A DNA stretch of 40,408 nucleotides from a virus (taxonomy: Duplodnaviria; Caudoviricetes). This document shows positions 1 to 40,408 of this stretch, piece after piece. The DNA is taken from the IMG/VR virus record IMGVR_UViG_3300032280_000539, positions 1 to 40,408 of that record. One strand, written 5' to 3'. Made by a program: the position numbers and the translations under genes. Numbering within the stretch: the stretch's first letter is position 1; each line of letters opens with the position of its first letter. Below the pieces are notes generated by a model. The model did no database searches, was not told where the DNA came from, and saw nothing but the letters and a program-made list of their open reading frames with translations.

Positions 1-34
1 CCTTACATTCCTCAGGACCCACTAGGGTAGAAAC

Positions 35-700
35 ATGCTGACGATCGACCACATCACGGACCTTGGGTATAAGGTTGACGAGGTCGCGCCTAGGATCTAT
101 CTTGTTTCAAACTTTGCGACGCCCGGTGAGATCGCAACTTTGCACGAAGAAGTTAACAGCGCCGCTGAAGAAGACTGGAGTCACAGCTACCTGGGGGAAA
201 CAAGAAAGCATGCTCTTGCAAAGTTTGGCCGCGACGATTTAGAAAACTTAATTGCTGAAGGTCTTCTTGAAGTCACTGACCACTTTGCTGACAAGACTCT
301 TCGCATCAAAGATGACCAGCTGCGGCTAACATTGCAAGACAGAGCAACAGAAATCTTCCAGCAAGCTGGAGACCTGGAGTTCACAGGTTTCATGAATCAT
401 CAACGTTTATATCCCGGCAGCCACCTCACTGCGCACTTCGACCAGTACTCTGACAAACTAGTTCAGTACGCTGGAGTTCTTTACATCAATGATGACTACG
501 CTGCCGGGGAGGTCTTCTTCCCAACGTTCGAACTTTCTCTGCGTCCAGCACCTGGTGCACTTTTAATCTTCCCGGGCACCAAGGAGTACATGCATGGCGT
601 CTATCCTGTTGAGGAAGGGCCCACTCGTTACGTGCTGCCGGCGTTCATTAAAACCAGGCACCCTGATGGTTCAATGGCGGGCTGGGGAGATTTCGGGTAG
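35..700 (+). CDS. 2OG-Fe(II) oxygenase (prolyl 4-hydroxylase-like)
   Basis: HxD (AHFD), YINDDYxxGE, distal His (YMHGV) and Arg (TRY) motifs; leaderless start TAGGGT-N6-ATG. Confidence 0.85.
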   Translation: MLTIDHITDLGYKVDEVAPRIYLVSNFATPGEIATLHEEVNSAAEEDWSHSYLGETRKHALAKFGRDDLENLIAEGLLEVTDHFADKTLRIKDDQLRLTLQDRATEIFQQAGDLEFTGFMNHQRLYPGSHLTAHFDQYSDKLVQYAGVLYINDDYAAGEVFFPTFELSLRPAPGALLIFPGTKEYMHGVYPVEEGPTRYVLPAFIKTRHPDGSMAGWGDFG

Positions 701-709
701 GATAGACTT

Positions 710-1573
710 GTGAACTTACGTAAAAAGAAAGATCCGGCCGCCGCGGCAGAACTTTTCATCAAGACTGCGCAGCAGTACTTGGGCTACACTGTTGACTTGG
801 GCGGACGCAACATCTTTGGCCAGAAGGTTGGCTACGACGCACAGCCTTGGGCCGGCGCATTCATTGACGTCTGTGCAAAAGATGCGGGCCTGCAGCTTCC
901 TTCTTTTGTTTACACCCCGGCGGCGCTCGCAGAATTCATCCGGTCCGGGAACTTTTCACGAGAGGCGCGGCCAGGATCTATCGCGATCTACAACTTTTCA
1001 TCAAACGTTGGACATGCAGCAGATGCATTCGGCATGCCACACTGCGGCGTGGTTGTTGATGTTCGTGAATTCTCGGGCACGGGACGGTTCATTGCTGTTG
1101 AGGGAAACACTGAAGGAACGGGCGTCTATCAAAAGAAGGACGGCGTGCACCAAAGGATCCGAACAATTAACGACGTTGTCATCTTCTGCCACCCGAACTT
1201 CAGCAACGGGGCACCGGCCGGTAAAACTTTTAACGAAAGATTAATGGCCTGGATGGATCGCGGCCGCACAGAGTTTGACGGCTCGGATTACGCAGAGATT
1301 GCTGCCGCAGCAAAGCAACCGGTTAAACTTTTAATGAACGGCGAGATCAAGCCAGGGGATCGTAACAAGAAGATCGAAACAATTCAGCTAGCGCTAGCGA
1401 CGGTGACGGACCTTCGCGGCGCGGAACCAGGTAAGTGGGATTCAATAACCGCAGCGGCGTGCTCTCGTTATCAACGGATGATCGGGTTCGTTGGGAAAGA
1501 TGTGGACGGCCTGCCTGACGTAAACATGCTTCGACGCTTAGCCAAGCAGACGGGACTGTTCAAGATTGATTGA
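710..1573 (+). CDS. Endolysin-like protein: CHAP-type amidase domain plus C-terminal peptidoglycan-binding-like domain
   Basis: AQQYLGY...PWAGAF...HCGVV...VEGNT; C-terminal IQLALA...G.WDSIT..A...YQ...VDG; usual catalytic Cys position is Ala. Confidence 0.7.
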   Translation: MNLRKKKDPAAAAELFIKTAQQYLGYTVDLGGRNIFGQKVGYDAQPWAGAFIDVCAKDAGLQLPSFVYTPAALAEFIRSGNFSREARPGSIAIYNFSSNVGHAADAFGMPHCGVVVDVREFSGTGRFIAVEGNTEGTGVYQKKDGVHQRIRTINDVVIFCHPNFSNGAPAGKTFNERLMAWMDRGRTEFDGSDYAEIAAAAKQPVKLLMNGEIKPGDRNKKIETIQLALATVTDLRGAEPGKWDSITAAACSRYQRMIGFVGKDVDGLPDVNMLRRLAKQTGLFKID

Positions 1574-1751
1574 TGACCGCGCCCACAGAGACGGACACAG
1601 GTACCCTGAGGTAGAGACGCCAATAATCCTGACGGTGTACACCAAGAGCCCACGTAAGTGGTTGCTGCTCGATCGCGAGACCGGCGAGTCTTACGAAGGG
1701 AACGAGACGGGAAGCTGGGACAAGCTGCAGCCCAAGGAGAGCGATGCCTAA
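1566..1751 (+). CDS. Hypothetical protein
   Basis: 61-aa ORF overlapping both neighbours in operon fashion. Confidence 0.6.
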   Translation: MIDDRAHRDGHRYPEVETPIILTVYTKSPRKWLLLDRETGESYEGNETGSWDKLQPKESDA

Positions 1752-2094
1752 GGAATTCAACCTAGAGAACTACAAGTACGTAGAGGAACATCTTCTTTAC
1801 AGTGAATGGTTGGCCAGGTACCAGCCGCAGCAGAATCTTTTGATTCCTCATTCGAAGTTTGCCGGATGCTTGTTCGAACACGACGGCGCGCAGTGGGAGT
1901 ACATCAGAGCGCTGCCAGTTCAGTCTCTGTGGACCCTCTTCAGAGCCGAGGACGGGCGTCTACTGATTCGTAACGGCCTGACTGTCCGCGGTCGACTTGG
2001 CTACTTCGTTGGCGGCGTCGGACACAACGCGCACGGAACAATTATTGTTGACTACGTGCCGGAACCAGATCCGGATCCCCTTCTTAACTTTTAA
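1744..2094 (+). CDS. Hypothetical protein, paralog of 2947..3303
   Basis: Shares YSEW..Y.P.QN, FE..G...EY, WTL, RLGY.V; AAGGAG SD. Confidence 0.7.
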   Translation: MPKEFNLENYKYVEEHLLYSEWLARYQPQQNLLIPHSKFAGCLFEHDGAQWEYIRALPVQSLWTLFRAEDGRLLIRNGLTVRGRLGYFVGGVGHNAHGTIIVDYVPEPDPDPLLNF

Positions 2095-2174
2095 CGGACC
2101 GTTCGAAGTAGCGGCCGCCGGCATGCAGCGAGCGCCGATTTGCATCGACGGCCTGCCTTAGGTATACTGACGGC

Positions 2175-2609
2175 ATGTATGACGACACCGTATCCCTAGC
2201 AGAAGCAGCACGGCTTGCCCACGTAACCAGGGGAACTATTCAACACTGGTTGCGAACGGGACGGCTTGCAATTGATCACGTTCCTCCTAGATCTGAAGTT
2301 GCGAAGGCCCGCAACAAGCATGTGACCAGACCGTTCGGCACGCGAGTACGGCGTGCAGATGTACTGGCCTGCAGCTTTACACAACGGATGCGTCAGCTGA
2401 AGGATGAGCACCAGGACCTGAATCTTTTAACGGTTCGTGAGTTCTCGAACGCGTGCTCCAGAAACCAGGAGTGGGCTTACAGAATGGTCAGAAAGTTCAA
2501 GCTGCAGAAGTATTACGTAGACAGTGTCACGTATCTTGTGTCCGGACGGGAGTTCTGGGAGAAAGCTCAAGACGACCCCTACTACGCACAGTTGTTTTTA
2601 AAGAAGTGA
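2175..2609 (+). CDS. Helix-turn-helix DNA-binding protein (excisionase/MerR-like)
   Basis: VSLAEAARLAHVTRGTIQHWLRTGRL; leaderless TATACT-N6-ATG. Confidence 0.7.
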   Translation: MYDDTVSLAEAARLAHVTRGTIQHWLRTGRLAIDHVPPRSEVAKARNKHVTRPFGTRVRRADVLACSFTQRMRQLKDEHQDLNLLTVREFSNACSRNQEWAYRMVRKFKLQKYYVDSVTYLVSGREFWEKAQDDPYYAQLFLKK

Positions 2610-2626
2610 GCTGCTATAGTTGCAGT

Positions 2627-2917
2627 ATGAATAAATGCGATTGCAACGACTACAAACTTTTCATGTGCTGGGATTGCGCGGCGTGCACTAACTGCATTGG
2701 CGAGTACTACATGGTCCATGATGACTTATGGGAAGCAGCAACTGAAGACTGCTACCCAGATGTGATGCTCTGCATTAGGTGCCTCGAAGCGCGGCTTGGT
2801 GAACTTTTAACGAAAGATGACTTCACAGCTGCGCCACTAAATTCCATGAACCTCATCATGGGTTCGACACGCCTAAAAGATAGGTTGACAAAAGTAGTGG
2901 CGTCTGCTACTTTTTAA
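2627..2917 (+). CDS. Cys-rich hypothetical protein (start revised from 2453)
   Basis: TATAGT-N6-ATG at 2627; CxxC pairs, EYYMVHDDLW, LCIRCLEARLG. Confidence 0.7.
   Translation: MNKCDCNDYKLFMCWDCAACTNCIGEYYMVHDDLWEAATEDCYPDVMLCIRCLEARLGELLTKDDFTAAPLNSMNLIMGSTRLKDRLTKVVASATF
2885..2913 (+). promoter_or_regulatory. sigma70/SigA-type promoter
   Basis: TTGACA-N17-TACTTT with extended TG. Confidence 0.7.
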
Positions 2918-2946
2918 TCACACACACACAACGAAAGGGGCACCAC

Positions 2947-3303
2947 ATGAAATACTCAGAGTGGGAAGAGAAGTACAAGCCAATCCAGAACCCGTTCATG
3001 ACTCACGAATACACCATGTTCGAAACCTATGGCGAGGAGATGGAATACGTAAAGCAGGCAGACCCTCTAAAGGTTTGGACACTCATCGATGGTGAAGGCA
3101 CCACTGGTATTTATAGCGGCGCGCACTGGGTGAATAGGCTCGGCTACTACGTAACTGAGATGCCATTCAATGAGGGCGAAGACATCGAAGTCATCACCAG
3201 CACTGAAGAAGAATGCAGCTGCTATAACGAAGACACCTGCGAAGGCGACCCAGACTGCGAACACTGCGAAGGTTCGGGTTGGAAAATAATTTTTCCAGAC
3301 TAG
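2947..3303 (+). CDS. Hypothetical protein with C-terminal Zn-finger-like segment
   Basis: GAAAGGGG SD; CEHCEGSG. Confidence 0.75.
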   Translation: MKYSEWEEKYKPIQNPFMTHEYTMFETYGEEMEYVKQADPLKVWTLIDGEGTTGIYSGAHWVNRLGYYVTEMPFNEGEDIEVITSTEEECSCYNEDTCEGDPDCEHCEGSGWKIIFPD

Positions 3304-3360
3304 TTGCGAATGACACCAGTATCTGCTACATTTTAAATACCAAAACGAAAGGGGTTCCAA

Positions 3361-3483
3361 ATGGAACAACAAGTTACAGAGTGCGCGTGTAATAACTGCG
3401 TAGAAGAAGAGCTATACACCAGACTCTATTGCGAAGATTGCTTCGACTTGGGTTGCTCAAAGACAGACGAGGACATGCACTGA
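3361..3483 (+). CDS. Small Cys-rich protein (40 aa; not in ORF track)
   Basis: GAAAGGGG SD; MEQQVTECACNNC...YCEDCFDLGC; TGATG coupling to next gene. Confidence 0.65.
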   Translation: MEQQVTECACNNCVEEELYTRLYCEDCFDLGCSKTDEDMH

Positions 3484-3671
3484 TGAAGAGGCAAGTTCAT
3501 TTTGTAGTATGCGCTGACTTAGACAGCGAGACTTGGTGGGTCGAGGATACAATTCCTTTTCACATGGATGGCACAGATACATGGAATGTGGACACAGGGG
3601 AGTTTGAACCCACTGATGCGGAAGACCGCTTCAAAGCACTAAAGATACTAAACAAGGGAAGGGAAAGCTAA
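3483..3671 (+). CDS. Hypothetical protein (start revised from 3429)
   Basis: TGATG overlap; MKRQVHFVVC. Confidence 0.6.
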   Translation: MKRQVHFVVCADLDSETWWVEDTIPFHMDGTDTWNVDTGEFEPTDAEDRFKALKILNKGRES

Positions 3672-4138
3672 TGGGACTAGACATGTATCTAAACGCTCGC
3701 AAGTTCTTGAGCGGCTATGACCACAGCAAGGATGAAGAGAAGGAACTCTTTAAACTTGTTACCGAAGCTATCGGCGCGGGAGACATACACGACGAACGCC
3801 ATGCCACCGTTTCGGTGAACGTTGCATATTGGCGTAAGGCAAATCACATCCACCACTGGTTTGTTCTGAATGTTCAGGACGGCGAGGATGACTGCAAGGA
3901 ATACTATGTGACTCGCGACCAGATACGCGAACTCGGCGAGCTGTGCCAACGGGTCTGCGAGAACGGAACCGCCGAGTATGCACAGGAACACCTGCCAGTA
4001 GCAACGGGGTTCTTCTTCGGTAGTGAAGAGTATGACGAATACTACTTTGAAGCAACCGACTGGACATCGAAACGGCTTGCTCAAGTGATGAACTCTGCTT
4101 CGGACAAGTTCGACTTCTACTACAGCTCAAGTTGGTAA
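3671..4138 (+). CDS. Phage hypothetical protein (MGLDMYL / YWRKAN type)
   Basis: MGLDMYL...YWRKANHIHHWF...GFFFGS..YDEYY...YYSSSW. Confidence 0.8.
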   Translation: MGLDMYLNARKFLSGYDHSKDEEKELFKLVTEAIGAGDIHDERHATVSVNVAYWRKANHIHHWFVLNVQDGEDDCKEYYVTRDQIRELGELCQRVCENGTAEYAQEHLPVATGFFFGSEEYDEYYFEATDWTSKRLAQVMNSASDKFDFYYSSSW

Positions 4139-4142
4139 CGGC

Positions 4143-4355
4143 GTGGCTGAGACCAGAAAGCTAATGGCTGACATCGTGCGGCTTGCTAAGGTCAACGGGT
4201 GGGAAGTGTCTCTGACAACACGGGGACACTACCGCTTCGTTTCCCCAGATAAGAGCCAACCGATAATCCATCTAAGCGGCACGCCCTCTGACAAGAAGAC
4301 CTACATCTGCGGGGTTGCCCAATTACGGAGACACGGCCTGCCAATACCCAGGTAG
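4143..4355 (+). CDS. HicA-like (dsRBD-fold) toxin family protein
   Basis: GWEV...RGHYRFVSPD...TPSD...LRRHG. Confidence 0.6.
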   Translation: MAETRKLMADIVRLAKVNGWEVSLTTRGHYRFVSPDKSQPIIHLSGTPSDKKTYICGVAQLRRHGLPIPR

Positions 4356-4409
4356 ACGGCGAGCGCCGTCCTCAAATCAACGGACGGCGTGCGCTGTATC
4401 CTTGTAGCT

Positions 4410-4712
4410 ATGCGCTCACTGGAAGTTCACGTATTCGAGACGGATAGGGACATTGACCTTGCTCTCAATGCTGGAGTAGTCCTACCCGAACAAATCGCCA
4501 GAACGGAGTGCGTTGAGTGCGAAGAGCCAATCTGCTACTCAGGGGGTGCTGACGAGTTCTGCCCGTTCGTGCTAATCATTGACGAGAACGACCAAGACTG
4601 GGCACTGTGTGAGGAATGTGCTAGCCCGATCGTTGATTATGTGGACGCTTTCTTTCCACCAGTTGTGAAAAGTCATTTCTTGGCAGACTCTGACGACCTC
4701 GAATACTTCTAG
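4410..4712 (+). CDS. Acidic Zn-binding hypothetical protein (start revised from 4389)
   Basis: TATCCT-N7-ATG; CVEC and CEEC. Confidence 0.65.
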   Translation: MRSLEVHVFETDRDIDLALNAGVVLPEQIARTECVECEEPICYSGGADEFCPFVLIIDENDQDWALCEECASPIVDYVDAFFPPVVKSHFLADSDDLEYF

Positions 4713-4828
4713 GTCAATAGTTATTTTTTCTGTGTAGTTATTTTTTCTGCGACACTCCATAAAAAAATTTCCCTAATGTCGCATACTCCTGTATAGTTGG
4801 TCTTACCACAAAGAAAGGGGTTGCCCGA

Positions 4829-5347
4829 ATGGGTATGGATGTTTATGGGAAGAACCCGAAGTCAGAGGTTGGCACTTACTTCCGTAGGAATGTATGGGGC
4901 TGGCATCCACTTTGGGACTATGTAGAGAATCAGCACCCAGAGATTGCGGAGTTGGTCGAACACGCTCACTCAAATTCTGGAGATGGACTTGGCGCTAGGA
5001 ATAGCAAAAAGTTAGCCAAACTTTTGATGGACGACTTCACCTCTGGAAAAGTTGCCGAGTATGTCGCCGAGCGAAACAAGCAACTTTCCGAATTGCCATT
5101 CGAGGAATGCCGACTCTGCGAGGGGTCTGGAATCCGAACTGACCAGATTGGCAAGAGTGCTGGACAGCACAAGAAAGAACTTGACCCAGACATCTCTATT
5201 ATCGTTGGTCGCACCAAAGGTTGGTGCAATGGCTGTAATGGAATTGGCAAGGTCGAGGATTGGGCAACCAACTACTACCTAGAGCCAGATGATGTAAAAG
5301 AGTTCGCTGACTTTTTGGCAGAGTGTGGTGGCTTCGAGATTTGCTAA
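4829..5347 (+). CDS. Hypothetical protein with DnaJ-type CxxCxGxG zinc finger
   Basis: CRLCEGSG and CNGCNGIG; AAAGGGG SD. Confidence 0.75.
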   Translation: MGMDVYGKNPKSEVGTYFRRNVWGWHPLWDYVENQHPEIAELVEHAHSNSGDGLGARNSKKLAKLLMDDFTSGKVAEYVAERNKQLSELPFEECRLCEGSGIRTDQIGKSAGQHKKELDPDISIIVGRTKGWCNGCNGIGKVEDWATNYYLEPDDVKEFADFLAECGGFEIC

Positions 5348-5392
5348 TCCCCCATTAGCAAACACAACCTGAGCAAGTTGTAAAACTGCTCA
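5341..5392 (+). ncRNA. 3' structured element: C5-loop hairpin followed by H-type pseudoknot
   Basis: TTGCTAAT-CCCCC-ATTAGCAA; ACAAC/GTTGT stem with loop TGAGCA pairing to downstream TGCTCA. Confidence 0.5.
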
Positions 5393-5549
5393 CCAACTTT
5401 TTATGGGGCAATAGTTATTTTTTCTGGTAAATCTTCCGTTACCATTTCGTTATAAACTTTTTATGGAAACGATTTGACAAGTGGCAAAAAGTCTGGTTTA
5501 CTCTAGGGGTAGCAAACGCTACGACACAACACACGAAAGGGGTAGCCAA

Positions 5550-6170
5550 ATGGCAACCACAGCAACACCTAAGTTAGTAGGCAAGGCACTCTACCTAGAG
5601 TTGGTAGCAGACCCTACTATGGATTCAGACAAGATTCGCTCGCTAGTTGGTTGGTATGGCGACAAGGCAGTAAAGCAGATTATCGTCTTTCCGCAGTATC
5701 AGGACGACACAGGCAAGATTTACGAGCCAGCCATTATGACCAGAATTGTGTCACCACACAGCCCAAAGGCACAATGGGATAGGGATATTATGGAAAGCAG
5801 AGGGCGACTAAAGCCAGCAGAGCCAACAGACCCAGATTCATACCACAAGGACTATGTGGACTACAAGACCTACTCAAAAGCAGAGTGGGACGAATTGACT
5901 GACAGAGAAAAGCACGATTCCAGAGTAAGGTCGCTTGACCTACTGCTTCGCTCAAAGATTATTAGTTCGTCTTACGAGGGCGAGGGTGTTGAGCGAGCAG
6001 AGGTAGCAGGGCAGGGTTGGGTAGTTCGTGACAACAAGCCATTCTCGGTAGAAACTACTGACCAAGACCTAATGGAAGTTCACAGGGATTGGAAAACACC
6101 ACAGGCAGTTATTCGCCGAATAAATAAAGTTCGTGGAACACTTGACAAGTTCCCCGAAAAACTAGCATAA
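5550..6170 (+). CDS. Hypothetical protein (start revised from 5481)
   Basis: GAAAGGGG SD before ATG 5550; TTGACA upstream. Confidence 0.7.
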   Translation: MATTATPKLVGKALYLELVADPTMDSDKIRSLVGWYGDKAVKQIIVFPQYQDDTGKIYEPAIMTRIVSPHSPKAQWDRDIMESRGRLKPAEPTDPDSYHKDYVDYKTYSKAEWDELTDREKHDSRVRSLDLLLRSKIISSSYEGEGVERAEVAGQGWVVRDNKPFSVETTDQDLMEVHRDWKTPQAVIRRINKVRGTLDKFPEKLA

Positions 6171-6206
6171 TTCACTTAGATACGACACAACGAAAGAGGG
6201 AAACCA

Positions 6207-7271
6207 ATGTATCTCAAAAAAGTAGTCGCAGAGGCGACAGCACCAGTTCTAGCCACACTTGATTATGACAAGTTGGTTGAGCAACTAAGCACCAGCGTTA
6301 CCTACGCCAGCGTGGGAGTTACGACTTCGATTCTGGACGACCTACTTCCAACAGCAGGTCGAGCCACTATCCGAGCCAAGTCTGGTTCTGGTTCTGGTTC
6401 TACCACAGCCACTAAACTAGAGGACGAAGCAGAGCCAGTTCGACTAGAGGAAACTATGGAATCCACGACAGCACTAGAGGGTGAGGAATCTTACCCACGA
6501 CCTAATGGCGACCTTTACTATGGGCGCAAGTGGGGCGAGAATACTGATGTCGAGGTTCTACGCAAAGCCAGAGAAGCCAACCAGTTCGTAATGCTTTATG
6601 GCAACGCGGGGACAGGAAAGACTGCTATGGTCGAGGCTGCTTTTCCAGAGGAACTTTATACGATTATCGGTTCTGGCGATACAGAGGTTGCCGACCTAGT
6701 TGGTTCTTATGTCCAAACCCCAAGCGGAAAGTTCGAGTGGGTGGACGGAGTTTTGACCAAGAGCGCTATCGAGGGCAAAGTTCTACTGATTGACGAAATT
6801 GGTCTGATTGACCCAAAGGTTCTGGCAGTTGTCTATGGACTAATGGACGGACGAAAAGAGTTGGTCATTACCCAGAATCCAGAGCGAGGCACTATCAAGG
6901 CACAAGAGGGTTTTTATGTTGTTTCGGCAACCAACCCAAATGTGGCAGGTGTTCGTTTGAGCGAGGCACTTCTATCTCGATTCACCATTCAGGCAGAACT
7001 GACTACTGATTGGGGACTTGCCAAGAAACTTGGAGTGCCACAGACAGCGGTTGTCGCCAGCCAGAATCTTGCAAAGAAAATGGAAAATGGTGAAACCAGT
7101 TGGTCGCCACAAATGCGTGAACTTCTAGCGTTTCGTGACCTAGCCAAAATCTTTGGAACTAAGTGGGCAGTCCAAAACTTGCTTGCTTCCGCACCAGAGA
7201 TTGACAGACCAGTTGCAAGTGATGTCTTTACCAGAGTGTTCGGAGAGGCAATTCTTCCAGCGAAGATTTAG
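6207..7271 (+). CDS. MoxR/CbbQ/NirQ-family AAA+ ATPase
   Basis: Walker A GNAGTGKT, Walker B LLIDE, SATNP, ALLSRF. Confidence 0.9.
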   Translation: MYLKKVVAEATAPVLATLDYDKLVEQLSTSVTYASVGVTTSILDDLLPTAGRATIRAKSGSGSGSTTATKLEDEAEPVRLEETMESTTALEGEESYPRPNGDLYYGRKWGENTDVEVLRKAREANQFVMLYGNAGTGKTAMVEAAFPEELYTIIGSGDTEVADLVGSYVQTPSGKFEWVDGVLTKSAIEGKVLLIDEIGLIDPKVLAVVYGLMDGRKELVITQNPERGTIKAQEGFYVVSATNPNVAGVRLSEALLSRFTIQAELTTDWGLAKKLGVPQTAVVASQNLAKKMENGETSWSPQMRELLAFRDLAKIFGTKWAVQNLLASAPEIDRPVASDVFTRVFGEAILPAKI

Positions 7272-7395
7272 TGGTAGTTGTGTCCCACTAAAAAAGTGGG
7301 GGAGTGTCAAAAAGTTTTTTTGGAAATGGACTTGACACTCCCCAACACTTATGGTTTACTAGACACAAGACAAAGCCAGATGAAAGGGAAAGCAA

Positions 7396-9261
7396 ATGGC
7401 ACACTACAAAGTAAAAGGGAAGTCAAGACTTACCAGTCGCACAGCGACAACCAATCCAGAGTGGTTGGCAGTATGTTCACAGATTGGTCGCCTAGTAAAC
7501 GATTGGTCTTGGAGAAGTGACCTAGCGGTTTATGGTGGAGAAGATTCTGCCGAGGGTCAAGCAGTCGCCGCTTTTTATTCAGACATAGCCGAGATTGAGA
7601 TAAACATTCCAAAGGCTTTCGGAGAGGCAATACCAGCCAATCTGGTTGGAAACCTATGCGACAGGGCAACTCAATACGAGTTCCCAATGGTCACAGGAAT
7701 CCTATTCCACGAAGCGTTACACGCTCGCCACACGAATTGGGACATTCCAAGATTGCTAGAGGCACTTGACCAGACAGAGAGCCAAGCCTTTATGTTGCTA
7801 GAGGAATCTCGTATCGAGGCAAAGGGTGTCAAAGAGCGACCAGAAAATCGCCTATTCCTACGCACTTCCGCTTTGGAAATGGCGTTGGAAGATGTAAACA
7901 GCCAGACCCTAGAGAGCGTGGGTAGCGACCTATGGCAGACAGCGAACCTAGCAGGTCTGTCCATTTCCAGAGTGGATTCAGGTGTCCTAGAGGTCGCCGA
8001 CATTCGAGAGATTTACGACTTGGTTGTTTCGGTTATGGGCAAGGAATTGTTTGACGAACTACGCAAAGTTTGGATTGAGTTTCAGTCACTAAGCGTTCCA
8101 CAGATTGAGCGAGCGATTGAGTTGGCTAAGAGGTGGGTCGAGTTGCTACGAGAGGCAGACCCAGAGGGCGAGCCTAATGGTGGCGGTCACGCTTTCGGAG
8201 AGCCAGACGAATCTGGCGAGGGCGAGGGCGAGGGCGACAGCGAGGGCAAGTCTGGCGAGGGCAGGTCTGGCGTTATGAAGAAACTAATTGAGCAGTTGTC
8301 TGATAGTGCTTTCGATACAGAACTCAATGCCAATGATTCTCTAGGCGACCAAGAAACCAAAGAGAAGTGGGACGAGGAAGTAAAGGCTCGCCAGCGTGAA
8401 GCCAAGAACACGAACTCACGCAAGGCACAAGCCAAAGAGGTCTTTCACAAAGAACACAACCAAGAGGGCGGTAATGGTTCAGGGTCGAGAGTGGACACAC
8501 GCAGACAGCCCACAGGTGCAGAGCGAGCGAGTGCAGTCCAGATTGCCAAGATGTTAGACAAGGCAAAGTATCGTGAGCGTTCAGTTCACACCCGAAAGAC
8601 CCAAGCACCAATGGGCAAACTGATTATGCGAAACGCTATCCAGAATCAGGCGTTGGAATCTATGGGCAAGCGTGGCGACTTGCCAGCGTGGAAGTCCAAG
8701 AGCCGAAAGCACACAGACGACCCGACACTAAGGCTCGGAGTTATGGTGGACATTTCAGGTTCTATGGGTTCGGCTATGGAATCTATGGGACAGACGGCGT
8801 GGATTATGTCCGAGGCAGGTCGCAGGATTCAGGCAGAAACCGCAATGATTTATTACGGAAGCGGAATCTTCCCAACGCTAAAGCGTGGACAGCGATTGTC
8901 CGAGGTGACGATTTACACCGCACCAGACGGAACAGAAAAGTTTGCCGAGGCGTTCGAGGCACTTGACGGCGAACTTGGATTGACTTTCGGGGACGGCGTG
9001 AGGATGTTGGTTATCGTTTCAGACGGCAATTACACACCGAGCCAGACCGAGAGAGCCAAGCAGATTCTCGCAGAGTGCAAAACTAACGGCGTGGCAGTTC
9101 TATGGATTACACCGAAGAACTGCTACTCATACGGAGCAAAGGAAATTATTTCGAGTTCGGCGTGGGGAGTTCACTTGGACGACCTAGACACCGCCCAGAT
9201 TGCCACGCTAGTCGGAAAGTCGGCGAGCGAAGCATTAGCGAGGGTGGGAACACTCACCTAA
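7396..9261 (+). CDS. VWA-domain protein with N-terminal HExxH motif (CobT/NorD-like MoxR partner)
   Basis: HEALH, LEESRIE, acidic Gly linker, MIDAS DISGSM and VSDG. Confidence 0.85.
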   Translation: MAHYKVKGKSRLTSRTATTNPEWLAVCSQIGRLVNDWSWRSDLAVYGGEDSAEGQAVAAFYSDIAEIEINIPKAFGEAIPANLVGNLCDRATQYEFPMVTGILFHEALHARHTNWDIPRLLEALDQTESQAFMLLEESRIEAKGVKERPENRLFLRTSALEMALEDVNSQTLESVGSDLWQTANLAGLSISRVDSGVLEVADIREIYDLVVSVMGKELFDELRKVWIEFQSLSVPQIERAIELAKRWVELLREADPEGEPNGGGHAFGEPDESGEGEGEGDSEGKSGEGRSGVMKKLIEQLSDSAFDTELNANDSLGDQETKEKWDEEVKARQREAKNTNSRKAQAKEVFHKEHNQEGGNGSGSRVDTRRQPTGAERASAVQIAKMLDKAKYRERSVHTRKTQAPMGKLIMRNAIQNQALESMGKRGDLPAWKSKSRKHTDDPTLRLGVMVDISGSMGSAMESMGQTAWIMSEAGRRIQAETAMIYYGSGIFPTLKRGQRLSEVTIYTAPDGTEKFAEAFEALDGELGLTFGDGVRMLVIVSDGNYTPSQTERAKQILAECKTNGVAVLWITPKNCYSYGAKEIISSSAWGVHLDDLDTAQIATLVGKSASEALARVGTLT

Positions 9262-9270
9262 GCCCAACGG

Positions 9271-9394
9271 ATTGCCTACCCAGAGGTTGAGCGAACCCAG
9301 AAGTTACCCCCCTTTCTTCTGACCCTAGTTCCCAACGGATAGGTAATAGAAGCCCCTACCAACACTTTCCCCCCTTTAGGTTGGTAGGGGTTTC
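9271..9394 (+). ncRNA. Candidate sRNA/3' UTR with two C-rich anti-SD loops
   Basis: Loop TTACCCCCCTTT (9304-9315) on CAGAAG/CTTCTG stem; loop ACTTTCCCCCCTTTAG (9364-9379) on a 15-bp stem. Confidence 0.55.
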
Positions 9395-9502
9395 GCCTTT
9401 CTGCCAGCCCCAAAATCGTGACAAGTCAGTTTCAGGATCCGGCACCAGGTTCCGCCGGACTGCCCAACTTTTTACGAGTCATAAAATGTCCAAGACCAAT
9501 CT

Positions 9503-9526
9503 CCAGACCCAGACCCAGACCCAGAC
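9503..9526 (+). repeat. Hexamer tandem repeat (CCAGAC)x4
   Basis: Directly visible just upstream of the 15-mer at 9531. Confidence 0.9.
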
Positions 9527-9657
9527 CCCATAGTTATTTTTTCTGTGGAGAGTTATGAGTTTGTTATGTAGCAGAGTTGCCCATACCCACAAGTTACATT
9601 AGGATTGGAGTAACCAATCAGGGTGAAAAAGAAGTAGCCCAGAAAGAAAGGGGCGAA

Positions 9658-10008
9658 ATGGCTAAGGTCGTTTCTCCAGCAACCCAAGAGGTTGCTACGA
9701 CAACTCCAGCAGTTGTCAAGGTTTCACGAAAAGTCGTGGAACTAATCAACGAACTCTCAGAGGTTCGTGCTATCGCTAACTCGGCAGATGCCAGAGTTGA
9801 GGAATTGCGTAAAGCAATCTTCGCCAAGGTCGGCAAGGCTGACCAAATCCTTATCCACAACAGCATTGAGGTCGCTCGCATTATCGAGAGCAACCCAGAG
9901 CGTCTAAGCGAGGAATTTCTAAAAGCGAATTTCCCAGACGCATACGAGGCTTCTGTGAAGCCACGCCAGCAGTTCACCATTCGCTCGGTAACACGCCAAG
10001 CGAAGTAA
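9658..10008 (+). CDS. Hypothetical coiled-coil protein, paralog family with 12743 and 19814 (start revised from 9577)
   Basis: L.EVRA...L, L.HN.IE.A, FPDAYEA. Confidence 0.75.
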   Translation: MAKVVSPATQEVATTTPAVVKVSRKVVELINELSEVRAIANSADARVEELRKAIFAKVGKADQILIHNSIEVARIIESNPERLSEEFLKANFPDAYEASVKPRQQFTIRSVTRQAK

Positions 10009-10156
10009 CCAGAAAGGGGCAGGGCGAAAGCCCTGTCCTTTTCTCACACCAACACCAATAGTTATTTTTTCTGACAAGATTCAACATTCCGTAAAAAGAT
10101 TTTCAAAATGTCAGAGAGTTGTGGTTGAATAGATACAACAAACAGAAGGGAACAAA

Positions 10157-10354
10157 GTGGGTTCAGGAATCAACAGCGTAGAGGTCGAGCGTGAGTTCGC
10201 CTGTAAGGACTGCGGTTGGGAAGGTCTTGCCACAGGCACGACTGACGACTATCAGGCTTTGCTAACTGCGGAGTGCCAGAATTGTAAATACATAATGGAA
10301 ATAGACCTTGATGCCGAGCGTGAACACGAACGAGTGTTCGGCGACAGGGATTAG
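10157..10354 (+). CDS. Zn-ribbon protein, tandem paralog of 10369
   Basis: GSGI...CxxC...TDD...ECxxC. Confidence 0.7.
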   Translation: MGSGINSVEVEREFACKDCGWEGLATGTTDDYQALLTAECQNCKYIMEIDLDAEREHERVFGDRD

Positions 10355-10368
10355 GAAAGGGAGTAAAA

Positions 10369-10632
10369 ATGTCCAGCAATTACCCAGAAGGCTCAATGCG
10401 TGGGTCAGGTATCTATTCACAGGAAATTCAGTATGACAAGTTCTTGTGTGATGGGTGCGATAAAGAAAACCCCGAGGGCGACACAGCGACAGACGATTGG
10501 GGCAACTACTCAATCGAGTGCGAGTTCTGTGGACACACACAGACAGAGAGTAGTGTCTCCGAGGACGAGTATGACGCAAAAGCAGATTCCGACTATGACA
10601 CTTGGCGTGACGAGCAAGACGAGAGGGACTAG
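10369..10632 (+). CDS. Acidic Zn-ribbon protein
   Basis: GSGI...CDGC...TDDW...ECEFC. Confidence 0.7.
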   Translation: MSSNYPEGSMRGSGIYSQEIQYDKFLCDGCDKENPEGDTATDDWGNYSIECEFCGHTQTESSVSEDEYDAKADSDYDTWRDEQDERD

Positions 10633-10636
10633 AAAA

Positions 10637-10831
10637 ATGGAAACCAAATACTGCTACGACTGCGAGGCAGACCTAACACCAGAGAACACCAGCGAGTTCG
10701 GCGGGCTTGACAGCGGAAACCTACACGCTTCACGCTCGGTTGGATTCAACACCACAGTCGAGATGTTTACCAAGTGTGACGACTGCCACAACGCCGACAT
10801 TGACAGGCACTTAGAAAATCAATACAACTAA
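10637..10831 (+). CDS. Small Cys protein (start revised from 10400)
   Basis: METKYCYDC...KCDDC; follows stop at 10632. Confidence 0.6.
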   Translation: METKYCYDCEADLTPENTSEFGGLDSGNLHASRSVGFNTTVEMFTKCDDCHNADIDRHLENQYN

Positions 10832-10973
10832 ACACGACTGCCCAATAATTCACGACAGCGAGCGTGAGTTGGGCAGTTACTTTTCCACCAACTCAATAGT
10901 TATTTTTTCTGCGGTTTGTGACACGCCGAAAAAGTTATTACGAATGTCACGATAAAGGAGTAAAGTTTTATCT

Positions 10974-11273
10974 ATGAAGAAAACAATTAGCACATCAGAC
11001 CTAGCAACTAAAGTTTGTAAGAGAGGTCACATAGGGGATTACATTCTCCGAAGCAATGGCAGTTCGGCTTGTAAGTCTTGCGTCCGTATAAGCGTGGTTC
11101 GATACAACAGAGGGACAAGCGAAATCAAGCGTGAAAGACTGATAGAGGATTCACAGGAGCGCCTGACAGACCTAGAGAAACGAATTCAGGGGCTCAAGGT
11201 GGAATTGGAACTTTCCGAAACAGAATACGAGTTTCTAAAAAAGAGGCTTGCGATTCTGGAAACAACCAAGTAA
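10974..11273 (+). CDS. Hypothetical protein with CKRGH/CxxC motif and coiled coil
   Basis: CKRGH...CKSC; heptad-rich C-terminus. Confidence 0.65.
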   Translation: MKKTISTSDLATKVCKRGHIGDYILRSNGSSACKSCVRISVVRYNRGTSEIKRERLIEDSQERLTDLEKRIQGLKVELELSETEYEFLKKRLAILETTK

Positions 11274-11301
11274 AATCAAACCAACACGAAAGGGGTGCGA
11301 A

Positions 11302-11649
11302 ATGGAAACACCACTCGCATTAGAGGACATCACAGGGCTTGCCCTGACTACGCTCGGCGTGCTTATCGAGCAGTATGTAAAAGAGGGCTACGCCGACCCG
11401 ACTATGTATCAGGCACTCAAAGCGAGCACGGCGCTCGCAACACAATTCAAGGCACGGCTTGAGTATGACGGCGAGAGCAACACGGAGTTGCTTGACGGCG
11501 TGACGCAGTTGCTAGTGGACTTAGAGGTGACGGCTATGGAATGTGGCGAGGTGGTAAACCGAATCATTGACGAGCACGGCTTGCCTATTGACAAAGATAC
11601 TTGGCTTAGAACCGACTGCGACCACGCAGACGGCGAGGACGGCGAGTAG
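11302..11649 (+). CDS. Hypothetical protein (start revised from 11248)
   Basis: GAAAGGGG SD before ATG 11302. Confidence 0.7.
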   Translation: METPLALEDITGLALTTLGVLIEQYVKEGYADPTMYQALKASTALATQFKARLEYDGESNTELLDGVTQLLVDLEVTAMECGEVVNRIIDEHGLPIDKDTWLRTDCDHADGEDGE

Positions 11650-11855
11650 TGGGACGGGTAGTGATTCGCCTGAACATAGACCAAGACATTCCAACGGGCG
11701 AGGTTGGAGACCAAATGGTGACGGACTACATTGACCGGCTAGCCCAGACGGACGGCTTGCTGACCCTGCGTGAGGTAGGGTGGGACTTCTACGAGGACGA
11801 GAACCCTGACGGCTCGCTCAAACCGATTGACCTAGAGACGGGCGAGCGACTATGA
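11649..11855 (+). CDS. Hypothetical protein
   Basis: Start/stop overlaps with both neighbours. Confidence 0.6.
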   Translation: MGRVVIRLNIDQDIPTGEVGDQMVTDYIDRLAQTDGLLTLREVGWDFYEDENPDGSLKPIDLETGERL

Positions 11856-12166
11856 CGGGTATGAGATTTAGCGAAGCCCTCGGCGAGGTCGTCAGAGAGC
11901 GACGGCTCGCCCTGGGGTTGACCCTGCGCAAGGTAGCCTCAACGGGTTACGTCTCTATGGGACACCTGTCGGATGTGGAGACGGGTCGTAAAGAGGGGTC
12001 GTCGTCGTTCATCAACGGGGTAGCCAACGGGTTGGGCGTAGAGGCAAGCGACCTGATTATTCAGGCTGGCTTCCGAATGGCTGGCGTGAAAGTGCCAGAC
12101 ACTCCTGAAAGCCTGTTTGAGCCTGGGAGCGTGTGGGCGAATCAGTATGCTGACCTGAAAAGGTAA
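11852..12166 (+). CDS. XRE-family HTH regulator, ClgR/PopR-like
   Basis: LGEVVRERR...TLRKVA...VSMGHLSDVETGRKEGSS...VPDTP. Confidence 0.75.
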   Translation: MTGMRFSEALGEVVRERRLALGLTLRKVASTGYVSMGHLSDVETGRKEGSSSFINGVANGLGVEASDLIIQAGFRMAGVKVPDTPESLFEPGSVWANQYADLKR

Positions 12167-12360
12167 GGTAAACCTAAGTAGCCCAAGAGGTTAGGTAAGC
12201 CTTACTTAACTTCTTACTTTTCCCAATAGTTATTTTTTCTGGCAGGTCTAAAATGCAACACGATGAACTTGCCAAAACTTCAAACCCTGATAGGCTGTAT
12301 ACATCAGCCAACAGGGTTGATAGAAGTCCTAGCCCCAGAGCTAGGCAAAAAGGGGAAACT

Positions 12361-12549
12361 ATGTTTCAGATTTTCGACCTTGAGGGCGAGCGTATCTCTT
12401 GGACACCTGCGGGCTTCGCAAGCCGAGCCGAGGCGTTGGCTTGGCTCAAGAAGAACGCCGAGCCTTGGGGCGAAGAACCACCATTCCGAATTGCCGAGTC
12501 GCTTGATGAGGAATATGTCGAATTCACCTACTACAATGAGCGACACTAA
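12361..12549 (+). CDS. Hypothetical protein (start revised from 12253)
   Basis: AAAGGGG SD, hairpin leader, terminator after. Confidence 0.65.
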   Translation: MFQIFDLEGERISWTPAGFASRAEALAWLKKNAEPWGEEPPFRIAESLDEEYVEFTYYNERH

Positions 12550-12742
12550 CACCAAAACACGAACCCCCCTGTTTGGGCAGGGGGGTTTCTTTTTGCCGAA
12601 CACCAATAGTTATTTTTTCTGATGTTTCTGCGAAATACCGAGAAATTAGATTGCGACTTGTAGGCATTTAGACTAGGCTGTTCACATCAGCCAAAAGGGT
12701 TGGTAAAAGTCCCAGACACAGGGCTGGGCAAAAGGGGTAAAA

Positions 12743-13087
12743 ATGGCTAACGCCATCGCACAGGCAACTGAGGTTGCCAAAGGCTCAAGAGTTGTTGTTG
12801 AGCAAGTAAAGGAACTAACTGAGGTTAGGGCAGAAATTGCCCGCCTTGAGAAACTGAAAGACGCTCTCACCATTGAGGTTGAGAAGGCTTTCGGTGTGGA
12901 CAAGAAGGCCAAGACCTCACGTCACACCACTCTCACTCACAATGGGATTGAGTTTGCTCGATACGATTGGAGAACTCGCAAGGGGATTGACGAGGACAAA
13001 CTCGCCAAAGACTTCCCAGAGGCTTACGAGGCTTGCTACAAGTTGGATAAGACCATCTTTGGCGTGATTGTGTCGCTGTTCAAGTAG
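12743..13087 (+). CDS. Hypothetical coiled-coil protein, paralog of 19814 and 9658
   Basis: VEQVKEL.EVRAEI.RLE...LTH..IEFA..DW..RKG.D..KLAKDFPEAYEAC. Confidence 0.8.
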   Translation: MANAIAQATEVAKGSRVVVEQVKELTEVRAEIARLEKLKDALTIEVEKAFGVDKKAKTSRHTTLTHNGIEFARYDWRTRKGIDEDKLAKDFPEAYEACYKLDKTIFGVIVSLFK

Positions 13088-13281
13088 TCAAAGGCGAAAG
13101 CCCTCACCTTCGGGTGGGGGCTTTTTCCACGCCGTAAATTCACACCACTACTAATAGTTATTTTTTCTGAGACTTTTACGATACGCCACCATAAGTTGCT
13201 AAATGTTGGGGATAGGGTATAGACTACAGGGGTAGTCAGGAAGTCAAGGGGACTGAGGGCTACTAGAAAGGGGAGTTCCAA

Positions 13282-13533
13282 ATGGAACTTCAGACACGTT
13301 TCACCTCACGAGGCTACTGCTTCGCCGAGAACGTTGAGGAAATGGCAAAGCCCGTTTACCTTGTCCTAGACGAGCACGTCGAACTCATCAACGCCCAGGG
13401 CGAGTGGATTACTCAGAAACTAGGGCAGAATGTTCGCTTCGAACTCTCGCTAGATGAGGCATACGAACTCATCAAGCAGGTGGAGAACGCTATCGCCGAG
13501 GCAAAAGCCAAGAGCGATAGAATGCTCGCCTAG
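13282..13533 (+). CDS. Hypothetical protein
   Basis: Cassette gene with SD and terminator. Confidence 0.7.
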   Translation: MELQTRFTSRGYCFAENVEEMAKPVYLVLDEHVELINAQGEWITQKLGQNVRFELSLDEAYELIKQVENAIAEAKAKSDRMLA

Positions 13534-13720
13534 CAACGCCGAGAAGCCCCTCGCAGAAATGCGGGGGGTATTCTCACGCCGCGGTGATTTTACGCGTAGT
13601 TATTTTTTCTGACATTTATGCGACACGCCGTTGATGAATCAGATTGCGGTTCGGCCCAAAATGCACTAAGCTTTTGATGTAACCAAAAAGGGTTGGTTAC
13701 CAAAGGTAAAGGGGTATCAA

Positions 13721-14062
13721 ATGGAATCACTAGAAGTTCGCTTGGACAAGGCCGTAAAGGCCATTCGCAAGGCAGGAATCACTGCCCGCAAAAATGTAAT
13801 GGGGTGTTGCCGTAGTTGCGTAGACCTCGGTATCGCCGACAATGTTCCTGTGGTCTGGCACTATGGTGGGCAGGGGAATCGCCTGTCTGTGTCTGGAGAT
13901 TGGGCAAACACCGAATCTATCTACTTCAACCACGATAACCTGGCCACCGAAGCGGGACTCACTTCCGCGGGAGAGATTGTTCTCAAGGCGTTCGAGGACA
14001 GTGGGCTGGCCGTTGATTGGGATAGAAGCCCCCACAAGTGCTTGGAGATTGTTCTGAAGTAG
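13721..14062 (+). CDS. Hypothetical protein (DUF6891-like CCxxC motif)
   Basis: GITARKNVMGCCRSC; GL.VDW. Confidence 0.6.
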   Translation: MESLEVRLDKAVKAIRKAGITARKNVMGCCRSCVDLGIADNVPVVWHYGGQGNRLSVSGDWANTESIYFNHDNLATEAGLTSAGEIVLKAFEDSGLAVDWDRSPHKCLEIVLK

Positions 14063-14234
14063 GAATCAGGATTCACCGAAAGCCCCGCCGGATCTGGCGG
14101 GGTTTTTTCTTTTTCCGGTTGATAGTTATTTTTTCTGAAAGTATGGGCGACACGCTAAAAAATGTTGTTGCGTAGTTCTGGGATAGGCATTAGAATTTAG
14201 GTAGTTGGAAAGTCCAACAGGAAAGGGGCAACAA

Positions 14235-14450
14235 ATGTTTACAGCAAGAAGATTCGGATTGGCAGTTCTAACTTTGCCGTTCGCAGGTCTGGCTTATGGT
14301 GCGGTCTATTTCGGACTAGCATTGGTCGCTAACACCTACGCGAGTTTAGGTCTATACCTAAGCAACCTCACCGCTCTAGCGTTCGGCTGGATAATCGCGG
14401 TAACTTTCTCAAAGCAAATTCTAGACTTCATCAACAAGATTGGAGAGTGA
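14235..14450 (+). CDS. Small membrane protein (start revised from 14205)
   Basis: Two hydrophobic segments; GAAAGGGG SD. Confidence 0.7.
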   Translation: MFTARRFGLAVLTLPFAGLAYGAVYFGLALVANTYASLGLYLSNLTALAFGWIIAVTFSKQILDFINKIGE

Positions 14451-14451
14451 G

Positions 14452-14529
14452 ATGAGAAACTTCCTAAAAAGAATTGGGCTAGTCAAGCCCGCTGGCAGAC
14501 ACGCCAAGCGAGGCAGACACGCCAAGTAG
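14452..14529 (+). CDS. 25-aa basic peptide MRNFLKRIGLVKPAGRHAKRGRHAK (not in ORF track)
   Basis: ATG one base after upstream stop, GGAG upstream; GRHAK twice. Confidence 0.5.
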   Translation: MRNFLKRIGLVKPAGRHAKRGRHAK

Positions 14530-14530
14530 G

Positions 14531-14581
14531 GTTGTCCCCCACAACACGGGGCTAGGTGAGTTCCCCCACTCGCCTAGCCCC
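14531..14581 (+). ncRNA. Two tandem hairpins with C5 loops (second doubles as terminator)
   Basis: GTTGT-CCCCC-ACAAC and GGGGCTAGGTGAGT-TCCCCC-ACTCGCCTAGCCCC. Confidence 0.5.
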
Positions 14582-14722
14582 ATTTCTTTTTTTGCGGGTT
14601 GCTCGCGAATAGTTATTTTTTCTGGAAAGTTGTAAACACCTAGCGCGATGAGTTGCGTAACGCGGTGGATAGTGTAAACTACAAGTAGTTACAAACAAAC
14701 ACACAACACTAAGGGGATACAA

Positions 14723-15124
14723 ATGGACACAACAAACACCACTCGCGCGTTCGAGATTACTTCAAACTGCACCTGCCAAGTGTTCGAGAGCGAAGATGAG
14801 GACACCCTAATTCCAAGCAATGAATGTTTCGGTTGCTGGGAATATGACAAGGACAATTTCAAGTATGAGATTCTGAACCCTTGGCTGGAAGCAAATGGCT
14901 GGGATGAGGACACCATTGTTTATGTTTACAGCGGGAACATGAATTGGAACAAGGTCGCAGGTTGGACTAATGTTCGCGCGGGAGAAGCCATTGATTGCCT
15001 AACCCTACGCGGCGACTTCACCCTGCGCTACAAGTTGGATGGCAAGGACTTGACTTGCGTTCGCTCAAGCCATGATGAGTATGGCGCGCTATTCACTTTT
15101 AGCAAGGCGGAGGAAGTCGAATGA
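14723..15124 (+). CDS. Hypothetical protein
   Basis: AAGGGG SD; CxC, CxxC and SHD motifs. Confidence 0.75.
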   Translation: MDTTNTTRAFEITSNCTCQVFESEDEDTLIPSNECFGCWEYDKDNFKYEILNPWLEANGWDEDTIVYVYSGNMNWNKVAGWTNVRAGEAIDCLTLRGDFTLRYKLDGKDLTCVRSSHDEYGALFTFSKAEEVE

Positions 15125-15228
15125 TGAGTTGCCCACACGCGGAGATTCGGTGGCTGGACTGCGAGGAACATGGCAGGGACTGCACTGAAAGAGTCTGCGT
15201 AAACTGCGGTGAAAGCGTCACTGCCTAA
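15121..15228 (+). CDS. Small Cys/His protein (35 aa; not in ORF track)
   Basis: ATGA overlap; MMSCPH...CEEH...C...CVNC. Confidence 0.55.
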   Translation: MMSCPHAEIRWLDCEEHGRDCTERVCVNCGESVTA

Positions 15229-15370
15229 CAGAAGCCCCTGCGGAAACGCGGGGGTTTTCTCGCGCGCTAATCCATAGTTATTTTTTCTGTAAGTTTGATT
15301 AGTCGGCGCTCGCAGGTTGCGCGTTTTTCTGGATTGCTATAAGATTGAGGCAACAAGAAAGGGGGCAGAG

Positions 15371-15565
15371 ATGCCTAGATACGCGGTTGAGGTTCAACTG
15401 AGTGGAAATGATGGAAACGCCTATGCGATTATGGGCGCGGTAAAGCGAGCGCTAAAAGAGGCGGGCGCTTCACGCGAGGAAGTCGAGCGCTACTTGACTG
15501 ATTCAATGAGTGGCGATTATGACAACTTGCTAAGGGTCGCAACAGATTGGGTGGAGGTGCGCTAA
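15371..15565 (+). CDS. Small phage protein of the DGNA(Y/F)AIMG type (start revised from 15317)
   Basis: LSGNDGNAYAIMGAVKRAL...SGDYDNLL. Confidence 0.75.
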   Translation: MPRYAVEVQLSGNDGNAYAIMGAVKRALKEAGASREEVERYLTDSMSGDYDNLLRVATDWVEVR

Positions 15566-15957
15566 TGGGTTCGAGAACAACTTGGAAGATTGTCACTAAT
15601 GATAGTGGCGCGGTAACTTGGCTTTATAGCCATTGGGGTGGAGGGAGCAAGTTCGATGACACACAGCGCGCGCTAATAAACGCGATGCCACGCTGGAGCG
15701 ATGCGACCTATGGAGCGCGCTCATTCATTAGCGCTATTGTTCGAGAGAATTGGAGCGACACCACAGGATTCGGAATTACAGCAACGCTGACAGATGCCGA
15801 ATGCCCGTTCGAGGAAAGTTACTTCAACGCGGTGATTGACTTTACAACTGAGCGCGTGACTTTTGGAAGTCGCGAGTGGAGTTTCGAAGAATTCATTGTT
15901 GCCGAGGATTGTAGTGAGGCGCTACAAGATGAGTATTATGAAGCGGAGTTTGCATAG
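15565..15957 (+). CDS. Hypothetical protein (LYSHWGG motif)
   Basis: TAATG coupling; MGSR...LYSHWGG. Confidence 0.7.
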   Translation: MGSRTTWKIVTNDSGAVTWLYSHWGGGSKFDDTQRALINAMPRWSDATYGARSFISAIVRENWSDTTGFGITATLTDAECPFEESYFNAVIDFTTERVTFGSREWSFEEFIVAEDCSEALQDEYYEAEFA

Positions 15958-16014
15958 AGTAGAGTTATAGAGTTCGAACGCGGGCTGAGCAAAAATGTTC
16001 GCCCGCTTCGACAC

Positions 16015-16094
16015 GCGCTAGAGTTACCCCCCTTCCTCTAGCGCCCGCGGGCAGTAGATTACCCCCTTTTTCTACTGCCCGCCCTTTTTTCTTT
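16015..16094 (+). ncRNA. Candidate sRNA/3' UTR with two anti-SD loops, ending in terminator
   Basis: GCGCTAGAG-TTACCCCCCTTC-CTCTAGCGC and GCGGGCAGTAGA-TTACCCCCTTTT-TCTACTGCCCGC then T-run. Confidence 0.6.
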
Positions 16095-16222
16095 TCAGGG
16101 CATAGTTATTTTTTCTGTAGCTTTTTACAAAAAACAAAGAAATGCGGGTCTGAGGTGTAGACTACTCATGTAGTCAGGAAGCCAAGGGGGTGGAGGACTA
16201 CAGAGAAAGGGCAGGGGTTCCA

Positions 16223-16561
16223 ATGGGACTTATTGCGAGCATCTATCGTTCAGATTACGACAGCGAGATGAATGTCTTTTATGGGAAAAGCAAGGTCACG
16301 CTAGTCAACGTGGAGGGGCCATTCAACCCGACTGAAGACGCTCCAGCAGCCAAGTTGATCCAAGGCTACAGGAACACAGCAATCATCGTGCCAGCAGACG
16401 ACAAGTTTGAGGGCGTTCAGATGAATGGCGGAACTTACGCTTCGACCAGCGACAGCCGTTTTCAGAGAGCAGTGGAGATGCTTTCGGGTGTTTCACACTT
16501 CGCCGTAGCAATTCACGACAGACGAGAGTCTTGGGAAGAGCACGAGCGATTCAGCAGATAA
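16223..16561 (+). CDS. Hypothetical protein (start revised from 16190)
   Basis: MNGGTYASTSDSRF...IHDR; cassette context. Confidence 0.7.
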   Translation: MGLIASIYRSDYDSEMNVFYGKSKVTLVNVEGPFNPTEDAPAAKLIQGYRNTAIIVPADDKFEGVQMNGGTYASTSDSRFQRAVEMLSGVSHFAVAIHDRRESWEEHERFSR

Positions 16562-16652
16562 CGAAAAATGGAAGCCCCTCTTCGGAGGGGTTTTCTCTTT
16601 ATACGATGAATAGTTATTTTTTCTGCCAGGTGTGCTGAACTTTTTACGGAAG

Positions 16653-16681
16653 TTGACAAGTTTGCCGGTTGATGCTAGATT
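16653..16681 (+). promoter_or_regulatory. sigma70/SigA-type promoter
   Basis: TTGACA-N17-TAGATT with extended TG. Confidence 0.8.
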
Positions 16682-16718
16682 TTACTTATCGGAAGTTCCG
16701 ATAGATAAGGGGGCAGAA

Positions 16719-17081
16719 ATGCCAAAGCACGCACTACTCGTAAAGGCAGACCTAAACTATGAAGGTCTTGACATCGCTGAGGGTGAACTAAAGAAACTCC
16801 AAACTGCGGTTGATGGTCTTATCCAGCCCGTAGACATTGGCGACACAGTTACTATGTGGGTGAACGAAGAGGGACTGCTACGCGGTGACTTGAAGCTAAA
16901 CCACCTAGCCACAATGCTGATGGAGGAGATTGGCTACAAGACTCCGATTATGGGGGATGTTGTCTTTACAGGCGCACCAGATGAAGATGGCAACACGATG
17001 GAATTCCCAGCTCAAGCAAGCTACCAGCTAATAGAGCTGATTGACTCCTTCAAGGCTGTGATGGAACAGGCCATCGAATAA
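16719..17081 (+). CDS. DUF3846-like protein (start revised from 16632)
   Basis: LQTAVDGLIQ...MWVNEEGL...N..AT...GDVVFTG. Confidence 0.75.
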   Translation: MPKHALLVKADLNYEGLDIAEGELKKLQTAVDGLIQPVDIGDTVTMWVNEEGLLRGDLKLNHLATMLMEEIGYKTPIMGDVVFTGAPDEDGNTMEFPAQASYQLIELIDSFKAVMEQAIE

Positions 17082-17099
17082 TCTAGCCGCAATAAAAAG

Positions 17100-17132
17100 T
17101 TATCCACAGGCTGTGTATAAGTCTGTGGATAA
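17100..17132. promoter_or_regulatory. DnaA-box cluster 1 (3 boxes)
   Basis: TTATCCACA 17100-17108, TGTGTATAA 17112-17120, TGTGGATAA 17124-17132. Confidence 0.75.
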
Positions 17133-17201
17133 TTTTTCTGCCGCAATGCTAATAGTTATAGTTATTTTTTCTGTAAATATAAAAACTTTTCACGGAAATT
17201 G

Positions 17202-17230
17202 TTGACAGATTTTCGCCCGGGCGCTAGACT
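17202..17230 (+). promoter_or_regulatory. sigma70/SigA-type promoter
   Basis: TTGACA-N17-TAGACT. Confidence 0.8.
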
Positions 17231-17257
17231 GATGTTATCAGTTGAAAGGGGAAGCAA

Positions 17258-17449
17258 ATGGCTTCAAAGTTGGAACTAGCGTGGACACCATTGAGCTACT
17301 ATGGCGCTCGGTATGTCGCAACCAGAAAGGTAAAGACCGGACATCTCTGGGACTTATACATCTGTCACGGCTGTGGCAAAGAGTGGAAGTCGTCAGCCAA
17401 AAAGATTGGACACACCCCGGCAGTCTGCGCCCGCAGACAGTTCGCATAG
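17258..17449 (+). CDS. Small basic Cys/His protein
   Basis: GAAAGGGG SD; CHGC...H....C. Confidence 0.65.
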   Translation: MASKLELAWTPLSYYGARYVATRKVKTGHLWDLYICHGCGKEWKSSAKKIGHTPAVCARRQFA

Positions 17450-17634
17450 TCCGGTAGAGAGAGCAACCGGGGAGGAAAATCTCCCCGGTTGTTTTCTTGT
17501 GCCGGGAAGATTGCTTTGTAGTTATTTTTTCTGGGTTACCCCCCCCGCGTGTCGAGTTGTGCTGCCCAGGTAAATGTATTACAGTTGTAACTGTAACCAG
17601 GACGCCAAGGGGGTAGAGGGTTACAGGAGACAAG

Positions 17635-17976
17635 ATGAACGACTACACCACCACCGACTTGGTTATTGACTTGGTAGACGCGGCTGGCTACGGAATCACT
17701 TGGGCAGACCAAGCTCACCTGGACGAGGATGCCCAGACCTACACCCTTGACTTGGACGAGGATGCCACCCTGGAAGCTGGCAAGCCCCAAGTCACGCTAA
17801 CCTTCCAAGCTATCCAAGACGCCCTGGCTAAGCTCGCCCAGGGCGGGATAGCTCACCAAGTAATCACCCAGGCTTGCCAGGTCGCCCTGGACTCACCAGA
17901 GGATGCCGACATTGACTCCGAGACAGCTGACTGCATCATCCAGGTAGCAGCGTTTGGGGAGGTAGTGTTCGGATAG
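17635..17976 (+). CDS. Acidic hypothetical protein
   Basis: Ends DIDSETADCIIQVAAFGEVVFG; lies between the DnaA-box clusters. Confidence 0.7.
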   Translation: MNDYTTTDLVIDLVDAAGYGITWADQAHLDEDAQTYTLDLDEDATLEAGKPQVTLTFQAIQDALAKLAQGGIAHQVITQACQVALDSPEDADIDSETADCIIQVAAFGEVVFG

Positions 17977-18014
17977 CCTGAACACCCTGGAACTCCCTGG
18001 TCCTGGCCGGGGAG

Positions 18015-18068
18015 TTTTCCACAGCCTGTGGAAAGTTATCCACACCCTGTGGATACCCCTGTGGATAA
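18015..18068. promoter_or_regulatory. DnaA-box cluster 2 (5 boxes, 2 perfect)
   Basis: TTTTCCACA 18015, TGTGGAAAG 18027, TTATCCACA 18036, TGTGGATAC 18048, TGTGGATAA 18060. Confidence 0.75.
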
Positions 18069-18182
18069 CTTTGACCCCCAAAATAGTTATTTTTTCTGCG
18101 AGTTATGCGGGCGTTACAAAGTGTGTTGCGTTATTGCGGTAAAAGTGCTAGAGTTTGAGCAACAAACAAGAAGGGGGCAGAA

Positions 18183-18425
18183 ATGCTAAACACACCAGAC
18201 CAAGAGGCGAAGTTGGTTTTCGCTATGACTATGAAGTTGGGCGGGGGAGAAGACAACTACTCCGAGTATGCCAAAGCCGAGATTTGGGCAGAGTGCGCTC
18301 GTAACCCTAGGCTTCGCAACCTAGCCCTGCAATATATTGTGGGCAACAGCAACAGGGCAGAGCTGAACCTATACAGACTGCACACCGCAATTGCTGAAAT
18401 TTTCTTTGAGAAGTCGGGGAGCTGA
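18183..18425 (+). CDS. Hypothetical protein
   Basis: AAGGGGG SD and promoter upstream. Confidence 0.65.
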   Translation: MLNTPDQEAKLVFAMTMKLGGGEDNYSEYAKAEIWAECARNPRLRNLALQYIVGNSNRAELNLYRLHTAIAEIFFEKSGS

Positions 18426-18900
18426 TACCAATGGCAGTAATCATTCGTGAACTTACAGAGTGCTACAAGTGTGACACGCGGATTATGGCGGAGCGTGGAA
18501 TTGTCCACCCGCTGTGCGGTGAGTGTCAAGAAAGTTTTGACGCTTGGTTTGCTAGGCAGATAGCGGAGATAGATAGTGTTCGCAAAGCCTAGAACTATTA
18601 CGCTAGACAACAGGACTAGAAGGCGCATAGTCGAAATGGTTGCGGTAAGTCGGTTGATGCTTCAACACCGAAACTACAAACTTGGACTGGTCGCCACAAT
18701 TTTCTATGGGCTAACCATTGGTGTTGGCTACTTGCTGGTAATGGGAATACTCAAGGCTGGGTGGTTTGCCCTAGCTACCCCGCTGTTGTTGGTTGCGGTG
18801 GTTTCTTGGCTAGTCGCTAGGTGGATTACTAAAGTTGAAATGGTCAAGCCACTCAAACTTTCTATAGTGCCGTAATTTTCAAACACGGTTTTTTTGACTG

Positions 18901-18991
18901 CGTGCTTTGAATTTTTTAGTTTAAAAATTTACCTGCTCGCAAAAAATCCACTCGTGCTTTTAAAAATTTGATTTGAAAATTTATCTGCTCG
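18901..18991 (+). repeat. AT-rich imperfect direct repeat, 2 x 39 bp at 52-bp period
   Basis: CGTGCTTT...AAAATTTA(C/T)CTGCTCG at 18901-18939 and 18953-18991. Confidence 0.75.
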
Positions 18992-19133
18992 TCAATTTTT
19001 TAGTGGCGCTTCTAAGTAGATAGTTATTTTTTCTGACAATTTGTAGTTAGGTTTCTTGCGTTGCTATTTAATCCTGAGTGTGCTAAGCTGGTGGAACCAG
19101 CCCGAGGTGGGTTGAAAGTCCAAGGGGGACAAA

Positions 19134-19640
19134 ATGTCTGTATCATTTTCGCCAGCGTTCGTAGAGGGCGTAGCCGTTCCATCTGTAGTTGTTTGCGGTT
19201 GTGGCAACTTCCGCTCCGAAGATTTCCCTAGCTACGCGGTGGCTTACCTAGCCCTACCCGCGATCACCTCAGACTGCGGTGATCTTTACTGCGTTGACAC
19301 CAAGTTTATCGAACCTGCCGTTTCCGAGCCTGAGGTCAATGTGTCCAACATCACCGCTGTAGAGCTTTTGGACAACCTTGGCATTCTTGTAGATGAGGAC
19401 TTTTCTGAGCGTTGCTTGGGGTCTATCTCTGCCACCGACCTAAAGGGTCGTGTCCTTATGGCACTTGCTCTACTTCCAGAGGATGAGGGTATGCCAGCAC
19501 ATCAAGCAGGCAACACTATGTTTGGGCTACAAGTTTGGACTGCTCCACGCCCAGCAGGGCACACCCAGAATGTTCTTCACCGACTTCTTGAGGTTGCGGA
19601 GTTCGCTCTAGCTCAAGGGCGTGATGTTGATTGGGGCTAA
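19134..19640 (+). CDS. Hypothetical protein
   Basis: AAGGGGG SD; EVNVSN..A..LL..LG. Confidence 0.75.
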   Translation: MSVSFSPAFVEGVAVPSVVVCGCGNFRSEDFPSYAVAYLALPAITSDCGDLYCVDTKFIEPAVSEPEVNVSNITAVELLDNLGILVDEDFSERCLGSISATDLKGRVLMALALLPEDEGMPAHQAGNTMFGLQVWTAPRPAGHTQNVLHRLLEVAEFALAQGRDVDWG

Positions 19641-19813
19641 GCCTCAGCTAGATCCATTCTTTTCATAGCTCATAAAAAGTTTTCAGCTCAGCCGGAGCCG
19701 ATAGTTATTTTTTCTGTAAGTTGTAGCAACACCGAGAATGAACTTGCGTGATTCTCAGAACTAGAGTAAGCTAGCCGTAGCTAGCCAGAGTGGTTAGCAG
19801 AAAAGGGAAGAAA

Positions 19814-20164
19814 ATGTCAGTAGCAACCAAGGCGCAGGTCGCCACCAGGGCAACAAAGGCAACAAAGATTACCGTTGAGCAGGTCAAGCAGTTGATCGAA
19901 GTTCGTGCGGAGATTACCCGTCTAGAAGCTTTGAAGTCTGAATTGACCAAAAAGGTCGAAGCAGTTTTCGGAGTGGACAAGGACAACAAGGTTTCGGAGT
20001 TCGATACCTTGACCCACCACAACATTGAGTTCGCCAAGTTGGACTGGATCTCACGCAAAGGCGTTGACACCGAGAAACTAGCTAGGGATTTCCCGGAAGC
20101 TTACGAAGCTTGTTTCGACCCACAGCACACCACTTACAGCGTTGTGCGGGCGTTGTTCAAGTAA
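19814..20164 (+). CDS. Coiled-coil protein, close paralog of 12743 (start revised from 19790)
   Basis: VEQVKQLIEVRAEITRLE...FGVDK...LARDFPEAYEAC...LFK. Confidence 0.8.
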   Translation: MSVATKAQVATRATKATKITVEQVKQLIEVRAEITRLEALKSELTKKVEAVFGVDKDNKVSEFDTLTHHNIEFAKLDWISRKGVDTEKLARDFPEAYEACFDPQHTTYSVVRALFK

Positions 20165-20293
20165 GCCACCAAGCGAAAGCCCCAGCCCGGGAGGGTTGGG
20201 GTTTTTCTTTTTGCGGGCGGTTGGTTGCGGTAGTTATTTTTTCTGTGGGTTTGAAAAAACTTTTCCTGATCGCTTGTGTTTTTTGGGTGGGTG

Positions 20294-20775
20294 TGCTAAG
20301 CTGATTGTATCAGCCAAAGGGTTGATAAAAGTCCTAGACTGAGTGCTAGGCGAATAGGGGAAACCAATGCGCAACTACTACTACACGGCCTGGGAATCTA
20401 AGGAAGACCGAATTGCTAGGGGCTGGGACAAGCCAAGCATAAATGGCTGGGTTCAGGCACAGAGCATTGACCAAGCCGAAGCGATCATTCGCAGTCACGG
20501 GTTTGTTCGAGACGCGATCACTTTCTACACCAAAGCTCAGAGAAAGAATTTCCGCAGCTACCTTAAGGATCGACCTGGAACACTGATCTAGCTCGGATCA
20601 AAATCTCCCTGGCCCTGGCTCGGGGCTGGGGATTTTTTTGATCCCGCTTGATAGTTATTTTTTCTGAGAGTTTGAAAATTTTTTTGCGGATCGCTTGTAT
20701 TTGTCGGGTAGGTTTGCTAAGCTGATTGTATCAGCCAAAGGGTTGATAAAAGTCCTAGACTGAGTGCTAGGCGAA
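20294..20775 (+). repeat. Identical 61-bp -10/leader duplication
   Basis: TGCTAAGCTGATTGTATCAGCC...GCTAGGCGAA at 20294-20354 and 20715-20775. Confidence 0.9.
20367..20591 (+). CDS. Hypothetical protein
   Basis: Cassette gene. Confidence 0.7.
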   Translation: MRNYYYTAWESKEDRIARGWDKPSINGWVQAQSIDQAEAIIRSHGFVRDAITFYTKAQRKNFRSYLKDRPGTLI

Positions 20776-20787
20776 AAGGGGTTACAA

Positions 20788-21039
20788 ATGTTTGAGATCT
20801 CAAGCACCGCTGCCGGACACCTAGTTGTCCGCAACCTAGAGTCCACCAATGGGCTTGTTGCCACCCACTACAACGCAGATACCGACATCCGCAGCGTTTT
20901 GGCTGCATCCACCAACAACTGGAACCTAACGGGCGATCAGGAACTCCAACTACTCAATGCCCTAGCCAGTTTCTTCGGGGTCAGACTTACCCTAGGAGAT
21001 ACCGCTAGGTCGTTAGGCTATCCCGCCCTAGTGGACTAG
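20788..21039 (+). CDS. Hypothetical protein (start revised from 20764)
   Basis: AAAAGGGG SD before ATG 20788. Confidence 0.7.
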   Translation: MFEISSTAAGHLVVRNLESTNGLVATHYNADTDIRSVLAASTNNWNLTGDQELQLLNALASFFGVRLTLGDTARSLGYPALVD

Positions 21040-21203
21040 GTATGATCAGGAAAGCCCCGCCTAGTGCGGGGTTTTTCTTTTGCTGCCGTTTGATAGTTAT
21101 TTTTTCTTTGGGTTTAGGTAAGTTGTCACGGTGAATTGTATTTTTGTGGTGGAGTGTGTTATGCTGAATACATCAGCAAGGAGCTGAGAGATCGAAGGGG
21201 AAG

Positions 21204-21452
21204 ATGTCCGAAATCAAGTGGACAAGAGTAAATGACGGTATCAGACTTAGTTATGTTGGATCTAATGGAGCGGTGATTGTCCGAAGGCAAATAGGATCAA
21301 AACTTTATCACGGCAGAGATCGCCAATACGCCAAAAGCTATTATTACCGTCTAAACAACAGCTCATACTACAGCTTGAAAGATGCCAAGCAAGCCGCCGA
21401 GGATGAGGCTGCAGGAGTTGTGCGGGTATCTATGTTCACCAAGCGCAGCTGA
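21204..21452 (+). CDS. Basic hypothetical protein
   Basis: Cassette gene; SLKDAKQAAE. Confidence 0.7.
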   Translation: MSEIKWTRVNDGIRLSYVGSNGAVIVRRQIGSKLYHGRDRQYAKSYYYRLNNSSYYSLKDAKQAAEDEAAGVVRVSMFTKRS

Positions 21453-21639
21453 GAGATCGCTTTACAGCTCCCTAGCACGGCTAGGGAGTTTCGCTTTTGT
21501 GCGGGGTAAAGAGTGGTGTAGTTATTTTTTCTGCAGGCTGTGGGAACTTTATGCGGGTAGTTGTATTTTTCTTCTTGTTGTGCTATGCTGATTACATCAG
21601 CAAAGAGCTGATACCTAAAACTCAAAAGGGGATGTTCAA

Positions 21640-21840
21640 ATGAACACATCAGTTATCACTAACGAGCTAACTCTCATCTACTCAGAGATGAAGGATGCCG
21701 AAGGGGGCATGTTCACCTACAAGATAGTAAGAACTTTCACGGATGAAAGTTCCGAAAGCGAGTGGATCACCAAGATGACAAAGCAGGCGGAAAATGTCCC
21801 CGAAGACTGGGGGCTCTGCTACTCGTTCAAAAGGGTATAG
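21640..21840 (+). CDS. Hypothetical protein
   Basis: Cassette gene with AAAAGGGG SD. Confidence 0.65.
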   Translation: MNTSVITNELTLIYSEMKDAEGGMFTYKIVRTFTDESSESEWITKMTKQAENVPEDWGLCYSFKRV

Positions 21841-21993
21841 CTCCCGACAGAAACCCCGTCAGAAATGGCGGGGTTTTTGTTTTTCGACACGCCGATAAAA
21901 AGTTTTCAAATTGACTTGACAAAGTCTGCGGTTATGTGATAAGCTGATTCCATCAGCAGATAGCTGACAGACAAAAAACGAAGGGGCAACAAA

Positions 21994-22137
21994 ATGAAGG
22001 TAACAGTTCTAAAGAATGGTCAGACCACCGACTACTACTTCGATCCAGAGCACTACCAAACAGCTTTCAGCTCATACACCGAGATGGCAAAGTCTGGAGA
22101 GATTGACAGCTTCAGCATTACCGTAATGAGCAAGTAG
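21994..22137 (+). CDS. 47-aa protein MKVTVLKNGQ... (not in ORF track)
   Basis: TTGACA promoter, hairpin leader, GAAGGGG SD, terminator after. Confidence 0.7.
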   Translation: MKVTVLKNGQTTDYYFDPEHYQTAFSSYTEMAKSGEIDSFSITVMSK

Positions 22138-22321
22138 CTCAGACAAAGATTGCCTCCCGCTTCGGCGGGGGGTTTTCTTTTTGCGGGGAAGTTTTTTGGA
22201 AGTCTCAGAAAAAATAACTATCAGCTCCCGACACGCTCACGGGTTTAGTTGCGAATTATTTGGTTGGTCTGTTATGCTGGCATAGCCAGCTCCAAGGGGG
22301 AGTGGCAGAAGGGGTTTCAAA

Positions 22322-22783
22322 ATGTCCACCATCACCACCGCTCAGCTAGGCTACATCGCCAAGCTAAACCAACAGCTAGCCGACCTAGGCATTAGCTCCA
22401 AGGTTGCTCCATCAGCAACCGCAACCATCACCGATGGCTCCCGTGCTATTGAGGAGCTAAAGGAGCTAGTTGCTAAAGCTCGCACTACTTCACGCCCCCA
22501 GCTAGTCACCGAAGGCGTTTACCGCCGTTCTGCCGATGGCTTGATGTTTCGGGTTCAGCTGTCTGAGAAGGGCAACAGCTACGCCAAAACCCTTTTGCCT
22601 TCTGGCGGCTGGGGATATGAGAAGGGTGCTATCTACACCTTGAAGCAAGAGGAACGACTATCCCTAGCCCAGCTAGAGGAGTGGGGTCTATCCACGGGTG
22701 TTTGTGCTCTATGTAGCCGCCTACTATCCACCGCTGAGAGTGTAGCTAGGGGTATCGGCCCAATCTGTGCCAAGCGTTACTAA
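22322..22783 (+). CDS. DUF6011-like Zn-finger protein
   Basis: CALCSRLLSTAESVARGIGPICAKR. Confidence 0.75.
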   Translation: MSTITTAQLGYIAKLNQQLADLGISSKVAPSATATITDGSRAIEELKELVAKARTTSRPQLVTEGVYRRSADGLMFRVQLSEKGNSYAKTLLPSGGWGYEKGAIYTLKQEERLSLAQLEEWGLSTGVCALCSRLLSTAESVARGIGPICAKRY

Positions 22784-23334
22784 GTGATACCGCTGAACCC
22801 CCTAGGCAACCCCTAGGGGGTTCTGCCGTTCTGCCGTTAGTTTGTGGGAGCTGTTGGTCGTCAAGTGTCAAGGTGTTCGCCTAATCCACCTAGTCCCCTT
22901 AGCTCCCCCTTGAGCTGGAACACCTATTAGCCCTAGCCAGCTGTCCAAGCTCTAGCCCCTAGCTCTTAGCTCTTAGACCTAGGCATAGACCCTAGTTAGG
23001 TGCAGACCTTGACTAGACCCTAAGCTTTTGCCGTTAGGTATTTACGCCAGCTAGATGCCCCACTTCCACCCTAGACCGCCTAGAAGGCCCCTAGGAGCTT
23101 TAGATAGTCAAAAGCATAAGATTCCCCCCGATTGGGTTTTGGAAGCCTTAGAAGTCAATGTAGAGCTCCTAGGATTGGTATAGTCAGCTAGAGTTAGGTG
23201 AACCTTGGATTGCTAGCGTTGCTGATTGCTGGGGGTGAGAGTTTCTTTTAGGTTGCCACTTGCCCATCCCCTAGGGATAGCCAAGGCCCCCCTAGCAACA
23301 AGTGAGAAATTTTTAGCACTATCGGCGTGTCGGC

Positions 23335-23363
23335 TTGACTTTTGGAAAAGTAGGTGCTAGAGT
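23335..23363 (+). promoter_or_regulatory. sigma70/SigA-type promoter in non-coding region
   Basis: TTGACT-N17-TAGAGT with extended TG, preceded by CGGCGTGTC. Confidence 0.7.
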
Positions 23364-23603
23364 AGGGACATGCCCGCAGGACTTGGAAACAAATTGGGCG
23401 AAGCCCAAAACTAACCGCTGCCCTCTCACCCGTCAAAAGCAGTTAGCGTTAAGGTACTAAACTGCCGTCTCCGTACACCCCCCCCTCTTTCCAAAATTCC
23501 CCCTACCCCCCTTCTTTTTTCGCCCCTAAAAATTTGGAAAAAATTTTTAAAAAAATATTCGTCCCAACTTGATAAACGCCCCTATTGCACGTATGCTACT
23601 TCC

Positions 23604-24101
23604 ATGGAAACTACACCCTACGAAACGTCTACTGGATTTTATGCCAGTAAGATCGCCATGAGCTCTCTCGACGACACATGGGCAACCCCTCGGGACTACT
23701 ACAAAAAAGTGGCTCAGGAGTTTAATTTCAAGCTAGACGCCGCGGCCCTACAGTCCTCCACTCTCGTTGAGGATAATTGGTACGGCCCTGATCATCCGGA
23801 CAGCTCCCGCCAAGACGCTTTCCTAATGGACTGGTCTAAAGACTCCGAGGGTGGAGTAGTTTGGCTAAACCCACCGTACGGAAAGACAATCAAACAGTGG
23901 ATGAAAAAAGCTTATGATGAAGCAAAAAAGGGAGCCACTGTTGTGTGCCTAGTGCCTTCTAGAACCGACACTGCTTGGTTCCACGAGTACTGCATCGACC
24001 ACGAAGTTCGCTTCATCCGCGGGCGTCTAAAGTTTGGTGCTGCCGTCAATGCTGCCCCTTTTCCTAGTGCTCTGGTAATAATGAGACCATCTATAGGTTA
24101 A
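23604..24101 (+). CDS. Phage DNA N6-adenine methyltransferase (Dam family)
   Basis: WATP, F.LDAA, WLNPPYG, VPSRTDT.WF, RGRLKFG, APFPS. Confidence 0.9.
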   Translation: METTPYETSTGFYASKIAMSSLDDTWATPRDYYKKVAQEFNFKLDAAALQSSTLVEDNWYGPDHPDSSRQDAFLMDWSKDSEGGVVWLNPPYGKTIKQWMKKAYDEAKKGATVVCLVPSRTDTAWFHEYCIDHEVRFIRGRLKFGAAVNAAPFPSALVIMRPSIG

Positions 24102-24110
24102 AATAGAACA

Positions 24111-24599
24111 ATGTCTCGACGATCAGCACGTGGACAGCAGCTTCCGCCTCACGAGGTGGAGCTCCTGAACACCCTCCAGGGAGAACAGCTCTTTGAGCGC
24201 ACCGCTGCGCTATATAACGCAGGCTGGCCGCTCCAGGCCATGGGAGATGCGCTTCTTCCAAAGCACCCAAGGTCTACCGTCCGCGTTTGGGTTCAACGCG
24301 CCAAGGGCCTCAACGCAATAGACGCCCCTATTCCACTACCTAAGACAGCACCACTGCTGCCAAAGGTGAAATCAGACTCTCCAGGGATCCCTCAGGATAC
24401 CCTTGAGATTATCCAAGACCTTGCGCCACTAGCGCGCAGGTTCCGGAGCCGTATGGCAACCACGGCAGCACAAGCTGTGGCCAATGACCGTCTCACGGGG
24501 ATCTGCATCACCCTGTACAAGAATGGCGTCTCCATCAAGGAGCTAGCTGAGGCGGCGGGAGTTACCTACAGAGCTATGTATAAGAGGATCAAACTCTAG
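24111..24599 (+). CDS. HTH DNA-binding protein
   Basis: GVSIKELAEAAGVTYRAMYKR; second HTH-like segment near N-terminus. Confidence 0.7.
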   Translation: MSRRSARGQQLPPHEVELLNTLQGEQLFERTAALYNAGWPLQAMGDALLPKHPRSTVRVWVQRAKGLNAIDAPIPLPKTAPLLPKVKSDSPGIPQDTLEIIQDLAPLARRFRSRMATTAAQAVANDRLTGICITLYKNGVSIKELAEAAGVTYRAMYKRIKL

Positions 24600-24689
24600 C
24601 TCGATTTGACAACAAAATAAACGCGCCTATAAGATTGGCGCACTCAAAACTAAATAAGACCAAGTACTAACGCAAGGAAAGGTAGGTCG

Positions 24690-25334
24690 ATGTTAGCAAA
24701 CACCAAACACACAAAAGATAGGATGGTTTTCTCCATCCTTTCAACGCTACTGTTCGTAACAGCGTCCAGCGCAATTTACGACACCCCCTCTGCAACTGCA
24801 GAGAACCGGATCCAGGAAACTAAAGTAGTTACCTACGTAGTCCCAGTACCACGCACCACCCTGCTTGATGAAGCCTCCACGATTGACAAGTTCAATAAGA
24901 AGATCGACGGACTCAAAGGCATCATCACCAAGAAAGACCAAGCGCTCACCGATTTGAGAGAGACTTACGTTTCGACCGATCAGGCGCTTATCAAGCTGAA
25001 GTCGTTCGTTGGGAAATCCCCATACGGCTTCGGAGACACCCCCGCCCGATGGGATTGTTCGGGCCTAACCCTCTGGTACTATGAGAAGTACAGAGGCATC
25101 ACACTCCACCACTCGGCTACGGCCCAGATGCGCGGAGGCAAAATCGTAGACGCCCCTATTCCTGGAGACATCGTCGCCTTTAGCTATGGAAATTCTAGCT
25201 CGGCATTCCATGTGGGAATCTACGTTGGTAGTGATATGTTTATTCACGCCAAGAACTACAGCGCCGACACAGTTCTAGAAACTGTCTCTGGTTTTGCTAA
25301 GAACAATATCAAGGTTGCATATATCCGCTACTAG
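24690..25334 (+). CDS. Secreted NlpC/P60 peptidoglycan endopeptidase
   Basis: Signal-like N-terminus; PY.FG, DCSG, PGD, HVGIY, IHA. Confidence 0.88.
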   Translation: MLANTKHTKDRMVFSILSTLLFVTASSAIYDTPSATAENRIQETKVVTYVVPVPRTTLLDEASTIDKFNKKIDGLKGIITKKDQALTDLRETYVSTDQALIKLKSFVGKSPYGFGDTPARWDCSGLTLWYYEKYRGITLHHSATAQMRGGKIVDAPIPGDIVAFSYGNSSSAFHVGIYVGSDMFIHAKNYSADTVLETVSGFAKNNIKVAYIRY

Positions 25335-25349
25335 TGCTAAGCTAGTTGC

Positions 25350-25544
25350 ATGATTGAAAACATTGCACCCACAATCGCGTGGATAGTGGCGGTCACCGCT
25401 TTGGTTGGCCCCACTATCTACCGGTTAATTAAGCGGGCTTACCGCCACTACCGCATCCGCCAACACAAGAAGAGACTACCCGGTCCTCTTCTCGGTGTTG
25501 TATACCCATTCCCTTCCGATCCTAGAGAGGACACCGATCAGTAA
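25350..25544 (+). CDS. Small membrane protein
   Basis: One TM segment plus basic tail; leaderless TAAGCT-N6-ATG. Confidence 0.65.
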   Translation: MIENIAPTIAWIVAVTALVGPTIYRLIKRAYRHYRIRQHKKRLPGPLLGVVYPFPSDPREDTDQ

Positions 25545-25729
25545 TGAAGCTCTACCTTTTCCTACGTTCCATCGTCTGGACTTCCGTTCTCGCTCTTGCA
25601 GTCTCTGTTGCTGCACTAATAGCGGCGTTTGTTGCAGCGCCCCTGACCCTAACTATTCCACTAGGTCTCGCCGCAATCACCCTCGCCATCCTCTCGCCAC
25701 GTTCCGACGGGACGGGATCTAACTACTAA
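25544..25729 (+). CDS. Small membrane protein (2 TM)
   Basis: Hydrophobic; TAATG coupling. Confidence 0.65.
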   Translation: MKLYLFLRSIVWTSVLALAVSVAALIAAFVAAPLTLTIPLGLAAITLAILSPRSDGTGSNY

Positions 25730-25890
25730 TGGATGTTCTAATTGCCACTTTTCTGATCATTTTGGGCTCTTTTTTGTTCCTAATTCTGGTTTTAATCGGC
25801 ATCGGGACCATCCTCATCTTCACAGGTCCACCAGATTTGCACGATGTTGATATTAACCCCCACGCAGAAAGAAAACCTAAGAAAAAATGA
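25729..25890 (+). CDS. Small membrane protein (53 aa; not in ORF track)
   Basis: TAATG coupling; MDVLIATFLIILGSFLFLILVLIGIG...KPKKK. Confidence 0.6.
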   Translation: MDVLIATFLIILGSFLFLILVLIGIGTILIFTGPPDLHDVDINPHAERKPKKK

Positions 25891-26174
25891 CAAAACGAAC
25901 CCTAACCGTAAAAACCTACGAGGATTTTTTGGAAAACATCCCTACAAGCGGCCTATTTGAGATGACGGACTGCGCTGTAGAGATTTGGTGCCCAGAATTT
26001 GCCCAAGCTGATGAAATTCAGAAAATGGTCATCCTTCTAGAGTCCATGGTTCACCTTACAGATGTAAAAATTAGCTCAGACGTTGAAAATTTACTGTCTG
26101 ACGACTATCGAATTGTTCTTATCGAAGACTCCGTGACTTTAGGTAGGACAAAGAACCCCCGAGGAAAGAAATAA
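25887..26174 (+). CDS. Hypothetical protein
   Basis: ATGA overlap in operon. Confidence 0.65.
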   Translation: MTKRTLTVKTYEDFLENIPTSGLFEMTDCAVEIWCPEFAQADEIQKMVILLESMVHLTDVKISSDVENLLSDDYRIVLIEDSVTLGRTKNPRGKK

Positions 26175-26791
26175 TGACTGACAATACGAACTACATCAAG
26201 AAAAATCAGGCTCTCCCCGAGGATATTCGCGCCGCCTTTCAGACAATCTCTGATAATGCAAAGCGCGACTACCTGATTAAGGCTCTGGCAGATGCAAATT
26301 GGACCTACGAGGCGATTTCAAACGCCAGCGGACTAACCCGCGAGCGTATTCGCCAGATTGCAAACGCTTCTGCCGCACTAGCCAAGGAGTTTGACTACGA
26401 CCTCGGCATTGATATCCCTGCCCCACCGCTAAAGCCGCAAAAAACAAAGCCTTCTTACGTTGAGCCGAACCCAGATACCCTCAAACGACTACTGGAACTG
26501 CAGCCTTACGCCCAGCAGGTTCGCTCTAACGGCAAGAAGTATCGTGAAGAGGCCGAGGAATATACCAAGCTACTTGACTACGCCCACACGGTTGAGGGAG
26601 TTACCCTTTACCGACTGGCTAAGCGTCTTGGCGTAACTCACGGTGCTCTGCGCTTCCGCTTGGTTCGCTACGGATACAAGAAGCCAGTTACTGCAACCAG
26701 CAAGGTTTACAAGCCAATCTCCAAGAAGAATAGATTGGTTAACCACTGGCCGGAACTTTCCGAGACCGAAAACAAATATACAGATAAGTAA
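26174..26791 (+). CDS. Double-HTH protein (sigma region-4-like motif)
   Basis: TYEAISNASGLTRERIRQI; GVTLYRLAKRLGVTH. Confidence 0.75.
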   Translation: MTDNTNYIKKNQALPEDIRAAFQTISDNAKRDYLIKALADANWTYEAISNASGLTRERIRQIANASAALAKEFDYDLGIDIPAPPLKPQKTKPSYVEPNPDTLKRLLELQPYAQQVRSNGKKYREEAEEYTKLLDYAHTVEGVTLYRLAKRLGVTHGALRFRLVRYGYKKPVTATSKVYKPISKKNRLVNHWPELSETENKYTDK

Positions 26792-26810
26792 CCCGGAAGA
26801 GGATAAGTAA

Positions 26811-29009
26811 TTGACAAGCTACGACACTAACGACAGCGAAGCGAAGTGCCCGGTTCCGCGCGGGTCGTCTACAGCACGCGGTACAACTAACGAGGGTTGG
26901 TGGCCAGATCAGCTAACCACTGACGCACTAATCCACAATTCTCCAAAGTCTGATCCATACGGTCCAGATTTTGACTACGCCAAGGAGTTCCTATCCCTAG
27001 ACCTCGACGAGGTTAAGGATGACATCTCCGCAGTTCTAGTTGACTCTAAGAGCTGGTGGCCAGCGGACTACGGAAACTACGGTCCGTTTATGATTCGTCT
27101 AGCATGGCACGCCGCTGGGACCTACCGAGTCTCCGACGGACGTGGCGGTGGCGGAGCGGGACTTCAGCGTTTCGCTCCACTTAACTCTTGGCCAGACAAC
27201 GTAAACCTAGACAAGGGTCGCCGTCTACTTTGGCCAGTAAAGCAGAAGTATGGACGCAAGCTCTCTTGGGCTGACCTCTTCATCTTGGCAGGTAACGTTG
27301 CCCTCGAGGACATGGGATTCAAGACCTATGGCTTCGGCGGTGGACGCGCAGATGTTTGGGAGCCAGACAACACCTACTGGGGTTCGGAGACTGAGTGGTT
27401 GGCTAACGGCCGCTATGACGCGACCCGCGAGGCAGGCACACTTGAGAATCCACTTGCAGCTGTGCAGATGGGTCTGATTTACGTAAACCCAGAGGGCCCG
27501 GATGGCGTCCCTGACTTCAAGCTAGCTGCTGCAGACATCCGCGAGACATTCGGCCGTATGGCAATGAATGACGAGGAGACTGTTGCACTTATTGCTGGAG
27601 GCCACGCCTTCGGTAAGACTCACGGTGCAGGTTCTGCAGACCAGGTTGGTGTTGAGCCAGAAGGTGCCCCGATCCACCAGGCTGGACTCGGTTGGGCAAA
27701 CTCACAGGGCAAGGGCCACTCGGAGGACACCATCTCTTCTGGTCTAGAAGTTACTTGGACTCCAAACCCGACCCAGTGGGACAACGACTACCTACGCATG
27801 ATCTACGCTTACGACAACTGGGAGCTTGAAGAGTCTCCAGCTGGTGCTAAGCAGTGGCGTCCAGTTGCAGACGAAATCAACCTAGCTCCTCACGCTCACC
27901 TTGAGAATGAGTTTGTTGAGATTCGCATGCTAACCACCGACCTAGCCCTGCGCTTTGGCGACGAGACTTACAACGACATCTGCCAGAAGTTCCTTGCAGA
28001 CTTTGACTACTTCTCTGATGTCTTCGCGAAGGCTTGGTACAAGCTGACTCACCGTGATATGGGCCCTAAGGTTCGTTACTTAGGTGCCGAGGTTCCAGAG
28101 CGTGAGCTACTGTGGCAGGACCCAATTCCAGGATCCCGCTCGGCTGCAATCTACCTAACAGAGGACCAGCGTGCAGAACTTAAGGACTTGATCCTAGAAA
28201 CTGGTATTCCAGCTTCTAAGCTAATCAAGACTGCGTGGGCGTCTGCGTCAACCTTCCGCAACACCGACAAGCGCGGTGGAGCGAATGGTGGTCGCATCAC
28301 TCTAGAGCCTCAGGTTTCTTGGGAAGTCAACGAGCCAGAGATCCTAGAAGAAGTAATCACTGCACTCAAGGAAATCAGACGCAAGTTCAAGACTTCCATG
28401 ACGCTAGCTGACCTTATTGTCTTTGCTGGCACCATTGCGGTTGAAATCTCGATCGAAGACAACGGAGTAGATACCTACGAAGTTCCATTCCTAGGCGGCC
28501 GTGGTGACGCAACTCAGGCCGATACTGACGTTGAGTCTTTCAACCACCTACGTCCAGTTGCTGACGGTTTCCGCAACTATGCTCCAAGACACGAAGACAT
28601 CGCAGAGCGTCTACTTCTAGAGAAGGCAGCCCTACTTGGCTTGACTCCTCCAGAGTTGACAGTTCTTGTTGGCGGTCTACGCGTCCTCGGTGCAAACCAC
28701 GGCGACTCCACTCACGGTGTTCTTACGGAAACTCCTGGCGTTCTAAACAACGCCTTCTTCCGTAACCTCCTTGACAACGAGATCGCTTGGGCACCTAAGG
28801 CTGACCTTCCGGGCGTCTACGGTTCTCACGCATACGCCGACGGAGAGCGCAAGTGGACCGCGACTCGTGCAGACCTAGTGTTTGCATCGAACTCTGTTCT
28901 ACGTGCACTGGCAGAGGTTTACGCCTCTGACGATGCCGGCCGCAAGTTCATCCTCGATTTCATCGCGGCTTGGACCAAGGTTATGAACGCCGACAGATTC
29001 GATTTATAA
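26811..29009 (+). CDS. katG: Catalase-peroxidase
   Basis: [56 protein letters not shown]-terminal KVMNADRFD. Confidence 0.97.
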
Positions 29010-29131
29010 TTAAATAGATAGAAGGGCAATAGCCCACGCTGCAGGGAAACCTGTGAGCCCCCGTGGTGCTCCGGACGGTGCACGGCGGGGGTTCGTCACA
29101 TCTGGCTTCCAGTTTCTGATAAAATGTACTC

Positions 29132-29788
29132 ATGCCAGAACTAAACGCAAACATTCCGCCTATCCAAGCCTACGTTCGCGGTAATTATCTCCGTGATCAA
29201 GAAGACTCTCACGACAAGTATTTCCCTGTCACTATTTTTGGTGTAGCAAGTATTCAGGGTCGCTCTCCGCTCTTTCACTTTCTTATGGAAGACGGTGGCT
29301 TATGGTGGCGCATGCCTATCTCGGCATTCTGCTCGGAGCCTGGCGTACCAGAGGTAGACATACATAACCTTGTTCTTTGGAATGCGTTTAGCCCTTACGT
29401 TGCAGTTACGCAGTTCCACAACATGATCAACATGAAGATGCAGTACATCGATCGAGACAAGAATAAGATCGAAGGAAAGTATTTGTTCACTCTCGACTGG
29501 CACGCACCAGAGAGAAATATTCTTGACACTGCGTACTCAGAGACTCCAGCCGAACACAAATGCGGCCACGTTATTCTTCGTGATGACGGCAACTTCGCAG
29601 TTCAGCCAAATAACCGAGTTCTTCTTTTCGAGCCGTCTATGGTCACAAAAGCAGACGATGGTCTACTGATTCACCGTTTGGTTAACACCCGTAAGTGGGA
29701 TGTTGAAGATGCATCTAAGTGGGTAACTGAAGATTCCAATAGCTACAACTATGGCATTAAGAAGCGCTCTAAGAAAAACGAACAGTAG
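29132..29788 (+). CDS. Phage hypothetical protein
   Basis: LNANIPP, RMPISAF, YLFTLDW, EHKCGH, AVQPNNR; leaderless start. Confidence 0.8.
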   Translation: MPELNANIPPIQAYVRGNYLRDQEDSHDKYFPVTIFGVASIQGRSPLFHFLMEDGGLWWRMPISAFCSEPGVPEVDIHNLVLWNAFSPYVAVTQFHNMINMKMQYIDRDKNKIEGKYLFTLDWHAPERNILDTAYSETPAEHKCGHVILRDDGNFAVQPNNRVLLFEPSMVTKADDGLLIHRLVNTRKWDVEDASKWVTEDSNSYNYGIKKRSKKNEQ

Positions 29789-29823
29789 TCTACATAGCTC
29801 TAGCAAGCTAGTACACTATATCT

Positions 29824-31251
29824 ATGGGTAAAAGTATTATGGAGCTTCTGGCAGCCCTGCCAGATCAAGAGCGCTTCGAGGCAATGCAGGGACTAGACCC
29901 AGACAATCTAATTTGGGACTGGTCCGTTTGGGCGCGCCCAGAGCAGCTCCCTCCACCAGATGTCGACTGGAACGTTTGGCTTGTTCTCGCCGGCCGTGGT
30001 TTTGGTAAAACCCGCCTAGCTTCCGAGTGGGTCCGCGAGATGGCCAAGTACACCACTGAAGGTCAGCGCCGTTTTGCACTTGTTGCTCGTACTGCCGCTG
30101 ACGTACGTGATGTTATCGTTGAAGGTGAATCGGGAATCATCAACGTTTCCCCTCCTTCAGAGAAGCCGCTCTACGAGCCTTCAAAGCGTCGTCTAACTTG
30201 GCCTAACGGAAATACCGCCACCCTCTTCACCGCCGATGAGCCTGACGGTCTCCGTGGTCCTCAGTTCACCCACGCATGGGGCGATGAGATTGCAGCTTGG
30301 CGTCAGACCCCAGACGCTGCTGGTATGACCGCCTTCGACAACCTTCGCGTTGGTACTCGTCTTGGCAAGAACCCGCAGATCCTTGTGACCACCACACCTA
30401 AGCGTGTCCCGCTTCTTTATAAGCTCATCGAAGAGTCTCGCATGGATAAGCAAGGCGGATCTAAGGTTGTAGTTACTCGCGGTTCTACCCTAGACAACGC
30501 TGGAAACCTTTCCGGTGCGTATCTTGACACCATTATGGGCGTCTACGAAGGCACAACCCTAGCTCGCCAAGAGCTTTACGGTGAGATGCTTGACGATGTT
30601 GAAGGAGCTCTTTGGAATGAAGAAATGGTTGAGGCAGCTAGAGAGAATATGTACCCTCACTCTACTCCGCTTCGTGTTATCGGCGTGGACCCTTCGGTTG
30701 CTGAGAATCCCCGCGACGAGTGCGGTATTATCGTCTGCGCGGCTACTGCAGAACACGACCTCTATAAGCGCAATGCTTGGGTTCTTGAGGACGCTTCAAT
30801 TCACGGATCCCCGGACACCTGGGCCCGTAAAGTTGTGGAAATGGCTCGCAAGTGGGGTTGTCCCGTTGTTGCCGAAGTTAATCAGGGAGGCGCGCTCGTT
30901 AAGAATGCCATCCTCTCGATTGACCCAACCATTAAAGTCTTGGAAGTTCACTCGAAGTACGGAAAGCAGCTAAGAGCCGAGCCAATTGTTCTCGCTTACG
31001 AGCAGGCACGTGTTCACCACGTTGGCTACCTTCAAGACCTAGAGTCTCAGATGTATTCTTGGATCCCAGAAAGCTCCTCCAAGTCCCCGGACCGCGTGGA
31101 CGCGCTAGTTCACGCACTCACTGCGCTCCTAATTAAGCCTCCTCCAGGCTTCTCGGGCGGAAAACTACGTGCAAAGAGCCTCGCAGATCGTAAAATGGGA
31201 GTAGCAACCCCAAACACTGGCCGCGTTGGTCGCGTCTTTAAGGTTAGATAG
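29824..31251 (+). CDS. terL: Terminase large subunit
   Basis: AGRGFGKT Walker A, LRGPQF...WGDE Walker B, TTTP, GVDP nuclease Asp, SPDRVDA. Confidence 0.95.
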   Translation: MGKSIMELLAALPDQERFEAMQGLDPDNLIWDWSVWARPEQLPPPDVDWNVWLVLAGRGFGKTRLASEWVREMAKYTTEGQRRFALVARTAADVRDVIVEGESGIINVSPPSEKPLYEPSKRRLTWPNGNTATLFTADEPDGLRGPQFTHAWGDEIAAWRQTPDAAGMTAFDNLRVGTRLGKNPQILVTTTPKRVPLLYKLIEESRMDKQGGSKVVVTRGSTLDNAGNLSGAYLDTIMGVYEGTTLARQELYGEMLDDVEGALWNEEMVEAARENMYPHSTPLRVIGVDPSVAENPRDECGIIVCAATAEHDLYKRNAWVLEDASIHGSPDTWARKVVEMARKWGCPVVAEVNQGGALVKNAILSIDPTIKVLEVHSKYGKQLRAEPIVLAYEQARVHHVGYLQDLESQMYSWIPESSSKSPDRVDALVHALTALLIKPPPGFSGGKLRAKSLADRKMGVATPNTGRVGRVFKVR

Positions 31252-31610
31252 TGAAAATACTTCTAGATAGATTCCCTTGCCACTTAGCGGCCATTGCCGC
31301 CGGTGAAGTTGATGATGTATCCACGATGACTAGCTTCGAACCCACTCCCGGGTCCACGTATCTAGAGATAACTAGGGTTATTGTTACCGATGAGCAGGTT
31401 ATCGTTGCTAAAGACGGCCATGACGGGCCTCAGATTGTATTCCAAGAAAAATACGAGACGTTTATACCGTCTGAAAAGTCAATTGAAGACTCTTTTGTTG
31501 TCACTTCCTCTGGAAAAATGCTAGTATTCAAGAAAGATACGGGTTGCGGTTGCGGATCACGCCTCAGAGGTTGGAATCCATACAAGACCTTGAACTCGAT
31601 TAAGGATTAA
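31251..31610 (+). CDS. Hypothetical protein
   Basis: Coupled to terL; GCGCGS. Confidence 0.7.
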   Translation: MKILLDRFPCHLAAIAAGEVDDVSTMTSFEPTPGSTYLEITRVIVTDEQVIVAKDGHDGPQIVFQEKYETFIPSEKSIEDSFVVTSSGKMLVFKKDTGCGCGSRLRGWNPYKTLNSIKD

Positions 31611-31611
31611 A

Positions 31612-31902
31612 ATGGAAATTACAGCAATAACTTTTGTAATTTTGGCGCTTGCAGCGTTCAGATTGACTCATTTGGTCACAACTGATGCAATTGCCGATGG
31701 TTTTCGCACAAAAGTGTGGAAAAAGTTTCCACCAAGCACAAAAATTGGCTATTTAATCACTTGTAACTGGTGCACAGGCTTCTGGGTGTCTATTTTTCTA
31801 GTTATTTCTTATCTAGTTTTACCTGTTGCCACGCTTGTGGTATCATTAGTCTTGGCTATTTCTGCTTCAATCGGGCTAATCTCCGCTTGGATTGAGCGAT
31901 AA
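31612..31902 (+). CDS. DUF1360-like membrane protein
   Basis: LAAFRLTHLVTTD.I...GYLITCNWCTGFW. Confidence 0.8.
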   Translation: MEITAITFVILALAAFRLTHLVTTDAIADGFRTKVWKKFPPSTKIGYLITCNWCTGFWVSIFLVISYLVLPVATLVVSLVLAISASIGLISAWIER

Positions 31903-31919
31903 CAGATAGGGAGCCCATT

Positions 31920-33680
31920 TTGGGTATTTTCAGAAAAGATGACGCAAGATCGAGTGATCCTCGACCAAACTTGCGTGCTTCGGCCCCAAAAACAGCCACT
32001 CGTGTTGCTCCAGGGGTCACAATCGACTCTTTTGGCATCGTTCGTGCAGAGCCTCAGACCTTTGATGCCCCTCGTCCGCTAACTGCAGCTGCTGCTCAGG
32101 TAAACCTACAAGACAAAGGCGAAGCAGAGCTATTCAAAGCTCGTCGTCAGTCCGCTTCTACCTCTTGGCAGAGCGAAGCATGGGAGTATTACGACTCTAT
32201 CGGCGAGATTAAGTACGCTTTCAACCTAGTTGCGTCTGTTGTCTCCCGTATTCGTCTTTATGCAGCTGCAATTCAGAACCCGAGCGAAGCTCCTGCCCCT
32301 ATTGACTCTGTTACCAAGGTTGATGACCGCCTAGCTGCTGCTGCCCAGCGTGCCCTAGACCGTTTAAGCTCTGCTTATGGTGGACAGCCTGGTCTTCTCA
32401 AGGATGCTGCCCTAAATATTCAGGTTGCAGGAGAGTGCTACTTGGTTCAGATCCCAGAGCGCATCGGCTCCGGACTGCCAGAGACTTGGGATATCCGGTC
32501 TGTTGACGAGCTACAGGTTGACTCTAAGGGTAACTACATCATCAACCCTAGACGCGATGTTGGTGGCGGCTCTTCTTCACTGATGTCTCAGGGCAACAAG
32601 GATGCAATTGCTCTTCCGAAGCAGGCTTATGTTGGCCGCATTTGGCGAGCACACCCTCGGTACAGCCAAGAGTCGGACTCTTCACTACGCGGCCTACTGG
32701 ATCTTTGCGCCGAGCTTCTGCTTCTGAACCGCACCTTCCGTGCGACCGCACGTTCACGCCTAAACGCTGGTGCTCTTTACTTGCCAGATGGTCTTTCAGT
32801 AGCTGCGTCTCCAGACCCAGACTACCCATACGATGAAGACGGCAACTACAACGAAACCTACAATCCGGAAGAAGCTGCCGACGACTTCGAAGATCAGCTA
32901 ATCGACGCGATGACCACTCCGATTAAGGACGAGGATTCAGCGAGCGCCGTTGTTCCACTTATTATTCGAGGACCTGCAGAACTTGGCGACAAGATCAAGC
33001 AGTTCAAGTTCGAGCGTTCCTTCGACCCGGCTCTTGCTCAGCGTTCAGACCGAGTACTAGAGCGCATCATGCAGGGCCTAGACGTTCCAAAGGACGTTGT
33101 AACTGGACTTGCCAACGTTAAGTACTCCAACGCCCTACAGATCGATGAAGCCCTCTACAAGGCGCACATCGAGCCTCTGATGCTGCTTATCGTTGACGCG
33201 CTCACAGTTATGTACTTGCGTCCATATCTAATCGCAAACGGCTACTCACCTGAGGAAGTAAAGAACGTTTGCATCTGGTATGACCCAAGCCTGGTTGCCA
33301 CCCGTAATGACCGTGCTGCTGACGCAGACATGGGATTTGACAAGATGGCAGTGTCGTTTGACACTTGGCGTCGTGCACACGGATTCTCGGAGGCTGATGC
33401 TCCTGACGCTAAGGAGCTAGCACTTCGACTAATCATCTCCAAGGGTATGGTTACCCCTGAGCTTACCGAGGGCATGCTGTCTGCTGTTGCTCCAGAAGTT
33501 ATGGGCCAGATTAGGCAGCAGGCTATGCAACAGAGCGGCGCTCCTATCCCACCAGAGATTGATCAGCTACTACAAGGAGGAGAGCCTGCCGCCGCTCCCG
33601 AAGCAGGACAAGCTCCATCCTCACCAGAAGCTATAACCCCAGCAGAAGCAACTCCACCACTAGCAGAGCCAGAGGTTTAA
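31920..33680 (+). CDS. Portal protein (actinophage type)
   Basis: Position after terL/DUF1360; WQSEAWEYYD.IGE, GECYL, RIWR.HP, SRL.AG. Confidence 0.8.
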   Translation: MGIFRKDDARSSDPRPNLRASAPKTATRVAPGVTIDSFGIVRAEPQTFDAPRPLTAAAAQVNLQDKGEAELFKARRQSASTSWQSEAWEYYDSIGEIKYAFNLVASVVSRIRLYAAAIQNPSEAPAPIDSVTKVDDRLAAAAQRALDRLSSAYGGQPGLLKDAALNIQVAGECYLVQIPERIGSGLPETWDIRSVDELQVDSKGNYIINPRRDVGGGSSSLMSQGNKDAIALPKQAYVGRIWRAHPRYSQESDSSLRGLLDLCAELLLLNRTFRATARSRLNAGALYLPDGLSVAASPDPDYPYDEDGNYNETYNPEEAADDFEDQLIDAMTTPIKDEDSASAVVPLIIRGPAELGDKIKQFKFERSFDPALAQRSDRVLERIMQGLDVPKDVVTGLANVKYSNALQIDEALYKAHIEPLMLLIVDALTVMYLRPYLIANGYSPEEVKNVCIWYDPSLVATRNDRAADADMGFDKMAVSFDTWRRAHGFSEADAPDAKELALRLIISKGMVTPELTEGMLSAVAPEVMGQIRQQAMQQSGAPIPPEIDQLLQGGEPAAAPEAGQAPSSPEAITPAEATPPLAEPEV

Positions 33681-33681
33681 T

Positions 33682-34137
33682 ATGAACACGCCAAAACTCG
33701 ACATTGCACAGAAACTCGCGGGGGTTTTGTCTGATACTGTCACCGCAAAGTACATCCTTCAGGGATATCACTGGAACGTACTTGGCCCCGACTTCGGCGA
33801 GTATCACGAGTTCTTTGGAACTCTCTACGAGGACGTAGACTCTTCGATTGATCCGCTGGCTGAAAACATTCTGAAGGTTGGCTACCCTGCTCCCTACCTG
33901 CTGAGTGATTTTGTAGAGATGTCTACAATCAAAGAAGAGCGTCAGGACGGATCCTCTACTCACTTTATGCTTCAGTCTACTCTTCGTGTTTTAGAGAAGC
34001 TATACGCTTGCCACCTAGAGGCCTTCCACATCGCTGATCAGCACGACCTTCAAGGTCTGATGGACTTCTTAGCCACGCGTATTGACATGTACGCCAAGTG
34101 GGTTTGGCAAACAAAGGCATACCTAGGAGTTCGCTAA
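33682..34137 (+). CDS. dps: Dps family ferritin-like protein
   Basis: HWNVLGPDF..YHEFF..LY.....IDPLAENI ferroxidase signature. Confidence 0.9.
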   Translation: MNTPKLDIAQKLAGVLSDTVTAKYILQGYHWNVLGPDFGEYHEFFGTLYEDVDSSIDPLAENILKVGYPAPYLLSDFVEMSTIKEERQDGSSTHFMLQSTLRVLEKLYACHLEAFHIADQHDLQGLMDFLATRIDMYAKWVWQTKAYLGVR

Positions 34138-34139
34138 TC

Positions 34140-35996
34140 ATGGCTGAATATATCGACAATGTTCTTAAGGCCTATGGCGGCCACGCCGCGCCAGCAGAGA
34201 ACCTAGAGCTACCAGACGAGTACAGCGAAGAGTTTCTAGGATTTACAGAAGAAGATTTAGCCACTATTGCGGAGCTACAAGAGCTAGACGACAACGAAAG
34301 CTTTGACGACTACGATCCTATTCTTTCTGGTGGCGTCCTTGTTCCCGAAGAGCAGGACCTTGCTGAAGCACTACTCGAAGTTGTAGAGAAGTACGGAAAA
34401 TTCAATGACGATAACACCGGCGTTTGGGCTGGCTATGACTCCGCTGAGAAGAATGTAGAAAATGCTGCTATTGGCGTTAAGTGCGGTAATTGTATTTTCT
34501 GGGAAGCCCCTAACGGCTGCAAGCTGATTGTTGCCGAAACCGAAGAAGGCGGTCTCTGCCGCTTTGCTATTTTGCCAGATGGCGCTGTAACTGCAGACGC
34601 TGATTATGGTGACGCATGCCCACCCGCGACTCAGGACATCCAGCTCAACCTAACCAACCGACAGAATGCTATCGACAATGTTGGCTATGGTCCGCTAAAC
34701 CCGGCTCAGCCAAATGACGTCTTCTGGCAAGACAAGGCTGACCGCTGGAAGACAACAGTTCGCGAAGCTAAGTCCGCCGTCTGTGGAAACTGTATCTTCT
34801 TTGATCGCCGCCCAAAAACTTTGGACTGTATCGAGTCTGGAATTGCTGAAGGTGGTTCTGGAGATCAGAGCGCTTGGGACGCTATTGACCAGGCTGAGCT
34901 TGGCTACTGCACCGCTCTAGACTTTAAGTGTGCTGCCTCAAGAACTTGTAACGCATGGGCTGCAGGCGGACCAGTTACCGAGGACTCTGTCACTGCAACC
35001 GCAGGGTCGAAGCCGGCCCCTAAGAAGGATCAAATTAAGGGCTCCAGCAAGAACAAGAAGGGCTCTGCCGGATCTGGCAAGGGCGTAACCTTCTCGAAGA
35101 AAATTGAAGAAAGCCTGTCAAAGAAGGCAAGAGAGCACAACCTAAAAGCTAAAGACGGTCGCAAAACCTCTCTTAGGACTCTTAAAGCTGTATATCGCCG
35201 TGGTGCCGGAGCGTTCTCGACCAGCCACCGCCCGGATCAGAATCGCAACTCATGGGCTATGGCTCGCGTAAATGCGTTCCTCAAGCTACTGAGGTCTGGC
35301 AGTCCTTCTAACCCTAAGTACACCACTGACAATGACCTGCTTCCAGCTGGTCACCCTAAATCCTCGAAGACCGCCTCAGGTGTTTTAGCCGCTGCGACAG
35401 AGCCTCTAATTGAAAGTGAATCACCTATGAATATGACAAATGATCCATGCTGGGACGGCTACAAGCAGGTTGGCATGAAAGACAAGAACGGCAACCGCGT
35501 ACCTAACTGCGTACCATCCGCGTCTACTCTTGATTATGTTATTGCTTCGGCAAACGAAGAGTTTGGTGTGGCCAGACAGCTTGCCCCTGAAACGGCTTAC
35601 GAAGTTGCTCGAAAGGCCTGCAGCAAGTACGAGTACATCTCTGATGAAGAGCTGTACTCCGCAGTGCTCTGGGATGTAATGAGTTTTGTCGAATACGCAA
35701 CTACAGGCGTGACCGAGGACGAAGAAGAAATGGCCGAATACGCGGGTCTACTGCCTGAAGGCCACCCGGCTACTGAGTCATCGCTAGTTGCATCCCTTCT
35801 TTGGGTAGCTAGCGCTTCAGAGCTAGACAACTCGGGCAGGCAAGTAGTTCTCAAGGCTTTTAGCGATGACTCTGACTACGTTGATTCTCTGCATGCAAGC
35901 ACCCGACTCAAGGTTCTGCTTTCAAGCGGAACTCTATCTGAGACAACAGCTGCCCAGCTAAAAGCAACAGTAAAGCGATACCACCAAGTCGACTAA
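34140..35996 (+). CDS. Multi-module Cys-rich protein in head region (start revised from 34098)
   Basis: AGGAG SD; two CGNCIF modules; LKAVYRRG.GA...WAMARVN; PCWDGYKQVG...VPNCVP. Confidence 0.75.
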   Translation: MAEYIDNVLKAYGGHAAPAENLELPDEYSEEFLGFTEEDLATIAELQELDDNESFDDYDPILSGGVLVPEEQDLAEALLEVVEKYGKFNDDNTGVWAGYDSAEKNVENAAIGVKCGNCIFWEAPNGCKLIVAETEEGGLCRFAILPDGAVTADADYGDACPPATQDIQLNLTNRQNAIDNVGYGPLNPAQPNDVFWQDKADRWKTTVREAKSAVCGNCIFFDRRPKTLDCIESGIAEGGSGDQSAWDAIDQAELGYCTALDFKCAASRTCNAWAAGGPVTEDSVTATAGSKPAPKKDQIKGSSKNKKGSAGSGKGVTFSKKIEESLSKKAREHNLKAKDGRKTSLRTLKAVYRRGAGAFSTSHRPDQNRNSWAMARVNAFLKLLRSGSPSNPKYTTDNDLLPAGHPKSSKTASGVLAAATEPLIESESPMNMTNDPCWDGYKQVGMKDKNGNRVPNCVPSASTLDYVIASANEEFGVARQLAPETAYEVARKACSKYEYISDEELYSAVLWDVMSFVEYATTGVTEDEEEMAEYAGLLPEGHPATESSLVASLLWVASASELDNSGRQVVLKAFSDDSDYVDSLHASTRLKVLLSSGTLSETTAAQLKATVKRYHQVD

Positions 35997-36051
35997 ATTT
36001 TATTAGGGTAAAATTTTAGTTAGATTTCGATATCATTTGTAAAGGATACCC

Positions 36052-39000
36052 ATGTCCAACGAACTACGCCAAAGACTAAGCGCAATTCTTGCTGCTATCG
36101 GCCTTAACGACGGTGCCAACAAAGGCTTCTGGCGAATCCAGCCTCGTGATGACGAAGGTCAGTGGATTGAGATGGGTGCCGACGTACTATTCAGAGTTCG
36201 CCTTGGTAGCGGTAGCTTAGTAGTTGGAACTGTTAGAGGCGTTTACGTTGGTCCATCTGGTAAGCCAGGTAGGGCACGTGTTCTAGTAGAAGGCCAAGAA
36301 GCGAATGGAATCCCTTCGGGCGTTTATGACGTTGAATCCAACAACCTACAGCAGTTTAAGGCGCTTCTTCCTAGCGCTAGGGGTAAAGCTAAGCCCGGTG
36401 AGCGCAAGGATAAGTTTGGAAAGCCAGTAAGGACCCTAGCCGACTCCCAGCTGCCGGAGCTAAAGAGCCTACTAAAAACTGATATTACAGACGAGGACCG
36501 TCGTCTAGCCAAGGGTGAGCTAACTCCTGAAGAGCGCGAAGCAGAGCAGGATGGCCGCAAGAACTCCCCTATTGCAGATCTTCCTGCAGGCTTTGAAGCA
36601 GAAAACCCTGAAGAGGCTAAGAAGCTTCTACGCGAATCTGGCATAGAGCCAGATGACTTTGATCCAGACGCACAGCCAGCAGCTGCTCCCCAGGCCGAGC
36701 TAAAGCAGGCCACGGCTGCCTGGATGCTTAATCCAAAGAATCATGGCAAGCAAATGTTTTACGTGCGCAGAGGCAAAGCCATGCCTGTTTGGGTGGACAG
36801 CTTTGGAGAGACGGTCTTTAAGGGCTATGCTCCAGTTGACCCAGACGACCACAACGCGGAGCCTCTCTCCTCAATCGATGATTTTGCAGAGTCTGCTAAA
36901 AATGGAACCATCAACCTATTTCAAGGCCCAGTCCCGTATGTAGACGGAAAGCCGATGGACGGCTTCGAAATTAACCGTCTTGCATCACGTCAGGTTGCAG
37001 AGAAGGCCGAGGCTAGGAAGGCCGCAAAGGCCGCGAAGCCAGCAGCAGAAAAGCCAGCAGTAAAGCAAGGGGATATACCTGTTGCAGATCGGCTAGATCG
37101 TCCTAGACCTATTGGAAGTCCACCTCTTGAGAAGGACACCCGCGAGATTGATAGCCTCACTCCCGAACAAGTAAGCGAAATGATTAAGGAAGCTAAGCGT
37201 TTATATGTAGGTAGTCCTGTCTCAGAGCCAACTCTCGAAGAACATGACCAAGCAGCACAGGAGGCATATCGTGCAGCCTACGTTGTTGATGCGGCTAAAG
37301 GCCCGGCTAAGGGTAAAAACCCAACTGGTGACGAGCGAGTAGACGAGGCCATCGCTACGGTTAACTCCGAGCCTAAGACAAAAAAGATTAAGGCACTGAA
37401 CCTTGAAAGAGGTATGACCCTTGTAGTTGGCGAACAGCGCAAGCAGCTGACAATCTCTGACATAGATCTAGAAGCCGGCTGGGTGAAGCTTTTAGACTCT
37501 GAAGGAAAACAAGTTCCAGCCTTTGATGCAAAGGATCCTAAGAATGCAGGTAAAGGCAACCCGCTAAACCACCCGATAAAGACCAATGGTGAATACACCA
37601 TTCTTGATGCCAAGAAGTCACTGCCTAAGCCTGCTAAGCCTGCAAAGCCTGCAAAGCCAACCGCGCAACCGGCTACTCCGACCCCGGCTACTCCAGCTAA
37701 GCCTGCTAAGCCTGCTAAGCCTGCTGCACAGCCAACTACCCCGACTCCGGCTACTCCAACTCCAGCTACTCCAGCTACTCCAGCTACTCCAGCTGGTAAG
37801 GGTGGCAAGAAGAAGGGCAAGTCAGCACCTGTTGTTACGCCTCCGCCGATGCAGGCCGTAAAGAGACCAAACCGCAAGGACAAGGGCCAGATGGTTAGCC
37901 CTAGCCCTAAGTCTGTTGAAGAGCTTCGTAATAAAAAGATTAGAAATGCCATCAATGAAGACGGAACTCTTGCATACATTGAAGATGATAATGGTAATTT
38001 TAGAACCTTTGAAGACCCTAACGCAATTATCGATGCTCTCTTGGAAGAAAACCCAAACGCGGTAATTAAAGATGATGGAAGTGTTGTTGTCGAGCGCGCT
38101 AAGTTCACAGACAACGATGGGAAAGAGTACATCTATGAAGTTAGTGTCCAGCAAACATGGAACAACCAGTTCATGGAGAGGTACCTTTTCAAGGATGCAA
38201 AAACTGGAGAAGTTACTCACGACCTCTACAACTACGACTACAAAGACAGTTTCTACGGCCTTTACGGAGTAGCTAGCGGTCTAACCAAAACTAGAGACAT
38301 GCTTCTAGGGCGCGCGATCCCGGGTAAGAAGGGAGTAGATGCTGATGGAGTGCCTCTAGGCAGTACCGAGCTTCCTAACTACTTTGGCCCTACTAAGAAC
38401 CTAGACCAGAGATTAAAGTATTTCCGTAAGACTAGCGATATCCACAGCTGGAAAGTTATTACGATGGAAGAGAACGTCGCTAAGTGGATACTGGGACGCA
38501 AGCGCGCCCTCAATAAATCAGATAGCACGGGTCGGAAAACAGGTAAGAACTATAAGAATCAGTACTTAAACGTTCGTCGCAGTTTTGTAGCATCTCTTTA
38601 CGAAGCAGTAGACCTTAGAGATCCAGAGCTATTCAAAGAGCGACTAGTTCAGCTTATGGGTAGAACCCCTAACACTCCAGAGATGGTTGACTTGATCACT
38701 AAGACCCTAAGAAAGGGCATCACTGAGAGATATAAGGGAACTGCCAGGGAGAAGGAACTTCAAACCCTTCCTCTATATGCTAAGTACATTTTGACAAATG
38801 CGCAATTCGACCTACGAAACAGGTCTCAGGTGCCGTTCATGTCTGAAGATGGCATCACACCAGTAGTTAAGGGAGACATAGTTCGCTTCGTAAGCAATGA
38901 AGGAGACTATGCCATTGGTGAGGTTATCAAGCTCAACGCCCAGTCGGGTGGTAAGGGCGGATACAAAGACACCGCAAAAGTTAGATTTGCAGATGGCACA

Positions 39001-39492
39001 ATTGTTGATAACCTTCAGACCCGCAATATGCTACACACCGAGGAAGAGCTTACTGACTACACCCCTTGGGTCAAAGAAGAAGAAAAGATTCGACGTCGCC
39101 TATCCCAGGTAGGTCTCACTTGGGAAGAGTATATGCTTAGACGTCAGGAAAACCCTGACTACGACCCAGAGAAGCGCGATAAAGAGTACGCTCCATTTGA
39201 TGCTGGATCGCCTTACTTGGGTGCTTCTGGGACCGAGGGAGATGTTGAACCAGAAATCGCCGAAGAAGAAGTCGAGCCTGAAGCCCCATCTAACCAAAAG
39301 AAGGCAGAAGACCTCGTAGCTGGCGACGCTATGTACAACAAGGATGGAGAGTACATCGGAACTGTTATCGAGACAGTTTCGGTTCCATCTGAAGATGGCG
39401 GCGAACCTGGTATTGCAGTTAGATACCTCACCATCGATGGCCAAGAAGAAGTCGAAGTTCTAGATAGTGGTGAATCCCGCGGCCCAAAATAG
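36052..39492 (+). CDS. Very large putative virion-associated protein, N-terminal part
   Basis: QPRDDEGQW N-terminal motif, Pro/Ala/Lys linkers, head-module position; ends at slippery site. Confidence 0.75.
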   Translation: MSNELRQRLSAILAAIGLNDGANKGFWRIQPRDDEGQWIEMGADVLFRVRLGSGSLVVGTVRGVYVGPSGKPGRARVLVEGQEANGIPSGVYDVESNNLQQFKALLPSARGKAKPGERKDKFGKPVRTLADSQLPELKSLLKTDITDEDRRLAKGELTPEEREAEQDGRKNSPIADLPAGFEAENPEEAKKLLRESGIEPDDFDPDAQPAAAPQAELKQATAAWMLNPKNHGKQMFYVRRGKAMPVWVDSFGETVFKGYAPVDPDDHNAEPLSSIDDFAESAKNGTINLFQGPVPYVDGKPMDGFEINRLASRQVAEKAEARKAAKAAKPAAEKPAVKQGDIPVADRLDRPRPIGSPPLEKDTREIDSLTPEQVSEMIKEAKRLYVGSPVSEPTLEEHDQAAQEAYRAAYVVDAAKGPAKGKNPTGDERVDEAIATVNSEPKTKKIKALNLERGMTLVVGEQRKQLTISDIDLEAGWVKLLDSEGKQVPAFDAKDPKNAGKGNPLNHPIKTNGEYTILDAKKSLPKPAKPAKPAKPTAQPATPTPATPAKPAKPAKPAAQPTTPTPATPTPATPATPATPAGKGGKKKGKSAPVVTPPPMQAVKRPNRKDKGQMVSPSPKSVEELRNKKIRNAINEDGTLAYIEDDNGNFRTFEDPNAIIDALLEENPNAVIKDDGSVVVERAKFTDNDGKEYIYEVSVQQTWNNQFMERYLFKDAKTGEVTHDLYNYDYKDSFYGLYGVASGLTKTRDMLLGRAIPGKKGVDADGVPLGSTELPNYFGPTKNLDQRLKYFRKTSDIHSWKVITMEENVAKWILGRKRALNKSDSTGRKTGKNYKNQYLNVRRSFVASLYEAVDLRDPELFKERLVQLMGRTPNTPEMVDLITKTLRKGITERYKGTAREKELQTLPLYAKYILTNAQFDLRNRSQVPFMSEDGITPVVKGDIVRFVSNEGDYAIGEVIKLNAQSGGKGGYKDTAKVRFADGTIVDNLQTRNMLHTEEELTDYTPWVKEEEKIRRRLSQVGLTWEEYMLRRQENPDYDPEKRDKEYAPFDAGSPYLGASGTEGDVEPEIAEEEVEPEAPSNQKKAEDLVAGDAMYNKDGEYIGTVIETVSVPSEDGGEPGIAVRYLTIDGQEEVEVLDSGESRGPK
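37621..37795 (+). repeat. Coding low-complexity repeats (PAK)n/(PAT)n
   Basis: 9-bp units such as CCTGCTAAG and CCAGCTACT. Confidence 0.85.
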
Positions 39493-39511
39493 ACGGGGCC
39501 CGGGAGGCCCC
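39483..39511 (+). other. Candidate -1 programmed ribosomal frameshift signal
   Basis: C_CCA_AAA in phase directly before TAG; 5-nt spacer; GGGGCC-CGGGA-GGCCCC hairpin. Confidence 0.75.
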
Positions 39512-40408
39512 AGCCGCACTTAACTCCTTAAGCAATCTAGGAATCGACTTCCAGTCCGCAACAATGGACGCTGGCGGGACTCGCCTACCTACCCCGGGTG
39601 CGTTTACTGGAAAATTCCAAGAGATTCTAGAAGGCGCAGATAGCTGGGGTGAGGTTGCAGATAGGCTGCAGGGTCAAACCATAACCTACTTTGACTTCGA
39701 GACTACAGGTATCTCGGACTATGACGGACAGGACGTATTCAACAATCCTGTTCAGCTAGGCGCTGTGCAGGTTAAAGATGGAAAAATCGTCAAGCGATTT
39801 AACATGTACGTTAACCCAGAGAGTCGCCTTTCCGACTGGTCTGCAAACAACCTAAAGCGTGACGTTCTAGACGAAAACGGCGACATAGTTCGAGACGAGA
39901 ACGGTAAGCCGACTACCACTCTAGTTACCCCAGAGTGGCTCGCCCAGCAACCTAACCAGAAGGAAGCGCTAGACGCGTTTATTGAGTTTATTGGCCCTGA
40001 CGCGCTTCTTGGTGGTCAGAACGTGCCTTTCGATGTTGAAATCTTGAAGCGCATGGCTGACAAGTATGAGACCCCGCTGTCAATTGCAGGAACTATAGAC
40101 TCTAAGGATCTTGCATCCCTTCTACCTAAGTATGATCCTGAGAAGGGCGTAGACGGTCCAAAAGCACCAGACCGCAAGACCGGTGAGGTTAGGGCTAGCT
40201 CTAGCCTTGGTCCTGTTGCCAACTTCCTAGGCTTTGAGCCAGCAAACTGGCACAGTGCGGATGGTGATGCTGAAGACTCCTACAACCTTGTTTCCAAGAT
40301 AATTAATCGCGCTGCAGAAGAAAACAACAGCAACCTAGGCCTCCTAGACTTTGACGCAATGCAAGAGCGCTATAACGAACGCATGGCGGAGTTTAAGCAG
40401 GTAGTGTC
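39483..40408 (+). CDS. DEDDh (DnaQ-like) 3'-5' exonuclease domain, -1 frame continuation, truncated by window end (not in ORF track)
   Basis: Open from 39474 to end; ExoI YFDFETTG, ExoII GQNVPFD, ExoIII HSADGD; first ATG 39564 lacks an SD. Confidence 0.85.

Follow-up and report, generated by a model that had tools for sequence, protein, structure and literature searches.

The window analysed here is a 40,408-nt stretch of DNA from an uncultured phage whose host is likely an actinobacterium, and its annotated terminase large subunit-to-portal block (29824–33680, + strand) places the contig among the large actinophages. At 4718–22783 (+) lies an array of 24 expression units, each built in the order terminator, 15-base word, sigmaA-type promoter, ribosome site and one to four mostly small genes; 18 of the 24 carry one gene and six carry two to four. 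The unit heads, which combine a predicted host housekeeping-sigma promoter with a stem-loop terminator, are intergenic and precede ORFans, and an annotated AAA_5 ATPase and VWA-like gene pair is found within the array at 6207–9261 (+). Three 9-mers at 17100–17132 and four at 18015–18068, which we take to be DnaA-box-like, lie immediately upstream of the word copies at 17159 and 18084, respectively, and comparable 9-mers occur in the repeats of the cultured phages Zooman, Big4 and A3Wally. A second upstream site, GTTAY-N6-GTTAT, differs from the word and is located at 5438–5453 (+), downstream of the word but ahead of the promoter in the unit holding gene 5550 and the AAA/VWA pair; it is present twice in the window and is common at promoters of relatives that lack the word (six in G009, four in G016). 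A PafBC-type promoter layout, TGTC..-N10-TAnnnT, was recognised at 10945–10966 (+), with another clean example at 20702, using the consensus given in the available text of PMC8635444. The window returned no Rfam matches.

An exact search of the window located 24 copies of the word, 23 on the + strand and one on the − strand at 22206. Allowing two mismatches added a single copy, at 21094 (last base G>T), and chance expectation was 0.00–0.09 copies. The first-pass annotation had reported 25 occurrences, which holds as a total made up of 24 exact copies and one near-exact copy. It was also right that 24 of the 25 share one orientation (22206 being the sole exception), that all are intergenic (none overlaps any of the 36 genes called across the array and its surroundings) and that none lies elsewhere in the window: outside 4.7–22.3 kb the nearest matches differ at three bases. 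The first unit is headed by a tandem pair (4718–4749, +; copies at 4718 and 4735, with gaps to the −10 of 60 and 43 nt). Further co-oriented (+) copies begin at 5412, 9531, 10059, 10897, 12227, 12607, 13155, 13597, 14123, 14610, 15275, 16103, 16611, 17159, 17519, 18084, 19021, 19702, 20231, 20652, 21094 and 21519. The flipped final copy (22206–22220, −) is still preceded by a + strand terminator and followed by a + strand promoter, 51 nt from the −10, which is the modal gap. The base preceding the word is A in 20 copies and G in five, so the site is R plus the 15 bases. Beyond it the flanks are unrelated between copies, with a median identity of 0.30 over 50 nt downstream and 0.27 over 30 nt upstream. 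The word itself contains a T6 tract and fixed G and C positions, and dyad symmetry is absent; its end is 62–123 nt from the start codon, neither at nor next to the ribosome binding site.

Spacing was assessed over 122 dereplicated unit heads from 11 records, in 111 of which a promoter was called. Promoters and starts are predicted, with scoring matrices trained on these same regions and starts placed from the −10. The gap from word to −10 is 49–56 nt in 75 of the 111 heads, and the 33 off-peak heads are phased at 10–11 bp, one helical turn off (p 0.00015–0.0044). Relative to the predicted sigmaA-type starts in these 11 related records, the word centre lies ~71 bp upstream, flanked by side peaks at about −61 and −81. 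Upstream regulator sites that contact alphaCTD (class I or p4/A2c type) are centred near −61, −71 or −82, and on predicted starts the word has the location and helical phasing of such an upstream alphaCTD site. In the window alone, 18 of 23 scored copies show the 49–56 nt gap (20652, a near-duplicate of 20231, was left out), so the earlier description, with a −35 lying some tens of bp downstream of the word, was correct, the true spacing being tighter than claimed. A −35 is found 20–40 nt from the word in 81% of heads versus 24% in shuffles; 90 of the 122 heads have a good −35 match, and 26 have a −26-type element without one. The distance separating the word from the tail of the preceding terminator varies widely (mostly 3–36 nt; 78 heads), which ties the word to the promoter, and the idea of the word as a second terminator was dropped because this gap is broad and the promoter gap tight. 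Flipped copies retain the modal gap to the −10. Copies with no promoter are found inside the endolysin gene of G002 and G005 and as the terminal flipped copies of G002, G004, G005 and G019 (scores 0.2–5.4), and several also occur in cultured phages.

Across relatives, every lineage has its own version of the word, which is near-invariant inside one genome, with substitutions coordinated over 11–25 copies per genome. The final copy is flipped also in G002, G004, G005 and G033, and flipped copies are internal to arrays in G002, G019 and cultured phages. In two complete relatives the word is restricted to one region of ~16 kb. Arrays of the same kind are kept in the word-less relatives G009, G010 and G016. 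DSL-LC01 has a repeated word of another sort that overlaps the promoter (the terms "repeat", "motif" and "promoter" are absent from the main text of the paper describing it), and a comparable word is absent among the top repeated words of GodonK. In a pattern scan of viral contigs, clusters of the word were seen in only three records among the 80 of 111 loci listed. Five cultured Microbacterium relatives (Zooman, Big4, A3Wally, Cece and Pumpernickel) each have their own repeated word in the left-end or terminal-repeat region. Zooman has an exact 17,079-bp terminal repeat with a different, bipartite word, present in 14 copies per repeat and nowhere else in the genome. The cultured-phage word is GC-rich, and the G014 version is likewise not an A-tract. 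Word-promoter spacing in the cultured phages is looser (25–93 nt), with phasing at p 0.001–0.02 on hand-picked, non-independent values, and it is possible that their word and that of the window do not share an origin. A literature search outside subscription journals and supplements found no paper describing these words; a Microbacterium phage survey, in its available text, covers genomes only up to 97.7 kb.

Synteny and contig depth point to the array as the probable early region within a long terminal repeat, the boundary being placed from synteny and one depth ratio (depth data up to 23.9 kb). Its right boundary is likely a non-coding CTAG-rich gap at 22784–23603 (23 CTAG per kb vs 5.5 window-wide), with a clade-conserved element from 23416. 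Zooman's repeat terminates in a comparable CTAG-rich gap (15.5 per kb). The apparent placement of the array within a long terminal repeat and the probable word counterparts in cultured phages are newly found here.

Three independent clean unit indels were observed among relatives with the crossover inside the word. In same-study strain contigs, 10 of 16 alignment boundaries fall within 10 nt of a word copy, versus a 6% background. Most remaining breakpoints between relatives lie away from the word, and the comparison of Zooman with Big4 gave no clean unit indel at it. Back-joints in the contigs involve strain differences or short sides. No tyrosine recombinase was found in five records (two of them complete), and a serine resolvase is present in one of two complete word-bearing genomes. 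Recombination at the word, one of the first-pass proposals, is thus seen in relatives, but its role is probably secondary and does not require an integrase. The word may secondarily act as a PeSL-like (promoter-early stem-loop) crossover point.

Four HTH proteins (2175, 11852, 24111 and 26174) had been put forward as binders, and none co-varies with the word. The 2175 gene is missing in G001, which has the same word; 24111 is missing in the word-bearing G004 and G019 and present in the word-less G009, G010 and G016; and 11852 and 26174 are found in word-less relatives, with recognition helices that do not track the word. The last of these, a two-HTH, sigma70 region 4-like protein (26174–26791, +), has homologues as the last or near-last terminal-repeat gene in cultured relatives, the one in Zooman being gp40. 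Its recognition helices are almost unchanged from the window to Zooman although the words differ, and it is a weak candidate binder. Atlas searches gave no further label for 5550 and, for 26174, "sigma70_r4/HTH" alone. When G002 proteins were profiled over 12 other, mostly partial, records, no gene tracking the word was seen among the matches listed.

The fixed, helically phased position and the lineage-wide coordinated substitutions argue for the specific protein site proposed earlier, although its binder was not found. We tentatively favour, at somewhat less than an even chance, a reading in which the word is a putative site for a phage regulator that represses the early block as one unit from a position like that of phi29 p4. 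At the start of infection, host sigmaA polymerase would read every unit separately, beginning at that unit's strong promoter and stopping at its terminator, perhaps assisted at some units by host PafBC. Later, each word, some seven helical turns ahead of the predicted start at its host-type promoter, would be occupied by a lineage-specific and presumably phage-encoded protein. This protein would share a helix face with the alpha subunit of polymerase and would hold or block the enzyme. The available text of PMC3445967 describes such repression by p4 from −71.5 via alphaCTD. The word is the only sequence that every unit head shares unchanged, and for this reason exchange within it adds or removes whole units, as seen in relatives, probably through the phage RecA-like AAA_24 recombinase. 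Repression is the likely sign given good −35 and −10 elements at most promoters, the persistence of word-less arrays and the p4 precedent.

Against repression, the position of the word suits activation equally well. A class I-type activator that contacts alphaCTD and is either virion-borne or synthesised very early could use the same site and geometry to turn the block on, a possible but doubtful alternative. The centre near −71, the side peaks and the 10–11 bp phasing are the usual pattern of activator sites (for their helical periodicity, see the available text of PMC11806353), and the 26 heads with a −26-type element and no good −35 also fit activation. Nevertheless, most heads do have a good −35, word-less relatives keep such arrays, and flipped copies at the modal gap are awkward for an asymmetric activator. 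It is rather improbable that the words instead mark the whole terminal repeat, with a bound protein guiding DNA entry, shielding the first-entering DNA or organising repeat duplication or packaging, and promoter spacing as a by-product. Such a mark is consistent with the strict limitation of Zooman's word to its repeat, with copies lacking a promoter close to both ends, among them a flipped last copy ~250 bp from Zooman's end, and with a change in the direction of GC skew near 22 kb of the window, but the phased −10 spacing requires a link to polymerase. Similarly, the array is poor in many 4-bp palindromes (GTAC 0 vs ~41 expected), yet word-less arrays show a weaker form of this loss and Zooman's repeat does not show it at all. 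Flipped copies within arrays also speak against this mark and oppose the strict polarity of the directional DNA-entry signal suggested at first pass, though the array likely lies in a terminal repeat. A broader proposal, which we judge improbable, has a private lineage word tagging the whole terminal repeat, so that a lineage-specific protein coats the first-entering DNA. This coat would determine early transcription, tell self apart from related phages when a cell is co-infected, and fix the points at which units are swapped, giving a stoperator-like identity control without lysogeny combined with a cassette system.

In a further reading there is no dedicated protein: the word would be an A/T-tract upstream element that bends DNA or that the host alpha subunit recognises, its uniformity maintained by copying of unit heads. 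This would accommodate the T6 tract, the phasing and the tolerance of flipping. It is unlikely given the fixed G and C positions amid unrelated flanks, the coordinated changes across each genome, and the G014 and cultured-phage versions, which are not A-tracts. More unlikely still is a word that is primarily an integron-like site-specific recombination site for cassette gain, loss and shuffling: near-invariance and clean crossovers inside the word fit it, whereas the recombinase survey, the absence of dyad symmetry and the Zooman–Big4 comparison do not, and promoter phasing is left unexplained.

Little is known about how large lytic actinophages time their early host-takeover genes, or about how their terminal repeats acquire uncharacterised genes so rapidly. 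A short word, private to each lineage, that serves as an exchange point and is likely also a control site connects the two. Since Zooman's word is confined to its repeat, and the cultured Microbacterium phages grow on a laboratory host, binder, sign and recombination are directly testable at the bench through these counterparts.

Several known systems, as described in the available portions of the papers cited, resemble this arrangement in part. SAS/ESAS and Cluster EC motifs of actinobacteriophages are likewise conserved repeats before small genes, but SAS coincides with the ribosome site and the Cluster EC motif lies 22–30 bp ahead of the start codon (PMC7302621), whereas the word is farther away, upstream of the promoter. 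Operators and stoperators of cluster A mycobacteriophages comprise more than 20 short asymmetric intergenic sites, mostly co-oriented with transcription (PMC9283540), as is the word in the window, with exceptions in most relatives. They are genome-wide, inactive when reversed and found in temperate phages, while the word occupies one region, is fixed to a downstream promoter and is sometimes flipped, in records where no tyrosine integrase was found. The earlier comparison with L5 stoperators is therefore only partly apt. At the early A2c promoter of phi29, p4 acts from an upstream site at −71.5, compared with ~−71 here, but has four sites in one intergenic region (PMC3445967, PMC11476376) as against ~24 separate promoters and a putative binder. 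PeSLs of T4-type phages likewise place an intergenic terminator and an early promoter of host type in front of ORFans within a variable region, and they too gain and lose units via exchange between heads (PMC2839356, PMC4122927); such exchange is seen here in close relatives. In PeSLs, conservation is promoter-centred over ~100 bp (PMC2839356, PMC4122927). Here, in contrast, flank identity is ~0.3, the promoters are unrelated, and the shared part and crossover point is a short invariant word upstream of the promoter, with lineage-specific versions.

The repeated intergenic 15-mer (hereafter, the word) is present in the window as 24 exact copies and one with a single mismatch, whereas shuffled sequence yields at most one. 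No copy overlaps a gene call, and 24 lie on the + strand and one (22206) on the - strand, as the first-pass annotation had described. The copies stand at the heads of 24 units, of which 18 contain one gene; the conserved site consists of one purine plus the 15-mer, and the surrounding sequence is unrelated from copy to copy. The genes at 9658, 12743 and 19814, each the only one in its unit, encode paralogues about 115 aa long. Two of these match phrog_1956; one weakly matches a RecE-like exonuclease family (C-terminal part). Across 4718–22220, GTAC is absent against about 41 expected, and CATG, GGCC, ACGT and TTAA are also depleted. This palindrome loss is weaker in arrays lacking the word and is not found in the terminal repeat of the cultured Microbacterium phage Zooman. 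Within this palindrome-poor array, AGCT and GATC come back after about 16–20 kb.

Among related viral records, versions of the word are specific to lineage and near-invariant inside each genome. For the 13-base core, the window, G001, G006 and G018 have TAGTTATTTTTTC; G002, G005 and G033 have TATTTATTTTTTG; G004 and G019 have TATTTATTTTTTC; and G014 has TATCCACTTTTTR. The complete genomes G002 (154 kb) and G005 (152 kb) carry 17 and 16 copies, respectively, all of them within one stretch of about 16 kb. Their endolysin genes contain a lone copy (G002, 56715; G005, 105823) where codons permit; the codons at this site differ in the window and in nine other relatives. The window, G002, G004, G005 and G033 have their final copy flipped, and internal flipped copies occur in G002 and G019. 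A search of the similar arrays of G009, G010 and G016 (terminase identity 83–86%) found no such word. In phage DSL-LC01 (22500–44000), numerous unit heads have in common a long word that ends in the -10 element (TCTAAAGATGTTATA...), with a -35 absent, a different solution that overlaps the promoter.

The position of the word was assessed in 155 majority-strand copies from 11 records, corresponding to 122 non-redundant heads. Using matrices trained on these same regions, with position not used, a promoter was called in 111 of the 122. The gap to the -10 is 49–56 nt in 75 of these 111, which places the word centre near -71 if predicted starts lie 7 nt past the -10 hexamer. The 33 off-peak gaps gather around 42 and 61 and show phasing at 10 bp (p 0.00015) and 11 bp (p 0.0044) against a decaying null. 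A -35 is found at 20–40 nt in 81% of heads versus 24% in shuffles, and the gap from word to terminator tail is broad. The window's flipped copy keeps a gap of 51, and so does one of those in G019; the majority of the remaining flipped copies either lack a good promoter or have a larger gap. The tight and phased spacing, the G/C positions held constant while the flanks vary freely, and the lineage-wide switches point, at the level of sequence, to a site for a sequence-specific protein that would act on polymerase from an upstream position, in agreement with the specific protein site proposed in the first-pass annotation.

Several other elements were observed at unit heads. A TGTC-type element with a spacing to the -10 of exactly 10 nt was counted 36 times over the 122 heads, versus 0.1 in shuffles (21 times for the strict TGTCRG), a layout that agrees with the PafBC consensus, tGTCgg(N10)tA(N3)T (PMC8635444). 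There are two clean cases in the window (10945 and 20702), and none by the strict pattern in four cultured relatives. A tandem GTTAY-N6-GTTAT site, presumably akin to MtrA/GlnR-type boxes, lies upstream of promoters in the window (sites at 5438 and 9552) and is frequent in G009 and G016, where the 15-mer is absent. Roughly one unit head in four has a CGACACGCC-like word some 41–46 nt ahead of the -10; this word, seen in the window and in the Zooman repeat, is common to cultured relatives and may be what the conserved 26174 protein binds. Clusters of DnaA-box-like 9-mers occur directly upstream of unit heads in the window (17100–17132 and 18015–18068), and three cultured relatives, Zooman (15346–15366), Big4 and A3Wally, have such boxes in their repeats; they may reflect an origin or host-state sensing.

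The window record is 40 kb long, with an estimated completeness of 24%. It encodes an endolysin, an AAA/VWA pair, terminase and portal, and, adjoining the latter two, a catalase-peroxidase (26811–29009) and a ferritin-like (Dps-type) protein (33682–34137). The terminase shares 72.7% identity with that of Actinomycetia phage DSL-LC01, whose host is predicted to be actinobacterial (PMC10611076), and 62–64% with those of large Microbacterium phages, so the host is likely an actinobacterium.

Zooman has an exact direct terminal repeat of 17,079 bp, comprising a first gene (annotated as small terminase in phage Cece), an endolysin homologous to window gene 710, spaced small genes, a homologue of HTH gene 26174 and a CTAG-rich gap. 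A homologue of the first gene (42%) lies just upstream of the endolysin and array in G002, and the window shows the same order of endolysin, array and CTAG-rich gap. In a run that is possibly the source, contig depth is 36.8 over 4000–20323 and 24.4 for the next contig; this ratio of 1.51, a single contig-level value that is not independent of the window, is closer to that for a repeat end near 23.4 kb (1.56) than near 26.8 kb (1.21). From gene order and this ratio, the array probably lies in a long terminal repeat. A non-coding element of about 45 bp (23416–23460), kept in all close relatives covering the gap, word-less ones included, is a candidate end-cutting or packaging signal. GC skew flips from positive to negative at about 22 kb, where the array ends and genes remain on the + strand; in G002 and G005 the skew levels off at the corresponding position.

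A bipartite word of 23 bases, approximately CTTTAGTGC-N4-ACTCTTGCGT (up to 3 mismatches), is present 14 times in each Zooman repeat, four times flipped, and nowhere in the unique 158 kb. In the first 17–20 kb, the stretch examined, Big4, A3Wally and Cece carry the Zooman-type word and Pumpernickel its own version. These are putative counterparts of the window word and may not be homologous to it. Their gap to the promoter is looser (25–93 nt), and 11-bp phasing is weak (p 0.001 for 30 forward copies chosen by hand, all having a promoter; 0.02 for 21 distinct values). In four of the cultured phages the 26174 homologue has a copy only 2–9 nt from its -35, a hint of autoregulation.

The word had also been proposed as a recombination site, and unit indels are indeed seen there. 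G001 and G018 are 96–98% identical over 10 kb with a single break, a 643-bp unit, at which identity switches inside 19 bp starting at the word; this pattern recurs for G005/G033 (504-bp unit) and for G018/G006 (956 bp, two units). Over four pairwise alignments, 6 of 15 breaks are at or beside the word, representing three independent indels (two seen twice) and one local divergence, and the others are gene swaps or indels away from it. Among the listed matches of same-study strain contigs to the window, 10 of the 16 boundaries read by hand fall within 10 nt of a copy versus 6% of positions. Because an alignment will often extend across an identical word, such boundaries mark points where neighbours change rather than an enzyme. 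Zooman versus Big4 shows no clean unit indel at the word. One strain contig lacks the 422 bp between promoter-leaders duplicated in two adjacent window units (20283–20360 and 20706–20780), an exchange outside the word. No tyrosine recombinase was found in the 5 records searched, and a serine resolvase is present in G002 and G015, not in G005 or G019. The four large relatives encode an AAA_24 protein, which in DSL-LC01 and Zooman carries the annotation 'RecA-like DNA recombinase'. Short-homology recombination would be the simplest reading of exchange at the word.

The HTH proteins previously named as binders do not follow the word in presence or recognition helix. Protein 2175 has no match in G001, which carries the same word; 24111 has none in G004 or G019 and is present in word-less G009, G010, G016 and DSL-LC01; and for 11852, which we take to be ClgR-like, the window sequence clusters with those of G002 and word-less G010 and apart from that of G001, which has the same word. 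Protein 26174 occurs in all word-bearing records covering its place and is absent from DSL-LC01, but it is also found in word-less relatives, and its recognition helices barely differ between different words, leaving it a weak and rather improbable candidate.

We favour a model in which a regulator bound at the word would repress the downstream promoters, since these promoters seem able to work unaided, sister phages do without the word, and p4 of phi29 represses an early promoter from -71.5 (PMC3445967). Activation from the word is nearly as likely, and the promoter-less copies at the ends may point to a repeat-wide role. Searches of openly accessible papers yielded none describing these words. 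The comparison with mycobacteriophage stoperators holds in part for the way the word would work, yet not for membership of that family. Similarly, the array works like the promoter-early stem-loop (PeSL) cassettes of T4-type phages with an added p4- or stoperator-like site, but is not a member of the PeSL family.

Follow-up and report, generated by a model that had tools for sequence, protein, structure and literature searches.

To our knowledge, direct control of a message through pairing between its 3' and 5' untranslated regions (UTRs) has been documented for few bacterial mRNAs (icaR, hok), and a literature search, judged by titles and the opening of abstracts, returned no report of such control, or of a 6C-like RNA, in a phage. 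Unpaired C-rich motifs occlude Shine–Dalgarno (SD) sequences in the case of RNAIII and RsaE of Staphylococcus aureus, which are independent trans-acting sRNAs of Firmicutes. In the account given in PMC3868564, experiments indicate that pairing, over about 40 nt, of the 3' UTR with the SD of S. aureus icaR blocks initiation; pairing of the icaR type prevents 30S loading and yields a substrate for RNase III. The hok mRNA (tac/fbi) is outlined in PMC9841398 as closed at full length by pairing of its 3' end with its 5' end, which sets translatability, and as activated by 3' trimming. The 6C RNA of Actinomycetota (RF01066), as summarized in PMC6486639 and PMC5014011, consists of a small 5' hairpin and two hairpins with C5–C6 loops, the last terminator-like; its loops repress G-rich ribosome-binding sites (RBSs) without a chaperone, and its overexpression arrests growth of M. 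smegmatis through dnaB (both in PMC6486639). Cuckoo/CcsR RNAs of Alphaproteobacteria are presented in PMC4615179 as hairpins in tandem whose stems vary while their anti-SD-like CCUCCUCCC loop is fixed, co-transcribed behind a small gene.

The window (the whole stretch of 40,408 nt that was analysed) is from an uncultured actinobacterial phage, whose hairpin-ended early messages are shared with dozens of relatives. The host family is a probable one, inferred here, and all host leader counts come from its genomes. KatG was rejected as a host marker, because the contig with the 86% match (L098, G001:C118) belongs to a related phage and had been binned in a MAG, so that it points to a host by co-binning only.

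All seven C-rich-loop hairpins of the original prediction were present at their coordinates on the + strand, which also carries the genes and elements described below. Six of the seven loops fold open and C-rich on firm stems; the hairpin at 14536 is weak, with an open centroid structure. Between positions 4701 and 23000, C5-loop hairpins with stems of at least 9 bp numbered five on the + strand and none on the − strand (200 dinucleotide shuffles: mean 0.055, maximum 1). Across 51 non-redundant loci, 44 had at least one C-loop hairpin, with 107 on the + and 21 on the − strand, against 1496 and 1271 for all stems of at least 9 bp. Stem covariation and loop conservation, proposed earlier as a check, were both found: the loops are kept across relatives on covarying stems.

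That these hairpins are no more than intrinsic terminators whose loops are incidental, or that they are the SDs of micro-ORFs on the minus strand, is highly improbable. C loops do cap terminator-like stems at 9364, 14562 and 16059, and a 34-aa minus-strand ORF overlaps one element (E3, below), but the G-runs lie inside the frame of that ORF and not upstream of it. A start codon followed at 4–11 nt after the minus-strand G-run in only 17 of 107 cases (chance expectation roughly 25%, our own estimate), so that the micro-ORF objection, foreseen in the original prediction, fails; the strand bias and the loop–leader covariation given below also argue against both versions.

Two parts of the description had to be revised. 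The loops had been taken as the reverse complement of the phage RBS, and none is complementary over the full RBS length: they carry 5–6 C, most RBSs have 4 G, and the longest perfect complement anywhere on the + strand is 8–9 nt. The UUU/UUC flank that would read AAAGGGG was confirmed for loops 9304, 9364, 16024 and 16059 and is missing from the other three. Nor are the hairpins of one kind, as had been supposed: element E1, together with an eighth loop-displaying hairpin (7267–7292) that had been overlooked, differs in kind from the five other loops.

The eighth hairpin ends the AAA unit. This unit starts with gene X (5550..6170; 206 aa, no family match), followed by an AAA+ ATPase gene (6207..7271; Pfam AAA_5, MoxR/CobS-like from PHROG matches). 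A promoter-like TTGACA..CATAAT is located at 6142–6171, ahead of the AAA gene. The loop of the post-AAA hairpin (7275–7284, with GUUGUGUC) is complementary to a GACACAAC site in the gene X leader (5523..5530) and to a second one in the AAA leader, immediately 5' of its SD (6184..6191). In this phage, both target sites are 5' of the SD and not on it, and the post-AAA region has equally good complements at many other places in the window.

The VWA unit encodes a VWA-domain partner protein of 621 aa (7396..9261) with HExxH and DxSxS motifs, a weak VWA_CoxE match (E=5.5e-4, under the curated cut-off) and no relatives found in the PDB. Its RBS, GAAAGGGAAAG (7382..7392), is the cognate target of E1 (9271..9394), through CUUUCCC in loop 9364 and CCCUUUC at loop 9304. 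E1 is formed by an outer helix (9271–9347) around a hairpin with loop 9304–9315, and then a 15-bp terminator-like hairpin (9349–9394, loop 9364–9379); both loops are C6. In a count on nine closer copies that took in the outer helix, 95.6% of 251 cells of the E1 structure were paired and 9 of 28 pairs were changed on both sides (0/500 shuffles); this count leans towards the structure because the hand-set structure omits a misaligned inner hairpin and three pairs. RNAalifold on 13 MAFFT-aligned copies recovered the terminator alone.

The strongest covariation of the loops was with the leader of the same transcript. Gene starts were taken from a crude in-house caller; the energies were computed with a simple helix-plus-opening model, which takes no account of structure in the target. 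In 38 phages, the post-AAA region was predicted to pair with its own AAA leader at −9.5 kcal/mol and with foreign ones at −4.1 kcal/mol (p<5e-5), and with its own gene X leader at −9.5 against −4.3 kcal/mol (p<5e-5); it did not match the VWA leader (p=0.92). The post-VWA region gave −9.5 (own) and −4.6 kcal/mol (foreign) with the VWA leader. Matched pairing exceeded crossed pairing within 37 of the 38 phages (p=2.5e-11). When 19 disjoint sister pairs were compared, the phage's own leader prevailed over that of its sister by 16:0 (VWA), 12:1 (AAA) and 14:1 (X), the crossed tests being null (9:8, 8:7, 7:8). Single-base compensations occurred in the post-VWA region (GGGAAAG/CUUUCCC versus GGGAAGCA/UGCUUCCC) and in the post-AAA region (GACACAAC, GACACGAA and GACACGAC, each with its exact loop complement, at a site outside the SD). 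In L027, of the window's clade, loop and RBS have both switched. Only the 84 AAA/VWA units showed the cognate match (quantile 0.21), while the remaining 492 units lay at chance (0.50); the post-VWA match reached −7 in 29 of the 38 phages, several clades being without it. In three cultured Microbacterium phages, the gene X leader has a complement in the post-AAA hairpin (−8.4, −7.6, −5.6); in the Microbacterium phage Pumpernickel this leader ranked only 6 of 64 leaders for the hairpin. No post-AAA-type loop was seen by eye in three Gordonia phages.

As in icaR, the post-AAA and post-VWA elements have a 3' UTR motif, C-rich or otherwise complementary, that matches the RBS region of the same mRNA and is conserved with it, and in both systems, going by the account in PMC3868564 for icaR, the pairing may act in cis or in trans. 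The differences are that the mRNAs are from a phage, with two adjacent transcription units that have separate addresses; that the motif is displayed in hairpin or terminator loops; that the duplexes are short (mostly 7–13 bp); and that the support for pairing is covariation across 38 genomes, where that for icaR is experimental. On balance, we consider it probable that the hairpins are conserved 3'-end structures of early units and that those of the AAA and VWA units pair with their own leader, since their loops change in step with it, blocking ribosome loading. From the conserved structure, the complementarity and the cognate covariation we infer pairing in the cell: the tail loop of a finished AAA or VWA message would fold back onto its leader, or pair between copies, and ribosome loading would be blocked once the message is complete, capping the protein made per mRNA.

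The same covariation data would also fit a real 5'–3' pairing without repression, such as end protection, a hok-like delay of translation until 3' trimming, or a re-initiation loop. The position of the post-AAA site in the window's clade, 5' of the SD and near the predicted transcript start, and the hok precedent are consistent with it, the 3' end pairing with the 5' end of the same mRNA in both systems; in the phage, it is the RBS region itself that the 3' loop complements, and no toxin or antisense partner was seen. In most relatives, however, the paired stretch spans the SD and the spacer (e.g., GGAGACC, GGAAGGA, GAAAGGAACGGAA), which makes activation hard to square with the data, and we regard this alternative as quite doubtful. 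Judged from these sequences, the icaR-like pairing in the AAA and VWA units is likely repressive.

The original prediction had assigned the loops another role, in which AAAGGGG is an address tag and RNAs derived from 3' UTRs accumulate, repress the early class in trans and spare host and late mRNAs. AAGGGG is indeed a signature of the phage cassette (20/35 cassette leaders, versus 6/313 and 0/83 in two probable host-family genomes). The supposed mismatch with the host holds for AAGGGG, rare in host leaders, but not for GGGG, found in 31 of 313 (GGGGG in only 7). For E1 and for E2, a pairing energy of −9 kcal/mol is predicted to be attained with 19 of the 35 cassette leaders and with none of the 14 late ones; among 163 non-cassette leaders of the complete relative G122 this holds for 4 (E1) and 9 (E2), and among 313 host leaders for 16 and 18 (~6%). 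The tight-C5 elements (5349; 14536/14562) attain it at no more than 4 of the 35 cassette RBSs, namely those with GGGGG. The loops co-occur in part with GGGG SDs: the number of CCCCUU-type loops follows AAGGG use in 42 phages (rho 0.65), as it does in 9 of the 10 sister pairs that were informative, but of 27 low-GGGG phages 18 have kept C loops. Among the examined members of the window's clade, all nine that have a C-run loop carry E1 C-runs (5–7) in excess of the 3 G of the cognate RBS, and in this phage E1 is predicted to pair more weakly with its own VWA leader (−7.2) than with the average other cassette leader (−9.5).

Post-VWA loops also track the downstream cassette leaders (−0.79, p<5e-5), and the internal-ATG control of the class-wide test gave −0.14 (p=0.04) against −0.91; but a pseudo-loop built from nothing but the VWA RBS, as its reverse complement, yields −0.63 of the −0.79, so that most of the class-wide covariation is accounted for by the cognate match. 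The 16024/16059 pair (E2) did not track the RBS set of its phage in 18 phages (p=0.51), and a simple consensus scan of 4700–17000 detected no separate promoter for E1–E4. A class-wide circuit is thus rather unlikely as the main function, even with the predicted targeting and the CCCCUU tracking on its side. A conserved phage target for the C loops was sought and rejected: only 1 of 81 families has GGGG in all seven leaders, owing to Trp-Gly codons of the overlapping upstream gene, as read from the sequence, and no family with a G-rich leader is shared by the low-GGGG phages.

The remaining elements are 6C-like. E4 (5340..5362) is a 9-bp hairpin with a tight CCCCC loop (5349–5353) over the stop of gene 4829–5347, and the least conserved element: it occurs in L005/L021, and 6 of 14 homologous 3' regions are devoid of C4. 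E3 (14531..14591), directly after a 25-aa ORF (14452..14529; similar peptide-coding stretch in L018 and L021), comprises the weak CCCCC-loop hairpin (14536) and a 14-bp terminator with a UCCCCC loop (14562) and a U tail; both loops are C5. E2 (15972..16095) has the three-hairpin layout of host-family 6C: a 5' hairpin, two hairpins with stems of 9 and 12 bp and loops of C6 (16024–16035) and C5 (16059–16070), and a U tail, thus presenting the two adjacent stem-loops with about six C each that define 6C. Its two best predicted targets are G-rich RBSs, as for 6C: those of gene 18183 (−14.3 kcal/mol) and of gene 15371, the first of its own cassette (−13.6 kcal/mol; GAAAGGGGG, 15357..15365). No covariation with the own leader was found for E2 (p=0.37, n=17), E3 (p=0.07, n=8, borderline) or E4 (p=0.43, n=8).

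Of 101 genomes from the probable host family, 31 give a match to RF01066. The window gave none, and no match in 50 related records came up to the gathering threshold of 47 bits (best 28.5 bits). Model R1, built from these 31 host-family sequences, matched E2 orthologues at 27.5–38.3 bits (14 phage matches at E<=5, all on the + strand) and not the window's own E2. An Rfam scan of the window returned three weak, unrelated matches, none of them RNAIII/RsaE, and one of six related loci nothing at gathering score; the host tandem in L221 gave no 6C match in a 601-nt scan. The nearest precedent is 6C RNA of the host phylum and not RNAIII, as had been suggested. E2-type modules differ from 6C, which is a stable, independent small transcript with a promoter of its own, in their location in phage 3' UTRs, several per genome, with no own promoter in the consensus scan. 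The Cuckoo RNAs, as described in PMC4615179, share the tandem hairpins with variable stems behind a small gene; the phage loops are C-runs or leader-specific, changing with the target, and no CCUCCUCCC loop in two to four adjacent hairpins was found.

The loops of E2, E3 and E4 resemble those of the host regulator 6C RNA, and might be mimics of it, aimed at G-rich host mRNAs or at a 6C-binding host factor. The shared layout, the host signature UU-CCCCC-AA kept by many relatives (L018, L091, L031, L027, L033), and the loops kept in L027 and L089, where hardly any of the phage's sampled leaders would be a target (8–9% reach −7), are in line with mimicry, as is the arrest on 6C overexpression outlined in PMC6486639. 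On the other hand, the flanks of the window's E2 are shifted to UUU in this lineage, GGGGG in host leaders is scarce, and the covariance-model score may be due to C loops, GC stems and a U tail that arose by convergence. Host shut-off through dnaB was rejected, as GGGG was present in 1 of 13 host-family dnaB leaders (small-genome members). Mimicry is accordingly judged improbable.

By the 6C precedent, the loops of E2, E3 and E4 may instead pair, chaperone-free, with RBSs of four or five G and damp the early genes of the phage as a group. In this lineage, the cassette RBS has shifted to AAAGGGG, and many loops have CCCCUU and more C than the cognate site needs. Together with predicted targets that are for the most part early genes of the phage itself, this makes a class-wide brake plausible as a secondary, lineage-specific use, and not as the origin of the loops. 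Taken further, and as a rather unlikely possibility, a private AAAGGGG RBS and 6C-derived loops might have co-evolved into a protein-free circuit in which tails mute their own message, accumulated tails shut off the early class, and mRNAs of the host and of late genes are spared; such a circuit might even be connected with the host 6C stress RNA.

The AAA and VWA units are two neighbouring phage transcripts with their own addresses, and their covariation permits the design of compensatory mutants base by base. With them, self-silencing by a completed message could be put to the test, and they provide natural orthogonal RBS–loop pairs for actinobacteria. For the phage, the pairing may be a means of dosing the AAA/VWA machine or of ending early expression without a repressor.

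The window, whose virus record is rated 24% complete, was identified as a 40-kb piece of a large phage of actinobacteria. The AAA ATPase and the terminase encoded there were 70% and 73% identical, respectively, to those of DSL-LC01, described as metagenome-assembled with Actinomycetia as predicted host (PMC10611076), and 44–64% to those of Microbacterium phages. The host is inferred from a closely related phage contig binned in the metagenome-assembled genome G001, whose 16S rRNA ends in the canonical CACCUCCUUUCU; its family is probably Microbacteriaceae. An array of short cassettes spans 4.7–22.8 kb, with packaging and head genes next. Most cassette promoters are preceded by the 15-nt word TAGTTATTTTTTCTG (window 4718–22220; 24 copies on the plus strand, one of them mismatched, and one on the minus strand); relatives have words of their own, and related locus L018 has that of the window. 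Near-identical leaders with two short 5' hairpins (12301–12360, 12681–12740, 20301–20365 and 20725–20786) have unrelated genes behind them, a reuse that suggests recent cassette shuffling. Three paralogous cassette genes of 114–116 aa (9658–10008, 12743–13087 and 19814–20164) belong to a family present in many relatives. Genes for a KatG-like catalase-peroxidase (26811–29009) and a Dps/ferritin (33682–34137) lie near the terminase, and both are also found in a related phage contig. A 1146-aa ORF ends in C CCA AAA TAG, with a GC-rich hairpin behind it (39483–39511), a candidate −1 programmed frameshift; the −1 frame is open for 308 codons up to the window end and contains an FDFETTG motif, which we take to be DnaQ-like.

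All seven C-loop hairpins of the original prediction were found, that with the loop at 14536 on a weak stem. Five of the seven loops are carried by stems of at least 9 bp (mean 0.055 in 200 shuffles; none on the minus strand). An ATPase profile retrieved 80 related loci; these, the window and two records from GenBank were collapsed to 51 representatives, which had 107 strong C-loop hairpins on the plus strand and 21 on the minus strand, with at least one in 44 of the 51. Loops persist among relatives while stems vary freely. In nine close copies of E1, the element behind the VWA gene (9271–9394; loops at 9304 and 9364), 95.6% of 251 pair cells were kept and two-sided changes occurred at 9 of 28 pairs of a hand-set structure, which supports stem covariation. 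The C-loop hairpins are thus a real, conserved RNA feature, with no Rfam family match in the window or in six related loci. The loops are not minus-strand Shine-Dalgarno (SD) sequences, only 17 of the 107 having a start codon at SD distance. A helix GG-UU-GAGC/G(U/C)UC-CC with a 2-nt bulge (9283–9292 with 9328–9333) is nearly invariant in E1, and similar UGAGC stems adjoin other C-loop elements (5366–5392, 15982–16002); this recurring GAGC helix is a possible protein or nuclease site.

A further hairpin, absent from the original prediction, lies right behind the stop of the AAA ATPase gene (7267–7292). Cognate pairing was compared in 38 of 42 phages, four being skipped for want of a usable intergenic gap or start call. 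The post-AAA region paired with its own AAA leader at −9.5 (foreign, −4.1) and with the leader of upstream gene X (5550–6170) at −9.5 (foreign, −4.3); no match to the leader of the VWA gene was seen (p = 0.92). The element behind the VWA gene paired with its own VWA leader at −9.5 (foreign, −4.6), the AAA leader being matched weakly. Matched combinations exceeded crossed ones in 37 of the 38 phages, and the cognate tests on 19 disjoint sister pairs gave 16:0, 12:1 and 14:1, the crossed tests being null. The VWA ribosome-binding site (RBS) GGGAAAG faces the loop CUUUCCC in the window, L061 and L021, and GGGAAGCA faces UGCUUCCC in L022, L018 and L019. The leader sites of the post-AAA hairpin, GACACAAC, GACACGAA and GACACGAC, each occur with their exact loop complement and lie 5' of the SD, so that 16S mimicry cannot explain the match. 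The cognate match was confined to AAA and VWA units (84 units, mean quantile 0.21, versus 0.50 in 492 others). The tail loops of these units change base by base with the leader of their own transcript. Against a cognate reading, the duplexes are short, 9 of 38 phages had no post-VWA match at −7, and the window's E1 reached −7.2 on its own VWA leader, weaker than on other cassette leaders (mean −9.5). A 12-bp inverted repeat (7298–7343), whose right arm holds the TTGACA of the VWA promoter, is kept in relatives with changed arms and could be a terminator or protein site.

The original prediction had proposed that the loops, as reverse complements of an AAAGGGG RBS serving as address tag, shut off early genes as a class. 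No loop was an exact complement, the longest match being 8–9 nt. AAGGGG was concentrated in cassette leaders (20/35, one probably a false call; 0/14 late leaders); the complete relative G122 had it in 1/163 non-cassette leaders, and two host-family genomes, sampled in stretches, had it in 6/313 and 0/83 leaders. Plain GGGG was present in 31/313 leaders of the first of these two genomes. Under a helix-plus-opening model with a threshold of −9 kcal/mol, E1 and E2 (15972–16095; loops at 16024 and 16059) were each predicted on 19/35 cassette, 0/14 late and 16–18/313 host leaders, and E3 (14531–14591) and E4 (5340–5362) only on the four GGGGG leaders. In 42 of the 51 representatives (nine cut-short loci, close sisters or outgroups were dropped by choice), the post-VWA region favoured its own phage's leaders (−0.91, p < 5e-5; 15/21 sister pairs, p = 0.011; internal-ATG control −0.14), as in L027 (UUAUCCUUUCU with AGAAAGGAUAA) and DSL-LC01 (UUGUCCUUU with AAAGGACAA). 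Up to here the results agree with the original prediction. However, when each VWA RBS was turned into a pseudo-loop, −0.63 of the −0.79 class-wide signal was reproduced; most of that signal is therefore a side effect of RBS style being shared. E2 showed no tracking of the leaders of its phage (p = 0.51 in 18 phages; E1 there p = 1e-4). Co-occurrence with GGGG was partial: the CCCCUU loop type, present in 11/15 high-GGGG and 5/27 low-GGGG phages, goes with the use of AAGGG (rho 0.65; of 21 sister pairs, 10 were informative and 9 of these agreed), but C loops were kept in 18/27 low-GGGG phages. A class-wide circuit is thus unlikely as the main function; the tracking by CCCCUU loops, and C-runs of 5–7 in E1 against three G in the cognate RBS in the window's clade, leave room for a secondary class-wide role.

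E2 also did not match its own unit (p = 0.37); E3 was borderline (p = 0.07, n = 8 of 12) and E4 null (p = 0.43, n = 8 of 14). The position of E2 is kept: in 14/23 complete loci one family of genes has a C-loop hairpin no more than 600 nt away, versus 71/522 other genes. Its layout is that of host-family 6C RNAs, in which a small hairpin at the 5' end accompanies two hairpins with UU-CCCCCC-AA loops. RF01066 matched 31/101 host-family genomes (three above cut-off), had no match in the window and exceeded the cut-off in 0/50 related records. A host-family 6C model, run on 56 sources, gave 15 matches, of which one was a sequence it had been trained on and 14 were phage elements on the plus strand; E2 orthologues scored 27.5–38.3 bits, the window itself being unmatched. 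E2 is therefore laid out like 6C RNA but is not a member of RF01066. A diverged 6C-like tandem C-loop RNA in the 1.4-Mb host-family genome G110 (L221 12957–13043, minus strand) was not detected by an Rfam scan of that region. For 6C RNA, stability and a link to SOS have been described (PMC5014011). Host shut-off via dnaB was not supported, 1/13 host-family dnaB leaders being G-rich.

Most relatives carry a single 13–18-bp hairpin (L022 3705–3752) about 4–7.5 kb upstream of the AAA gene, with a conserved loop, (C/U)AGUC(C)UCUCCCCAGU, and a −10-like hexamer in front. It looks like a stand-alone sRNA, and its counterpart probably lies just outside the window's left end; a conserved target was sought and none was found.

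In a mostly open-access literature, titles and the beginnings of abstracts reported neither 3'–5' pairing nor 6C-like RNAs in phages. In actinobacteria, C loops alone are described as enough to repress G-rich RBSs (PMC6486639). The same leader–tail pairs could instead, less probably, serve plain end protection or a delayed activation for which hok is a precedent (PMC9841398). By analogy with icaR, whose 3'–5' pairing may likewise act in cis or in trans (PMC3868564), a block of initiation is the somewhat favoured reading: once the 3' end of an AAA or VWA transcript is made, its loop would bind the short leader of the same or another copy and would prevent further initiation.

Follow-up and report, generated by a model that had tools for sequence, protein, structure and literature searches.

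We propose that the 3' end of a giant gene in the head region of this phage is very probably a site of -1 ribosomal frameshifting, at which a fraction of the ribosomes would pass from the end of a 1146-aa protein (ORF1) into an extension carrying enzymatic domains. The window analyzed here is a whole viral contig of 40.4 kb, and its end is the end of the contig. A programmed -1 frameshift with a short and a long isoform had been put forward in the initial annotation, and the comparison of homologous genes strongly supports it at the sequence level. The frameshift is supported because five features coincide: a slippery heptamer, 3' stems, an SD-like element upstream, avoidance of the slippery codon pairs elsewhere in the genes, and naturally occurring in-frame fusions of the same proteins.

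The layout described in the initial annotation was found again at the coordinates of Table 1. ORF1 ends in GGC CCA AAA TAG, which places C_CCA_AAA in phase; a hairpin with the arms GGGGCC and GGCCCC follows, and the -1 frame opens after the TGA at 39471-39473 and stays open from 39474 to the contig end.

Table 1. Features of the giant gene, its junction and its upstream neighbors in the window
Feature	Position	Strand	Remarks
Terminase large subunit	29824..31251	+	Context
Portal protein	31920..33680	+	phrog_776, E 4e-104; context
ORF1, 1146 aa, short isoform	36052..39492	+	Homologue of A3Wally gp85
N-terminal domain, motif Q-x-R-D...G-x-W-x-E-M-G	36052..36561	+	Alignment of 118 sequences
Pro/Ala/Lys/Thr low-complexity linker	37597..37850	+	Repeat families D7, D9
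Conserved core, aa 605-1146	37864..39489	+	Common to split and unsplit homologues; 40 rows including the window
Last ORF1 domain, predicted SH3/KOW-like barrel	39289..39489	+	Ends R-G-P-K at the slip site
SD-like GGTGA	39469..39473	+	9 nt 5' of the heptamer; contains the -1 frame TGA
Slippery heptamer C_CCA_AAA	39483..39489	+	In codon register
Extension in the -1 frame	39489..40408	+	306 aa to the contig end; 840 aa in full
Zero-frame stop TAG	39490..39492	+	Immediately 3' of the heptamer
6-bp GC hairpin	39495..39511	+	Spacer 5 nt; -11.9 kcal/mol; predicted stimulator
ATG used by gene callers	39564..39566	+	Internal Met of a conserved module, no SD
DEDDh 3'-5' exonuclease domain	39690..40290	+	D 39693, E 39699, D 40032, H 40251, D 40266

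At this locus, an in-register heptamer thus lies within the overlap of the two frames, with an SD-like element on its 5' side and a selected, start-less -1 frame behind it. The window holds three copies of CCCAAAA with a nearby stop, where 0.9 would be expected, and 6 of 100 shuffled sequences reach three. Heptamers in register occur at 0.0021 per codon within giant genes, which corresponds to about 1% for the 19-nt overlap. The hairpin region (48 nt) folds no better than its shuffled versions (z 0.07; 91 of 200 shuffles as good); the 3' stem is found across 27 junctions and is not significant for the window alone. Taken by itself, the window locus is only suggestive of a frameshift, and it is the comparison across homologues that raises it above chance.

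Relatives were fetched using query sequences from which the signal is absent, namely the DEDDh domain (10 loci), the upstream gene (80 loci), the portal (80 loci), and the N-terminal domain of ORF1 (79 loci). The N-terminal domain was located in them by an iterated profile, and ORFs of the downstream gp87-like gene were taken out with a second profile. An HMM of the small downstream gene, considered as a marker of the locus end, covers only 16 ORFs and was dropped. Left unclassed were 85 homologous ORFs that run off their locus and ORFs with less than 60 nt past the stop, and near-identical gene ends were merged, giving 69 distinct ends.

At 27 of the 69 ends, a long ORF without ATG or GTG within 20 nt overlaps the stop, and it lies in the -1 frame every time. 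An in-register heptamer is present in 26 of these (20 CCCAAAA and 6 AAAAAAA), compared with 1 of 14 ordinary -1 neighbors that have their own start beside the stop. That single case, GGGAAAA in L223, coincides with the SD of the next gene at an overlapping start and was set aside. In the split genes, the zero-frame stop always falls 0 or 1 codon past the heptamer. The exception among the 27 is L062, which has an extra break and the normal site further on; L026 supplies the 27th site, behind an earlier in-frame TGA. The extra -1 break of L062 (4915-7763) stands at about codon 240, has no heptamer, is not found in the near-identical L064, and is likely an error or a mutation. In L026 (9406-13857), the TGA breaks into the giant first ORF upstream of the usual slip site, and readthrough, mutation, and assembly error are all candidate explanations.

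The conservation of heptamer and hairpin among homologues, which the initial annotation had named as a check, was borne out. All 27 junctions have a 3' stem of -10.3 kcal/mol or better that begins 4-8 nt downstream and differs in sequence from one to the next, while stems of -9 or better accompany 19% of 210 decoy heptamers within genes and 33% of 216 random positions. Pairing with the anti-SD sequence peaks 6-10 nt 5' of the heptamer; 17 of the 27 sites have the signal, compared with 11% among 1080 background positions, and it is missing from the other 10 junctions. Elsewhere in the same genes, C_CCA_AAA is used for none of 139 Pro-Lys pairs and A_AAA_AAA for none of 195 Lys-Lys pairs. A conserved Gly-Glu dipeptide may account for part of the SD-like signal (P 0.04 in the comparison with the fused genes). 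The 27 junctions are moreover related by descent and do not count as independent trials, so that the P values for stems, SD-like signal, and codons overstate the significance. Four split genes have another domain in front of the same heptamer, and L167, among the nearest relatives of the window by the N-terminal domain, has another heptamer and no DEDDh domain. A motif-first scan of 39 of the 64 parts of the collection gave 119 matches, of which 3 belong to the giant-gene family of the window, and none of the remaining 116 (39 of them loci with short flanks) combines a long ORF with a long -1 frame. The slip motif alone is common and uninformative, and nothing in the scanned parts points to the cassette at the end of any other gene.

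Seven unsplit orthologues (L097, L103, L105, L143, L180, L183, and L207) provide a natural experiment, in which split and fused versions of one gene are compared and the signal is confined to the split ones. They have the same terminal barrel and R-G/A-P-K or a close variant, and then continue in frame for 360-460 aa; the six in the BLAST set, which does not include L143, match zincin-bearing extensions of split genes. The proline codon is CCT in all seven, none has the heptamer, and their stems (-1.8 to -9.7) are each weaker than that of any split site. An SD-like signal is present in one of the seven, compared with 17/27 split genes. L093 likewise encodes ArdC-N and MPTase domains in frame, whereas its tree neighbors have both behind a slip site. 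In a quick tree built from the N-terminal domain, the split genes are scattered among the unsplit ones, with 10 changes between the two states, 6 of them forced by starred branches; the tree is unrooted and does not distinguish gain from loss of the split.

Three other origins of the split have to be weighed against a ribosomal frameshift. An assembly indel or a decaying gene could have broken one continuous ORF: continuous homologues of 3600-3900 aa with the same DEDDh domain exist, and the L062 break, missing from its near twin, indicates that such errors or mutations happen. The read check proposed in the initial annotation, run here on contigs and not on raw reads, revealed no gap at the junction. 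Run X1, possibly the source itself, matches in one piece and gap-free; contig X8 of another study (39286-39794) bridges the junction with 15 differences and no gap; and contig X2 bridges it gap-free, only narrowly. In L243 of the metagenome collection, which is 89.8% identical over 5.4 kb, the junction is identical letter for letter; the 240 nt surrounding the signal differ at 2 places, compared with about 3.6 differences per 60 nt further downstream. Purifying selection acts on the -1 frame: relative to L243, its 300 codons show 43 synonymous changes and 7 non-synonymous ones; the other two frames give 5/46 and 3/47. The break falls at a homologous boundary, and always into the -1 frame, in genes that are widely separated on the tree. 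On these sequence comparisons, we reject an indel artefact and leave hardly any probability to an indel or gene decay.

The downstream ORF could also be a separate gene, translated from ATG 39564 or by translational coupling, with no trans-frame protein. Gene callers do place the start there, but this Met lies inside a module whose residues upstream of it are conserved with synonymous changes, and the same module is found 270-1350 aa deep inside continuous ORFs of L004, L007, and L127. In 26 split genes, the first ATG or GTG has no constant location, its distance from the stop varying over 20-605 nt, and one of them has an SD-like match. The missing SD at ATG 39564 is a weak argument, since 2 of the 7 accepted starts tested in the window lack one as well. 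A separate gene would leave the heptamer and the stem unexplained, and we regard it as very unlikely. Neither outcome that the initial annotation had named as speaking against it was thus encountered, the contigs containing no single continuous ORF and an independent start at 39564 being improbable. Slippage of RNA polymerase, adding a base in the C/A run, would give the same long product. Some polymerase slippage is plausible at seven-A runs, which make up 6 of the 27 sites; the other 21 are only C3A4, all sites are in codon register, and a 3' structure with a 5' SD-like element is a stimulator of the ribosomal type, so that polymerase slippage is given a very small chance as the explanation.

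ORF1 matched no Pfam, PHROG, or NCBIfam family. Its N-terminus matches gp85 of Microbacterium phage A3Wally and the counterparts in four related phages. The A3Wally gene, which is bracketed by gene 82 (portal) and gene 88 (major capsid hexamer), is single and unsplit, so a frameshift is not required across the whole family. The model of the N-terminal domain (pLDDT 83.7) is predicted as a small SH3/Tudor-like barrel, whose best structural match (Z 5.7, rmsd 3.0, 71 aligned) indicates a common fold only. The core model reached a pLDDT of 82.5, and the last barrel matches domain I of EF-P and eIF5A-like proteins (Z 8.2, rmsd 2.5, 64 aligned), again in fold only; such barrel matches of predicted models assign no function. 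In Foldseek searches at E 0.001, neither the N-terminal domain nor the core matched a solved structure, and the core matched no viral model. Profile searches of solved structures gave nothing, and the Atlas no usable match for core residues 605-930. These missing matches do not imply a new fold, and the first 320 core residues were barely covered. No packaging domain was recognized in ORF1; among the 27 first ORFs, the MuF profile had no match and Pfam none above cut-off, and the two modeled parts of ORF1 gave SH3-like matches only. A C-terminal query of ORF1 in viral contigs returned 16 pattern matches and no relative, and the core query found no cultured phage at E 0.01. The N-terminal-domain profile also matches internally in the gp87-like head gene (L002 14179-17469; L243 12358-14973), which in L243 contains LysM as well; the motif common to the gp87-like and giant genes could be a common head-targeting signal.

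The initial annotation had the long isoform carry enzymatic cargo with exonuclease motifs, and inside the window the extension amounts to about 305 aa. The exonuclease stands: the ExoI D-x-E, ExoII D, and ExoIII H-x4-D motifs are in the -1 frame, the RNase_T profile reaches 50.1 bits (cut-off 24), and the catalytic residues are invariant in 10 sequences, so that motifs and family profile both point to a DEDDh domain. The end of the window cuts the extension short. P0003, identical to the window over a 227-aa query, has 815 aa from ATG 39564, which with the 25 codons upstream makes an extension of 840 aa, the same as in L243, and a long form of 1986 aa. In the full extension of P0003, the DEDDh domain is followed by a middle region, and a domain with the motif HEYGH stands at the C-terminus. 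The look-alikes of this last domain in the Atlas are zinc peptidases, and no Pfam match was obtained for it in P0003, including PF18818 (MPTase-PolyVal), which is above cut-off in 3 relatives. On the motif and these look-alikes, the extension is predicted to end in an HExxH zincin. P0003 and L243 thus combine two unrelated enzyme domains, DEDDh and the predicted HExxH zincin, as polyvalent proteins do. With regard to DNA polymerase III epsilon, the model of DnaQ proper (TIGR00573) scores 24.1 bits, below its cut-off of 71.5; the domain matches a phage family labeled DNA polymerase exonuclease subunit, while PolC/DnaQ-type models remain below cut-off. The DEDDh query gave just 2 records, both weak and unannotated.

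DEDDh is one of several exchangeable cargoes, and the designation of it as the cargo of this protein holds for the window but for only 5 of the 27 extensions. The other domains counted are a VIP2-like ADP-ribosyltransferase (1), ArdC-N (4), and MPTase-PolyVal (3). The extensions span 173-1638 aa, the complete ones 263-1638 aa, and 10 of the 27 have a Pfam match above cut-off, compared with none of the first ORFs. HExxH is present in 24 of the 27 (23 as fetched and the window through P0003); two of the three extensions without it are cut, and one is complete (L102, 263 aa). The DEDDh domains of P0004, P0005, and P0006 are 96-98% identical with modules inserted before or after them, indicating rapid shuffling of cargo among near-identical phages. 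Two tandem giant genes (about 1800 to more than 3800 aa each) are found in L004 (2-20884), L068, L085, L220, and L240, and in L004 both contain DEDDh.

The host is likely an actinobacterium, because WhiB, an actinobacterial marker, was found in all three relatives examined (of five loci); in a control with 14 genomes, Corynebacterium was the sole match. No tRNA genes were found in the window. A full-length catalase-peroxidase above the NCBIfam cut-off (26811-29009) lies just 5' of the terminase, and a Dps/ferritin-like gene is found at 33682-34137; together, they point to an oxidative-stress pair within the late region. A Dam-family adenine methyltransferase and an NlpC/P60 peptidase are encoded at 23604-24101 and 24690-25334, respectively. 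The sequence TAGTTATTTTTTCTG occurs 25 times between 4718 and 22220 at one mismatch or less (24 on the plus strand and 1 on the minus strand), and 0 times in 100 shuffles. Its copies lie between small genes, often right behind a terminator-like hairpin, and it looks like a repeated regulatory site.

Here, we propose the following mechanism. The ribosome would pause at Pro-Lys ahead of the stop and the stem, with SD pairing helping, and tRNA-Pro and tRNA-Lys would slip in tandem by one base back (CCA AAA to CCC AAA). Most ribosomes would end at the 1146-aa scaffold and a fraction would go on to the 1986-aa form, the slip fixing the ratio of scaffold to cargo. The long form would be packaged with the scaffold and become active in the infected cell, where the zincin may release domains or cut host targets and DEDDh may trim nucleic acid. 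As a whole, this account of a rationed scaffold and payload, with packaging and action in the infected cell, is the one we consider likely. For its parts, association of the protein with the virion is somewhat favored, by analogy, and action in a newly infected host has about an even chance. A packaged and injected effector, also suggested in the initial annotation, is an inference from gene position and the polyvalent-protein literature. More tentatively, and with slightly less than even confidence, the family may form a recoding-gated polymorphic effector system, in which a virion-internal scaffold carries an exchangeable payload dosed per particle by the -1 frameshift, and lineages switch repeatedly between always-fused and rationed forms. 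If so, the payload would be a nuclease, an ADP-ribosyltransferase, an antirestriction protein, or a protease; lineages would toggle between fused and rationed forms via a few synonymous bases and a hairpin; and evolution would be able to tune the amount of injected cargo through the efficiency of the frameshift.

The main rival to packaging accepts the frameshift but lets the protein work late in the producing cell and not be delivered by the virion, for example in superinfection exclusion, in assembly of the head or its processing by the zincin, or in proofreading or nucleotide recycling by DEDDh. Packaging is argued from gene position and analogy, the DEDDh domain matches the family labeled as a polymerase subunit, non-structural genes such as the Dps-like one also occur in the head region, and PMC5512222 itself, in the excerpts consulted, allows superinfection roles. 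A core replication subunit, however, would not be expected in only 5 of 27 extensions and mobile within giant genes, and the ADP-ribosyltransferase, ArdC-N, and MPTase cargoes are typical early-acting polyvalent domains. We consider a late intracellular role unlikely, though it keeps an appreciable share of the probability, and prefer the packaged payload.

Extensions of phage head and tail proteins by -1 frameshifting and polyvalent proteins are both known already, and the frameshift idea for split MuF/VIP2 pairs is a precedent. The frameshift of Lactobacillus phage A2 reportedly uses the same CCCAAAA heptamer. In the virion-protein extensions (A2 major head and tail proteins, T3/T7 capsid, Listeria A118/A500), as here, the site is at the end of a head-region gene and gives short and C-terminally extended forms. 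According to excerpts of PMC5009743, the proteins extended in those cases are major capsid or tail proteins, the added parts are mostly short Ig-like domains, the extended head protein of A2 is essential, and the SD stimulator of bacterial -1 shifts is at a distance of 9-14 nt. The gene of the window family, by contrast, is separate from the major capsid gene and its extensions are exchangeable enzyme domains of 263-1638 aa. The tail assembly chaperone G/G-T is alike in using a -1 shift on X_XXY_YYZ to make two forms in a set ratio; the chaperone gene of A3Wally differs in location, as gene 95 before the tape measure and ten genes downstream of the gp85 homologue. MuF-like proteins fused to VIP2 ADP-ribosyltransferases occur in Microbacterium phages of clusters EH and EJ (PMC7302621, in part of its text), and in an excerpt of PMC10885494, the PRFect authors note that split MuF/VIP2 pairs may frameshift. 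They resemble the present family as head-region actinophage proteins with an optional enzyme, in which fused and unfused forms coexist. As far as those excerpts go, the fusions are in frame and the PRFect remark reflects classifier calls by gene category, without analysis of sites; no MuF domain was recognized in the window family. The literature searched, to which supplements and subscription journals did not belong, held no description of a family-wide site, and the PRFect site list could include a relative.

The closest likeness is to polyvalent proteins, which in the excerpts of PMC5512222 are giant multidomain proteins of portal-terminase phages that combine unrelated enzymes around a zincin hub. 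The giant gene of the window likewise lies among the virion genes of a portal-terminase phage, and the polyvalent ArdC-N, MPTase-PolyVal, and ART domains recur in the extensions of its relatives. In the same excerpts, the zincin is the commonest polyvalent domain, its phage forms are thought to be packaged, and zincins may release domains. "Exonuclease" appears once in the main text of PMC5512222, and DEDDh is apparently no prominent cargo among those listed there; "frameshift" does not appear in the main texts of PMC5512222 and PMC7824862. The annotation of this widespread phage family would also change, since the downstream ORFs have been called from internal starts and labeled as separate "DNA polymerase III epsilon-like" proteins, so that the long isoform goes unnoticed. 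If the central claim, which a cassette of 65 nt makes testable, is right, phage recoding would reach beyond tail chaperones and Ig-like decorations and would also set the dose of large enzymatic payloads. Polyvalent proteins have been described as single polypeptides, whereas in the window family recoding would part the scaffold from its cargo.
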